This document shows, in pieces, positions 1 to 64,000 of a stretch of DNA of 64,000 nt. The position numbers and the translations under genes were made by a program. Each line of letters begins with the position of its first letter. Position 1 is the stretch's first letter. The stretch is from contig CBFFRQ010000038.1 of assembly GCA_965644315.1 (NCBI GenBank), positions 124,001 to 188,000 on the forward strand. Direction: 5' to 3'. The notes under the pieces are model-generated. The model was not told the DNA's origin. It saw only the letters and a list, made by a program, of their open reading frames with translations, and ran no database searches. Source of the stretch: Caecitellus pseudoparvulus. Lineage: Eukaryota > Protista > Bigyra: Bicosoecida.

Positions 1-32
1 GCAAGCCCTGGCAGCCTGCATTCCTGGAGCTC

Positions 33-2282
33 TTGCTCCAGAATCAACCGGCATTTGGATTGGTCGATGCGCTGGATGTGCAGTGTTTCTTGGCAGCGGC
101 ATGGTTCCACTCTGCAGCTGAACAGCACGATCCAAAGGCATGGCTTCGCGCAAAGCGTGGTGAACTGAACTCTGCTGCCGTTGAGTTGACGCAACTAGCA
201 GCCGTGCTTGGCCTGCTTGCGGTGCAACAAGCCGATGATATTCAAGACGAGTGGCCGGACAAGTCCACTTTGCTGCGGAACGCGGCAGCGGCGGCAACTG
301 CGGCAGCTGAGCGCTTGGCGTTGCGTCAGCAGGGTGCTCAAGGGCTTGCAGGCCAAGACCAAGCAAGTGAGCCCAGTGCAGAGTACGGGGTGCAGTGTGT
401 CGCCTCTGCCTTGAAAAAGTTGCAGAGCCATGTCTGGCAGCGTGCGGCGCGTGCAGCGGGAGTTCTGGATCAAGTAGATCAATCCGGTGCAGAACCACGG
501 GGTTTGATGTCTCCTGACAGCCTGGGACCACGCACGCCAGCTCACCGTGAGGACTCTATGCCTGAACTTGAAGATGATGGGACTTCCCGGCCATTGTGGG
601 CACTGCGCCGAGCTGCCAGTGCAGTCCTCCAACTGAGCAGCTTGCCCTCCGCTGCTGAACTCGGCCGACTGCCCTGCTCGCCACACTTACTGCGCGCATT
701 GCGCAGCATGATCCAGTTGCGAGGGCGCGTCGCAGAGCAACAAGGGGCGAACGTGCCTCCACTCATCACGCAGAGCCGTGCGCTGGACGTGGCTTCAGGC
801 CGCATGGTCCCCACTCCGTACAGCACGAAGCTTGCGTGGCTCAGCGGCGCATTCGTAGAGAGCCGCATGGGGCACCTCCTCGTATCAGGACACGCAGATG
901 CCGTCATTCTTGAAGGTGTCTATGTTCTGGAGAGCTTGGACGCAGCCTTGCCGGGTCTGCTGGGGTTGCAGGAGCACGCTGAAGCGGCTCTGCGGCGCCT
1001 TCGGCGTGCTTGCCCCTGCCGCCTGCCTGCATCGCGGCAAGAAGCGACGAGGGAGAAACTCCTACTCCTGGGCCAAGCTCCATTCAAATACTGTAACATT
1101 GACCTTGGTCCTTGGCATGCTGCCACTGTGCGCGACCACGTGATGCGCCTCGGGCTGCGCAGTATTCCTGCCGAAAGCGCCCAACTGGGCCGCCAGAGCG
1201 AGACTGGAGCGCTCGCGAGGCAGTCCATTCCGAAGCGCATTGCAGGTCTCTCAGCGGAACGTGTGCTTGGGGCAACCATGGGACAGCTGCAGCGGGCAGC
1301 GTCAATGCGAAGGGCCGAGAGAGTCACATCTGCTGGAGCATCCCGCGTCTCTGCACGTGCGTCAGGCGCCCTCACTGTGCCCACATCGACGAACAGCAGC
1401 GCCGAAGCGCAGCCGTCAGAAGGTGCACACATGGAAGCTAAAGGGCCTTTCCTTTCTTCAAGATCCCTCGAGTTCGAAGCTCCGGAGAAAGAGGATGTGG
1501 GTCGCTCTGACCTTGCCGCCCTACAGGTCGCTGCTGAAGTGGTGCAGCAACTTAACGAAGCATGGGGCCCCGGCCACACCGACATTCGCCCTACTGCCAG
1601 TTCAACACAGGGGGGCGCATGCAGTGCCTGGCAACTGCTCTACGTTCCTCACTTTTGCACTGCGAGTGCTGTAGAGTCTGATGACGCCAGCCACCCTGCC
1701 GTTCGGGCGTGGGCCTGGGCGAAGACGCAGCCAGTCGGCACACCAGAAGCGCAGCGCCTGGCACGTGTTCTCGCAGCAATTGGCACAGCTCTATCGCACG
1801 TAGGGGTCGGACGCGAAGGAGACGCTCTGCGCTCGGAAGCAGTCGCCTGCGCTGCCTTGGTCTGCTTAGGAGCCGCCGTGGTGCTGCTCGGCAAGCGAGC
1901 AGAGACAGATCAATGTCAAACGCAGCAGGAGGCTGGCGTTCAGTTGGAGGTGGCATCCCTGCACCACCAAATCACACGCGTCCTTTTGACTTTCGAGCCG
2001 AGCCAGCACCGCATTCTGCATGACTTCTCCCCCTTGCTTGAATGTGAATGGCGACTCCCTTCCACACAAGAACGGCACAGCTGGCACGCACCCCGTCACT
2101 ACCGCCTCGCAGAGCTGCACCTGCGCAAAGCCATTTACTTCACCCAACAGCTGACTGGCCCAGTCTCACTTCCCCGCGTCGGACTGTGTCAGACCCTAGC
2201 TCGTCTGCACCGCCGCCAGAGTCACCCAGAGGCCAAGCAGACCGCTATCTCAGCTTCCCTTGCAAGTGCCGCTTTGCAGTAG
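33..2282 (+). CDS. Hypothetical Ala/Leu-rich protein, probably part of a gene that starts upstream of the window
   Basis: 749-codon open frame beginning at the window edge with a non-ATG start; no motif recognised. Confidence 0.5.
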   Translation: MLQNQPAFGLVDALDVQCFLAAAWFHSAAEQHDPKAWLRAKRGELNSAAVELTQLAAVLGLLAVQQADDIQDEWPDKSTLLRNAAAAATAAAERLALRQQGAQGLAGQDQASEPSAEYGVQCVASALKKLQSHVWQRAARAAGVLDQVDQSGAEPRGLMSPDSLGPRTPAHREDSMPELEDDGTSRPLWALRRAASAVLQLSSLPSAAELGRLPCSPHLLRALRSMIQLRGRVAEQQGANVPPLITQSRALDVASGRMVPTPYSTKLAWLSGAFVESRMGHLLVSGHADAVILEGVYVLESLDAALPGLLGLQEHAEAALRRLRRACPCRLPASRQEATREKLLLLGQAPFKYCNIDLGPWHAATVRDHVMRLGLRSIPAESAQLGRQSETGALARQSIPKRIAGLSAERVLGATMGQLQRAASMRRAERVTSAGASRVSARASGALTVPTSTNSSAEAQPSEGAHMEAKGPFLSSRSLEFEAPEKEDVGRSDLAALQVAAEVVQQLNEAWGPGHTDIRPTASSTQGGACSAWQLLYVPHFCTASAVESDDASHPAVRAWAWAKTQPVGTPEAQRLARVLAAIGTALSHVGVGREGDALRSEAVACAALVCLGAAVVLLGKRAETDQCQTQQEAGVQLEVASLHHQITRVLLTFEPSQHRILHDFSPLLECEWRLPSTQERHSWHAPRHYRLAELHLRKAIYFTQQLTGPVSLPRVGLCQTLARLHRRQSHPEAKQTAISASLASAALQ

Positions 2283-2619
2283 GCCTGGACGCTGCACACA
2301 ATGCAGCACGCCTGCACGATGAAAGGAGTGCAGCGTTGCGTTGTAAACCGCCTCAGTTCTGACCATTCCACAGCTGGTGTTTTGAAGATGCCTGCCTAAT
2401 TTACAAAGCCTTCATCAGGCTCGAACAGATCGAATGTCGTGAATTTAAGCTTACGAGGTAACGGCTGTATGTTTTGGGACGCTGGATTGTGCCCAGGGTG
2501 CCAGCGCGGGAGTGGTCAGTGAGCAGGGTCGGCGTTGGGGATGTGTGCAGATGACCTCATGAGTGTGCAAGGGGAGGGGATGGTGTGGGTTGAGTCGGTG
2601 TGCGTTGTGAATATGAATG

Positions 2620-3996
2620 TCATGTGTGCATGCTGCGGACGTGTCTCTTAAGGTGGCCAGCCTGTCCGAAGGCTTTGTCACAGTGTGGGCAGTGGTGGTC
2701 TTTGATCCCTGTGTGCACAGTGCGGATATGAGTTGCCAGGCTGTCAGCTCGTCCGAAGGTCTTGTCACAGTGTGGGCAGTGGTGGTCTCGCGCACCTTCG
2801 TGCACGGTGCGGATATGGATCTTGAGACTGCCAGCCCGGCCAAATGCCTTGTCACAGTGTGGGCAGTGGTGGTCTCGAGCACCCTCATGTACGGTGCGAA
2901 TGTGGGTTTTCAGGTCGGCAGCCTGTCCAAACGCCTTGTCACAGTGCGGGCAGTGGTGGTCTCGCACACCCTCATGCACGGTGCGAATGTGTCTCTTGAG
3001 ACTGCCAGCCGTGGTGAATGCCTTGTCGCAGTGCGGGCAGTGGTGGTCTCGCGCACCCTCGTGTACGGTGCGGACATGCTGCCTCAGATACGCAGCCCCA
3101 CTGAAGCTCTTCCCACACACAATGCACACCACACCACCACCAGCACCTGCTCCCCCATGGCACTCACGCCTGTGCTCCTCCACAGCACCCCACGACCCCA
3201 GCACCACATCGCACAGCATGCACCGAGGCACGCCCCGCACACGCGCTCCTGCGCCTCGCCCCATATCTGCCCTCGCCGCCCCAGCCACCTCGCCCTCGGC
3301 AGGCGCCATGCTCACTCCCACATCGCCCAGGGCGTCGCCCCCGCGCCCACTGCCGCCACGGGTGCCACTGTCCACCTCCTCACACGAAACCGTGCTGCCA
3401 CTGTCAGTGTCCCACTCGCTGCCACTGCTGTGCCTTCCGTCGCCGCCACCGCCGCTGCACTCCTGGTCTTGACTCTCATCCAACATGCCCACACACCCTC
3501 CCGTCCCCCACTCCCCACAGCTGCTCGACCCCCCACTGCTCGTCACCGTCAACCCGCCACAGCTCGCTCCGCCGCACCGACCACCACCGACCACACCCAC
3601 CACACCCACCTTCCGCAGTGCCACGCCCTCACCCGTCCCCACACGCCCCTGTGCACACCATGACGGCAGCTCACCCTGCACTGCCGCGATCCCCGCACGC
3701 GTCACGCCCCCCACCTGCGCCGCTGACTCTCCACACACCTCACCACCACGCTCTGCGCCCACGCACTGACCGTCGCCACACAACGCGCCGCCACTACACC
3801 CCGCCACCACACCCGGCGCCTCGACACCACACGCTGTGCCACACTTCCTCTTGCAGGGACTGGTCTGGCCTCCCGCCAGCCTGCGCTTCGCGCCCCCCAC
3901 GGCGCTCACCCTGCCCGCTTGCCTTGCAGGCGCTGCGCCGTGCCTCAAACTGCGCCGGCACGCCACGCCGGGCTGCCTCGTGCCCACGCAGCTCAT
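2620..3996 (-). CDS. C2H2 zinc-finger array protein, copy 1 (6 tandem fingers); start uncertain
   Basis: Repeated CxxC-x3-F-x5-L-x2-H-x4-H fingers in 29-aa (87-bp) units such as HEGARDHHCPHCDKAF...LKxHIRTV, preceded by a Gly/Ser-rich N-terminus. ATG at 3996 chosen by homology to copy 2. Confidence 0.85.
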   Translation of the reverse strand: MSCVGTRQPGVACRRSLRHGAAPARQAGRVSAVGGAKRRLAGGQTSPCKRKCGTACGVEAPGVVAGCSGGALCGDGQCVGAERGGEVCGESAAQVGGVTRAGIAAVQGELPSWCAQGRVGTGEGVALRKVGVVGVVGGGRCGGASCGGLTVTSSGGSSSCGEWGTGGCVGMLDESQDQECSGGGGDGRHSSGSEWDTDSGSTVSCEEVDSGTRGGSGRGGDALGDVGVSMAPAEGEVAGAARADMGRGAGARVRGVPRCMLCDVVLGSWGAVEEHRRECHGGAGAGGGVVCIVCGKSFSGAAYLRQHVRTVHEGARDHHCPHCDKAFTTAGSLKRHIRTVHEGVRDHHCPHCDKAFGQAADLKTHIRTVHEGARDHHCPHCDKAFGRAGSLKIHIRTVHEGARDHHCPHCDKTFGRADSLATHIRTVHTGIKDHHCPHCDKAFGQAGHLKRHVRSMHT

Positions 3997-4800
3997 GATG
4001 GGCGAAATGGGAGGGGCAGCAGTGTGCATTGGTGTGCTACGTGTAATGTGTGTGTGTGTGATGTGTGGCTGGGATGTGGTGCGCGGGGGCAAGTGTGCGG
4101 GGGGGTGTGGCAGGAGAGACTCGCCAGCGAGCTGCTCGGGCTGCACGCTCGACTCCGCACGCCCACGCCCAGCCCCAAGCCGCCACTGCCCCCACGCCCC
4201 CACATCACACACGGCCACCTGCACGCCAGCCGCCCACGAGCATGCTGCCGTGTATGGCCTGCGCCTGGCTGCATCGCGGCGCACAGTGGACTGCCCTGAC
4301 CACGGGCCCGTCCTCCAGCACCACCCGCAACGCCGCCCGCGTTTCCACGGCGTTTCCTCACACCCATCCACATCCCACCCGCACACCTCCACAGCACACT
4401 GAGCACACGCCACACGCCACACATATACACATCTGGATATGGCCGGGACCCCACACCAGGGCCCCGCTCTCGCTGGCCTCGCCGCCGGTGCAGCGGTGGC
4501 CACGGGAGTGCACCTGGCGAGCCAAGCTGCCGGCACTGTTGCTGGCGCGGGCCTCAGCCTGGCATGCGCCGCTATGGGCCAGGGCACACACGGGTAGTGG
4601 TCGGCGGGGCGGGTTGCGCAGTCACGTCCGTGGTGGTGACGGTTGTAGGCTGTGGGGTGGCGTTGGATGGTGTGCGTGGCGGGAAGGGGTGTGGTCGGTG
4701 GTGGTCAGGGTGGGCATGGGGGTGTGTGGAGGTGGCTGGGTGAGGGTATGAGAAGCGGGGATGGTGTGGGTTGTGGCGGTGTTCATTGTGGGCATGATGG

Positions 4801-6180
4801 TCATATGTGAATGATGCGGATGTGCCTCCTTAAGTTGCTGGCTTCCCCAAATGCCTTTTCTCAGTGTGGGCAGTGGTGGTCTTTGGCACCTTCGTGCACG
4901 GTGCGGATATGCTTCTTCAGGTCACCGGCATGACCGAACACCTTCTCACAGTGTGGGCAGTGGTGATCTCGCGCGCCCTGGTGAATAGTGCGCATGTGCT
5001 TCTTGAGGCTTCCAGCCGCGGTAAAGGTCCTGTCGCAGTGTGGGCAGTGGTGGTCTCGCGCACCCTCGTGCACAGTGCGGATGTGGGCCTTCAAGTGGCC
5101 AGCCTCGCCAAACGCCTTGTCACAGTGCGGGCAGTGGTGGTCTCGCGCACCCTCGTGCACGGTGCGCATGTGGGTCTTGAGGTTGCCAGCCGTGGTGAAT
5201 GCTTTGTCACAGTGTGGGCAGTGGTGGTCTCGCGCACCCTCGTGCACAGTGCGGATGTGGGTCTTGAGATTGCCGGCCTCGCCAAACCTCTTGTCACAGT
5301 GTGGGCAGTGGTGGTCTCGGATGCCTTCGTGCACGGTGCGGATGTGGGCCTTCAAGTGGCCAGCCTGTCCAAACGCCTTGTCACAGTGTGGGCAGTGGTG
5401 GTCTCTGGCGCCCACATGCACGGTGCGCATGTGTCTCATTAGAGTACCAGACGTGGAAAACCCCTTGTTACAGTGTGGGCAGTGGTGGTCTCGCGCACCC
5501 TCGTGCACGGTGCGGATGTGTCTCTTGAGGTCGCCAGCTTCACCGAACGCCTTTTCGCAGTGCGGGCAGTGGTGGTCTCGCGCACCCTCGTGCACAGTGT
5601 GGATGTGGGTCTTGAGGTGGCCAGCCTCGCCAAACCTCTTGTCACAGTGTGGGCAGTGGTGGTCTCGTGCGCCCTCGTGCACGGTGCGGATGTGGGTCCT
5701 GAGGTAACCAGCGCGTCCAAACCTCTTGTCACAGTGTGGGCAGTGGTGGTCTCGCGCACCCTCGTGCACGGTGCGAATGTGGGTCTTGAGACTGCCAGCC
5801 GTGCTGAATGCCTTGTCGCAGTGTGGGCAGTGGTGGTCTCGCGCACACTCGTGCACAGTGCGGATGTGGGCCTTCAAGTGGCAAGCCTCGCCAAACCTCT
5901 TGTCACAGTGTGGGCAGTGGTGGTCTCGTGCGCCCTCATGCACGGTGCGGATGTGGGCCTTCAAGTGGCCAGCCTGTCCAAACGCCTTGTCACAGTGTGG
6001 GCAGTGGTGGTCTCGTGCGCCCTCATGCACGGTGCGAATGTGTCTCTTGAGACTGCCAGCCGTGGTGAATGCCTTGTCGCAGTGTGGGCAGTGGTGGTCT
6101 CGCGCGCCCTCGTGCACAGTGCGGACATGCTGCCTCAGATACGCAGCCCCACTGAAGCTCTTCCCACACACAATGCACAC
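4801..6180 (-). repeat. Coding minisatellite of 87-bp zinc-finger units (a shorter array lies at about 2620-3130)
   Basis: cacagtgtgggcagtggtggtctcgcgcaccctcgtgcac recurs with 87-bp periodicity. Confidence 0.9.
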
Positions 6181-7071
6181 CACACGACCACCAGCACCTG
6201 CTCCCCCATGGCACTCACGCCTGTGCTCCTCCACAGCACCCCACGACCCCAGCACCACATCGCACAGCATGCACCGGGGCACGCCCTGCACACGCGCTCC
6301 TGCGCCTCGCCCCATATCTGCCCTCGCCGCCCCAGCCACCTCCACCTTGCCAGGCGCCATGCTCGCTCCCACATCGCCCAGGGCGTCGCCCCCGCGCCCA
6401 CTGTCGCCACGGGTGCTCCTGGCCACCTCCTCACATGACACCGTGCTGCCACTGCTGTCGCTGTCAGTGCTGTCACTGTCCCACTCGCTGCCACTGCTGT
6501 GCCGCCCGTCGCCGCCACCGCCGCTGCACTCCTCGACACCACACACGCCCACGCCCACACACCCTCCCGCCCCCCACTCCCCACAGCTGCTCGACCCCCC
6601 ACTGCTCGTCACCGTCAACCCGCCGCAGCTCGCTCCACCACTCCGACCACCACCGACCACACCCACCACACCCACCTTCCGCAGTGCCACGCCCTCACCC
6701 GTCCCCGCACGCCCCTGTGCACACCATGACGGCAGCTCACCCTGCACTGCCGCGACCCCCGCGCGCGTCATGCCCCCCAACCGCCCCACCTGTGCCGCTG
6801 ACTCTCCACACACCTCACCACCACGCTCTGCGCCCACGCACTGACCGTCGCCACACAACGCGCCCCCACTACACCCCGCCACCACACCCGGCGCCTCGCC
6901 ACCACACGCTGTGCCACACTTCCTCTTGCAGGGACTGGTCTGGCCTCCCGCCAGCCTGCGCTTCGCGCCCCCCACGGCGCTCACCCTGCCCGCTTGCCTT
7001 GCAGGCGCTGCGCCGTGCCTCAAACTGCGCCGGCACGCCACGCCGGGCTGCCTCGTGCCCACGCAGCTCAT
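4861..7071 (-). CDS. C2H2 zinc-finger array protein, copy 2 (15 intact fingers plus a 16th interrupted by TGA); start uncertain
   Basis: Same N-terminus as copy 1 with a longer 87-bp finger array. The frame continues past the TGA at 4861-4863 as EKAFGEASNLRRHIRIIHI* to 4801. Confidence 0.85.
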   Translation of the reverse strand: MSCVGTRQPGVACRRSLRHGAAPARQAGRVSAVGGAKRRLAGGQTSPCKRKCGTACGGEAPGVVAGCSGGALCGDGQCVGAERGGEVCGESAAQVGRLGGMTRAGVAAVQGELPSWCAQGRAGTGEGVALRKVGVVGVVGGGRSGGASCGGLTVTSSGGSSSCGEWGAGGCVGVGVCGVEECSGGGGDGRHSSGSEWDSDSTDSDSSGSTVSCEEVARSTRGDSGRGGDALGDVGASMAPGKVEVAGAARADMGRGAGARVQGVPRCMLCDVVLGSWGAVEEHRRECHGGAGAGGRVVCIVCGKSFSGAAYLRQHVRTVHEGARDHHCPHCDKAFTTAGSLKRHIRTVHEGARDHHCPHCDKAFGQAGHLKAHIRTVHEGARDHHCPHCDKRFGEACHLKAHIRTVHECARDHHCPHCDKAFSTAGSLKTHIRTVHEGARDHHCPHCDKRFGRAGYLRTHIRTVHEGARDHHCPHCDKRFGEAGHLKTHIHTVHEGARDHHCPHCEKAFGEAGDLKRHIRTVHEGARDHHCPHCNKGFSTSGTLMRHMRTVHVGARDHHCPHCDKAFGQAGHLKAHIRTVHEGIRDHHCPHCDKRFGEAGNLKTHIRTVHEGARDHHCPHCDKAFTTAGNLKTHMRTVHEGARDHHCPHCDKAFGEAGHLKAHIRTVHEGARDHHCPHCDRTFTAAGSLKKHMRTIHQGARDHHCPHCEKVFGHAGDLKKHIRTVHEGAKDHHCPH

Positions 7072-7962
7072 GATGGGCGAAATGGGAGGGGCAGCAGTGT
7101 GCAGTGTGATTCGTGTGCAGTGTGTGTGTGTGTGTGTTGCGTGTGGCTGGGATGTGGTGTGCGGGGCGAAGTGTGCGGGGGGGCAGGAGAGACTCGCCGG
7201 CGAGCTGCTCGGGCTGCACGCTCGACTCCATGCGCCCACGCCCAGCCCATTGCCCCCCCGCCCCCACATCACACACGGCCACCTGCACGCCGGCCGCCCA
7301 CGTGCATGCTGCCGTGTATGGCCTGCACCTGGCTGCATCGCGGCGCACAGTGGAGTGCCCTGACCACGGGCCCGCCCTCCCACCGCGCCGACTGCGTTTC
7401 CACGGCGAGGAAATCCGCACGTGCAGTTGAGGAAATACCCTTGCTTGACCATTGACAAAGCATACCATGCATCAGGATGGATTTGCTGTGTGAGCAGTAA
7501 GTAGCGGTCGCCATCAGAGGCAGTAACGACTGTGTTTGTGCGTTGCTCGTGATGAGCCATCTCATGCGGGGGGTGGCAAGCAACGCTGCAAGGCAGCGCC
7601 TGTGACGGTGAGGCTCACGCCCTGCTTGCATGGCAGCAATGAAGACCTGTGTCACGCAAGGCGTTGCCGCCATGGCAGGTCTGTCATTCACCCAAACATG
7701 AGCAAGCTGGTGGTGGATTTCTTGGTTGTGCTTGAAGGCTCGTCCCCGGGACCCACTACTCAGTCGTGCTTGACCAACGCCGAGCATCTGCAAATATTTG
7801 AATTCTGATCTGCGTTAAAGATCCTGAGTCCCGCTGAGAAAAAAAGAAGTCTGCCGCCGAAAAGCGCTTGCACCTGAAAAACCAACACTCAACTGCAGGC
7901 ACGGCCGCCACTCGGGCTGCACATCCTGGCGCCACTGAGAGGTAAACAAGCAACTTATACAT

Positions 7963-10900
7963 TCACAGCCCATCAACAAGTCCCAGCAGGGCTGCTGCTC
8001 CAGAGCTGTCGATCCTGGAGTGCATGCTGTCCTTCGCAGGGGGAGCGGCGCCACTGCCCTTGCTCGCTTGGCGTGCCTCCGCATGACCTTCATCTTCGAA
8101 GTCGTCATCCCCATAGCTTGCGTCACTGTCCTCTTCCCCGCCGCCGTCCTCATCCCTGTCGAAGCCGGCGTTGTGGCGGAGTCCTCGCAGTCGCAGGCGA
8201 CGTGTGTGTGCATCTGGGTGGGCTCCGCCGGCGCCTACTGGGGGCGCGCCATATATGGCCGCCAGTTGCTCCGTTCTACTGCGGCCCCTGCTCTGCCTTG
8301 CACTCTCCTGCCGCCCCTGGGACGCTTGGGGCGGCTCCTCCTCCACATCAGGCAGTGCACTGCTCCCTGAAGTTGCTGAGGCAGCGACCGCAGGCGCGGG
8401 CTGCCGGCCCACTGATCCGCTGGTTGACGTTGGGGCACGTGGAGACGCAGGTTTCCTCCCCTTGGCGGTCCTCTGGGGCGCTTTACGGGCGGGTGGGGCA
8501 GATAGGCCGCCATGTGTGGGCTGCAGTGGCACATCGCGGTCGACACTCTGCTGCGTTTCACCCAGCATGCCGCCGTGAGTCAGCGGCGTGGTCATGGTGA
8601 CGGGCAGCGCTGGCTCGGACTGCAGCGGCATGCCCCCCGTCGCCGCTGCGCGTGCTTGGGCAGCGAGCGCGGCCATGGCATCGACGCTGGACTGGGCGGA
8701 GCGACCTGGTGTCTGCTCACCGCCTGGCGAGCTGGGGTGTGCGGCGGCGGAGCCGGCGACACTTGCCCCCGCCCGGTGGACGTCCAGGGGGGGCAAGGCT
8801 GCCAGTGATGGGGGGGTATCCAGTTCGTGCTGTGGGGGGGGTTCTGTCTCACGGGGGTCGTCTTCCCCGCCAGTGCTGCTGTGGCGCGATGGCAAGCTGG
8901 GCAAGCCGCCGCCCCCGCCACGCGCCATGGCGGGGTGTGGCGCCATCATCCACGGAAAGGCGACAGCACCTGGAAAAGGCGCCATGCCTTGCGCCGGCAT
9001 GGCCCCACCTGGAGCTCCGCCGCCAGTGGCAGCGGCCATGGCCAGGGCGGCTTGCTGCTGCAGCGCCATCGCGTAGGCAACCTGAGGCGAAACGCCGGCT
9101 GTTGGGCCGCTGGCGTGCGCCTGGAACATGCCAGGCATGCCAGAGTCACCCAATGCAGCCCATCCCTGCATGTCTGCCGCCTGCTGAGCCTTCTTCGAGG
9201 CGGTGCCTTTCTTCTTCTTGCTCTTTCGTGTGCCTGTTCCAGCGCTGCCCGCGGTGGAGGACTGACGGCTTGCAGGCTCCGCTTCTGCGGCGGCTTGCTG
9301 CTTGGCGAGCTTCTTGCGGTATCGCTCAAGGCGTTTCTTGACGTTTTTGGCCCTGCGTTGGCGGGCTTTCTCCCGTTTCGCTTCCTCCTCCAAGGCGGCT
9401 TCCTCTGCCTCCCGCGCAGCTGCAGCCATGGCTTCCTGTCGCCGAGACTTTTCCTCCAGCCACGCAGCAAGCTTCTCGCGTTTCTCCACTTCGCGCTGCA
9501 CCGATTTTAGCTTTGCTGTCAGCTGCTTCTCCTTTTCGGCAGCATCTGCCGCGTCGCCAAGGCCGGCGAGGGCGGGCAGGTTGGTGCCACGACTGCGTGC
9601 CGTTTCCGACAATTTTCCGTCCTTTCCGCGCCGTCTGAGGACGAGTTGGGAAGCACTCAAGTCCCCTCTCGGAGAAGAGGCCTGTGGTCCACTGGAGCCC
9701 TCTGCTTCGCCAGTCGCTGCTGCCAGGCGGCGGCGGTTGGGCGGCGGCGACACGGCGGGCAGGGGTCCAGGGGGAGGTGTGGGCTGCGACCGGGCAGAGG
9801 CGGCGGACGTGGGCCCACCCTCCCGAAAACTGTGCTGCACATCTCCTTCCATACCAGGGGATGTGAGGGGCGATGGGGGCGCCTGGCGCAGACTCGGCCC
9901 CGAGCTGGACACTGCTCGCAGGCTGGCGACGACGCCTGCGTGGCCACTTCGGGCGGAGGGCGGCCGTGCTGTGCCAGGCGCGCCTTCTGAGCCACCTTCT
10001 TCCAATGCAACAGCATCCTCCACCACACTGCTCCTTCGGGGCTCCGCCTGTGTGTCCGTGGTCGCAGGGGGCTGAAGTGCTGTGTCCGCGGCAGGGGATG
10101 CTGCACGCTCAGGTGCACTGTCCACGCTGCCATCACTGGAGCTACCTTCAGAGCCACCGCTGCGGTCAGCTACCGCCTCCTCTTTTGCAGCCGTGGGAGT
10201 TTGCGCGTCCTCTCTTGGGCCTGCCGCTGGAGACCCCCCCTTGGCACCCTGGGTGCGCCCCGCCTGTTCCGCTGCGCTGGCGAGCAGGGTGTAGCCTGCT
10301 GCCCACTCCTTGCGCAACTTGGGCAAGATCTGCTTCATGGATGCCTGCAGCTCCTCTTCCTCAATGTCCAGGTTGAAGAACGCCTCCATGGTCCCTTGCA
10401 GGGCCACGAAGGCGCCCTCCCCTGCGATGTAGTGCTCTTGCGCAGCAGCCACAGCCCCGCCTGCCTTGGACAAACCACCAAGCGGCATGTCTGGAACAGA
10501 GGTAAGGAAGGTGGCAGTGTCGCCTTCAGACTCATCGTGTCCTCTGGACATGGCGAGTTGCTGCGCTAGGCGCGTTTTCTCCGCGTTCGCCTCGGCAAGC
10601 TGCTGCTCCAAACGCACCATGGCTGCTGCGACCTCAGCTGGCGGCGCAGGGCCGTCACCGGGGGGATGTGCATCAGAGGGGGCCGTTGCACTGGCTGCCT
10701 GCGCCGGAATTGGGACAGCAGGCGCGCTGCCGTCGCCTCCAAAGGCGGCCCCCACGTCCCCCAGCGCCAGCAGGCGCTCACGCAGGCGCGCCACTTCCGC
10801 CTGCAGCATTTTCACCAAGACGCGGTCGGGCAGCATGGACGTGTTGATTTTCGCATGGGTCATGACACGCTTGGCAGAATCTGCGAATACCAGGGTCTGG

Positions 10901-12199
10901 AAGGACTCGCCTGCCGATGGGGCAGCGGGGGACAGCGTGCACACCAGGCGCGTCTTGCTATTGCCGCCCAGTGCATCTTTCAGCAGGTGCGTCAGCTTGC
11001 TCTCGCGGTACGGCACGTGGCGGACGGGCCCGCCCCCTTCGTCTGCCGTGATTCCCAGACGAGGGGAGGTGCTGCCTGCCGTGGCCTTGTCTCGCTTCGC
11101 CAGCGCGGTGATGCACTTGGACAGGGTCAGTAGGGACAAGTTGATGTGCGTCATTTCTGACGTGTGCGCAGCAGAGCCGGGCCCGGACATGTCCCAGCGC
11201 TCAGAACCAGCAAGGTCCACCAAGTTCAACTTGGACCGTGTGATGCGCGTGTCCCCGCTCACCTGCCGCTCGATTTGCAGCTGCAGGATGGCATGGGAGC
11301 GGCTGGAACTCTCGTTGTACGTCGTGGCGCGCACGGCGCGGTTGGCGGCCCCAAACGCCACCAGCCGCAGGCAGTCAGTGGCAGACGTCACAAGGTACTC
11401 GGACAGGCCTTCCACATACACGCCATCGACGTCGTGCTCGTGGATGGCCAGTGCCGGGCTGGCCGCAGTGGCCTCCTGCAGCAGGTCGTGCACCTTCTCG
11501 TTGTAGATCTGCAGGAAGCTGCAGTACACGGTGTACTGCACGCCAGCCTCCCCCTCCCCCTCCGTGGACTTGCTGGAGAGCTGTGCGAACAGGTCCTGCA
11601 CGGCACGAGGCACGACGCCCTGAGCCGCCGCCAACGCAGCAGTCTCCTCTGCGCCCATGCTGCTGCTGCCCCGTGCCAGGGCAATGGCGGCAGAGATGGT
11701 GCTCTTGCCCGTGTCACCACCTGGACCAAAGAGTGTGTACGTCTTGCCACTGGACGTCTGCCCATACGCGAGGCTGCGAGGCGCGCAGCAGGGACGTGAC
11801 CGGGGCCGTGCAGAAGGTCACACTGCGACGTGCACGCACATGGTGGCATTTCGCCCCTGCACGGCATGCTGCACACAGTCTTGCAGGGCGCCATACACGG
11901 TTTCCTGGCTGGTCTGTCCTTCGAACGCCTGGTGCACCCTGCACTCTGCTTGCTGCTTCTCCGACCGCAGGTGCACAGTCTGCGCAGGCTTCCAGCGTGG
12001 CGCTGCAGGCGAAACGGCAGCTGGCGTTTTGGACCGTCGCCCGACGCACCTTGCCGCCTTCCACGTACACCGCTTGAGGGGCCCCCGCTTCCCTGGGCAG
12101 CAGTGGCCTCACGCGGACAAGGACTTTGATGGATTCATCGTCTCCTGGCGTGGGCTGCAGAGCAGGGGGCACGGCGCCGGCTTCGGGCCCAGCCGCCAT
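7963..12199 (-). CDS. Kinesin motor protein with N-terminal motor domain; spliced
   Basis: IKVLVRVRP near 12120, P-loop YGQTSSGKT near 11745, SFLQIYNE, NESSSRSHA, LVDLAGSE and HVPYRESKLT, followed by a coiled-coil/low-complexity tail. Short GT-AG introns in the 5' part. Confidence 0.93.
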
Positions 12200-12641
12200 G
12201 CCGAGCGAAACGCAGGCCTTCCGTTGGCAAGTAGCACACTGCAGCGGGGGCAAGGGAGGGTGCGCAGAGAGGGGCACTGCGCCGCTATTCAGCATGCCCT
12301 GTTCTTGCGGCTGCTGTGCATTTCGCTTTGACCTGATGCTGCGATCTGCGCTTCCAACTCGCCGGCCCTTGCTCGCCAGCGCGTGCACTCCCTGCCACAC
12401 GCCAAAGTCGCGGCACCTGAACCTGCACGCTCCGAGGAACGCCACCCCGCCCCTGAACGAGCCCACACCTGAGCAACTCCCTCTTGGCCCTCTGTGCCAC
12501 TGACCCCCGTCTGGCCATGGGCTGTGCGGCGTCCTCGGCCCAGGTGGAGCCTGGCGGTGCACCCGATACCCACAAACCACAGGGTGGTGCACAGCCCTCC
12601 ACAAGTGCGGCCCGCAGCGCAGACCCTGCACGGCGCGCTCC

Positions 12642-14144
12642 ATGCTGCACCCTGCCCTCTTGACTTCCTGTGCAGGTGCCCCTGGCCCACTCAAGGCAGA
12701 CGAAGTGGGGGAGGCAAGCCATACCGGTGCTCGTGAGTCGTCGCAGTGCGACACGCATCACGTGCTCTGTCCACCCGTCACTCGGCCTGCCCCCACAGCG
12801 GATTCACACTACGCCAGCGCCCATGTCCTAGAAGATGAGCATGTTGAAGGCCTGCCTGCGCTGCTGACCGTCTCCCTCGTGGAGCGTGGCAGCCTGAAGC
12901 ACCCGGGGCAGGTCGCAGCTCGGCTGGTGGAGATCGAGGGCAAGGCAGTGCTTGTGCTGGGCGTGACGCAGGGCAGCAAGGTGGCCCTGTTCACCCTGGT
13001 GACAGACCCCACTGGTCGGTGGACCCTGCACCCCCTGGGCGTCCTGGGGGAGGCAGTGGCGGATGTGTCGGAGGAGGCGGAGCCCATCGTGCCCCGGCAC
13101 GCCGGCGCCGTGCACTCCGTCGCCTTCGCGCAGTGGCTGGAGTACGACGAGGAGGAGGAGGACGCCGAGGCGCAGCTCACGTGGGGCCTGCTCACCGCCG
13201 GGGAGGATGGCAGTGTCCGCTCCTGGTCCCTCATCGACAGCCAGGAGCTGGAGTGCATCGGCGGCCCCCACTCCGCCGACGACGAGGACGTCCACGAGGG
13301 GCCGGTGCTGACCACCGTCAGGGTGCCCTTCACGTCGCCGGCGGGGGACGTCAAGTGCGGGCACTGGTCTGCCGGCGCAGATGGCACGTTGCGTGCATGG
13401 AACTTGTCCGACGGCTTCCAGACCCGGGACATGACCCTGACAGTGCCAGGCACACCCACCAGCATGGCAGCCATTGAAGTGCTGCACCCGTCAGAGGAGG
13501 CAGCTGGGCCTGCTGGGGACGCTGATCCGGCCATGCTCACCATCGTGGCCACGGGGACCGACGCGGGGGCCGTGGAGCTGCGGAATTTCGCCGAAGCCTC
13601 GGTGCACGCCACCATCCCCGCATCCGCCACGCCTGGCCCTGTGCGGCAGGTGGTGGGTGTGTGGTGGGCGAGAGGCGGTGAAGTGACCCAGCACCAGTCC
13701 ACACCCCGTGGGCAGCAGTTCGTGTGCGACCGGGGCTTTGCCGTGCTGTGCGAGGGCAGCTGCGACGTGCTCATCTACAGCCCCGCCGAGGAGCGGGAGG
13801 TGGCTCGGCTGCGAGGGCACACGCGCCCCGTTGTGGGCGCTGCCATGGTGTACCCGCCCGCCCCCACGCTGTCTGAGGAGGCGGCCATGTGGGGGGCAGA
13901 CCTCGCCTCCCCCGCCACGGCGCAGCAGTCCCGCCTGGTCACGCTGGACGCTGGTGGGCAGCTGCGCCTCTTTGACGTGGCCACGGGGGAGTGTGACCGT
14001 GTGGGCATCATTTCCCCCGCCATCGCGCCGCCTCCAGGGGAGCGGGAGCCCTTTCTCGCGCTGGCTGCAGGCGCCATGCCGGGCGGCGGCTTCGCGCTCT
14101 TTGCTGCGCAGGCCTCAAATGTGCACCTGCTCACACTGGAGTAG
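12642..14144 (+). CDS. WD40-repeat-like protein; 5' end uncertain
   Basis: WD-type repeats: HAGAVHSVAF...LLTAGEDGSVRSW, HEGPV...SAGADGTLRAWNL and LRGHTRPV...LVTLDAGGQLRLFD. Confidence 0.75.
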   Translation: MLHPALLTSCAGAPGPLKADEVGEASHTGARESSQCDTHHVLCPPVTRPAPTADSHYASAHVLEDEHVEGLPALLTVSLVERGSLKHPGQVAARLVEIEGKAVLVLGVTQGSKVALFTLVTDPTGRWTLHPLGVLGEAVADVSEEAEPIVPRHAGAVHSVAFAQWLEYDEEEEDAEAQLTWGLLTAGEDGSVRSWSLIDSQELECIGGPHSADDEDVHEGPVLTTVRVPFTSPAGDVKCGHWSAGADGTLRAWNLSDGFQTRDMTLTVPGTPTSMAAIEVLHPSEEAAGPAGDADPAMLTIVATGTDAGAVELRNFAEASVHATIPASATPGPVRQVVGVWWARGGEVTQHQSTPRGQQFVCDRGFAVLCEGSCDVLIYSPAEEREVARLRGHTRPVVGAAMVYPPAPTLSEEAAMWGADLASPATAQQSRLVTLDAGGQLRLFDVATGECDRVGIISPAIAPPPGEREPFLALAAGAMPGGGFALFAAQASNVHLLTLE

Positions 14145-14289
14145 GGAGGGGGGGGGCGCTGGGTGCACTGCACGGTCGTTAGGCTGCACATAATTCTCAC
14201 CGGCGCCAGCTGCGGCATCACCAATGTATTGTCATCTCTGAGCAGCGACGCTTGCGGGCCTTGGCGTGGTGACCGCCAGCGCCAGCAAC

Positions 14290-16575
14290 ATGGCCGCCAG
14301 GCGTGCCCTGCCCCTGGTGTACCCCAGCCAGACCAGCCCGGGGCAGCTGGAAATAGGGGATGAAGCAGCTTCAATTTTACAGGCTTTGGATGCGCCGCTC
14401 TCTGTCGTGGCCGTCGTCGGTGAGCGCAGGCCGGCAAGGCGGCCAACTGTTGCACCCGACCTCACGCCAGTGCTCCCCTCACCACTCCCCCCCCCCCGGC
14501 ACTCACAGGCCCCTACCGCTCTGGCAAGTCCTACCTCCTGAACCAACTTGCTGGCACGGAGCATTCGTTCAAGGTGGGGCATGAAGTGAAGGCGTGCACC
14601 GAGGTGAGCAGGCGGCACGGGAGAGCAGGAGCCACTGGCGTGAGCTTCACTGCCTGCCGCCGCCTCCCTGCCCACGCAGGGCATTTGGCTGTGGGGCGAG
14701 CCGCTGGAGTCCGATGTTCCGGGTGTAGGGCGAGTGTACACCATTCTGCTGGACACGGAGGGCTTGAACGCGCCCTCTGCCTCAAAGGACCACGATGCGC
14801 GCATCTTCAGCATGGCGTTGCTGCTGGCCAGCGTGCTGGTGTACAACACCCAGCACGTCATCAAGGAGGACTCCATCAGCACGCTGGGCTTCGTCACCCG
14901 CCTCACGCAGCACCTGGACATGGGCGACACGGACGTCATTGCGGCAGAGGGTGCAGCGGGGGCTTCCGCCGGGCAAGGCTTCCTGCCCAGCCTGCTGTGG
15001 CTCGTACGTGACTTCGCCCTGCAACTCAAGAGTGCCGACGGCGAAGCCACCACCCCGAACGAGTACCTGGCAGAGCACCTGGACAAGGTGCGCTCAGGGT
15101 TCACGGCAGAGGCGCTGGAGGCCAATGCCTTCCGGGCGGCCCTCAAGATGTACTTCCCGCACCGCTCCTGCGTGACGCTGCCCATCCCCTCCACAGACGA
15201 GGCCACGCTGTGCCGCCTGCAGGACGAGCCGCTGTCTGCCCTGAATCCAGCCTTCGCAGAGGGCATGCGGGGCATGCGGGCCTCCCTGCTGGGCCAGGGC
15301 CCCGACCCACTCAGCCGCATCAAGGCAGTGCAGGGTGTGCCGCTGTCAGGCCGCATGCTGGTGGCACTCCTGCAGCGGTATGTGACGGCAGCGAACTCTG
15401 GCCAAGTGCCCAGCCTGGGGGATGCTTGGAGCAGCGCTGCGCACGCGCAGTGTAAGCAGGCAGCACAGGCGGCCAAGGATGCCTTGCAGCGGGCGGCGGA
15501 CGACCTGGCGAACAGCCTGCCCCTGCCGACACATGAGTTGTACACAAGACTGCTGGACATCAGGCGGCAGGTGCTGACGCAGTACGTGCAGGCGGTGCAG
15601 GTGCTGGCTCGCTCCAGTGGCGCGCTGCTGCCGCGGCACGAGTGGGCGCCGACGGCGGAGGGTGGGCCCATGGCGCCGACCCTGTTGCCCCCCCTGCGTC
15701 CTGACGCCGCACAGCGCATGCTGCGTGCTGTGCAAGCTGCCTATGCCGGGGCTGGTGGGCAGGTCGGCCCAGAGGCGCTGGAAGTGTTCGAGACGCCCCC
15801 GCCCAGCGCGGGAGCCACGGCAGGTGCGGGCGCCGCTTCGGAGGCTGTGGAGGCAGACCCCTCCAGGCTGTGCCTGCAGTTCATGCGCCAGGTGCAGGAC
15901 GCGGTGCAAGACGCCGCATGGAGGGTGTTTCGAACCAATGTCACCGCTGCACACGCTGCTGTGCGGGCAGCTGTGAACGAGGCCCTGGCTGCGGGAGACA
16001 TGGGCCCCGCCGCGCAACGGGCAGTGAGGAGCGCAGTGCAGGGCAAGGTGGACTCCATGGTGCTGCATGCCCACCTCATGGTGCGTTTGCACGGGACGCT
16101 GGAAGACCGCGTGGCGTCCGTGCAGAAGGCGCACAGTGCAGAGGTGCAGGGCGTCACGAAGGCCGGGCAGGAGCGTGTGGCCGCCGCCATTCGCGGGCAG
16201 GCCGCTGCCCGAGCCGCCAACGCGGCACTTGCGAGCAAGGCCAGAAACCTGCAGGACAAAGCGGCTGCCCAGCAGTCCTCTGTGGGGGAGACACGCGCCG
16301 CTGCGGCAGCCCTGCGTGCACAGGCAGAAGCTGCTCGCGCCGAGGCCAAATCCCTCGCTGGGCAGGCGGAGGAGGTAGACATGACCCCGCTGGCTGAGGC
16401 AAAGGCGCGTCTGCAGCGCCTGCACGAGCAGGAGGCGGCCCTGAAAGCCCAGATAGCAGAGTTGGATGAAGGAGCACCTTGCACTGCCCCTCCACCAGCG
16501 CCGCCGCAGGTGCCCGTTTTGCGCGGCCAGTCCTCCGGCAAAATCAAGCTGCAGCTGCAAAAGCGACCACAGTGA
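14290..16575 (+). CDS. Guanylate-binding protein (GBP/atlastin family) GTPase with coiled-coil tail; spliced
   Basis: After removing two short introns: VVAVVG-PYRSGKSYLLN (G1), ACTE-GIWLW (G2), LLDTEGL (G3) and LLWLVRDF (G4). Confidence 0.9.
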
Positions 16576-16630
16576 CGCCGCAGCATGGCCCCCACACGAA
16601 CCAACATGCATTGCTCTGCTCAAACAAGGC

Positions 16631-17962
16631 TCAACGACTTTGAATGTACCGCTGCAACATGCTGGCGTCCAGCGGCTGCTCGCCGCGCTTCCGCCAGTAC
16701 TTCGCAACTTCCACACCTTCCCAGCTGCGCTCCGCGACCTGCAACATGCCGAACAGCCCCACCTCTGGGTCCACGGCCCCACCAAGCTCGTGGGACAACT
16801 TGGCCAACGCCCTCTCGGCGCAGGTCTCATCGGCGGCCGTTTCGTGCGCCTTGGCCACTCCAGCGAGCAGCGCTTCGTGGTTGATGCTGACGCGTGCCGG
16901 CGGTTCAGGCGACAGCTGCAGCGGCAGGTGCTGCGCAGGGTCGAACGCGAGCCAGTCACGCCCCACGAGCAGAGCCACAATGGCGTGCTCCCATGGGGTC
17001 AGCGGCGCCTCCCCGCTCACCGTGTCCAGGAACTGGTCCAGCTGCTGCACACTGGCGGCGCTGCTCATGAGGCAGACTGGCTGCGGCGGGGCTGAGCCTT
17101 GCAGCACGCCGGCACTGGCCACGGTAGCTCCCGGCTCCTCCCGGTGGGAAATGGGCCCACTCTCCCACCGCTGCAGGGGCACTGGCTCCACACCTGCCAT
17201 GGCAAAGGCAGCGCCCAGCCTCGGCAGCGACACGCGCGCCGTGGCGGCGATTGCCGCGGCGCAGGCAGCCGCTTCCTTCAGCTTGGCGCTGCCAGGGTGC
17301 CAGGCAGGTGGACCACCAGGCGTGAGCAGGCCCATGCCCAGTGGTGCTGCGTTGATCAGCAGGGCCCCACTGCGCTGCACCGCGTTGAGCAGGTCCAAGT
17401 CTGCAGCCAGGCTCGTATCGTACATGGTGTATCGACAGTAGGACAGGAGACTGGTCACAGGCAGGTCCATGGTGGACGCCAAACCCAGCAGGTCCTTCAA
17501 AATGCTCAGCGGGTACCCTGTGAAGCCAACCCCCTTCGCAGTTCCCTCCGCCAGCGCATCAGCCAGGGCTGGCAACGTGGCGCCGCCGAGGTCCGACAGA
17601 CCAGGCGCAAACTCCGGATCGTGCACTTGCAGCAGATCGAGAGACGGCAGCTGCAGGCGCTGCAAGCTGTCCGCAACGGACTGTTTCACGCCCTCGCGTG
17701 AGAAATCGAACATTCGCGCCGTGTCTGGGCTCTGGCGGCATGCCTTCGTGTGCACCCGCACCTTGCCGCCAAGCCCCAGCTCCCGCAGAGCCACCCCCAA
17801 GCGCTGCTCTGCCAGGCCGTTGCCGTACCATGGAGCGGAGTCGAAGATGCGTACACCAGCGTCGTACGCGCGCTGCACGATGGCGGTGGCGGTGTCCTGC
17901 GTCATGTCGGAGCCGAAAGAGCCGCCGGCAAACGATGACGTGCCCAAAGCCACTCCCTGCAT
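16631..17962 (-). CDS. Aldo/keto reductase, L-galactose/D-arabinose dehydrogenase-like
   Basis: GVRIFDSAPWYGNGLAEQRLG, TK, FDFSREGVKQSVADSLQRLQLPSLDLLQVHD and NAAPLGMGLLT..GPPAWHP. Confidence 0.88.
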   Translation of the reverse strand: MQGVALGTSSFAGGSFGSDMTQDTATAIVQRAYDAGVRIFDSAPWYGNGLAEQRLGVALRELGLGGKVRVHTKACRQSPDTARMFDFSREGVKQSVADSLQRLQLPSLDLLQVHDPEFAPGLSDLGGATLPALADALAEGTAKGVGFTGYPLSILKDLLGLASTMDLPVTSLLSYCRYTMYDTSLAADLDLLNAVQRSGALLINAAPLGMGLLTPGGPPAWHPGSAKLKEAAACAAAIAATARVSLPRLGAAFAMAGVEPVPLQRWESGPISHREEPGATVASAGVLQGSAPPQPVCLMSSAASVQQLDQFLDTVSGEAPLTPWEHAIVALLVGRDWLAFDPAQHLPLQLSPEPPARVSINHEALLAGVAKAHETAADETCAERALAKLSHELGGAVDPEVGLFGMLQVAERSWEGVEVAKYWRKRGEQPLDASMLQRYIQSR

Positions 17963-18724
17963 TGCAGCCCGTCCTGCCTCAGTGGAGCCCGCCCGCCATG
18001 CAGCACTCGTCCTGGGCACCCATGCTACTTGTGCTAGCTGAATTCCGCCTCGTGTGCTGCGCGACAGCATCCTGCCCTTCAAGAACGCGCCGCTGATTCG
18101 GTGGGGTGCGGCAAGGCCGGAAATTGATGCTCTGCACTCGAAGCACACGGAGGCGCTGTCCCTGGGGGTGCACCGTAAGCTAGTCTCTCCTTAGTGAATC
18201 CTTCACACAGACCATAGGTCAAATTATTGCACATGGCCGGCGTTGGTCGAGCTATCCGGTGTTGGGGGTACAAAAGAAGCCCGACCATACACACTGCGCT
18301 CAACACTAAAATACCGCAACCACCACGCCCCAAAGCACACCATTCCTTGCGCAATTCAAGAGCTCTTAGACATCTACCATACCAAAAAACTTTCGAAGAA
18401 CTCCTTCATCGGCTTCCGTCCCTTTTCCTCCCTGCACTCTCCGTGGCCCTGCGCCCTGTCAGGCCCTGCACCCTGTGAGGCTTTGCTGGGGGGGCTGTGG
18501 GACGCCACTCTACGTGCGTGAGGGTTAGGTGGAGCTGAAGCAACGCATTTTTAGTCTGACTTTGCAAAGTTGACTCTCAAACTGCACTGCAACGTATTCT
18601 CCAAGTGTTCTTGTTGCCTCTGAACGTGTTCTTGTTTTCGGGACTTCCAGGTGTCGTGAGATACGGGCTTATGTGCATTTCCCCCCTGGCGTTACACAGG
18701 CGTTTCGGGTACCCTCCACCTAAA

Positions 18725-21700
18725 ATGGCTTCCGTTGGCAAGAAAGGCACCACCCACACATACGTGAAGCATTTTGCAGGCATGAAATCATGTTCAGTGC
18801 CCTTTGGCGCTTTGGCTTCCCGTCGCCTTGCCCAGATTATGCTCAATTCCATGAAGAGGCCTGGTTTGAAATCGCAGAGGCTCACATCCAGAGGCAGTTT
18901 GCCTGCCACAGTCGACTTGACACAAGTCTCGAGCATGACCAGGGGCTGCAAAGTTCTATGGGACTCTCACACGCTCGATGAGGGTGTCTCAAAGGCCCGG
19001 ATTGCTGCTCTGGCGTCGTCCATCCTGTCACTGGCCGGAGAGGATGCGCTGCAGGTCACAGATGACCCTCCCGAGGACGCAAGCTACGACACAGTGCACC
19101 TCATGTCAAGCGGGGGAACATACCTACTTCCTACAGATACCTGGGATTCTATAATCTTCGCCTTGGCACAGGATGGCGGCTTCTACAAGAACGGCAGGGG
19201 CGCTAGCTACCTCGCGAGAAGGGTAGGTCGCTATCTTCGGCTCCTAAGCACTCGCCCCCACACTTTGCTTGCACTATTTGCAGGCGGTACAACAGAGACT
19301 GACAGGAAGGCACCCATGGGCTATCAAGGAGGAGTACATCCAGAGCTTCGTCGCTGCAGGCGCAAGCGCAGTCCATCGCAGAGCACAGGAGTCCTCGCGT
19401 CATCCTGTTGGTTGGACAAAGGCTCAAGTCGCACAGGAAGTTGTCAAACTCCTTGGAGTCGAAATGCTCACACTCTTGAGCGAGGGCCACAGCAGCCTCA
19501 GGGCTTTGGAACCGAGACACTGTGTATCCTTGGCCGGAGGAGCAGCGGGCCAAGCACGTGCTTCTCGCAAGTCGTCCAGGCTGCAGGCAGCCAAAGCTGA
19601 GGATTCAGACGACGCAGATATTGAACTTCCAGGGGCTAGAGAGGAAACTGTCATCGAGACTCGGCGGTTTGGGAGCTATGCAGCGCCCAGTCCAGCCACG
19701 GGGGCAGGCGGAGGCACAGAGGCAGAGGCCACTCCCCAACTAGTGGTGGAGCCCGCGACCGGAGCACACGCAGCGGCGCTCGTCAAGGCTCTGGACTTCC
19801 AGAAGTCCTACCTTTCTGACCCAAGCTCAGTTGGTGCCTTTGAAGGCGCTGGTGGAGGGCAACCGGCAGCGATCGAGGCGGTGCTGGGGGGCCGAGCAAG
19901 CCCACAGCCTCACCTCGCCCAAGTGCTTCAAAGCATCAGTACAGGGAAGCACTCGCTTATAATCTCACCTCTGGATAGCGATCAAGCGGATCTTCTCGGC
20001 TTGCTGGCTGGCACTTTGCAGGGGGTTGTCCTCCTGGCGAGCCCTTGTCCATCCCGGCATTGGGCAAAGGTGTTGCGCCTGCTTAGAAGTGGAATAGCAG
20101 CGTGCATCTTGCCCTCCGATGAAGTTGATTGCAACTGTGAGGTGGCGCGCAAGCTTGCAGTCGGAAAAGTGCCCTCATTTGGGGACTGCGTCGCCACCTG
20201 TGCGTCGGCTGGTGACATGGTCCCCAGCGATGCCGCACTCCATCCAAGCTTGACGCAAGGGGCCGTGATAGTTGTGTCCATCCCACAGGCGATGCAGTTC
20301 TTGTCGACAGCTTCATCGACACGCGAACATAGAATGCTTGCGGCACTAGTCATGAACCTGCCTGCGGGTCCTTTGCCACTCATGCAAGTCGACAGTGACC
20401 CACTGAGGCAGCTGAGCCAGGCTGCCCAAGCAGCAAGCATCCCTGTCCTCGCCACGAGCACTGTAGCTGCGCCAGGCACCGTGCCTCGCATCCTTTCGTA
20501 CCTGCACCTTGCCCCGGAGCACACTGTCATTGCCAGGCGCAGTGTCCGGACTGCAGTGCAGCTGCATGTGACACACAAGCCACTTGCCTGTGGCAGCAGC
20601 GGAGCTCGCCCAAGGTCTGCTGCAGCAGCAACGAAGCATCACTCTTTTGATGAAGTTTTAAACTTGTTAGCTCAGTTCCAGAGCTTCGAAAGGGTGCTTG
20701 TTGTGTGCCGGGACGAAGCCACGACAAACGCGCTGGACAGGCGTGTCCGCAAAGCTCTGGCTCGAAGTGACACGGAAGCCCTTGAGCCCCAAAGCTCTGG
20801 TGGGTCGCCCCAAACACAACAAGGCCTCTGCGTGAGCGTGAGCCCAACGTCTGTGGCGTTAGACATGCCGCTTCACGCGTACGATCGCGTCATTGTCCAT
20901 GACTTCCCAGGAGACCTGGCCACCCTTGCCGAGCTTGCAGCCAAGTGTGCAGTGGACGTACCTGGACACATGTACGTCTTCTTCGACAAATTCGGAGCTT
21001 CAAGGGTCAGGGCTGGCATGGAGGAAGATGGTGCAAAAGCAAGTGACCTCCTTGCCTTCAGCTTGGCCAAGAGCTGGGCAGAGCTTCACAAGGGAAGGCC
21101 AGACAGGGATGCGTGGGCTGGGCTGGCTGCTTATCTAGACTTCGGCCTGAGTACGGTTGCTCTCTTTGACAGCGACGCAACAAGCACCAGCTCAGAGGGT
21201 GGCATGGCCAGTAGCACTTGCTGCCACGTCGAGACTTCTTCACCTGTGCTGCTGGACTTTGCACGCGTGATTGAGGCCATCCGCTCGAGCCTGCAGCTCA
21301 ACCCAGACCTTGAGCTGACTCTCGGCAATGTGTTTAGCTTGGCAAGCATCGGCAAGCTCCCCAACGAAGTAGACAAGCACTGCGTTTTGGAGAACAGGGA
21401 AGCCTTGACCCGCTTGCGAGATGTGCTGGCAGCAACCAGACATGCTGGGGTGGCGCCCGTGGATGTCGTGCGCGCCGTGCGGGCTGCGTCTCATCAAGGG
21501 GCGCTCATCTTGAAGGAGCACCGGCACCATAGCCGAGTGACTCTAGCGCATGCGACTGCTCAGGCCACCGTCATCCAGGTCCGACTATCCCGTGTGGACA
21601 GGACTCCCAGGACAGACAACACAGTCTCCAGCGTCCTGCCAACACCAAAGGGAGCAAGCAGTCCTCTGCATGCCTTGCTTGTCCATCGACGGTCACTCGG

Positions 21701-24700
21701 GCAGCGCATTCGATTTGGCCCACTCGAAGAATGTGGCCCAGCGCTCTCACAAGCGGCGAGGGAGTTTGGATGCCTCATCAAGCTGGAGAACAAGCCGTGG
21801 CACGGGAAGCAGGGGCAAGTCATGTTGACATTTGCATGCACACATACAAGCCCTGACTCTGCAGGTTCGGGTTGCAGTCCAGAATCAAGTAGCCCTGTTC
21901 ACGATCCGCAACAGCGTGACGCTGCTCTGGCTTCGCTACAGAGACTTTGCCAGCAGTGCCCCTTCAGGATTCGGGTGACCCTAAGTCAGAAGGAGTACAC
22001 TCTGGAGGTTTGCATGCACCACAACCACATCCCTGCAAAGTACTTCGCAATCGATGAACCCGTTGACCCGACCAAGCAGGTCGGTCGTGCGGAGTACATG
22101 TCCCTGCCCCTCAGCCCCGTGGTGACGGAAATCATCAAAAAAAGGGCAGCAAGCACGCCTGGCGCATCCATGCTTGACATCCTTACCTATCTCCTAGCCA
22201 AGACACAGTGCTCAACCCCTGAGGTATACATGGAGCACGACCAGATGCTCAAAGACAAGCACACAGCCATGTGCCAGCTCATGCAGGACGCTGGTCTCAG
22301 ACGCAAGCATGGACTGTTCAACATTCACCCCTCCCCTGCCGCAATCCAGGGATATTTGGACAAAATGAAGCGAGAGCAGCGCGGGGGGATGTCCGTCTTT
22401 CAGGCGTGTGTGGACATGGCGGCGGCAGACACGACCAACACCTACTTCCACCTCAACAAGCTCAACCAAGCGGAAGACTTCAGTGTCTTGCTCATAATCA
22501 CACCGCAAATGAGGAAGTATGCAGCTACAAGCGAGTACAAGGAGTCCATGAACTCCCTGGTGTACGAGGATGACACGGGAGGCACCGACAAGTTCAAGTC
22601 AAAGCTCTTCACGTGGCTGTACAGGTCACCCCACACCTCACATGGCATCCCAGTTGCGTTCATGTACTTCCATGCAGGGAAAAACCCAGTGCCTGGGGCC
22701 CTAGCCCACGCCCTCGTGTGGTCGTACCACAAGATGGAGACCGAGCTGGGTGGTGCGTTTCACCTCACTGCCAAGATGATGGACAAGTGCCCACATGGCC
22801 ACTCCGCCTTCGCATGGCACGTGGGAACCAAGATGAAGAGGCTGCTGGACAAAGTGGGGAGTGATCCCAGCGTGTCCCGTTCGCCGCAGGTCTCTGCCCA
22901 GGCGGCCCAGCGGCAGCTGGGCGACTTCGGCGCGGTGGAGGATGCCAGCAAGGCGAAGTGGCTGCCTGTGCACGAAACCATCCAGACGCTTCGCGAGCAT
23001 GCCCATGAACTCAGCGCCTTCAGACACATTCCAGAAGTGCGGATGCTGGAACGCATGCTGCATAGCAAGCTGTTCCTCTGTCACTTCCACGCTCTGAAGG
23101 CTGTGAACGAGAGCGCCACCATGACCCTTCCAGACCAAGAGAGCAAAACCACCTTCACGGATGCAGCCCGCACTCTATTCACGGCAACGTCGCCTCAAGA
23201 GCTCCACCGCCACTGGCAAGTCATGAAGCAGGACGTGTGCGCTGATCCTAAGTACCGCAAAGCGCTGGAGTACTTGGAGGCGAACTGGCTGTGTGACGTG
23301 TGGCTGCCAACATGGGCACTTTGGTTTCGCAATGACCGCTCCATGGACAACACAACAAACTATGTTGAGTCAATGTGGAACATGCTTAAGTACCGGGTCT
23401 TGAAGCGGCGCTACAACCATTCAACCTATGAGATGCTCGTTGCGCTTGTAGGAGGGCCAGAGCCAGACAAGGGTGGCTGTTTAGTGTCGTACATCCAGTG
23501 TCGTGAAGTGGCCCGGACGTACAGGACAGGTGGCCGGAGTTCCGTACAACGAATGGCGAGAGAGTCAAAAAAGAAAGGGCTCGAGATGTTCCTGAGGTGG
23601 AAGAAGGGGGGTGTCTTGGAGGAACGCATCAACCTGCAAGACTGCAAGACGCTGACCTTCGAGATCCACAGCGAGTCACGGACCAATACCATCGACCTCG
23701 TCTCGTTGGCTAACCCCCGAACATGTGGCCCAATCTGCGACTGCTCTGCCCACGGGTCCACAGCTTCGTGCAAGCACGGCTGGGCAGCACGCCACTACGC
23801 TCAGGAGATCCTGCGCTGTGATGTCGCAGGCAAGATATCAGAAACATTTGGAGGGAAAGAGCTGAGCGTCACTGAGACGGACTCGAATCCAGTTGATGGG
23901 TCTCAGATGAGCCCTGGTTGCGCCCAGAATCCGGAGGGTGCTGCCTCGCCAGTCACAGAGTCTCCCTCAACGACTGAAGGCGCCAGGGAGGCGAGCGCAC
24001 CAGAGGCCAAGGCAATTGCAAAGGAGCTGGCAGCCCTGGCACTGAAGATGGAACGACTCGGTTCAGCCATTCCAAGCTCAGCAATCAGGCTTGTTAAGCG
24101 GGCTGCAACGGAGTGTGACCCAGAGATCTGCTGGGCTCCAGGGCTGGATGCCGCCGCCAAGGGGGCACGGAGCAGGGAGAAGTACGTTGCAAACTCTGGG
24201 AACTTCTCAGGGCACATGGCCAGAAAACTTCGACGAAAGAAGTCATTGCGAACTTCGCCTGGTAAGGGTTCCCAAGTGGACCCAGCACACGCACGCAGAC
24301 TGAAGCCCTCTGACACTTCGAGCGCACAGCCAGCTCTCTGCAAGCACCCCAACCGCCGGACGCAACAAACGAAACCATCGTCGGTGACAAGCAAGAACAT
24401 GGTGAGGAAGTTTTCAACACGCGCACCAGTTGCATCCAGGCCGGCTGAAGGCAGCCTTGATGCGATCGGACTGGACACGCTGTACGTGGCTCGAGAGGGA
24501 GCGGATGCCGTGTCCACGAAGCAAGTCTTCCGCGTTTGGCTTGGGGACAACCCTGAACACACCATCATCGTAGACTCCAAGGGCTTCATAATGGACAGAG
24601 TGGTGAGAGTGCCCCCCAAGCCAGTGTTCCTGCTCGTGGATGACTTCCTTCCTTTGGCAGCCCAGCGCCTTGCGAAGGCGGCAACGAAACACTGGGCACT

Positions 24701-25853
24701 CTTGCGCAGCCTGCGAGAGGCTGAGAGCGGGGACTGTCTGGCACAGATGATAAGCCTGGTATTATGGAGCGCCTTCCCAGAGGATGCAGAGCGGCGTGCA
24801 GGTGCCTTTTGGCGCCCGGATGTCCTTGCAGGTCTCGGCCAGCCCTCAGCGGTGGCCTCCGTCACAACCATTCGAGGAGACATCGTCCGGGCATTTGATG
24901 CGCAGGGCTGGGACTGCGTGTACGTTGTACTGGGGAATGAGTCGCAGCCACTGCTTGCTCAGTGCTTCCCTGATGGCCGTCTTGGACCAGTCAGAGACCA
25001 AGTGGACCACAGCCGCCTTGCACACGTGCCCAAGGCCGAATGGACTGAGGCGGTGGCGCACATGGTGGGGGACTTCGACAGGCTTTGGAGAGAGAGGGCT
25101 CTGCAAGGCATTCCTAAGTCGTTGTGGTACATCCATGAGACGAGGGAGAGGTCAGTTGTCCACCCGCCAGTCCCGTTCCAGCCCAAGTTCCAAGAAGGGG
25201 ACTCAGTCATCGCACGGGCATTCATCCCACCCGGCCAAGGGGAGGACGGAGAGTCCATGGACTGGGGATGGACGAATGGGCCCGATGGCTGGTACCCTGG
25301 GCGTGTGTCACAGGTGCGAGCCGACGGCACATACTCCATCACCTTTGACGATGGCGACAGCCACGGCAGGGTGCCTGCCAAGTCTGTGCAGGTGCCAAAG
25401 AGGTTGGAGAAAAGACTGGGCGGGACAAAGAGACAGCGGGAAAGATCGGCTGCAAGTCTGGCAAGGTCTGGGGCAGCTTTTGTTGCAGAGGATGACGAGG
25501 ATGACGGCAGTGAAGTGCAGGATGGGGATGTGCTCAGCCTGATTGAGCAGCCGCAGTGGTACCTCATGGTCAACACCCGTGCGCAAACGCGGGCGTACTT
25601 CTACGACCCGCGTGATGGCAAAACTGTGTGTGGGAGGTTCCAGGAAGGGTCCAAGGTCATTGAAGCGGAGTACATGAAGCTGGACGGCGGCGAGCTGCTT
25701 GAGCTGGTCACGAAGTGCGAGCCAGTGAGTCCCCAACATCTGACAGGCGACATCGGGGAAGACCGAGAAGACTTGCTCATGTCCAAGTCAACCTTTTTGG
25801 CCCGCAAGAGCGAGTACCGCATTATTTCCAGAGGAAAACGCAGGAAGACCTGA
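18725..25853 (+). CDS. Large Mutator-like (MULE) transposase fusion: degenerate RecQ-like helicase, FAR1/WRKY-type Zn domain, DDE core, SWIM, Tudor
   Basis: ATG at 18725; a GT-AG intron at 19223-19283 joins the two listed ORFs in phase 0. Motifs: CQQCPFRI...HHNH (about 21950-22030), YEDDTGG (D1, about 22570), GIPVAF, MMDKC (D2, about 22780), LCHFHA (CxxH, about 23080), TTNYVES (E, about 23365), CDC..CKH (SWIM, about 23740), WYPGRV...YSITFDDGD (Tudor, about 25290-25360). Confidence 0.85.
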
Positions 25854-27312
25854 GAGTAGAAGGAGCTGGGTGCCCTGCGGGCGAGCTTCAGGGAGCACTG
25901 CAGGCCCACTTCGCAGTGGTGTGCAAGTCAGAGTGGTTCTTTCCGGCATGGACCTTCGTTTTAAGGAGCCATAGCCCCCCTGGGTGGAGAATGGAGGAAG
26001 CATCGCACAAGACTTCCGGAATGGGACCTAAGGCAAGAAGCCAAGTGGAGCTGGAGGTCCACGAGGTCAGCGGAGAAGCTGTGGAGACGCAACAGCCTAT
26101 GCTGGACCTGCTATAGGTCTTCGGGTTTGACCTTAGCATGCAAATCACCAGGGCTTGCGCAAGGATGGGCGGCAATCCGGGTCGGCGGGAGGCAGGAGAC
26201 GCCAGCCCGCACCAAGAAGTCGCCGACACGGATTCCGCAATGCACAGGGCCTTTCACCCACGCAGACTACGCAGGCAGTGTTGCATGCATACTGATCGAG
26301 CCCCCACACAATGTCCTGTTGGTGCTTGCTGGAAGAAGCCGAAGATAGAGCCCCGAAGCTCAGTGGAGTTTCATGAAACTCTGCCCAGATGGAGCTGCAC
26401 CTCTCCAGCAGGCCCTGTTGAGGTTCCAGGCATACTTTCGACTAAAACAAATTCAACTTTCACTCATAATGTAACAGAGCAAAATTCAAGCTCTGGGAAG
26501 CCTGTGTAGTCACGCTAGGCTGGCCTTGTGTCACTGCACCTGCGCTGACACCATCCACCCTTGGGACGTTGCTTTCAAGGAGCCACTACGAACACTTGCG
26601 GACGCAAAGCCCCGTAAGGCAGCGCCCAGATATAAATTTGTGACATAAAGTGTGAATACCATTGTATTTGATAGGGTGGAAGGTTTGCAATCCCTCGTAA
26701 GAGCTCTGCTTCAGCACCAGGCACCTCTCATAGGTCTCGTGAAACCTTACAGTAAGAAATTGCTGATTGACTACTGTAGGAGTTCAGGCTTATATCAGAA
26801 ATGGCGAAATGAGGATTCTTGGGATATTTGAGTTGGGAACCCCACCAAAAACTGATCGATATGTACTTCATGCGGAATCAATCGCTTGCACTCGCCAGCC
26901 TGATGCAGGTTTTGCTGTAGGTCGTAGTGATTGGCAAGTGAGAATTGCGGAAATCGGTTTGCAGGAATAAAATGATACTTCACTCAAATCCAACTCAGAG
27001 CATACTAAAAGCTGCACAACTTATCCCAGTACTACGGACTTTAGTTTTGGCTTGGATTCTTTCCAGATGGCCGCCCATCCGGCTGGCGGGAGCCAGCATG
27101 GTTCCCAACCCCACTCAACAACCCCGAATGGCCAACAGGATGCCGTACAACGCGGAATCGTAAAACCCAGAGGAGTCCCAGTCCCAGATGACGTTGTACT
27201 GACCCTTTTCGCAGTGAGTTTTGGCGCTGGATCTTGCTGCTGTAGGTGTGGTACCCCACAAACCCGTTTCAAATGAAACGCCTAGATTGCCTCAAGCTGG
27301 CTGGAGAAGAAA

Positions 27313-28404
27313 ATGGACGAAGGTGGGTCCCTTGTCGATGCTCTTCCGCATAAAGCTGCAGAAAAGACCCAGTTTATCAAGTTCTTGGAGCGATTGATCA
27401 GCGCGGGAGCCGGAACCGTGGACGTCCCCGGTGGCGTTTCATGGCTGGTGCGGCCTGAGCATGCAGCTGCATACCTTGGCGTTCCAACAGAGGGAAACGT
27501 GGGCCCTGCAGGGCTGTACTGGTCTGCTGCACATGCCCAAGCAAAGTTGTCAGCTTTCTTGGCAGACCGCAAGAACGGGAAGTCTGTACAGAGGACTTTC
27601 CACAACCTGCAATTGAAGGGCAGACTGCGACGGGGACTCAAGGAAGCCATCCAGGCCCTTGAGCTTCTTGCAGAGCATGCAGTGGAAAATCCAGCCGTGG
27701 CATTCCCAGAGGATCCAACTAAATGCCCTTCTGATCCAGCATTGCTCCCATTTTCAGCCTTGCTGCGGGTACATGTTCACAACCAGGAGGCTCACTCAGG
27801 TCCGTGCCTTGGCCCCACCCTGACTCCGGGAAGTGAAGAAGTTGCACGCTTCGCAGCAGCTTTCGGGTACATTCGTTACCATTCAGTGGTGCGCATGGCT
27901 GTTCGCGTGAACCCAAAGCTTGAGCGAAGCCGACGGAAGCGTCAGCGTACGTCCCCGGCCCTCGATCGACCACGGTCCAAATCGGTTCGAGGAGCTCAGA
28001 CCCCAAGCCCGGGACAGGCGGGTACCCCTAGCAACATTGCTGATACGCTGGTTGATGAACTTACTGAGGCGGCATGTCAGATCGACCCCGCGGCAGTCCC
28101 CTTCTTGTCTGTCGAGACCGCTCTGTCTCTTGAGGAGCAAGACGCTGCAATCGCAGCAGTAGCACAAGCAACTGAGGCTTCAGCATCAAGACGCAATGCT
28201 GGAAACCGCGGCAGTGACCCAAGCGGTCTGTTTCACAGCGCTGCAGTGCTTCGAAAGGCTGCCCAACAAGCAAAAGAGTGCTTCGATGTGTCAAGGGACT
28301 CTCAACGCATGCACGACACTCTGAAGGAGGCTCTTGTCCAGCTCTTGGACAGGATGACGTCGATCGAGCAAGCAGTGACACGGATAGAGGCTCGTCTTGC
28401 ATGA
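27313..28404 (+). CDS. Accessory protein of the PHIS-type element, function unknown, with C-terminal coiled coil
   Basis: 363-aa ATG-started ORF inside the TIRs and convergent with the transposase; contains the basic patch RSRRKRQR. Confidence 0.65.
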   Translation: MDEGGSLVDALPHKAAEKTQFIKFLERLISAGAGTVDVPGGVSWLVRPEHAAAYLGVPTEGNVGPAGLYWSAAHAQAKLSAFLADRKNGKSVQRTFHNLQLKGRLRRGLKEAIQALELLAEHAVENPAVAFPEDPTKCPSDPALLPFSALLRVHVHNQEAHSGPCLGPTLTPGSEEVARFAAAFGYIRYHSVVRMAVRVNPKLERSRRKRQRTSPALDRPRSKSVRGAQTPSPGQAGTPSNIADTLVDELTEAACQIDPAAVPFLSVETALSLEEQDAAIAAVAQATEASASRRNAGNRGSDPSGLFHSAAVLRKAAQQAKECFDVSRDSQRMHDTLKEALVQLLDRMTSIEQAVTRIEARLA

Positions 28405-28573
28405 TCCAGGGGACACACCTTTCACTCCTTCCGTCCCGAGTGTAAAGTCATTGTATTTGTTGTGTATGGTGATCAGAGGAGGGAACAGGAGCGAGACACG
28501 GCTTTGCTGATCAATGCACGCTGCCGGGTGGGCCAGGGGGAAGACACCATTGAGAGGGGTGGTGTCCTCGAGC

Positions 28574-29074
28574 TCACTTCGGTAGGGCAGATCCCGCTGC
28601 CGTGGCTGTGCCTTGCGAAGCGCAGGAAAGTGTCAGCCGGTGAACGAGGTCGCCCCTCGTACCAATGCAAGACAACCCCGTTTCTTCACATCGTTGGCGA
28701 AGCTGGTCGATGGTCATCCGCGCTATCGAGTCCGGGTCCAGACAAGGGTCACCCTCAAGGAGAAGTCCAGACGCAAACTCCACGAGCGGGCTGTCCTCCA
28801 AACCAGATCCCGGACACTGCAACAGGCTAAGCTCCACTGGAGTGCAGTTCTTGTCCAATGCCAACCTCTCTGCGATCAGAGGGAGTGTGTTGTACAAGTG
28901 CGTCGCTGCTCCCGAGGAGTGCAGCTCTTGTTCCTCGGTTCCATCCTCGTGGTAGTAGTACACCTCCCACATTGCGGTGTAGGGGTGGACCAACACTGCG
29001 TAGCCTCGCTCGGGTTGTGACCCCCCGAGTACATGAGAGGTTCGTTTTGCCGAAGGACCATCCCGTGAAACCAC
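28574..29074 (-). CDS. SAP-domain-containing segment, probably the spliced or frameshifted 3' end of the transposase
   Basis: MTIDQLRQRCEETGLSCIGTRGDLVHRL fits the SAP pattern; it overlaps the transposase 3' end in another frame on the same strand. Confidence 0.55.
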   Translation of the reverse strand: MVSRDGPSAKRTSHVLGGSQPERGYAVLVHPYTAMWEVYYYHEDGTEEQELHSSGAATHLYNTLPLIAERLALDKNCTPVELSLLQCPGSGLEDSPLVEFASGLLLEGDPCLDPDSIARMTIDQLRQRCEETGLSCIGTRGDLVHRLTLSCASQGTATAAGSALPK

Positions 29075-30777
29075 TTTCGCAGTCGTGGCATGACTTCCTG
29101 TTGTGCACTGCCTCGACTCCGTGTATGACGGGGTTGACCCGGCACAGCAGATGCTGTGCCGGGCTTCTTGCTCCTCTTCTTCAAGGATGACAAGCCCCCT
29201 TGGTCCAGGTCCTGCAGCACCTCGCGATCAAGTCCATGGAGCAGCGTCGTCATGGTTTGGATCTGCTCCCAAAGCTCTGACGAGGCCCCGCGAGGGGGCT
29301 GGGCTTCAACCTCAGGCGCAGATTCCCCTTGTGCATCACGCACAGCTTTGGCAACGGCCTGATAAGCCACCTTCATGGGTCGCTTGTTGCGCCGGACTTG
29401 CATCAGTCGGGGCAGGTCTTCAAATGTGCGATCTGCTGCCTCCCCTAATGCACGGTCGGCCTTTACAGTGAGATGGAGCAAGCTCAACGAGTGATTCTTT
29501 CGAAGCAGCCATGACTCGCTTCGGAGGCTGCGACGAGTGTAAAGCATCCGAAATGCAACAAGACCTGTGACCGCCTTGACCGTCAAGAGCAGAAGTGCCT
29601 TTTGGTCTGCGAGGAACGGCATCTGTGAGTGTCTTTCGCTCAACCTACCATTGAACGACTTGATGACGTTGTTGCAGTTCTCCACTACAAGCCTTGCGCT
29701 GCTTATCATCTCCGTTCGCAGATCCAAGCTAAGCAGCATCCCAGACGCCATGCGCAGCCTCTCGAGCTCTTCGGCATCCTCCCACCCAGCCTCAATGTGC
29801 TGGGTGATCTTGTCGGCCCACTGTTTGAGGTGGGATGGCTTGTCTCCCGCTACAATGTGCTTGTTGGAGTGCCAGTACAATGCATCTCCTAGCAGCAGAT
29901 CGCCTGGCTCCATGACTCCATGGCGGCGCAGGGTTCGCACCGCGTCTGACGCCGCCGCAACTTCAGACTGTGATCCAGGCCCCATCTCAAAAATAGCCAA
30001 GGGAACTCCAGTGAGGTCTGTCACAAGCAGGAAGTCGTAACCTGGAATCTTGTGGTGGACGTTGTAGTGGGATTGGGGTCGGCCCGGCATCGCTTGCATC
30101 GGGATGGTTACCCCATCCACTGCCCCGACAACACGGCCAAGTGCGCCGCCAAAAATCCCGTGAGACACGTCCCGCTGATCTTCGGGTATCTTGAGCATCA
30201 AATTTCTGGTGGCAACAGAGAGGACGAAGGGAATCACCTCCCGGAAGATCCCATGCATAGATCCTTCCGGCATCTTCGTAATGATCGCCAGAGCGGCAGG
30301 AGGGTGCCCACGGAGCTGGGAAATGCAAATGAAAATCCGTACAAAGGCTGAGTGCTGCTTGGTTTGCATGTTTTTGGCCTTTACGAGAGCTCTCTGGACT
30401 TCGTCAGAGAAGTGCCTGTACATCTCTGCGTTCATCCCCGTTAACCTCCAACAGTGCCTCGGGTTCTGCAGCGTCGCTTCAATAGACTGGCGAATGACAA
30501 GTGGCTTGATCCTACGAAGCCTACCTCTGCCTTTTGCTGCTCCGAACTTCGCTTCCCGCTGATCCCTGCGGGTGTAGCCTTCGGCTCGAAGCTGGCCTGC
30601 CAAGGCATGCACCGAGTGTACAAGCAACGACTGCCCTGTGACAAGTGAGGCCGCACCAAGGTTCATCATGTGGGCACTTGCTTCAAGAATTCCTTGAGCT
30701 ATTCCGCGTGACGACCTTTCCGGGACAGCTGTGGCCGTTCGCAACGGGGCGCCGGATCGGTCTCGTTTCGTCGCCAT
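28876..30777 (-). CDS. Harbinger/IS5-like DDE transposase (DDE_Tnp_4-like)
   Basis: RLTGM and an HTH-like region, then GAVDGVTIP (D1), YNVHHK, LLGDALY (D2) and SSARLVVENCNNVIK (E). Confidence 0.88.
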   Translation of the reverse strand: MATKRDRSGAPLRTATAVPERSSRGIAQGILEASAHMMNLGAASLVTGQSLLVHSVHALAGQLRAEGYTRRDQREAKFGAAKGRGRLRRIKPLVIRQSIEATLQNPRHCWRLTGMNAEMYRHFSDEVQRALVKAKNMQTKQHSAFVRIFICISQLRGHPPAALAIITKMPEGSMHGIFREVIPFVLSVATRNLMLKIPEDQRDVSHGIFGGALGRVVGAVDGVTIPMQAMPGRPQSHYNVHHKIPGYDFLLVTDLTGVPLAIFEMGPGSQSEVAAASDAVRTLRRHGVMEPGDLLLGDALYWHSNKHIVAGDKPSHLKQWADKITQHIEAGWEDAEELERLRMASGMLLSLDLRTEMISSARLVVENCNNVIKSFNGRLSERHSQMPFLADQKALLLLTVKAVTGLVAFRMLYTRRSLRSESWLLRKNHSLSLLHLTVKADRALGEAADRTFEDLPRLMQVRRNKRPMKVAYQAVAKAVRDAQGESAPEVEAQPPRGASSELWEQIQTMTTLLHGLDREVLQDLDQGGLSSLKKRSKKPGTASAVPGQPRHTRSRGSAQQEVMPRLRKWFHGMVLRQNEPLMYSGGHNPSEATQCWSTPTPQCGRCTTTTRMEPRNKSCTPREQRRTCTTHSL

Positions 30778-31390
30778 CACCACTGGGTGAGAATTCGGCT
30801 TGGAAGAGGAAACCGGGCGAACAAATGGCGGAAGTTATGAGAAAGCTTGAGGTTGGCCATGAATTGCGTGAAATTTTTGAGCCAGCGCTTATTCTGAAAG
30901 AGGTAGACGGCCTTGGGTGATTGGCCGTTTTCTTTCGGTGCCCGTAACGCCAACGGCCAACGGCACCATCAAACAAAAAACTCAAATTTGAAGTATTTGA
31001 ATTTTGGCGAAGCCCCCCCGCCGGGTCTTGTTGCGCAAAACCTCCAAGAACGCAAAATTGCTCTAAGAATGTTGAGCATAGTGCTAGACCTTATATCAGT
31101 TTGTCCTACATTTGCCCTTATTGCAGGGTTTCACGAGACCTATCTCAGGCAGTCCCAGTGTTTCCGGGGGGGGACAGAAGCAACGCACATACCTTGCCGA
31201 AGTGCAACAGACATGAGCAGCCAAGTGGAGTTGGACATTTTCCTGGGGCCACATTTCAGGGATCCTCGCAGTTGTTTGGAGAGTAGGCGGCCCCCAGCGG
31301 GCGAGCGCAGACTTCACGCATGGAAATGCACATTGAATTCATTTGAAACTTGTTGCATGGTCACCCTTGCATGGCTCATGCTTTGGGTGT

Positions 31391-34300
31391 CTAACTTGAG
31401 CTACTTGCTGAGCTGTCTTGCTCTGCCTCGCGGCCACCTTGCGCTGCGCTGGCCAGCACAGATCTCAGGTCAGCGATGCAACCTGACCCAAACAGCCCAA
31501 AGCACCTCGCATTACATCTACCCCACACCTCAGTATTGAGGTTTTGTTGTGCTTCGCTCCTGGCAGAGCAGTACACGAAGCACAACTCAACATCCTCTGG
31601 AGTCACAGTCGACACCGAGAAGGTTTCTGAGCTGTGACTCGCCTCCGCAGCTCCTGTGCGATCGGGCACCTCTGCCTGATGCAACTGAACGTCCAAGGAG
31701 GGGCTACCTTGCCCTTCTTTCCACACACCATCCACAATGATGGGAATACCCAACATGGAGAAGATGGTGCTCGCTAGGGTGGCTGACCCCTGGGGTCGAG
31801 CAGCACCACCTTCCGTGGCTGCGCCCTCCCGGTTGTGGGGAATGCCTGATGGCCCGGGCGCTTTCCAGCCTCCAGTTGCAACTAGCTTGACGATGTCTTT
31901 CAGAGCCCCCGGCACGTTGACCTGCCCACCTGCGCTGCCCTCGCTTCCTGTCAACACGAACTTCAGCGACCGGTGGCTTGAGTGAACGATCAGTGTCGAC
32001 GTCGTCGCCTCCACAAAGGCGACTTGAAGGATCATGCGTTCACCCCGCTTGACCCATTTGAAGGCCAAGTAGTCAACACCAGGAAAGTTGCGCTGGGTGT
32101 GAATCAAGAGCACCTGGTTGACTTTCAGTTTATGCAGCATGGTGATATGCTCTTGGTTGATGCCGCTGGAGTCCTCCGTCGAGCCCAAGCGTTCCAGGAT
32201 GCGCTCGCTGAGCGCAACGGCTTGCATACCTTCGAAGAAGCTCCCACTGGCCCACGCCTCATGCAGATCGAGCTCCTCCGCCTGCCCTGTCAAATTCACG
32301 TACAATCCGCCAAACAAACCCATGTAGAGCAGTACGCCAACTTGGCTCTCGAAAAGGTCAGCTACTATGGGGGCGTTCCCCTCAACCACCTTGCCTGCCC
32401 ACATGTCGTCGAGGTGGTCCTGGGACGCCCCACACGAAACCTCTCCGGACAAGGAGAGCATCGCATGAGTTGCGACTCCGAAAGCAAGATCAGACCCACG
32501 AAAGGGGCTCTCAGTGAATCCGCGCAGATACGGAAACTGCGGGCTTGGCGCAGTTGCGTCTGCCACCAGCTGCAGCAGGTTCTTGAGAGGCAGCCTGGCG
32601 TCTCCTCCTGCCCGAGAACCCAACCACTCGACCAATTGGCGCTTCAAGGACCGGCTCCGTTCCTTGATGATGCCAGCGACAAGTTCGCTGGCCACCTTAA
32701 ACGCCTTTTCTGCGTCAGCATGCTCGCAGGTCTTGAGGGCCGCAACCAAGCGCAGCAGAACGCGCGGCTCGCCTCCGACACGGGCCACAAGCTGAGTGAG
32801 CTTGCCCTTGAAGTCGTCGGAGCCTCCAACCAGCACTCGAATATTTTCTGGAAGGGCCATGCACGCAACTGTTGCTTGCATGGCGTGCTGGGTTGAGCAG
32901 GTTGCACCAGCACCGGCAGCGGCGTTCGCTGCTCCTTCGCCCGGCTGCTGGTCTTCCAGAAACAGGAGGTGCTCGGCGAGAGGGTTGGAGAAGGTTCCAA
33001 GGTCGACGACAGGATTCTCAGAGCCCGCATCAAATGCAAAGCTGAAAGTGCTCCCCCGATCCTCTTCATCCGGGAACTCGAAGGACCGCACATCAGGCTT
33101 GTAGGCCAGCACTTTGCATGATGTCGAATCCCACAAAAATAGGGAGTCGAGTGTTCGGCGCCGGGCCGCGGATGCTGCTTCCTTGTGCTGCAGGTAGTCG
33201 CCGTGCAGCTCGTGCGCGTCGTCGACAAGCAGCAGGCGGGGCGTCGGGTGGAGCTGACCCTCCCGCGAGCCACAAAAATATCCGGTTTGCAGGCTCAGGA
33301 TGGCCTGCACCGCATCATCCTCCAAGTAACCGTCCCCAGCTCCCAACAATACAGAACTAATGCGTTCGTCAGCTAGCGCGCCCCCACCAGACAGTGAGAA
33401 GAGACCGTGCAGCAGCGCTTCAGTCACGCCCTCAGCCTCACTAGACCTGGAAGCGCGCCACGCTGACGGCAAAACGAAAGCATCCCCCCAGTCCAATGGT
33501 GATGATCGTGGCAATGGCTCGCAGGCACTCTGTCTTGCCAGTGCCTTCAGCAGACGTCGCCAGCACACCCTGGTCCCTCCCCATGCACGTAGCAAACGCA
33601 CGGGCGAAGAACTCAGCCCTCTGCGGAGTGAGCACAAACTCCGTGAAACCCAGCCTCTGCTGCATGACCTGCCCTGCAGCCGCTCCACTCCCAGAGCCGT
33701 ACCCCAGCGGGATCACGGGCACTTCAAACGGCGGCTCAAAGCACTGCACGTTCGACTTGTCAAGGCCAAACGGCATGCCATCCACGACCGGAAGCCGTAA
33801 GACCACAGCGGCCACCACGCCGTTGACCAGTACTGGGCGGCAGCCTAGGCTCCATGGCGCGCCGTCGTCGCCCGGGCTTGCGCTACTGAACTCAGCGGGG
33901 TTTCGGAGCACCCTCAGCACTTGCCACTCGCAGACATCCCCAGGAATGAAGTTGCCGAATAGGTTCCGCAGCCAAACAAAGCTGTCCTTGATATCAGAGC
34001 TGTCCCGATCCTCAAGGGCCACCGCCGCATCCTCGTACGCGCGGTGGACTCGTGGTGGAGCAGTCGCCAGGCCGCGGATGCTGTCCTTCCCACCCACGAG
34101 GAGGTGGTGCAGCGGTATCCCGACGTTGCACACCTTATGCAACTCGAGCAAGGGCACCTGGGCTGCGTCGTCCCTTGTGCCACCTCGCCGTGGACGAGCG
34201 CCGCGGTGGATCGGCGGCCACCTTCCTGCAGCATGCGAAGCCGAGCTAGGCGCCATGCTGCTCTGCAGGCCCGTCACCAGCTTCTGCAAAGCAACAAAAT

Positions 34301-37300
34301 CCCCAAATATACTGTTAAACTTTCTCTTAGTACGTCGAAAACTTCGATCGTCGAGTTCAGACAGCAATGCAGCAACATCCACTTCTCCCTGTGAAGCACA
34401 CGCAACCAAAGTGGGCGGTGCGTCGAGAATAAGTTTATAGACTGGGTAAATTTTCTGGTGGCAAAAGTGACATTTGAACACTCATCAGTTTGGATTTGAT
34501 CTCCTTCACTTGGCGCCTTTGCCCCTCTCTCCTTGACCGTCACATCGTTTTGAATGTACCCCCCACCTCCTCCGGCACCAGCTCCAACGGGCGCCCCCAC
34601 TGACCGAGGAACGACATTGCGCTACCCAGGCCAGGATGCCGCGAAGAGCTCCAGGGGTGCTAACAACGCACTGTATCAAGGTAGAAAGGTCCAAGGCTGC
34701 TGAATGTCAGCTTTGCTCACTCCGGGCCGCGGCCATTGCACGAGGGTACCATGCTCCACACAAGGGCAGTACCAACTCTGCCTTCGTTGACGGCACTCAC
34801 TACCACTGCTCCTCTGACGTGTGTTTTTGGCGTGCAAAGATGAAAAAGGATTTGAATCTCACTCCTGTGGGGCAGGACGTGTCGTAATGGCAGCAGAAGG
34901 TGCGTACTCGCGTCTTGTGGTGCAAACGGCGTTTCACCCATAACGGCAGCACCAGCTGCGAGCCTTTCCGTACCACAGAGCAAGACGCAGACACTCTAGC
35001 GCCCCAAGAAGCACCACAAGGGCATGAAGAAGGTGAGGCTAAAGCTACTCTCCTGTTTCCTGAAGGTTCTCTGCCCGTACCTACTCTCCCCCATGTCCAC
35101 CCCTGTCCGCAGGCCATCCTGGTGCCCAGAGCCCCGTGGAGGTTACAGTTGCTTCGGTCTCGGTCGAGGATCTATCCCCAGAGTCACTGATAAAATCAGC
35201 GTTGCAGAGCCTGCGCCGCAGCGTTCCTCTGGGGCACGGTAGCACGTGGTCCGACCAGGCGCTGGCCAAGTCTGAAGCTGTTGTCCACAAGTGTGCCCCA
35301 GCAGCCTCCCACCTTCTCCTTCACGGTGACATGAGTCCAGGCGAGCTCACCAAGCAGTGCTCTGCACTGGGGCCCGCTGAGCATTGCCTCCCACAGCCTC
35401 CCAGGGAGGTTCTCGTGCCCACCTGTCCAGCGGCGCTCGCCGGGAACATGAGCACAATCCTGACCGTGTTAATGGCATCGCCCGCCAAGCCTGCCACTGT
35501 TCAGCTTGTTGGGTCGAGCGTGATGATGGTGCGCGCAGCCTTGGGCAGGATGGCGCTCCCTCCACAGCCTGGGGAGGGGGTTGTGCTGGCCTACATGGCA
35601 GACAAGGCAGAGATTGGGATCGCAGCCGCGTTGCGGGACGCACAGGGACCTGTGACTGCCGCTCTTCGGGACAAGGTCCGCAGGATTGAAGGCGGCTTGG
35701 TGTATCGAACCACAGACCGCGAGGAGGAGTGTGTCGGCGAGCAGGGTCTCCTCGGGGGATACACCCACGCAATCCACGAAGACAAGTGGTATGTCGAGAA
35801 ACCTGAGCATGCTGCGGTCGCTGGCACAGCTTACAAGCATTTCATCCCTCACAAGAAGCAGCCCCCAGAGCGGCGGATTCAGGCAGTTGGCGTCGCTGCC
35901 GCACACCCAGCTCTGGGGAGCAGGTTCGATCAAGCGGATGAGGAGACCCACAAGCTGGTCGAAGGACCCATCCCCTGGACACCTGACGGGCACACTTTCC
36001 CCGACAGCGATGCATACCAAGCCAAAGCCGCAGAAGGGGGAGTTTCCTTTCGGTCAGCCATGGCAGCGCGTGCTGAGGAGCCATGGACAGGGGGGGCTGC
36101 AGCTGCAGAGGCTGGCCCGCTGCCTGAGAAGTTGACTGAGATGCTCAGGAACATGGAAAAAGAACTGCAAGAAAGTATGGCCCCAAGTTCGATGGCCATT
36201 CCTTTGCGAATGATGTATGTCCCGGTAGACGGAGGCTCAGACGGACGCCCTGTGGTGCCCTGGGGCATGTGTCCCAAGGCGGACACGGCCGGCACTTGTG
36301 TCTGGACAACAAATGGGATGCAGGAGTGTACGCAGTGCTTGATCACTGGCATGCGTGGCGTGCAGTCGGTCAAAAAGGTCAGGTACACCTGCCAGAAGCA
36401 CGGTGCCTCTGTCCTGGTCGGCACGCAGAAGTTCTGGGAGCTCAAGGACCAGCTTTTCCCCGAGCAGCAGCACGACGGTGCCCCCTTTCCCCATATGGAG
36501 GGGCGCAGGCTGACCCTGTCCATACCTTGTGCACTTGCTGGCTCTCTGCTCCTGGATGAAGATGCAGCAGAGAGTCTGTGGGAGTGCTACGTCGCGCACC
36601 GTCGCGAAGGCATGGCAAAGGTACAGGATGCATTCTACATAGACCTGATGCACCCTTTTCGGGACACGTTTAGGAAGTGGAAGAGAGAGCTGCGACAAAA
36701 GTTCTGGTACCAGAAGGACGATGCCATTGGCAGGGCCGTGGCGGGGATCGTGCGCCGCGTGAGGACCCCCATCGAGGAGAGGCTGCAGCTGAGCACTGGG
36801 GTGGAGGCTTTGCGAGATGCTGTGCTGCATATCTTCCATGTCACAGTGGAGCCACACGTCAGTCTGTACGAGGAAGCCCTAGCACGCTTCGCTGACACCA
36901 TCAGCGTGGACTGGACCTTCGCATCCTCCGCACGGGTGCACGTGGTTGGGCCGAGACCTGGCCAGCTTGATAACACGCAAGCTACTGATGAGCCTGCCGG
37001 GCCTGAAGGGCAGGAGTGCGACGGGGAGCATCTGGATGAAGGTGATGATGAAGCTTGTGAAGACACAGGCAATGTGCAGGCTTTGGCAGCGTGCACAGGG
37101 GATGGCAGCGGTGGCACTGCCACAGCAACTCGGGCCAGAGGCACAACCCGGTGGCGGGTAGCCCCCTGCATAGCCACGGTTGTGGGACGATACGGCTTCA
37201 TCTTGCAGCGTCCCATGCTCACGGGCCACGAGAGTGGGGCCAACCTGGCCTGGGTCCTGGACTTTTTACTGTACAAGCTGAAGGGGCACTTGCGGGAGCG

Positions 37301-40300
37301 TGGCCCGGCGGCGTCCCACCCCATCGTCATCACAGTGGACAACCTCAGGACCCACCAGCACACCCTGCAGAAAATCATCGACGTGCACTTCCCACTGCTG
37401 AAGAAAGGCGTGGTGCGGTTCGCGGTAGACCCGTGGCACTTCGCCAGCCGCGTGACCAAGACCATTCCCAGCAAATCCGTGCACCAAGATGGCAAGATGA
37501 TGTCAAGGCTGTGGTTTGACACTGTACACTGGATACGGACGCCCCCCAGAACGGAAGTGTCTTCGCGCTTGATGCTGCCAGAGCGAGACATTGACAAGCA
37601 GTTGAATGACCTGCCCTCCGCAGGGGAAGCGATCCAGGGATTCAAAGCTTGCGCCCACGCTATCCTTGCACGCAAGCCCCTGAGCCAGGGACAGCAGGGG
37701 GTGGTCAAGTCCTTCCTTGCCAAGTTTGGGTGGGCTGTGTACGAGCCAGGGCGTGCAGTTGGAGCTGCTGCAAGGCTTCGCGAGCACGTCCCCCTTGCTT
37801 TGGCGGCTGTATGTGCCGCTGCTGCCGGCATGCTGCATCGCCGCTCCCGCGGCCAGCCATTCACTGTGACTGCTGAAGGCGTACATGAGGGTGAAGGTGC
37901 CATTCCCATGCTTCCTCTGCACGTGGGCCCAGACCACGTGAAACAAGCTCAGGCTGAGCTGAAGCAGGTTGCCAAGCTCTTCGAGGTAGTCTGGGCGCCC
38001 CCCAGCGAGAGTGGTGCCACATCTGTTGTACGCGGCGCTCCCACTCACGGCATCCTTGAGAAAGGATCTCCCTACACGTTGACTCGATCCCGAGTCAAGG
38101 CCTCATGCAAGAACTTAGTCGGCATTCAGGGTCTGATGAATGGGCGGGATGCGGTTAACGGCGCGACGACAACAGGGGGAAACGAGAGCCTACACGCTGG
38201 GATGCGAGACATGGTGACGGCAAGGACTTCAACCCGCCTCGATGTGGCCAAGATGAACCTGACACTGTACTGGCTGGAGAGGAACCAAGCCACTGCTGCC
38301 AAGCTGCTGTCTAAGTACACCAACTCGCACAGTCGTGGGCGCGAGACCCGATGCAAGGTGGGCAAAGCAGCAGACACTTTGGATCTGCTGTCTGCGTTGT
38401 GCTCTGATGTCACTGACCTTGGTGATGGAGAGATCACTGCGGCGCTTCAACGCAACCCAGTTCCACCCGCCCCACCATCCTTCAAAGAAGTCGAGGCCTC
38501 TGATCTGCCCCTGTACCACAGGGCCACCTCGTCTGTCACCCCAGAGCTAGAACATGAGATTCGCCAGCTGTTCCTGGAGGAGCAGCTGGCACGCAAGGAT
38601 GGGACCTGCCCCTACAGCGAGAAAACCTTGGTATCACGGATTGCCTCTGCAGCACACGCAACAGAAGGGCAGGTGAGGAAAATAGCCCAAAAGATGCAGG
38701 CGGAGGCAGCTGTCCATGATGAAGAGGTCAAGACGCAAAAGCGGAGTGGGGCCAAGACAGGCCACAAACGTGCAGGAGCCAAGGTCAGTCCAAAGGGTGG
38801 GACGGCCATGACAGAAGCAAAGGTCGGTGGGGTCAAGACGAAAGCACGTACTGGTGGAAAGAAGAGGTCCATGGGAACCAAACCCATGCGGAATGTGCCA
38901 AAACGGCCGCGGAGCACGAGCGCAGGCGCTTTCTGACCAGCCAAGTTTCACGGGAGTTTCACCCCAGAGCCAGTCCAACAAAGACGGCCTCCAAACCCAC
39001 AAAGAACGAAGCAGTTCTGAGCTTATTTTACGCCTCGAAATGTATGCCACCAAATAACGCTTCTTGCAGGATCATAGCCATCCCGTACTCTACCGCACCC
39101 TCTGTGGGTCCACATGGAACTCGGCCAGGGAAGAGTGCCAGATGAAACGCCACGCCGGGCCGTTTGCCGAGTCTCCTGAGCACATGAGGCAAGCAAGAAG
39201 CCTACCATACCTTTGAATATTCTAATGCCTCGTATATTTTTCTATTAATACCCAGTTTTGATGAAAAGTTAGTGAAAATTGAGTGTCTGGAGGTGGATGA
39301 AGGGTAAGAGTTTGGAGTCACAGGAAGAGAAGGTAGTCACTAAGAGGACAACAGCTTCCACATCCATCTATCTCAGTCTACAAGACAATTCAGCACAATT
39401 AATCAGGCTACAAAGCATCATCTCTACTTAAAGACGTAAGAACCTGACTCTTGTTGCCGCAACTGAGCTCCTGAGCGTGTACTAGGCGCCGGAGCCTCTG
39501 GGGCGGCTGGTCAAGTTCCGCATTCCGCAACGGTCGGTGCTGATTGGTGGTTTTCTCGAGAGATAGACGATCAGAAGATGCCTTAACGACCAAGACACAA
39601 GATCCCGTGAATTCATGGACTTTCGGTTTGGTTTCACTCATGGGGAGCGCCTGGATGGTCCTGTGGGACAACGCAACAGTCGAGGACAAAGTTGCCCACC
39701 GAAACACGTCCCAGACTTGCCTCAATATCAAGCAAACGGCCCATGCAAGTGAGCACAATAGTGTCCCAATGCTGTTTAAATTCTTTGTACTAGGCCCCAA
39801 ACACAGCTACACACCCTAACACTCACTCCTTTGCCGTCAAGTGCCGTACCCAGTCTATAAACTTATTCTCGTTCACACGCAAAGCGGGTGTGCCAGCCAT
39901 CTTCGCGCGCACGCCCAAAACAAGCCAGCCCTCACCGTAGCGCTCGTGAAGGCCCACTTCACGCAGGTCAATGCAGACTTGTCCACATCAGCGCCATCCA
40001 GTCGCGCGAAAGCGTCCCTCACTCGCTTCCTGTCTCTTTCGGGCAGCCGCCTGACAGCTGCCATGAAACGCCACTCGCCATCCTCGACCATAAATGCCAC
40101 TGCTCCCTCAAACACCGCACGCTGCACAGCGGGGAACAAGTTGCTCGTCAGCAGTTCTGACCAGACTTCCTCGCTCACACCCTCAGGCTTCAGTCGTCGC
40201 GTGGTCCGGCCTTCAGACACAAGCCGTGTGGCTTTGGTCCGCATCCAGCGGTCGAGAAACTCCAGGAGACGCTCCAGTGCTGCCACATCCTCCACCGACT

Positions 40301-41648
40301 CCACCAACGCCTCATACGATGCCTCCAGCACGCCCTTCTGCAGCACTGCCACCACTGATTCAACATCCAAGTCCGCCTGCGATGGCGCACGCACACATAC
40401 GCTCCGTGGCTCTGCCGCAACAATCGGCAAGTCGCATCAACACTCACCCCTTTACGCGCAATGGCGCACTTCGCACAGGCCACAGCAGCAATGTTGGTAT
40501 CTTCATCGTCCAGCTTCTCGAGCGCCTCCTCCACACGCTCCCTGTCAACTGCCGACAGATGCCTCAGGGCGCGCGGCATGTCCCCCTCACCCTCCGCCGT
40601 CATCCTCCCCACAGCAGCCGAGAACTGCGCACGCTGCAGAGCGGGACGCAGGTACGTCCCCAGCAGCTCTGTCCAGGCACCCTCGCTCACACCCTCAGGT
40701 GCCTGTGTCCACCCCTCCTCGATCTTGCTCAGCAACACTGCAGGCGTCTCCACCATGATGCCGGCCATGAGCCCCGCGAGTCGCTCCACCGCAGCCACGT
40801 CCTCGGCAGGCCCCACCACGGCAGTGTGCAGCGCCTTCAGTACGTCTACCTGCACCAGTGCGGCCACTGTGCTCGCCACGCGCAGCTCCTGCGCAGGCAG
40901 CCTTGCTGTGTGAGCCAGCCATGCACACTGGCAGGCCACGCCTTGCGACCACTCACTGCACGTATGAAAGCCCACTTGGCACTGCTGACAGCAGTCGCGT
41001 TGACATCGGCGCCATCCAGTCGGTGGAAGGCTTTCTTCACTTGCTCCTTGTCGGGGTCGGGCAGTGTGGCCAGGGCGTCATTGAAGTGGGTCCTCACAAA
41101 CCCATCCAGGCCTTGTGTGATCAGATCGCCGCTGCCCGCGTCCGCCTGGCGAATGAGTACCATGGCAAGGTCACCTACCATCCACTCGCGTCCTGCTTCA
41201 TCAAGATGCTGCAGCCCAAGCTCTTGTAAGGGCGCCGGGCTGCTGAGCACAGCCAGGAGATCCTCCACACTGTACACCACACAGACCCGCACAACGTCGT
41301 ACAAGGCGGATCCGGTGATGCTCCCTCCTTCAGATCGACTGTAGCGCAGTAGCGCCTGCGCCTGGGTCAGTAAACCGGGTGCCAGGAGGACTTGTGCTGT
41401 CTCCTCATGCACAGCCTGCGCAACAGGCATTGAGAGGGGACGTGCTGCCACGCAGCGCTGCCAGTGTGGGCGGTGATGCTCACTGAGGCGTCGTCAATGG
41501 CATCTGTAGCCTCTTGGATGGTGTGAGCATCCACCCCAGCAGAGGAAAGGACGGAAAGCAGGTCTCTGATCAGTGCCAAAACCTCGCTTCTAGCATCAGA
41601 TGCTGCCACACCAGCTGCGCAGTCTTCAGTCGTCTCAGCGGCAGCCAT
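31391..41648 (-). CDS. Crinkler/RHS (CR)-like effector: N-terminal exon repeats, P-loop NTPase, PD-(D/E)XK-like nuclease; transposon in intron 4 and an apparent frameshift (possible pseudogene)
   Basis: Predicted exons 41648-41484, 41415-40957, 40888-40448, 40376-39936 and 34388-31391; all introns are GT-AG and phase 0. Motifs: Walker A SAEGTGKT (about 33530-33555), Walker B LLLVDDAH, GGEPR, FESQV and NFPGVDY...FVEATTS. Frame change at the G6 run at 33484-33489. Confidence 0.75.
34416..39879 (+). mobile_element. 5.46-kb TIR DNA transposon, copy A (Mutator-like, 9-bp TSD)
   Basis: 33-bp imperfect TIRs with a 25-bp perfect core cgagaataagtttatagactgggta. TSD caaagtggg (34407-34415) / caaagcggg (39880-39888). 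A second copy lies at 53201-58665. Confidence 0.93.
34636..38936 (+). CDS. DxxH-type DDE transposase of copy A; spliced, with a 1-bp frameshift in exon 1
   Basis: Predicted introns at 34900-34978 and 35033-35112. Motifs ISVDWTF (D1), ITVDN (D2), VDPWHF (DxxH) and GGNESLH (E); Lys-rich C-terminus. A5 run at 34843-34847 versus A6 in copy B. Confidence 0.8.
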
Positions 41649-42795
41649 ATCCCACGAACGGCTTAAACTCCGTGCAAATTCGAGATTCACGCGCTTATTT
41701 GTTGCAGATGGCAGCAGAAAGCCAGGGAAAGCCGCTTGACTGCCCGTGGTCGCTGCGATCTGCGTGCCCCCGGTCCTGCTGCGCCGCAGCAGAGCCTTGT
41801 CGAGCGCCCTTCTGCAACTGGGGCAGTCTGAAGAGCAAATGCACAGTGAATCACACAATTTCATCGAAATAAAGGTACTTCTGCATTTGTTTTGTGTCCA
41901 TGCGCGTCCGTTTGGCGTGTCACGCAGCCATCGTTGGCGTGCTGAACCTGCGCAGGAGGCACAGAAATTTGAGGATGACCTGTGGCCTTAGGCACCCTTC
42001 CGTGCACTCAATCTCGGACACGCAGCTTGACGCTGCCTGGTAGCGGCCATTTGAGGACTGATTTGCGGAGGGAAAGTCAAAACCTTGCGCTAGAGCCGCA
42101 TCACTGTTCATTGAGTCCAAGTGCACTGCACTTCGCAGAGCAGCGCGTGATGGGACGAGATTGTAGCAAAGATACTGCGCTTTGTGGCCATGGCACTCCA
42201 ATGGGTGAAATATAGCTCTGCTGCCAAGCTGATTGGGGTAAACAGGTCGCTGTGGCTGCTGCTGGGACGAGGATTGAGCTGCTGCATGTTGCCAGATCCA
42301 CCACCAAGTCACACACCATGCTGTGCCAAGCCCATTCAAGTTCCTGATCATTTGCATAATATGCCTGCCAGGCAGTGCCCGGTGCCCCATTGGTAAAAGC
42401 TGCCTTCGAACCCAGCACCATGCCTGGGCCCAGCGTCTGAAGGGCGCCCGCGGTCTATGGACTTGAAGCACGTCCAAGAGCATGTCTTGCTTGAGTAGTC
42501 AGTCCCCATTGACGCAGGCCACGGCAACCCAACAGGCTTCACGTGGGGCGCGGGCGAAGGCTGTCGGATCGGCACAAGGGGAGCTCATGCTTGGGAGACC
42601 AGCCAATCTGCCATGGCCAGCATGCCTTGTGTGGTGAATGCATTGAACACTGCATTGGAAAAGCATGGCGTGGGCCCCAAACGCGCATGCGCTGCTCTGG
42701 CACGTTGCTCGTCTGCTCACGCTTCATTGGACTTCGCCCCGTGCTTGGCACAAGCACAGTGCTCGCTGCCTCAGATGGCGGCGGTTGCGTGCTGG

Positions 42796-45300
42796 TCACC
42801 CAGCAAAGCCCCCGGCTCGTCTCCGCACTACATACTCAAACGCTGGGCGCATGTGAGCCCTCCACAGCTCCGCGCAGACTTCCTCGCTGATGCTCTCAGG
42901 CCTCTTCGTCCACCCTTCCTCCATCTCCCTCATCAGCACCTCAGGCGTCATGGACATACACTTCTCCATGAAGTTCAGGTGCCGCTTCAATGCAAGCCCA
43001 TTCTCTTTTTGTTGCACCAGCGCCTTGTACGTCTCCTCCAGCACGGTTGACTGCAGCAGCGCAAGAAATGAGTCTTCCACTGCTCCGATCTGCGACACGA
43101 GAACACACAAGCCAGTCGTGAGCCGGACCCACACTCCCAAGATCTTTCACAGGCGTCGGGACATGCAGGGCACTCACTCCTATGCGAACAAAGGCGCACT
43201 TCACACTCAGCACAGCATCCGGGTTCACTGTACCGTCCTCCACCCTGCTCACAGCTTTGCGGATGCGCTTCCGATCTCCTTCAGACAGCGTTTTTAGATC
43301 CTCTTTGAAGTGCTCCTCAACATCGGCCACCATGCGCGCCCGCACCCGCCCAAACAGTGCACGCCCCAGGCGGTCATCCAGCAGCCCTGTCCAGTCTGCA
43401 TCACTCACACCCTTTGGCCTCCACACTCGTGCGCTGGGCACATCACCCGAGTGCTCGACCACATTCAAGCGCATGCATGCTCCCATGAACGACCCGTGGC
43501 TCTTCAATGCCTCCACATCATATGGCCGCGCAACCAGCAATTTGTACGTCTCATTCAGCATACTTGGCTGCAGCATGACTTCCACAGAGTCCGCCACTGC
43601 CACGTTCTGCAACGCGAACACAGCGACAATCTGGGCCAGCCTCGCATACGCCACGCTCCGCAAGCACTCACCGACATGCAAACGAAAGCCTCCTTCGCAC
43701 TGACCACAGCAGCCTTGTCCACATCGGCACCGTCCAGGTTTGCGAAGGCGTCCCTCACTCGCTCCCTGTCTCCTTCCGGCAGCCGCCTCAACGCGGCTGC
43801 AAAGCACCGCTCCCCTTTCTCCTTCAAACGCGCCACAGCCGTCCCAAACACAGCACACTTCAGGGCGGGCCGGAGGTGATCTTCCAGCAACTCTGACCAG
43901 ACTTCCTCGCCCACACCCTCAGGCTTCATGTGTTTTGTAGTCAGGCCCTTGGACTCAAGCCAGGTCAAGCTAACAAACATGCAGTGTTTCAGGAACTCCC
44001 GAAGACGCCCCAGTCCAGCCACATCTTCCACTGACCCCACCAGCGCCTTGTACGATGCCTCCAGCATGTCCCGCTGCAGCATTGCAACTGTTGACTCAAC
44101 TATCACACACAACTGCACAGGCGCACGTACACGCTCAATGCATGGACCAGCCACACTCACGGCAAGCCGCACATACACTCACCTCTTTACGCGCAATGGC
44201 GCACCTCGCACAGGCCACAGCAGCAATGTTGGTATCTTCATCGTCCAGCTTCTCAAGCGCCTCCTCCACACGCTCCCTGTCAACTGCCGACAGATGCTTC
44301 AGGGCGCGCGGCATGTCGTGCTCCGCCTCCGCCGTCATCCTCCCCACAGCGGCCGAGAACTGCTCACGCTGCAGAGCGGGACGCACGTGATCCTCCAGCA
44401 GCTCTCTCCAGGCACCCTCGCTCACACCCTCAGGTGCCTGCGTCCACCCCTCCTCGATCTTGCCCAGCAACGCCGCAGTCGTCTCCACCATGATGCCGGC
44501 CATGAGCCCCGCGAGGCGCTCCACAGCAGCCACGTCCTCGGCAGGCCCCACCACGGCAGTGTGCAGCGCCTTCAGTACGTCTACCTGCACCAGTGCGGCC
44601 ACTGTGCTCGCCACACGCAGCTCCTGCGCAGGCAGCCTTGCTGTGTGAGTCAGCCATGCGCACACGGGCATGCTACGCACTGCGTCCACTCACTGCACGT
44701 ATGAAAGCCCACTTGGCACTGCTGACAGCAGTTGTGTTGACATCGGCGTCGTCCAGTCGCTGGAAGGCTTTCTTCACTTGCTCCTTGTCGGGGTCGGGCA
44801 GTGTGGCCAGGGCGTCATTGAAGTGGCTCTCAAGGTCCAGCACTTGCGTCATGTCCAGGAAGTCACTCTGTGCACCAGCATTGTGGGAAAGGGTGCTCTC
44901 ACGCAGCATTACCAGTGTGCGTGGCGGTGCTCACTGGGGCGCCTTCGATGACAGCAGTAGCCTGTTGCATAGTGTGCGCATCCACCCCAGCAGAGGCAAG
45001 GCGGGCGGGCAGCGCGAAGACACAGCTCTCGTGCTGAAACGCCACCGCGCGCCGCCAATCCAAACCCTCAATCTCGCGCTGGCTTGCCCGTGGGGAGAGC
45101 GTGCTGGGCCCTCCACCTGGGCTGAGCGGCGAGGGCGAATGTAGGGAAGGAAACCCATGTGCATAGACTTCCTTCGGGCGCTGCTGCGTCGGCGTCGTGC
45201 ACGATGCAGAAGTAAAGGCATGGCGTGCAATTTCCGCAAGCCCCTTGGGTGGAACTGGGCGCTGGGCACGCAGTGCGGCTTGCAACGCGACAGTCAGCAT
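42796..45300 (-). CDS. Exon-repeat protein, paralog 1 (repeats only; no NTPase or nuclease)
   Basis: Phase-0 exons including 44623-44183 (441 nt), 44112-43672 (441 nt), 43606-43178 (429 nt) and last exon 43089-42796; homologous to the N-terminal exons of the CR gene. Start uncertain. Confidence 0.7.
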
Positions 45301-45719
45301 CGCAACTTGTCCTTGTGTGATCGACAAACGTGGGAGCCAAAGTAGGGCAGGGCCCTTTTGGGTGGTGGGGCTGCATTAGATTTTGAAGCTTGACAGAGCT
45401 TGATAACGCTCGGGCATTGCCAGGTGGTGCACGTCCCACCACAGCACGATCAGTCTACAGCGACGAGGGTGGCACAAAAGCAGAACCAGCGCTTGTGTGT
45501 GCTACCCTGTCAACGGCAAGAAGGCTGGAGTACAGCACCCTTTCCCCCTGCCATGCTGCCGAGCGGATGGACCGAAGTCAAGCAGAGCCAGAAACTTGGG
45601 ATGGGCGGAGCCGGACACCTTTGAGATCTCTGTAAAATCCACAATCTCAACACAAGGGCTGGAGAGGAGAAAGGGCCATCCACGTCCCTGCCCTTTACAG
45701 CCATAAGCGTGGGCTCGCG

Positions 45720-45895
45720 ATGGCTGCTCTGGAGGCGCCTGCGGAAGTTATGGGGAGTTCGGGAGATGTTTCCTCGGCAGCGAAAGCCAGTTCACAAGTG
45801 CAGGTGGTGGTGCAGGGCGCCGGGGAGCCAGTGCAGCATGATTTAGAAGCCTATACGTGGCTGAGAATGGTGATACTCTCCGATACCCACAACAG
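45720..45895 (+). pseudogene. 5' exon fragment of a metallophosphoesterase (MPPED-like)
   Basis: MAALEAPAEV...WLRMVILSDTHNR followed by a GT donor; SDTH is motif I of calcineurin-like phosphoesterases. Later motifs (GD, GNHE) not seen. Confidence 0.5.
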
Positions 45896-46438
45896 GTGCG
45901 CGAGCTTTCACCCTGGAGGGCACCGCCACGTCACACGCCTCGCTGTGCCAAGCCCGTTCAAATCCCTGATCATTTGCATAATATGCCTGCCAGGCAGTGC
46001 CCGGTGCCCCATTGGTATATGCTGCCTTCGAACCCAGCACCATGCCTCGGCCCAGCGTCTGAAGGGCGCCCGCGGTCTATGGACTTGAAGCACGCACCGA
46101 AGCACGCACCGAAGCACGCCCCAGACCATGTATTGCTTGAGCAAGCAACCACACTGCTGCAGACCACGGCAACCCAACAGGCTTCAAGCGGGGCGCAGGC
46201 GAAGGCTGTCAGATCGACGCAAGGGGAGCTCATGCTTGGGAGACCAGCCGATCTGCCATGGCTAGCATGCCTCGTGTGGTGAATGTCTTGAACACTGCAT
46301 TCGGGGCATGACGTGAGCCCCGAACGCGCATGCGCTGCTGTGGCACGTTGCTCATCTGCTCTCGCTTCATTGGGCTTCACTCCATGCTTGGCACAAGCAC
46401 AGTGCTTACTGCCTCAGATGGCGGCAGGCGCTTGCTGG

Positions 46439-48938
46439 TCACCCAACAAAGCCCCCGGCTCGTGTCCGCACTACATACTCAAACGCTGGGCGCATGTGAG
46501 CCCTCCACAGCTCCGTGCAGACTTCCTCGCTGATGCTCTCAGGCCTCTTCGTCCACCCTTCCTCCATCTCCCTCATCAACACCTCAGGCCGCATCAACAT
46601 ACACTTCTCCATGAAGTTCAGGTGCCGCTTCAATGCTACCCCATTCTCTTTTTGCTGCACCAGCGCCTTGTACGTCTCTTCCAGCACGGTTGACTGCAGC
46701 AGCGCAAGAAATGAGCCCTCCTTTGCTCTGATCTGCGACACGAGAACACACAAGCCAGTCGTGAGCCGGGCCCACACTCCCAAGATCTTTCACAGGCGTC
46801 GAGACATGCAGGGCACTCACTCCCATGCGAACAAAGGCGCACTTCACACTCAGCACAGCATCCGGGTTCACCGTACCGTCCTCTACATTTCTCACAGCTT
46901 CGCTGATGCGCTTCCGGATTTCTTCAGACAGCGTCTTCAGAGCCTCGTCGAAATGCTCCTCAACATCGGCCACCATGCGCGCCCGCATCCGCCCAAACAG
47001 TGCACGCCCCAGGCGGTCGTCCAGCAGCCCTGTCCAGTCTGCATCGCTCACACCCTTTGGCCTCCACACTCGTGTGCTGGGCACATCACCCGAGTGCTCT
47101 ACCACATTCAAACACATGCATGTTCCCATGAACCACCCGTGGCTATCCAATGCCTCCACATCATATGGCTGCGCAACCAGCAATTTGTACGACTCATTCA
47201 GCATACTTGGCTGCAGCATGACTTCCACAGAGTCCGCCACTGCATCGTCCTGCAACGCGAACACAGCGACAATCTGAGCCAGCCTCGCACGCCAAGCTCC
47301 GCAAGCACTCACCCCGCAACACACAAAAGCCTCCTTTGCACTGACCACAGCTGCCTTGTCCACATCGGCACCGTCCAGGTTTGCGAAGGCGTCCCTCACT
47401 CGCTCCCTGTCTCCTTCGGGTAGAGAGGCCAGGACTGGTTCAAAGCGCCGCTCCCCTTTCTCCTTCAAACGCGCCACAGCCGTCCCAAACACAGCACACT
47501 TCAGGGCGGGGCGCAAGTTGTTCGTCAGCAACTCTGACCAGACTTCCTCGCTCACACCCTCAGGCTTCATGCGCTTTGTAGTCAGGCCCTTAGACTCTAG
47601 CCGAGTCAAGCTAACAAACATGCAGTGCTCCAGGAACTCCCGGAGACGCTCCAGTCCTGCAACATCCTCCGCCGACCCCACCAACGCCTCATACGATGCC
47701 TCCAGCATGCCCGGCTGCAGCACTGCAACTACTGATTCAACTTTCATGCACACCTGCGAAGGCGTACACACTCGAACTCAATGGCCAAGCCACACTCACG
47801 GCAAGCCGCACATACACTCACCTCTTTACGCGCAATGGCGCACCTCGCACAGGCCACAGCAGCAACGTTGGCGTTCTCAGCACCCAGCTTCTCGAGCGCC
47901 TCCTCCACACGCTCCCTGTCAACTGCCGACAGATGCCTCAGGGCGCGCGACATGTCCCCCTCACCCTCCGCCGTCATCCTCCCCACAGCGGCCGAGAACT
48001 GCTCACGCTGCAGGGCGGGACGCATGTAGTCGGCCAGCAGCTCTGTCCAGGCGCCCTCCCTCACACCCTCAGGTGCCTGCCTCCACCCCTCCTCGATCTT
48101 GCCCAGCAACGCCGCAGTCGTCTCCACCATGATGCCGGCCATGAGCCCCGCGAGGCGCTCCACCGCAGCCACGTCCTCGGCAGGCCCCACCACGGCAGTG
48201 TGCAGCGCCTTCAGTACGTCTGGATCCACCAGTGCGGCCACTGTGCTCGCCACGCGCAGCTCCTGCGCAGGCAGCCTTGCTGTGTGAGTCAGCCATGCAT
48301 ACACGGGCAGGCCACGCATTGCGTCCACTCACCGCGCGTATGAAAGCCCACTTGGCACTGCTGACGGCAGTCGCGTTGACATTGGCGCCATCCAGTCGCT
48401 GGAAGGCCTCCTCCACTTGCTCCTTGTCGGGGTCGGGCAGTGTGGCCAGGGCGTCCTTGAAGTGGCTCGCAAGGTCCAGCACTTGCGTCTTGTCCAGGCA
48501 GTGACTCTGCACACCAGCACAAAGGGGAGGGTGCACCCACACAGCATTACCAGTGTGCGCGGCGGTGCTCACTGGAGCGCCTTTGATGACAGCAGTAGCC
48601 TGTTGCATAGTGCGTGCATCCGGCCCAGCAGAGGCAAAGTGGGCGGGCAGCGCGAAGACAGAGCTCTCGTGCTGAAACGCCAGCGCGCGCTTCCACTCCA
48701 CACCCTCAATCTCGCGCTGGCTTCCCCGTGGGGAGAGCGTGCTGGGCCCTCCATCTGGGCTGAGCGGCGAGGGCGAATGTAGGGAAGGAATCCCATGTGC
48801 ATACCCCTCCTTCGGGCGCTGCTGCGTCGGCGTCGTGCACGATGCAGAAGTAAAGGCATGGCGTGCAATTTCCGCAAGCCCCTTGGGTGGAATTGGGCGC
48901 TGGGCACGCAATGCGGCTTGCAACGCGACAGTCAGCAT
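46439..48938 (-). CDS. Exon-repeat protein, paralog 2
   Basis: Same exon series as paralog 1 (ELRVAST..., VESVVAVLQ..., DSVEVMLQP..., SFLALLQ...). Start uncertain. Confidence 0.7.
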
Positions 48939-49346
48939 CGCAACTTGTCCTTGTGTGATCGACAAACGTGGCAGCCAAAGTAGGGCAGGGCCCTTTTGGG
49001 TGGTGGGGCTGCATTTGGTTTTGCAGCTTGACAGTGCTTGACAACGCCCGGACATCGCAGGTCTCACCACAGTACGATCAGTCTACAGTGACGAGGGTGG
49101 CACCAGAGTAAACCGGCGCTTGCTTTTTCTGTCTTCTCGAGGACCAGTAGGCTGGAGTACATCACGCTTTCCCCTGCCATGCTGCCAAGCGGATGGACCG
49201 AAGTCAAGCAGAGCCAGAAACTGGGGATGGGCGGAGCCGGACACCTTTGAGATCTCTGTAAAAATCCACAAGCTCAACACAAGGGCTGGAGAGGAGAAAG
49301 GGTCATCCACGTCCCTGCCCTTTACAGCCATAAGCGTGGGCTCGCG

Positions 49347-49519
49347 ATGGCTGCTCTGGAGGCGCCTGCGGAAGTTGTGCGCAGTTCGGGAGATATTTCC
49401 TCAGCGGCGAAAGCCAGTTCACAAGTGCAGGTGGTGCAGGGCGCCGGGGAGCCAGTGCAGCATGATTTAGAAGCCTATACGTGGCTGACAATGGTGATAC
49501 TCTCCGATACCCACAACAG
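49347..49519 (+). pseudogene. Metallophosphoesterase 5' exon fragment, copy 2
   Basis: ...WLTMVILSDTHNR followed by a GT donor. Confidence 0.5.
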
Positions 49520-50043
49520 GTGCGCGAGCTTTCACCCTGGAGGGCACCGCCACGTCACACGCCTCGCTGTGCCAAGCCCATTCAAATCCCTGATTATTTG
49601 CACAATATGCCTGCCAGGCAGTGCCCGGTGCCCCATTGGTAAAGGCTGCCTTCGAACCCAGCACCATGCCTCGGCCCAGCGTCTGAAGGGCGCCCGCGGT
49701 CTATGGACTTGAAGCACGCACCGAAGCACGCACCGAAGCACGCCTCAGACCGTGTCTGCCTTGATTGAGCAGGCAACCACACTGCCGCAGTCCACGACAA
49801 CCCAACAGGCTTCAAGCGGGGCGCAGGCGAAGGCTGTCGGGTCGGCGCAAGGGGGGCTCATGCTTGGGACACAGGCCGATCTGCCATGGCTAGCATGCCT
49901 TGTGTGGTGAATGCATTGAACACTGCATTGGAAGGGCATGACGTGGGCCCCAAACGCGCATGCGCTGCTCTGGCACGTTGCTCGTCTGCTCTCGCTTCAT
50001 TGGACTTCACTCAACGCTTGGCACAAGCACAGTGCTCGCTGCC

Positions 50044-52570
50044 TCAGATGGTGGCGGGCGCTTGCTGGTCACCCAACGAAGCCCCCGCTCGTGTCCGCAC
50101 TACATCCTCAAACGCTGGGCGCATGTGAGCCCTCCACAGCTCCGTGCAGACTTCCTCACTGATGCTCTCAGGCCTCTTCGTCCACCCTTCCTCCATCTCC
50201 CTCATCAACACCTCAGGCGTCATGGACATGCACTTCTCCATGAAGTTCAGGTGCCGCTTCAATGCAAGCCCATTCTCTTTTTGTTGCACCAGCGCCTTGT
50301 ACGTCTCCTCCAGCACGGTTGGCTGCAGCAGCGCAAGAAATGAGTCTTCCACTGCTCCGATCTGCGACACGAGAACACACAAGCCAGTCGTGAGCCGGGC
50401 TTACACTCCCAAGATCTTTCACAGGCGTCGGGACATGCAGCGCACTCACTCCCAGACGAACAAAGGCGCACTTCGCACTCAGCACAGCATCCGGGTTCAC
50501 CTCACTTGGCTCCACCTTTCTCACAGCTTTACTGATGCGTTCCTGGTCTCCTTCAGACAGCGTCTTCAGGTCCTCCTCGAAATGCTCCTCAACATCGGCC
50601 ACCATGCGCGCCCGCATCCGCCCAAACAGTGCACGCCCCAGGCGGTCATCCAGCAGCCCTGTCCAGTCTGCATCGCTCACACCCTTTGGCCTCCGCACTC
50701 GTGCGCTGGGTACATCACCCGAGTGCTCGACCACATTCAAGCGCATGCATGCCTGCATGAACGCCCCGTGACGCTTCAATGCAGCCACATCATATGGCCG
50801 CGCAACCAGCAATTTGTACGTCTCGCTCAGCATACTTGGCTGCAGCATGACTTCCGCAGAGTCCGCCACTGCTACGTTCTGCAACGCGAACACAGTGACA
50901 CTGTGAGCCAGCCTCGCACACGCAAAACCAAGTCAAGCCAGCACTCACCGACATGCAAACGAAAGCCTCCTTTGCACTGACCACAGCAGTCTTGTCCACA
51001 TCGGCACCGTCCAGGTTTGCAAAGGCTTTCACCACTCGCTCCCTGTCTTCATCCGGCAGCCGCCTCAACGCGGCTGCAAAGCGCCGCTCCCCTTTCTCCT
51101 TCAGGCGCGCCACAGCCGTCCCAAACACAGCACGCTTCAGGGCGGGGCGCAAGTTGTTCGTCAGCAACTCTGACCAGACTTCCTCGCTCACACCCTCAGG
51201 CTTCATATGTTGCGTAGTCAGGCCCTTAGACTCTAGCCGAGTCAAGCTAACAAACATGCAGTGCGCAAGGAACTCCCGGAGACGCTCCAGTCCTGCAACA
51301 TCCTCCGCCGACCCCACCAACGCCTTGTACGCTGCCCCAAGCATGCCTGGCTGCAGCACCGCGACTGTTGACTCAACTATCAAACACACCTGCGAAGGCG
51401 TACGCTCGCCCAATGGCCAAGCCACACACACGGCAAGTTGCATCAACACTCACCCCTGTACGTGCAATGGCGCACTTCGCACAGGCCACAGCAGCAACGT
51501 TGGCGTTCTCAGCACCCAGCTTCTCGAGCGCCTCCTCCACACGCTCCCTGTCAACTGCCGACAGATGCCTCAGGGCGCGCGACATGTCCCCCTCACCCTC
51601 CGCCGTCATCCTCCCCACAGCGGCCGAGAACTGCTCACGCTGCAGGGCGGGACGCATGTAGTCGGCCAGCAGCTCTGTCCAGGCGCCCTCCCTCACACCC
51701 TCAGGTGCCTGCCTCCACCCCTCCTCGATCTTGCCCAGCAACGCCGCAGTCGTCTCCACCATGATGCCGGCCATGAGCCCCGCGAGGCGCTCCACCGCAG
51801 CCACGTCCTCGGCAGGCCCCACCACGGCAGTGTGCAGCGCCTTCAGTACGTCTGGATCCACCAGTGCGGCCACTGTGCTCGCCACGCGCAGCTCCTGCGC
51901 AGGCAGCCTTGCTGTGTGAGTCAGCCATGCATACACGGGCAGGCCACGCATTGCGTCCACTCACCGCGCGTATGAAAGCCCACTTGGCACTGCTGACGGC
52001 AGTCGCGTTGACATTGGCGCCATCCAGTCGCTGGAAGGCCTCCTCCACTTGCTCCTTGTCGGGGTCGGGCAGTGTGGCCAGGGCGTCCTTGAAGTGGCTC
52101 GCAAGGTCCAGCACTTGCGTCTTGTCCAGGCAGTGACTCTGCACACCAGCACAAAGGGGAGGGTGCACCCACACAGCATTACCAGTGTGCGCGGCGGTGC
52201 TCACTGGAGCGTCTTTGATGACAGCAGTAGCCTGTTGCATAGTGCGTGCATCCGGCCCAGCAGAGGCAAAGTGGGCGGGCAGCGCGAAGACAGAGCTCTC
52301 GTGCTGAAACGCCAGCGCGCGCTTCCACTCCACACCCTCAATCTCGCGCTGGCTTCCCCGTGGGGAGAGCGTGCTGGGCCCTCCATCTGGGCTGAGCGGC
52401 GAGGGCGAATGTAGGGAAGGAATCCCATGTGCATACCCCTCCTTCGGGCGCTGCTGCGTCGGCGTCGTGCACGATGCAGAAGTAAAGGCATGGCGTGCAA
52501 TTTCCGCAAGCCCCTTGGGTGGAATTGGGCGCTGGGCACGCAATGCGGCTTGCAACGCGACAGTCAGCAT
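50044..52570 (-). CDS. Exon-repeat protein, paralog 3
   Basis: Same exon series; C-terminus shifted to ...RAGASLGDQQAPATI*. Start uncertain. Confidence 0.7.
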
Positions 52571-52978
52571 CGCAACTTGTCCTTGTGTGATCGACAAACG
52601 TGGCAGCCAAAGTAGGGCAGGGCCCTTTTGGGTGGTGGGGCTGCATTTGGTTTTGCAGCTTGACAGTGCTTGACAACGCCCGGACATCGCAGGTCTCACC
52701 ACAGTACGATCAGTCTACAGTGACGAGGGTGGCACCAGAGTAAACCGGCGCTTGCTTTTTCTGTCTTCTCGAGGACCAGTAGGCTGGAGTACATCACGCT
52801 TTCCCCTGCCATGCTGCCAAGCGGATGGACCGAAGTCAAGCAGAGCCAGAAACTGGGGATGGGCGGAGCCGGACACCTTTGAGATCTCTGTAAAAATCCA
52901 CAAGCTCAACACAAGGGCTGGAGAGGAGAAAGGGCCATCCACGTCCCTGCCCTTTACAGCCATAAGCGTGGGCTCGCG

Positions 52979-53151
52979 ATGGCTGCTCTGGAGGCGCCTG
53001 CGGAAGTTGTGCGCAGTTCGGGAGATATTTCCTCAGCGGCGAAAGCCAGTTCACAAGTGCAGGTGGTGCAGGGCGCCGGGGAGCCAGTGCAGCATGATTT
53101 AGAAGCCTATACGTGGCTGACAATGGTGATACTCTCCGATACCCACAACAG
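52979..53151 (+). pseudogene. Metallophosphoesterase 5' exon fragment, copy 3
   Basis: Same as copy 2; transposon copy B inserts about 50 bp downstream. Confidence 0.5.
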
Positions 53152-53200
53152 GTGCGCGAGCTTTCACCCTGGAGGGCACCGCCACGTCACACGCCTCGCT

Positions 53201-56200
53201 CGTGTGAACGAGAATAAGTTTATAGACTGGGTACGGCACTTGTCGGCAAAGGAGTGAGTGTTGGGGTGTGAAGCTGTGTTTGGGGCCAAGTACAAAGAAT
53301 TTAAACAGCATTGGGACACTATTGCGCTCACTTGCATGGGCCGTTTGCTTGATATTGAGGCAAGTTTGGGACGTGTTTTGGTGGGCAACTTTGTCCTCGA
53401 CTGTTGCGTTGTCCCACAGGACCATCCAGGCGCTCCCCATGAGTGAAACCAAACCGAAAGTCCATGAATTCACGAGATCTTGTGTCTTTGTAGTTAAGGC
53501 ATCTTCTGATCGTCTCTCTCTGGAGAAAACCACCAATCAGCACCGACCGCTGCGGAATGCGGAACTTGACCAGCCGCCCCAGAGGCTCCGGCGCCTAGTA
53601 CACGCTCAGGAGCTCAGTTGCGGCAACAAGAGTCAGGTTCCTACGTCTTTAAGTTGAGATGATGCTTTGTAGCCTGATTAATTGTGCTGAATTGTCTTGT
53701 AGACTGAGATAGATGGATGTGGAAGCTGTTGTCCTCTTAGTGACTATCTCCTCTTACTGTGACTCCAAACTCTTACCCTTCATCCACCTCCAGACACTCA
53801 ATTTTCACTATCTTTTCATCAAAACTGGGTATTAATAGAAAAATATAAGAGACATTAGAATATTCAAAGGTGTGGTAGGCTTCTTTTTCGTTTCATGTGC
53901 TCAGGAGACTCGGCAAGCGGCCCGGCGTGGCGTTTCATCTGGCACTCTTACATGGTCGAGTTCCATGTGGACCCACAGAGGGTGTGGTAGAGTACGGGAT
54001 GGCTATGATCCTACAAGAAGCGTTATTTGGTGGCATACATTTCGCGGCGTAAAATAAGCTCAGAACTGCTTCGTTCTTTGTGGGTTTGGAGGCCGTCTTT
54101 GTTGGACTGGCTCTGGGGTGAAACTCCGGTGAAACTTGGCCGGTCAGAAAGCGCATGCGCTCGTGCGCCGCGGCCGTTTAGACAGATTCCGCATGGGTTT
54201 GTTACCCATGGACCTCTTTTTCCCACCAGTACGAGCTTTCGTCTTGGCCCCACCGACGTGGGCTTCTATCTTGGCCGCCCCACCCTTTGGACTGACCTTG
54301 GCCCCCGCACGTTCGTGGCCTGTCTCGGCCCCACTCCGCTTTTGCGTCTTGACCTCTTCATCTTGGACAGCTGCCTCCGCCTGCATCTTTTGGGCTACCT
54401 TCCTCACCTGTCCTTCCGTTGCGTGTGCTGCAGAGGCAACCCGTGATACCAACGTTTTCTCGCTATAGGGGCAGGTCCCATCCTTGCGGGCCTGCTGCTC
54501 CTCCAGGAACAGCTGGCGAATCTCATGTTCTAACTCCGGGGTGACAGACGAGGTGGCCCTGTGGTACAGGGGCAAACCAGAGGCCTTGACTTCCTCGAAG
54601 GTTGGTGGGGCGGGTGGAACCGGGTTGCGTTGAAGCGCCGCAGTGATCTCTCCATCACCGAGGCCAGTGACACTAGAGCACAACGCAGACAGCAGATCCA
54701 AGCTGTCTGCTGCTTTGCCCGCCTTGGATCGGGTCTCACGCTCGCGGCTGTGCGAGTTGGTGTACTTAGACAGCAGCTTGGCAGCAGTGGCTTGGTTCCT
54801 CTCCAGCCAGTACAGTGTCAGGTTCATCTTGGCCACATCGAGGCGGGTTGAAGTCCCTGCCGTCACCATGTCTCGCATCCCAGCGTGTAGGCTTTCGTTT
54901 CCCCCTGTTGTCGTCGCGCCGTGAACCGCATCTCGCCCATTCATCAGACCCTGAATGCCGACTAAGTTGTTGCATGAGGCCTTGACCCGGGATCGAGTCA
55001 GTGCGTAGGGGGATCCTTTCTGAAGGATGCCGTGGGTGGGAGCACCGCGTACAACAGATGTGGCACCACTCTCGCTGGGGGGCGCCCAGACTACCTCGAA
55101 GAGCTTGGCAACCCGCTTCAGCTCAGCCTGAGCTTGGCTCACGTTGTCTGGACCCACGTGCAGAGGAAGCATGGGAACGGCACCTTCACCTTCATGTACA
55201 CCTTCAGCAGTCACAGTGAATGGCTGGCCGCGGGAGCGGCGATGCAGCATGCCGGCAGCAGCGGCACACACAGCTGCCAAGGCGAGGGGGACGTGCTCGC
55301 GAAGCCTTGCAGCAGCCCCGACTGCACGCGCTGGCCCGTACACAGCCCACCCAAACTTGGCAAGGAAGGACTTGACCACCCCCTGCTGTCCCTGGCTCAG
55401 GGGCTTGCGTGCAAGGATAGCATGGGCGCAAGCTTTGAATCCCTGGATCGCTTCCCTTGCAGAGGGCAGGTCATTCAACTGCTTGTCAATGTCTCGCTCT
55501 GGCAGCATCAAGCGCGAAGACACTTCCGTTCTGGGGGGCGTCCGTATCCAGTGAACAGTGTCAAACCACAGCCTTGACATCATCTTGCCATCTTGGTGCA
55601 CGGATTTGCTGGGTATGGTCTTGGTCACGCGGCTGGCGAAGTGCCACGGGTCTACCGCGAACCGCACCACGCCTTTCTTTAGCAGTGGGAAGTGCACGTC
55701 GATGATTTTCTGTAGGGTGTGCTGGTGGGTCCTGAGGTTGTCCACTGTGATGACGATGGGGTGGGACGCACCCGGGCCGCGCTCCCGCAGGTGTCCCTTC
55801 AGCTTGCACAGTAAGAAGTCCAGGACCCAGGCCAGGTTGGCCCCACTCTCGTGGCCCGTGAGCATGGGACACTGCAAGATGAAGCCGTATCGTCCCACAA
55901 CCGTGGCTATGCAGGGAGCTACCCGCCACCGGGTTGTGCCTCTGGCCCGAGTTGCTGTGGCAGTGCCACCGCTGCCATCCCCTGTGCACGCTGCCAAAGC
56001 CTGCGCATCGCCTGTGTCTTCACCAGCTTCATCATCATCTCCATCTGGATGTTCTCCGTCGCACTCCTGCCCTTCAGGCCCGGCAGGCTCATCAGTAGCT
56101 TGCGTGGTGTCATGTTGCCCAGGCCTCGGACCAACCACGTGCACCCGTGCGGAGGATGCGAAGGTCCAGTCCACGCTGATGGTGTCAGCGAAGCGCGCTA

Positions 56201-58665
56201 GGGCTTCCTCGTACAGACTGACGTGTGGCTCCACTGTGACATGGAAGATATGCAGCACAGCATCTCGCAAAGCCTCCACGCCAGTGCTCAGCTGCAGCCT
56301 CTCCTCGATGGGGGTCCTCACGCGGCGCACGATCCCCGCCACGGCCCTGCCAATGGCATCGTCCTTCTGGTACCAGAACTTTTGTCGCAGCTCTCTCTTC
56401 CACTTCCTAAACGTGTCCCGAAAAGGGTGCATCAGGTCTCTGTAGAATGCATCCTGTACCTTGGCCATGCCTTCGCGACGGTGCGCGACGTAGCACTCCC
56501 ACAGACTCTCTGCTGCATCTTCATCCAGGAGCATAGAGCCAGCAAGTGCACAAGGTATGGACAGGGTCAGCCTGCGCCCCTCCATATGGGGAAAGGGGGT
56601 ACCGTCCTGCTGCTGCTCGGGGAAAAGCTGGTCCTTGAGCTTCCAGAACTTCTGCGTACCGACAAGGACAGAGGCACCGTGCTTCTGGCAGGTGTACCTG
56701 ACTTTTTTGACCGACTGCACGCCACGCATGCCAGTGATCAAGCACTGCGTACACTCCTGTATCCCATTTGTTGTCCAGACACAAGTGCCGGCCGTGTCCG
56801 CGTTGGGACACATGCCCCAGGGCACCACAGGGCGTCCGTCTGAGCCACCGTCTACCGGGACAGACATCATTCGCAAAGGAATGGCCATCGAGCTTGGGGC
56901 CATACTTTCCTGCAGTTCTTTTTCCATGTTCCTGAGCATCTCAGTCAACTTCTCAGGCAGCGGGCCAGCCTCTGCAGCTGCGGCCCCCCCTGTCCATGGC
57001 TCCTCAGCACGCGCTGCCATGGCTGACCGAAAGGAAACTCCCCCTTCTGCGGCTTTGGCTTGGTATGCATCGCTGTCGGGGAAAGTGTGCCCGTCAGGTG
57101 TCCAGGGGATGGGTCCTTCGACCAGCTTGTGGGTCTCCTCATCCGCTTGATCGAACCTGCTCCCCAGAGCTGGGTGTGCGGCAGCGACGCCAACTGCCTG
57201 AATCCGCCGCTCTGGGGGCTGCTTCTTGTGAGGGATGAAATGCTTGTAAACTGTGCCAGCGACCGCAGCATGCTCAGGTTTCTCGACATACCACTTGTCT
57301 TCGGTGATTGCGTGGGTGTATCCCCCGAGGAGACCCTGCTCGCCGACACACTCCTCCTCGCGGTCTGTGGTTCGATACACCAAGCCGCCTTCAATGCTGC
57401 GGACCTTGTCCCGAAGAGCGGCAGTCACTGGTCCCTGTGCGTCCCGCAACGCGGCCGCGATCCCAATCTCTGCCTTGTCTGCCATGTAGGCCAGCACAAC
57501 CCCCTCCCCAGGCTGTGGAGGGAGCGCCATCCTGCCCAAGGCAGCGCGCACCATCATCACGCTCGACCCAACAAGCTCAACAGTGGCAGGCTTGGCGGGC
57601 GATGCCATTAACACGGTCAGGATTGTACTCATGTTCCCGGCGAGCGCCGCTGGACAGGTGGGCACGAGAACCTCCCTGGGAGGCTGTGGGAGGCAATGCT
57701 CAGCGGGCCCCACTGCAGAGCACTGCTCGGTGAGCTCGCCTGGACTCATGTCACCGTGAAGGAGAAGGTGGGAGGCTGCTGGGGCACACCTGTGAACAAC
57801 AGCTTCAGACTTGGCCAGCGCCTGGTCGGACCACGTGCTACCGTGCCCCAGCGGAACGCTGCGGCGCAGGCTCTGCAACGCTGATTTTGTCAGTGACTCT
57901 GGAGACAAGTCCTCGACCGAGACTGAAGCAACTGTAACCTCCACGGGGCTCTGGGCATCAGGATGGCCTGCGGACAGAGGTGGACATGGGGGACTGCAGG
58001 TACGAGCTGAGAGCCTGCAGGAAACAGGAGAGAAGCTTCAGCCTCACCTTCTTCATGCCCTTGTGGTGCTTCTTGGGGCGCTAGAGTGTCTGCATCTTGC
58101 TCTGTGGTACGGAAAGGCTCGCAGGGGGTGCTGCCGTTATGGGCGAAACGCCGTTTGCACCACAAGACGCAAATACGCACCTTCTGCTGCCATAACGACA
58201 CGTCCTGCCCCACAGGAGTGAGATTCAAATCCTTTTTTCATCTTTGCACGCCAAAAACACACGTCAGAGGAGCAGTGGTAGTGAGTGCCGTCAACGAAGG
58301 CAGCGTTGGTACTGCCCTTGCGTGGAGCAAGGCACCCTCGTGCAATGGCCGCGGCCCGGAGCGAGCAAAGCTGACATTCAGAAGCCTTGGACCTTTCTAC
58401 CTTGATACAGTGCGTTGTAAGCACCCCTGGGGCTCTTCGCGGCATCCTGGCCTGGGTAGCGCAATGTCGTTCCTCGGTCAGTGGGGGCGCCCGTTGGAGC
58501 TGGTGCCGGAGGAGGTGGGGGGTACATTCAAATCGATGTGACGGTCAAGGAGAGAGGGGCAAAGGCGCCAAGTGAAGGAGATCAAATCCAAGTTGATGAG
58601 TGTCCAAATGCCACCTTTGTCACCAGAAAATTTACCCAGTCTATAAACTTATTCTCGACGCACCG
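53201..58665 (-). mobile_element. 5.46-kb TIR DNA transposon, copy B (inverted relative to copy A)
   Basis: Same TIRs as copy A. Perfect 9-bp TSD cgcctcgct at 53192-53200 and 58666-58674. The empty site is visible in sister units, e.g. gtcacacgcctcgctgtgccaag at about 49554. Confidence 0.96.
54144..58445 (-). CDS. DxxH-type DDE transposase of copy B; spliced and apparently intact
   Basis: ATG at 58445 (MPRRAPGV...CQLC...HCSSDVCFWRAKMKKGFESH), two introns as in copy A, then a 1266-codon main exon with VDWTF, VDN, DPWH and NESLH. Confidence 0.85.
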
Positions 58666-59149
58666 CGCCTCGCTGTGCCAAGCCCATTCAAATCCCTGAT
58701 TATTTGCACAATATGCCTGCCAGGCAGTGCCCGGTGCCCCATTGGTAAAGGCTGCCTTCGAACCCAGCACCATGCCTCGGCCCAGCGTCTGAAGGGCGCC
58801 CGCGGTCTATGGACTTGAAGCACGCACCGAAGCACGCACCGAAGCACGCCTCAGACCGTGTCTGCCTTGATTGAGCAGGCAACCACACTGCCGCAGACCA
58901 CGACAACCCAACAGGCTTCAAGCGGGGCGCAGGCGAAGGCTGTCGGGTCGGCGCAAGGGGGGCTCATGCTTGGGACACAGGCCGATCTGCCATGGCTAGC
59001 ATGCCTTGTGTGGTGAATGCATTGAACACTGCATTGGAAGGGCATGACGTGGGCCCCAAACGCGCATGCGCTGCTCTGGCACGTTGCTCGTCTGCTCTCG
59101 CTTCATTGGACTTCACTCAACGCTTGGCACAAGCACAGTGCTCGCTGCC

Positions 59150-61676
59150 TCAGATGGTGGCGGGCGCTTGCTGGTCACCCAACGAAGCCCCCGCTCGTGT
59201 CCGCACTACATCCTCAAACGCTGGGCGCATGTGAGCCCTCCACAGCTCCGTGCAGACTTCCTCACTGATGCTCTCAGGCCTCTTCGTCCACCCTTCCTCC
59301 ATCTCCCTCATCAACACCTCAGGCGTCATGGACATGCACTTCTCCATGAAGTTCAGGTGCCGCTTCAATGCAAGCCCATTCTCTTTTTGTTGCACCAGCG
59401 CCTTGTACGTCTCCTCCAGCACGGTTGGCTGCAGCAGCGCAAGAAATGAGTCTTCCACTGCTCCGATCTGCGACACGAGAAGACACAAGCCAGTCGTGAG
59501 CCGGGCTTACACTCCCAAGATCTTTCACAGGCGTCGGGACATGCAGCGCACTCACTCCCAGACGAACAAAGGCGCACTTCGCACTCAGCACAGCATCCGG
59601 GTTCACCTCACTTGGCTCCACCTTTCTCACAGCTTTACTGATGCGTTCCTGGTCTCCTTCAGACAGCGTCTTCAGGTCCTCCTCGAAATGCTCCTCAACA
59701 TCGGCCACCATGCGCGCCCGCATCCGCCCAAACAGTGCACGCCCCAGGCGGTCATCCAGCAGCCCTGTCCAGTCTGCATCGCTCACACCCTTTGGCCTCC
59801 GCACTCGTGCGCTGGGTACATCACCCGAGTGCTCGACCACATTCAAGCGCATGCATGCCTGCATGAACGCCCCGTGACGCTTCAATGCAGCCACATCATA
59901 TGGCCGCGCAACCAGCAATTTGTACGTCTCGCTCAGCATACTTGGCTGCAGCATGACTTCCGCAGAGTCCGCCACTGCTACGTTCTGCAACGCGAACACA
60001 GTGACACTGTGAGCCAGCCTCGCACACGCAAAACCAAGTCAAGCCAGCACTCACCGACATGCAAACGAAAGCCTCCTTTGCACTGACCACAGCAGTCTTG
60101 TCCACATCGGCACCGTCCAGGTTTGCAAAGGCTTTCACCACTCGCTCCCTGTCTTCATCCGGCAGCCGCCTCAACGCGGCTGCAAAGCGCCGCTCCCCTT
60201 TCTCCTTCAGGCGCGCCACAGCCGTCCCAAACACAGCACGCTTCAGGGCGGGGCGCAAGTTGTTCGTCAGCAACTCTGACCAGACTTCCTCGCTCACACC
60301 CTCAGGCTTCATATGTTGCGTAGTCAGGCCCTTAGACTCTAGCCGAGTCAAGCTAACAAACATGCAGTGCGCAAGGAACTCCCGGAGACGCTCCAGTCCT
60401 GCAACATCCTCCGCCGACCCCACCAACGCCTTGTACGCTGCCCCAAGCATGCCTGGCTGCAGCACCGCGACTGTTGACTCAACTATCAAACACACCTGCG
60501 AAGGCGTACGCTCGCCCAATGGCCAAGCCACACACACGGCAAGTTGCATCAACACTCACCCCTGTACGTGCAATGGCGCACTTCGCACAGGCCACAGCAG
60601 CAACGTTGGCGTTCTCAGCACCCAGCTTCTCGAGCGCCTCCTCCACACGCTCCCTGTCAACTGCCGACAGATGCCTCAGGGCGCGCGACATGTCCCCCTC
60701 ACCCTCCGCCGTCATCCTCCCCACAGCGGCCGAGAACTGCTCACGCTGCAGGGCGGGACGCATGTAGTCGGCCAGCAGCTCTGTCCAGGCGCCCTCCCTC
60801 AAACCCTCAGGTGCCTGCCTCCACCCCTCCTCGATCTTGCCCAGCAACGCCGCAGTCGTCTCCACCATGATGCCGGCCATGAGCCCCGCGAGGCGCTCCA
60901 CCGCAGCCACGTCCTCGGCAGGCCCCACCACGGCAGTGTGCAGCGCCTTCAGTACGTCTGGATCCACCAGTGCGGCCACTGTGCTCGCCACGCGCAGCTC
61001 CTGCGCAGGCAGCCTTGCTGTGTGAGTCAGCCATGCATACACGGGCAGGCCACGCATTGCGTCCACTCACTGCACGTATGAAAGCCCACTTGGCACTGCT
61101 GACGGCAGTCGCGTTGACATTGGCGCCATCCAGTCGGTGGAAGGCCTCCTCCACTTGCTCCTTGTCGGGGTCGGGCAGGGTGGCCAGGGCGTCCTTGAAG
61201 TGGCTCGCAAGGTCCAGCACTTGCGTCTTGTCCAGGCAGTGACTCTGCACACCAGCACAAAGGGGAGGGTGCACCCACACAGCATTACCAGTGTGCGCGG
61301 CGGTGCTCACTGGAGCGTCTTTGATGACAGCAGTAGCCTGTTGCATAGTGCGTGCATCCGGCCCAGCAGAGGCAAAGTGGGCGGGCAGCGCGAAGACAGA
61401 GCTCTCGTGCTGAAACGCCAGCGCGCGCTTCCACTCCACACCCTCAATCTCGCGCTGGCTTCCCCGTGGGGAGAGCGTGCTGGGCCCTCCATCTGGGCTG
61501 AGCGGTGAGGGCGAATGTAGGGAAGGAATCCCATGTGCATACCCCTCCTTCGGGCGCTGCTGCGTCGGCGTCGTGCACGATGCAGAAGTAAAGGCATGGC
61601 GTGCAATTTCCGCAAGCCCCTTGGGTGGAATTGGGCGCTGGGCACGCAATGCGGCTTGCAACGCGACAGTCAGCAT
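59150..61676 (-). CDS. Exon-repeat protein, paralog 4 (near-identical to paralog 3)
   Basis: Listed ORFs match those of unit 3 apart from a few substitutions. Confidence 0.7.
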
Positions 61677-62701
61677 CGCAACTTGTCCTTGTGTGATCGA
61701 CAAACGTGGCAGCCAAAGTAGGGCAGGGCCCTTTTGGGTGGTGGGGCTGCATTTGGTTTTGCAGCGCGACAGTGCTTGACAACGCCTGGACATCGCAGGT
61801 CTCACCACAGTACGATCAGTCTACAGTGACGAGGGTGGCACCAGAGTAAACCGGCGCTTGCTTTTTCTGTCTTCTCGAGGACCAGTAGGCTGGACTACAT
61901 CACGCTTTCCCCGTACGATGCTGCTAGGCGCGTGCAGCCGACAATGCCTGGCTGCGAGGCCTGCAACACGCGCCCTTCCGCCTCATGGCCAATCTTGACC
62001 GCTCCAATCCACAGCTCCTGCACGAACTTGCCCTAGCGGCCGTGGTTCGCAAGCCACAGCGCAGGGTTTGAAACAGCGTCCCGGGAATTCAACGACATCT
62101 CCTGCACACTGTCAGTCCCCCCCACGTCCAATCCAGCCCTCCAATTCAGTTCCATGCCGCGACTTGTAATCTGTGCGAGCTTGAAAACTGTGCATTGACA
62201 GTGCGGCACTTACCTCAGCATTGCGAGTTGTGGAAGATACAGTCTTGTGACTCCCCCAATCTGACGGAGCCTCCGACTCTGCTGACACAGCTCTCCCCCC
62301 CATGGCCATGGCTCGGCAGGTGGACAGGTCTGCGCAGCTTGCTTGCTCGATGAAAGATGGGACAGAAAGAATGTGCTTGGTGCGCTGCACTCACATCCGC
62401 GCGCAGTGCTCGGGACGGACTACTGCGGGGCCGACCACACTTCGAGCAGTGGTCGAGCATTGCCCACCCCTTGCCAATGTTCCAACTTTCGCCTGAAACT
62501 CCACATTTGCGTTGCAGCACGTACATGCAATTTCTAGTCCCAAGGTGCTTCTGCATCCTGCGACCTTCGCTGTACACGCGACTGTTCAGCAGGGCAACGG
62601 CAGCTGTCGGCTGCGGAAATTGGCTGCCCGCGCTTTGGCTCCAAACGCAAGAGCCGACGCAGGCCGTGCCAACATCCACCCCGGTGTGGCGCTGTAGCAT
62701 C

Positions 62702-63377
62702 ATGGCGGCAGATGGCTGCGTCACTCCCCCGCCGCAGCCCGTCACCGACGTGGAGACACGTTCCCCAAAGCTCCGAAAGCAACGCGCTGGCGAGAAGTAT
62801 GGCCCAGACGGCTTCAGGCACCGTGCAGGCTGCGTCGTCGTGCGGGCAGGCGACGACGGTACGCCGGAGGTTTTCTTGTGCTCCTCCCGGAAGCAGCCTG
62901 TCACCAAGACCCGCCGCTTCGTGCTCCCTGCGGGCGGTGAGTGTGCTGCAACGGCGTGCCGTGGAAGCACAAGCGCGCCGGCAACACGCTACGGGCTGCT
63001 TCCCCACAGGCATTGAAGAGGGAGAAGCGGAAGCGCAGGCGGCAGTTCGAGAGACGCAGGAGGAGGGCGGGGTCGTCTGTGGCAAGTCTCGCTGCGTGCT
63101 GCTCGGCACGTGGAGCGATGCCAAGCGGCGGAGCCACACGACGTACTTTGCGACCACCCTGGAATCACAAGAAAGCAGCCCAGAGGGCCGCCAGTGCCAG
63201 TGGCTGCCCGTGCCACAAGCCAAGGCTGTGCTCATGAAGAAGAACGGCATGTCTGCCGCGCTGGACTGCTTGCATGCGGCCCTGCTGACCGACCTCTGCG
63301 CCAGTGCGGCAGCGCCGGCTGCTGCGCCGGCAGAGTCACCAGGCGATGAGCAGCAGAGCAGCGAAATGGCGCCCTGA
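62702..63377 (+). CDS. Nudix hydrolase, DIPP/NUDT3/Aps1-like
   Basis: R.G.EKYGPDGFRHRAGCV and SSRK...FVLPAG; removing intron 62937-63009 restores the Nudix box GGIEEGEAEAQAAVRETQEEGG. Confidence 0.88.
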
Positions 63378-63464
63378 GGGCAGCAGGGCAGCCCGATCCC
63401 ACATCTACATGAAGAGTTTTGCTTTCCTGCGTGATCCAATGCATTGGTCGCTGTGTGCACAGGC

Positions 63465-64000
63465 TCACTCCGCAACAATGTCTGCGTCAGGCCACCGCGA
63501 GGCCGCAGGCTTGTGCTGCGGGGGACTCGCGGGCAAGGCAGCCAGCTGCTCCTCCAGTGCTGTGGAGATGTCTGCTGCCAGGGCAGCATCATCCACCGCC
63601 GTCACCATGCTGTCTGCGTAGGTCGTCGTGGGAGCTGTCGGCTGCGGCGGCAGGGGCTGGGGGATGGGCAGCAGCTCCGGGTCGAAGCCGGGGGCGAAGA
63701 AGCGCCCTGACGCGCCGTGGTACTTCAGCGCCGTGCTGCCCAGCGTGCCGGCGTAGCGGTTCTTCTTGATGTCCAGGCTCTTCGCGCCGTCGCTGCCCAC
63801 CTGCAGGATCCAGACATTGTCCGCCTCCTGCGTCGCCTTGGCGGAGCCGAAGACAGAGGACAGGGACAGGGAGCTGCCAGAGGGCTCCTTGCGCGGGTGG
63901 ATGACCACCGACACCGACACGTTGCGGGAGGAGGCGAACTGCCGGAAGGCGTCCAGGGCGCGGTCCTGGGCGTCGAACTTGTCCGCGACGCCCGCCCCCA
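63465..64000 (-). CDS. TWNK: Twinkle-like (T7 gp4/DnaB-type) mitochondrial helicase, 3' end only
   Basis: DKFDAQDRALDAFRQFA...VVIHPRKE...SVFGSAKATQEADNVWILQ...KKNRYAGTLG. Confidence 0.88.
   Translation of the reverse strand, partial: GAGVADKFDAQDRALDAFRQFASSRNVSVSVVIHPRKEPSGSSLSLSSVFGSAKATQEADNVWILQVGSDGAKSLDIKKNRYAGTLGSTALKYHGASGRFFAPGFDPELLPIPQPLPPQPTAPTTTYADSMVTAVDDAALAADISTALEEQLAALPASPPQHKPAASRWPDADIVAE

What the first reader, a model, noticed from the sequence alone, without database searches (positions are those of the whole stretch)
31391..61912. Candidate modular effector or immune locus: one CR-type NTPase-nuclease gene downstream of an array of repeat-only paralogs
Seen: five same-strand genes share an unrecognised repeat of about 147 aa. 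Only the most downstream gene continues into Walker A/B, GGxPR and NxPGxD...ExT motifs; the four upstream tandem copies stop after about 4.5 repeats. Known: CR (Crinkler/RHS) proteins have a variable N-terminal header joined to an NTPase + restriction-endonuclease-fold C-terminus, and they diversify by recombination. Inference: the array may be a reservoir of header cassettes that exchange into the effector gene, or may encode decoy/adaptor partners of it.
Basis: partly seen in the sequence, partly recalled or inferred. Interest (0 to 1): 0.85.

Follow-up and report, generated by a model that had tools for sequence, protein, structure and literature searches.

The report
ATPase-nuclease gene with header-only paralog array
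A marine protist carries a large gene that joins a new 147-residue helical repeat to an ATPase and a probable nuclease, and next to it sit four intact, transcribed genes made of the repeat alone that swap sequence with it, which looks like a modular conflict (toxin or immunity) locus of the Crinkler/RHS kind.

Summary
On the minus strand a 3.63-kb unit occurs about five times (39.9-62 kb). Four units are complete six-exon genes made only of a 147-aa repeat, with one repeat per 441-nt phase-0 exon. The downstream unit supplies three repeat exons to a gene whose last exon (34388-31391) encodes an AAA+ ATPase and a probable PD-(D/E)xK-like nuclease. A 5.46-kb transposon lies in the intron between them.

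The ATPase call is solid. The nuclease call rests on motif geometry and on restriction-endonuclease folds dominating weak structural matches. The repeat has no Pfam or PDB relative.

The array genes are not decaying: splice sites and frames are intact, dN/dS is 0.42-0.58, and a seawater metatranscriptome contig has one array-gene intron precisely removed.

Sequence exchange is real. A ~700-nt block (exon 2 to exon 3, intron included) is 86-94% identical between the big gene and the array, beside ~70% flanks, and a related strain carries an array-type 5' end on its big gene.

Genome-wide, repeat-only genes sit beside deeply diverged repeat-headed ATPase-nuclease genes at eight loci, four tail-to-tail. 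This favours a partner role.

I file it as Crinkler/RHS-like by architecture. No sequence-profile link was found.

The parts
31391..34388 (-). Last, large exon of the ATPase-nuclease gene. It holds a degenerate half-repeat, a beta-rich linker, an AAA+ NTPase, a helical region and a PD-(D/E)xK-like C-terminal domain, with the stop at 31391-31393.
   Evidence: ORFs. The intact 999-aa equivalent on contig C104 is L002:255-3251:-.
33484..33489 (-). G homopolymer where the window copy is out of frame. The run is two bases shorter than in three other natural copies.
34416..39879 (+). Transposon copy 1 (5464 nt, 1266-aa ORF at 35136-38936) inside the intron between the last repeat exon and the large exon. 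The 9-bp target duplications are at 34407-34415 and 39880-39888.
   Evidence: Inverted repeat with copy 2 at 96-97%. Empty site in the related-strain contig L006 and in C54.
39936..41648 (-). Header exons of the ATPase-nuclease gene: E1' 41648-41484 (starts with ATG), E2' 41415-40957 (diverged full repeat), E3 40888-40448, E4 40376-39936.
   Evidence: The same exon join (repeat exon to large exon) appears in the database gene model P0001.
42796..45300 (-). Repeat-only gene of array unit 2 (E1 45300-44935, E2 44867-44694, E3 44623-44183, E4 44112-43672, E5 43606-43178, E6 43089-42796).
   Evidence: Joints at the E1/E2 and E5/E6 introns in a metatranscriptome.
46439..48938 (-). Repeat-only gene of array unit 3 (E1 48938-48573, E2 48506-48333, E3 48262-47822, E4 47753-47313, E5 47249-46821, E6 46732-46439).
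50044..52570 (-). Repeat-only gene of array unit 4. Exon plan as in unit 3, with a different 10-residue C-terminal tail caused by a 1-nt difference.
53201..58665 (-). Transposon copy 2 (ORF 54144-57944), inserted between array units 4 and 5. The unoccupied target is visible at 49560-49568 in the neighbouring unit.
59150..61676 (-). Repeat-only gene of array unit 5. Its exons E2-E6 differ from unit 4 at only 5 positions (E2 98%, E3-E6 99-100% identical). Array similarity ends near 61924.

Best explanation
This is a lineage-specific, Crinkler/RHS-like conflict locus of a marine stramenopile. The downstream gene encodes a roughly 1500-residue protein: a short leader, three copies of a new, probably helical 147-residue repeat, a degenerate half-repeat junction, an AAA+ ATPase of the ORC/Cdc6/MuB-like kind, a helical region, and a C-terminal PD-(D/E)xK-like nuclease domain. 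By analogy, the repeat header is the variable recognition or delivery module, the ATPase is the switch, and the nuclease is the effector that cuts nucleic acid. The four upstream genes encode the header alone: leader, repeats, junction half-repeat, stop. They are live genes. I infer two roles for them. First, they are recombination partners: exon-sized blocks move between them and the header of the big gene, and among themselves, by gene conversion or unequal crossing-over. Second, they are protein partners that share the header's repeats, acting as regulator, antidote, decoy or adaptor. Shown here: the gene anatomy, the ATPase fold, intact and constrained array genes, RNA splicing of one array-gene intron, mosaic exchange, and recurrent pairing across the genome. 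Inferred: nuclease activity, the direction and function of exchange, physical interaction, and the biological target.
For: Anatomy. A database gene model from a related strain (92% identical) joins the repeat exons to the large exon at the same splice sites. The empty transposon site restores a 73-nt GT-AG intron.

Nuclease: in the domain model (pLDDT 79.6) the invariant Asp lies just before the second core strand and the conserved Glu-x-Thr lies in the third. By my reading of the entry titles, about 30 of the top 50 VIA rows are restriction-endonuclease-fold proteins, including HamA, FokI, Avs3 nuclease, Can2, XPF/ERCC1, NucS, CdiA-CT and McrC. ESM Atlas neighbours are HamA, Rpn/Transposase_31, PDDEXK_4, PDDEXK_2 and UPF0102/NERD.

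Array genes alive: all AG/GT sites and frames are intact. dN/dS is 0.42-0.58, with Fisher p from 2e-6 to 9e-4. A 250-nt metatranscriptome contig lies 192 + 58 nt either side of the predicted E5/E6 intron with nothing between, and a second joint falls at the E1/E2 intron.

Exchange: segment identities and the array-type 5' end in the related strain.

Pairing: a repeat-only gene lies beside a repeat-headed ATPase-nuclease gene on contigs C38, C54, C74 and C196 (tandem) and on C93, C32, C43 and C26 (tail-to-tail). The six of these ATPase-nuclease proteins compared (C38, C74, C196, C93, C32, C26) are 20-31% identical between lineages; C74 and C196 are 67% identical to each other.
Confidence: 0.55

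Rival explanations
1. NLR-like intracellular immune sensor rather than a delivered effector. The N-terminal repeats bind a non-self ligand, the AAA+/STAND-like ATPase oligomerises, and the nuclease degrades nucleic acid in the cell itself (abortive defence). Header-only genes act as decoys or inhibitors.
For: Structural neighbours of the ATPase include MalT, plant NLRs, CED-4 and archaeal STAND-like ATPases. Nuclease neighbours include the defence nucleases HamA, Avs3 and Can2. The gene sits in a region rich in transposons, and a guanylate-binding-protein gene lies about 15 kb away. The leader of the big gene is acidic and has no obvious hydrophobic signal sequence by eye.
Against: Domain order is the reverse of known STAND immune proteins, which place sensor repeats C-terminal. 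No ligand, oligomerisation or induction data exist. This overlaps heavily with the best explanation and differs only in where the nuclease acts.
Confidence: 0.22
2. The ATPase-nuclease ORFs are the machinery of a selfish mobile element (MuB/TnsC-like ATPase plus TnsA/Rpn-like nuclease), and the repeat genes are cargo or debris dragged along.
For: There are about 35-40 genomic places, many on short contigs or beside transposons. The ATPase resembles MuB and TnsC. Atlas neighbours of the nuclease include Rpn/Transposase_31.
Against: The copies aligned are mostly 20-31% identical in protein across subfamilies, not near-identical as in an active element. The genes are spliced to variable upstream exons. 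The region between the two real transposons carries no terminal repeats of its own. No DDE or other integrase travels with them. The paralogous locus C54 shares flanks at 95% identity, as expected of a segmental duplicate and not of transposition.
Confidence: 0.08
3. The array is a neutral by-product of unequal crossing-over: duplicated 5' fragments of the big gene with no function of their own.
For: Units 4 and 5 are virtually identical, and unit 3 is 100% identical to unit 4 over 1.2 kb. The paralogous locus has one unit instead of four. Exons are not more conserved than flanking non-coding DNA at the nucleotide level.
Against: All 20 repeat-region exons (E2-E6) in the four units keep frame and splice sites, and the E1 start codon is kept in each. 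dN/dS is significantly below 1. The terminal exon, which is specific to repeat-only genes, is spliced in RNA. Repeat-only genes with the same ending (half-repeat, 10-65 residues, stop) exist at more than 12 other places, with repeats only 17-30% identical to these.
Confidence: 0.1

Closest known systems
CR (Crinkler-RHS-type) effectors with NTPase + HTH + REase C-termini (Zhang et al. 2016, as summarised in PMC5289972)
   Same: The order is the same: a variable N-terminal header, then a P-loop NTPase, a helical region and a restriction-endonuclease-like domain. Other shared features are lineage-specific multicopy expansion, headers that can be alpha-helical instead of ubiquitin-like, occurrence in free-living eukaryotes, and association with transposon-rich DNA.
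   Different: No detectable sequence-profile match to Pfam Crinkler or RHSP. The header is a tandem 147-residue repeat with one repeat per exon, which PMC5289972 does not describe. The nuclease signature is D...ExT rather than D...(D/E)xK. Header-only genes are arrayed beside the effector gene.
Trypanosomatid RHS (retrotransposon hot spot) multigene family
   Same: A large, rapidly diverging multigene family of NTPase-containing proteins in repeat-rich regions that are invaded by mobile elements. Here a transposon sits inside the gene's intron.
   Different: No hit to the RHSP Pfam model. The host is a stramenopile, not a kinetoplastid. The genes here are spliced and exon-modular.
Bacterial polymorphic toxin loci (Rhs, CdiA) with orphan cassettes and immunity genes
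   Same: A full-length toxin-like gene lies next to an array of partial paralogs that recombine with it, and a small partner gene is repeatedly linked to the toxin gene.
   Different: Here the arrayed modules are N-terminal headers, not C-terminal toxin tips. They are complete, spliced, expressed genes rather than promoterless fragments. No immunity function has been shown.
STAND/AAA+ NTPase-nuclease defence proteins (Avs/AVAST, Hachiman HamA-HamB) and paired plant NLRs
   Same: An ATPase switch is coupled to a PD-(D/E)xK-type nuclease. A repeat domain is the likely recognition part. Genes occur in adjacent pairs, including divergent or convergent pairs.

Membership tests
CR (Crinkler-RHS-type) effectors, NTPase+REase class | P-loop NTPase domain with Walker A and B | tested here: met
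CR (Crinkler-RHS-type) effectors, NTPase+REase class | Restriction-endonuclease (PD-(D/E)xK) fold domain C-terminal to the NTPase | tested here: inconclusive
CR (Crinkler-RHS-type) effectors, NTPase+REase class | Distinct, shuffled N-terminal header domain (ubiquitin-like or alpha-helical) | tested here: inconclusive
   The header is modular and differs between paralogs and between strains. Helical character rests only on a crude propensity profile.
CR (Crinkler-RHS-type) effectors, NTPase+REase class | Sequence or profile relationship to established CR families (Pfam Crinkler PF20147, RHSP PF07999, or the CR NTPase/REase profiles of Zhang et al.) | tested here: not met
   No such Pfam hit in 22 + 31 members at E up to 0.05 and 0.01. 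The original CR profiles are not available here, so a remote relationship is not excluded.
CR (Crinkler-RHS-type) effectors, NTPase+REase class | Lineage-specific multicopy expansion | tested here: met
   39 to 46 matches in the 30.6-Mb genome, about 35-40 places. Only 56 hits in 1.84 billion representative proteins.
AAA+ ATPases (ORC/Cdc6/MuB-like) | Walker A, Walker B, a lid-domain arginine motif, and an alpha-beta-alpha core plus helical lid | tested here: met
   Motifs are (GGxAR in the helical region after the core).
PD-(D/E)xK nucleases | Catalytic D ... (D/E)-x-K triad on the alpha-beta-beta-beta-alpha-beta core | tested here: not met
   Asp is invariant and Glu is largely conserved, but the third position is a nearly invariant Thr. 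A conserved His and Lys follow 8-13 residues later. Variants with a displaced or replaced Lys are known from the literature (my own knowledge), so activity is not excluded.
Autonomous transposable element | Terminal repeats, target-site duplication, and near-identical dispersed copies | tested here: not met
   These features belong to the two inserted elements, not to the ATPase-nuclease or array units. Paralogs are mostly 20-31% identical.
Known repeat or housekeeping domain (for the 147-aa repeat) | A match to any Pfam family or solved structure by sequence | tested here: not met
   46 repeat exons give only scattered single hits at E above 0.005. The profile against PDB has best E 0.016 to a designed repeat protein. 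Only 6 homologs are found in 5.8 billion proteins within the length window. ESM Atlas gives no usable hit.

The most novel reading that the evidence does not exclude
Header-only proteins and the AAA+-nuclease protein form a conserved two-gene conflict module. The header-only protein binds the matching repeat header of the nuclease, as antidote, decoy or adaptor. Its gene also serves as a donor for exon-level gene conversion that re-targets the nuclease. This would be a eukaryotic counterpart of polymorphic-toxin loci with orphan cassettes, built on a previously unknown repeat fold.
Probability: 0.25. Interest if true: 0.8.

Novelty: new variant of a known kind. Interest (0 to 1): 0.62.

Why it matters
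Crinkler/RHS-type proteins are widespread in eukaryotes, but how their variable headers diversify, and what controls their toxic domains in free-living organisms, is largely unknown. This locus offers three things. It has a header built from exon-sized repeat cassettes. It has visible sequence exchange between the effector gene and neighbouring header-only genes. And the header-only and effector genes are paired across deeply diverged paralogs. If the header-only proteins regulate or re-target the nuclease, that would be a new organisational principle for eukaryotic conflict systems, and the 147-residue repeat would be a new protein module to characterise.

Tried and rejected
1. An intron to explain the two overlapping ORFs at 33441-33688. 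Rejected: three other natural copies read straight through, and the only difference is a homopolymer length.

2. Pfam on every piece and on 99 family members. Only weak AAA hits for the ATPase appeared, nothing for the repeat or the nuclease domain, and no Crinkler or RHSP hit.

3. PDB sequence searches with single sequences and with three profiles gave nothing meaningful.

4. A weak NNH1 (NACHT N-terminal helical) hit for a two-repeat ORF was seen in only 1 of 46 repeat exons, so I treat it as noise.

5. ESM Atlas feature search gave nothing for the repeat. For the nuclease part it gave unnamed clusters, mostly from Mucoromycota.

6. The second look at Foldseek's list with VIA did not improve the nuclease matches.

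7. The leader exon E1 as a widely shared targeting header. Rejected: it occurs only in this array and its paralogous locus.

8. Naming other organisms that carry the family. Distant homologs lie on unnamed contigs of one very fragmented NCBI assembly and in metagenomes.

9. The original CR paper (Zhang et al. 2016) is not held in the library, so I used a review that summarises it.

Each exon was used by reference, and the only spliced sequence used was the database's own model, P0001.

Full report
**Setting**

The window is G000:C38:124001-188000 of a 30.6-Mb, 215-contig eukaryotic genome with about 60% G+C and short GT-AG introns. A kinesin gene at 7963-11658 has its best named relatives in oomycetes and bolidophytes at 43-50% identity. 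The host is therefore most likely a stramenopile. DNA of the locus occurs in marine metagenomes. Near-identical genes appear on contigs of an assembly labelled Symbiodinium sp. KB8, presumably from a co-cultured organism; that origin is my inference.

**Layout**

A 3.63-kb unit is repeated head to tail from about 39.9 to 61.9 kb. Two copies of a 5.46-kb element with a 1266-aa ORF lie in inverted orientation at 34416-39879 and 53201-58665 and are 96-97% identical.

- Copy 2 sits exactly at a unit boundary. The neighbouring unit shows the unoccupied target (49560-49568), which gives a 9-bp duplication.
- Copy 1 is flanked by CCCGCTTTG and CCCACTTTG. Removing it restores a 73-nt GT-AG intron, which is present uninterrupted in the related-strain contig L006 and in the paralogous locus on contig C54.
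- A PIF/Harbinger-like element (DDE_Tnp_4 hit) occupies roughly 26650-31154, just downstream of the big gene, and is also absent from C54.

**Gene models**

Profile-HMM matches to the repeat, splice-site inspection and a five-unit alignment give the same plan in units 2-5:

- E1: 122-codon leader, with the ATG conserved in all four units
- E2: 174 nt, the last third of a repeat
- E3 and E4: 441 nt each
- E5: 429 nt
- E6: the first two thirds of a repeat, then 10-12 residues and a stop

Every border of E2-E6 is AG/GT, and every intron between these exons is phase 0.

Unit 1 has a different leader (41648-41484) and a diverged full repeat (41415-40957), followed by E3 and E4. Its E4 donor at 39936 faces the acceptor at 34388 of the large exon, also in phase 0.

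The database gene model P0001, from the related strain and 92% identical, makes exactly this join. All searches and folds used single exons, unspliced ORFs or database proteins by reference.

**The large exon**

In the window it is split into two overlapping ORFs. An otherwise identical 3264-nt contig (C104), the C54 paralog and the KB8 contig all read through as one frame. The sole difference is the length of a G run at 33484-33489, which is two bases shorter in the window. This is either a homopolymer assembly error or a very recent frameshift.

I used the intact natural copy (L002:255-3251:-, 999 aa) for analysis. It has about 35-40 relatives in its own genome, mostly single ORFs of 1000-1230 codons, but only 56 hits in 1.84 billion representative proteins.

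Conserved features in 22 paralogs and 31 distant homologs are Walker A, Walker B, a GGxAR motif in the helical region, and FPxxD ... VxFxExTxSxLxxH...K near the C-terminus.

**ATPase**

Pfam gives only weak AAA_22, AAA_16 and AAA_29 hits. An AlphaFold model built on the 22-sequence alignment (mean pLDDT 63, pTM 0.61) gave these matches:

- Foldseek: MgsA, ORC/Cdc6, CED-4 and MuB.

The NTPase call is therefore confirmed at motif and fold level.

**Nuclease**

The C-terminal 251 residues were folded alone on a 48-sequence alignment (pLDDT 79.6, pTM 0.81). The invariant Asp lies just before the second strand of a three-strand meander that follows a helix. The conserved Glu-x-Thr lies in the third strand. 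This is the geometry of a PD-(D/E)xK core.

- VIA rows include HamA, FokI, AF1548, the Avs3 nuclease, N.BspD6I, EcoO109I, Can2, ERCC1/XPF, NucS, CdiA-CT, McrC and MspJI. By my reading of the entry titles this is about 30 of 50 rows.
- ESM Atlas neighbours are HamA, Rpn/Transposase_31, PDDEXK_4, PDDEXK_2 and UPF0102/NERD.

I read this as a probable but divergent member of that fold, with Thr in place of the canonical Lys. Catalytic competence is open.

**The repeat**

Forty-six repeat exons from 20 places (17-84% identical to the reference exon) align over 140 columns with no invariant residue.

- They match no Pfam family; hits are scattered, single and above E 0.005.
- They match no solved structure by sequence.
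- Only six database proteins match, all from the KB8 assembly or marine metagenomes.
- The ESM Atlas gives nothing.

A crude propensity profile predicts five or six helices, which is weak evidence. 'Unrecognised repeat' stands.

**Are the array genes alive?**

- All E2-E6 exons in all four units keep frame and splice sites, and each unit keeps the E1 start codon.
- Pooled dN/dS between units is 0.42-0.58, significantly below 1 (Fisher p from 2e-6 to 9e-4).
- In a seawater metatranscriptome (run X16), a 250-nt contig lies 192 nt on one side and 58 nt on the other side of the predicted E5/E6 intron of unit 2 (43090-43177, GT..AG on the minus strand), with no letters between.
- A second joint in that run skips the predicted E1/E2 intron (44868-44934); whether letters lie between its two sides is not recorded.

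E6 is specific to repeat-only genes, so a gene of this type is transcribed and spliced in a close relative (about 92% identity). No RNA run of the source organism was on offer.

**Exchange**

Identity between unit 1 and the array is as follows:

| Segment | Identity |
|---|---|
| Upstream of E2 | unalignable |
| 3' part of E2 | 86-89% |
| Intron 2 | 90-94% |
| E3 | 93-94% |
| Intron 3 | 69-78% |
| E4 | 69-73% |

Because the intron shares the high identity, the block reflects shared recent ancestry (gene conversion or crossing-over), not selection.

- Synonymous divergence shows the same contrast: about 0.1 in E3 against about 0.6 in E4.
- The E4 of the big gene and the E4 of the array are old, separate lineages, each conserved at 90-94% in C54 and, for the big-gene type, in KB8.
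- Within the array, units 3 and 4 are 100% identical over 1.2 kb (5' flank to E2) and then 84-89% identical from intron 3 to E5. Units 4 and 5 are virtually identical.
- The KB8 relative's big gene carries the array-type 5' flank, E1 and E2 instead of the unit-1 leader.
- C54 has one upstream unit where the window has four.

Recombination at exon-scale boundaries, including between the array and the effector gene, is thus documented. Its direction and adaptive value are not.

**Genome-wide pattern**

The repeat occurs at 122 places. Terminal half-repeats fall into two classes. Some run on for 590-956 codons into an ATPase-nuclease ORF (contigs C74, C196, C93, C32, C26, C95). The others stop after 10-65 codons; these are repeat-only genes on C38, C54, C74, C93, C32, C26, C30, C43, C66, C65, C70, C19 and C95. 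Repeat-only genes therefore look like the header plus junction of the big genes without the payload.

A repeat-only gene lies within about 2 kb of a repeat-headed ATPase-nuclease gene at eight loci:

- Tandem: C38, C54, C74, C196.
- Tail-to-tail: C93, C32, C43, C26.

The six of these ATPase-nuclease proteins that I compared (C38, C74, C196, C93, C32, C26) are 20-31% identical between lineages, and C74 and C196 are 67% identical to each other. The C54 copy is a 97% paralog of C38 and is not independent, and C43 was not in the comparison. Even so, the linkage spans several deeply diverged lineages and is either old or has arisen repeatedly. Tail-to-tail pairs cannot supply exons by splicing, so they point to a protein-level partnership or to co-regulated inheritance. 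Other repeat-only genes, including tandem arrays on C66 and C70, have no ATPase-nuclease match on their contigs in my searches.

**Interpretation**

The architecture matches what is published for CR proteins: a variable header, sometimes alpha-helical, then NTPase, helical region and REase, multicopy, and also found in free-living eukaryotes (PMC5289972). I could not show family membership by sequence. I therefore call it CR-like in how it is built and probably in how it works: an ATP-gated nuclease with a diversifying recognition or delivery header.

What is new is the exon-modular 147-residue repeat header and the linked, expressed, recombining header-only genes.

Rivals are an NLR-like self-acting immune sensor (a variant of the same idea), a mobile-element machinery, and a neutral duplication by-product. 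The evidence disfavours the last two.

**Limits**

- The repeat was not folded.
- There is no RNA evidence from the source strain or for the big gene.
- The homopolymer was not checked against reads.
- The host is identified only to a broad group.
- The pairing count is from six-frame matches, not from a full annotation.

Noticed in passing
window 34416-39879 and 53201-58665: Two 96-97% identical copies of a 5.46-kb element with imperfect terminal inverted repeats (perfect over about 24 nt), 9-bp target duplications and a 1266-aa ORF that has no Pfam hit. One copy sits in an intron and the other between array units. Empty sites exist in the window itself, on contig C54 and in a related strain.
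   Followed up: partly
window about 26650-31154: A PIF/Harbinger-like insertion (ORF 28876-30783 hits DDE_Tnp_4, E 8e-7) lies roughly 240 nt downstream of the big gene's stop. It is absent from the paralogous C54 locus.
   Followed up: partly
window 48938-48850 (start of E1 in units 2-5): The conserved leader of the array genes starts MLTVALQAALRAQRPIPPKG. It is basic, has no acidic residue in the first 22 positions, and looks presequence-like by eye. The big gene's own leader is acidic. No targeting predictor was available.
   Followed up: no
window 50068-50130 and 59174-59236 versus 42796-42860 and 46439-46500: A 1-nt difference near the end of E6 gives units 4 and 5 a different 10-residue C-terminal tail and a later stop than units 2 and 3.
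   Followed up: partly
window 2620-7560, 7963-11658, 14734-16575, 16631-18148: The G+C-richer left part of the window holds ordinary genes: two C2H2 zinc-finger proteins (5 and 12 fingers), a kinesin, a guanylate-binding-protein-like GTPase and an aldo/keto reductase.
   Followed up: partly
G000 contigs C66 (1-3719, 67789-71986) and C70 (1-5907): Further tandem arrays of a shorter repeat-only unit (partial, two full repeats, partial, 65-residue tail) have no ATPase-nuclease match on those contigs in my searches.
   Followed up: partly
L006 (contig of the assembly labelled Symbiodinium sp. KB8), about 3510-3760: A run of N flanked by duplicated intron sequence looks like a scaffolding artefact inside the intron that is transposon-free in that strain. 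The contigs carrying this family in that assembly probably come from a co-cultured stramenopile, not from the dinoflagellate.
   Followed up: no
Read laying on window 39901-45900, run X16: One metatranscriptome contig joins 40889 to 44698 with 3 extra letters and non-canonical ends. This fits a relative in which an array-type E2 is followed directly by the E3 next to the big gene, the arrangement seen in the KB8 contig.
   Followed up: partly
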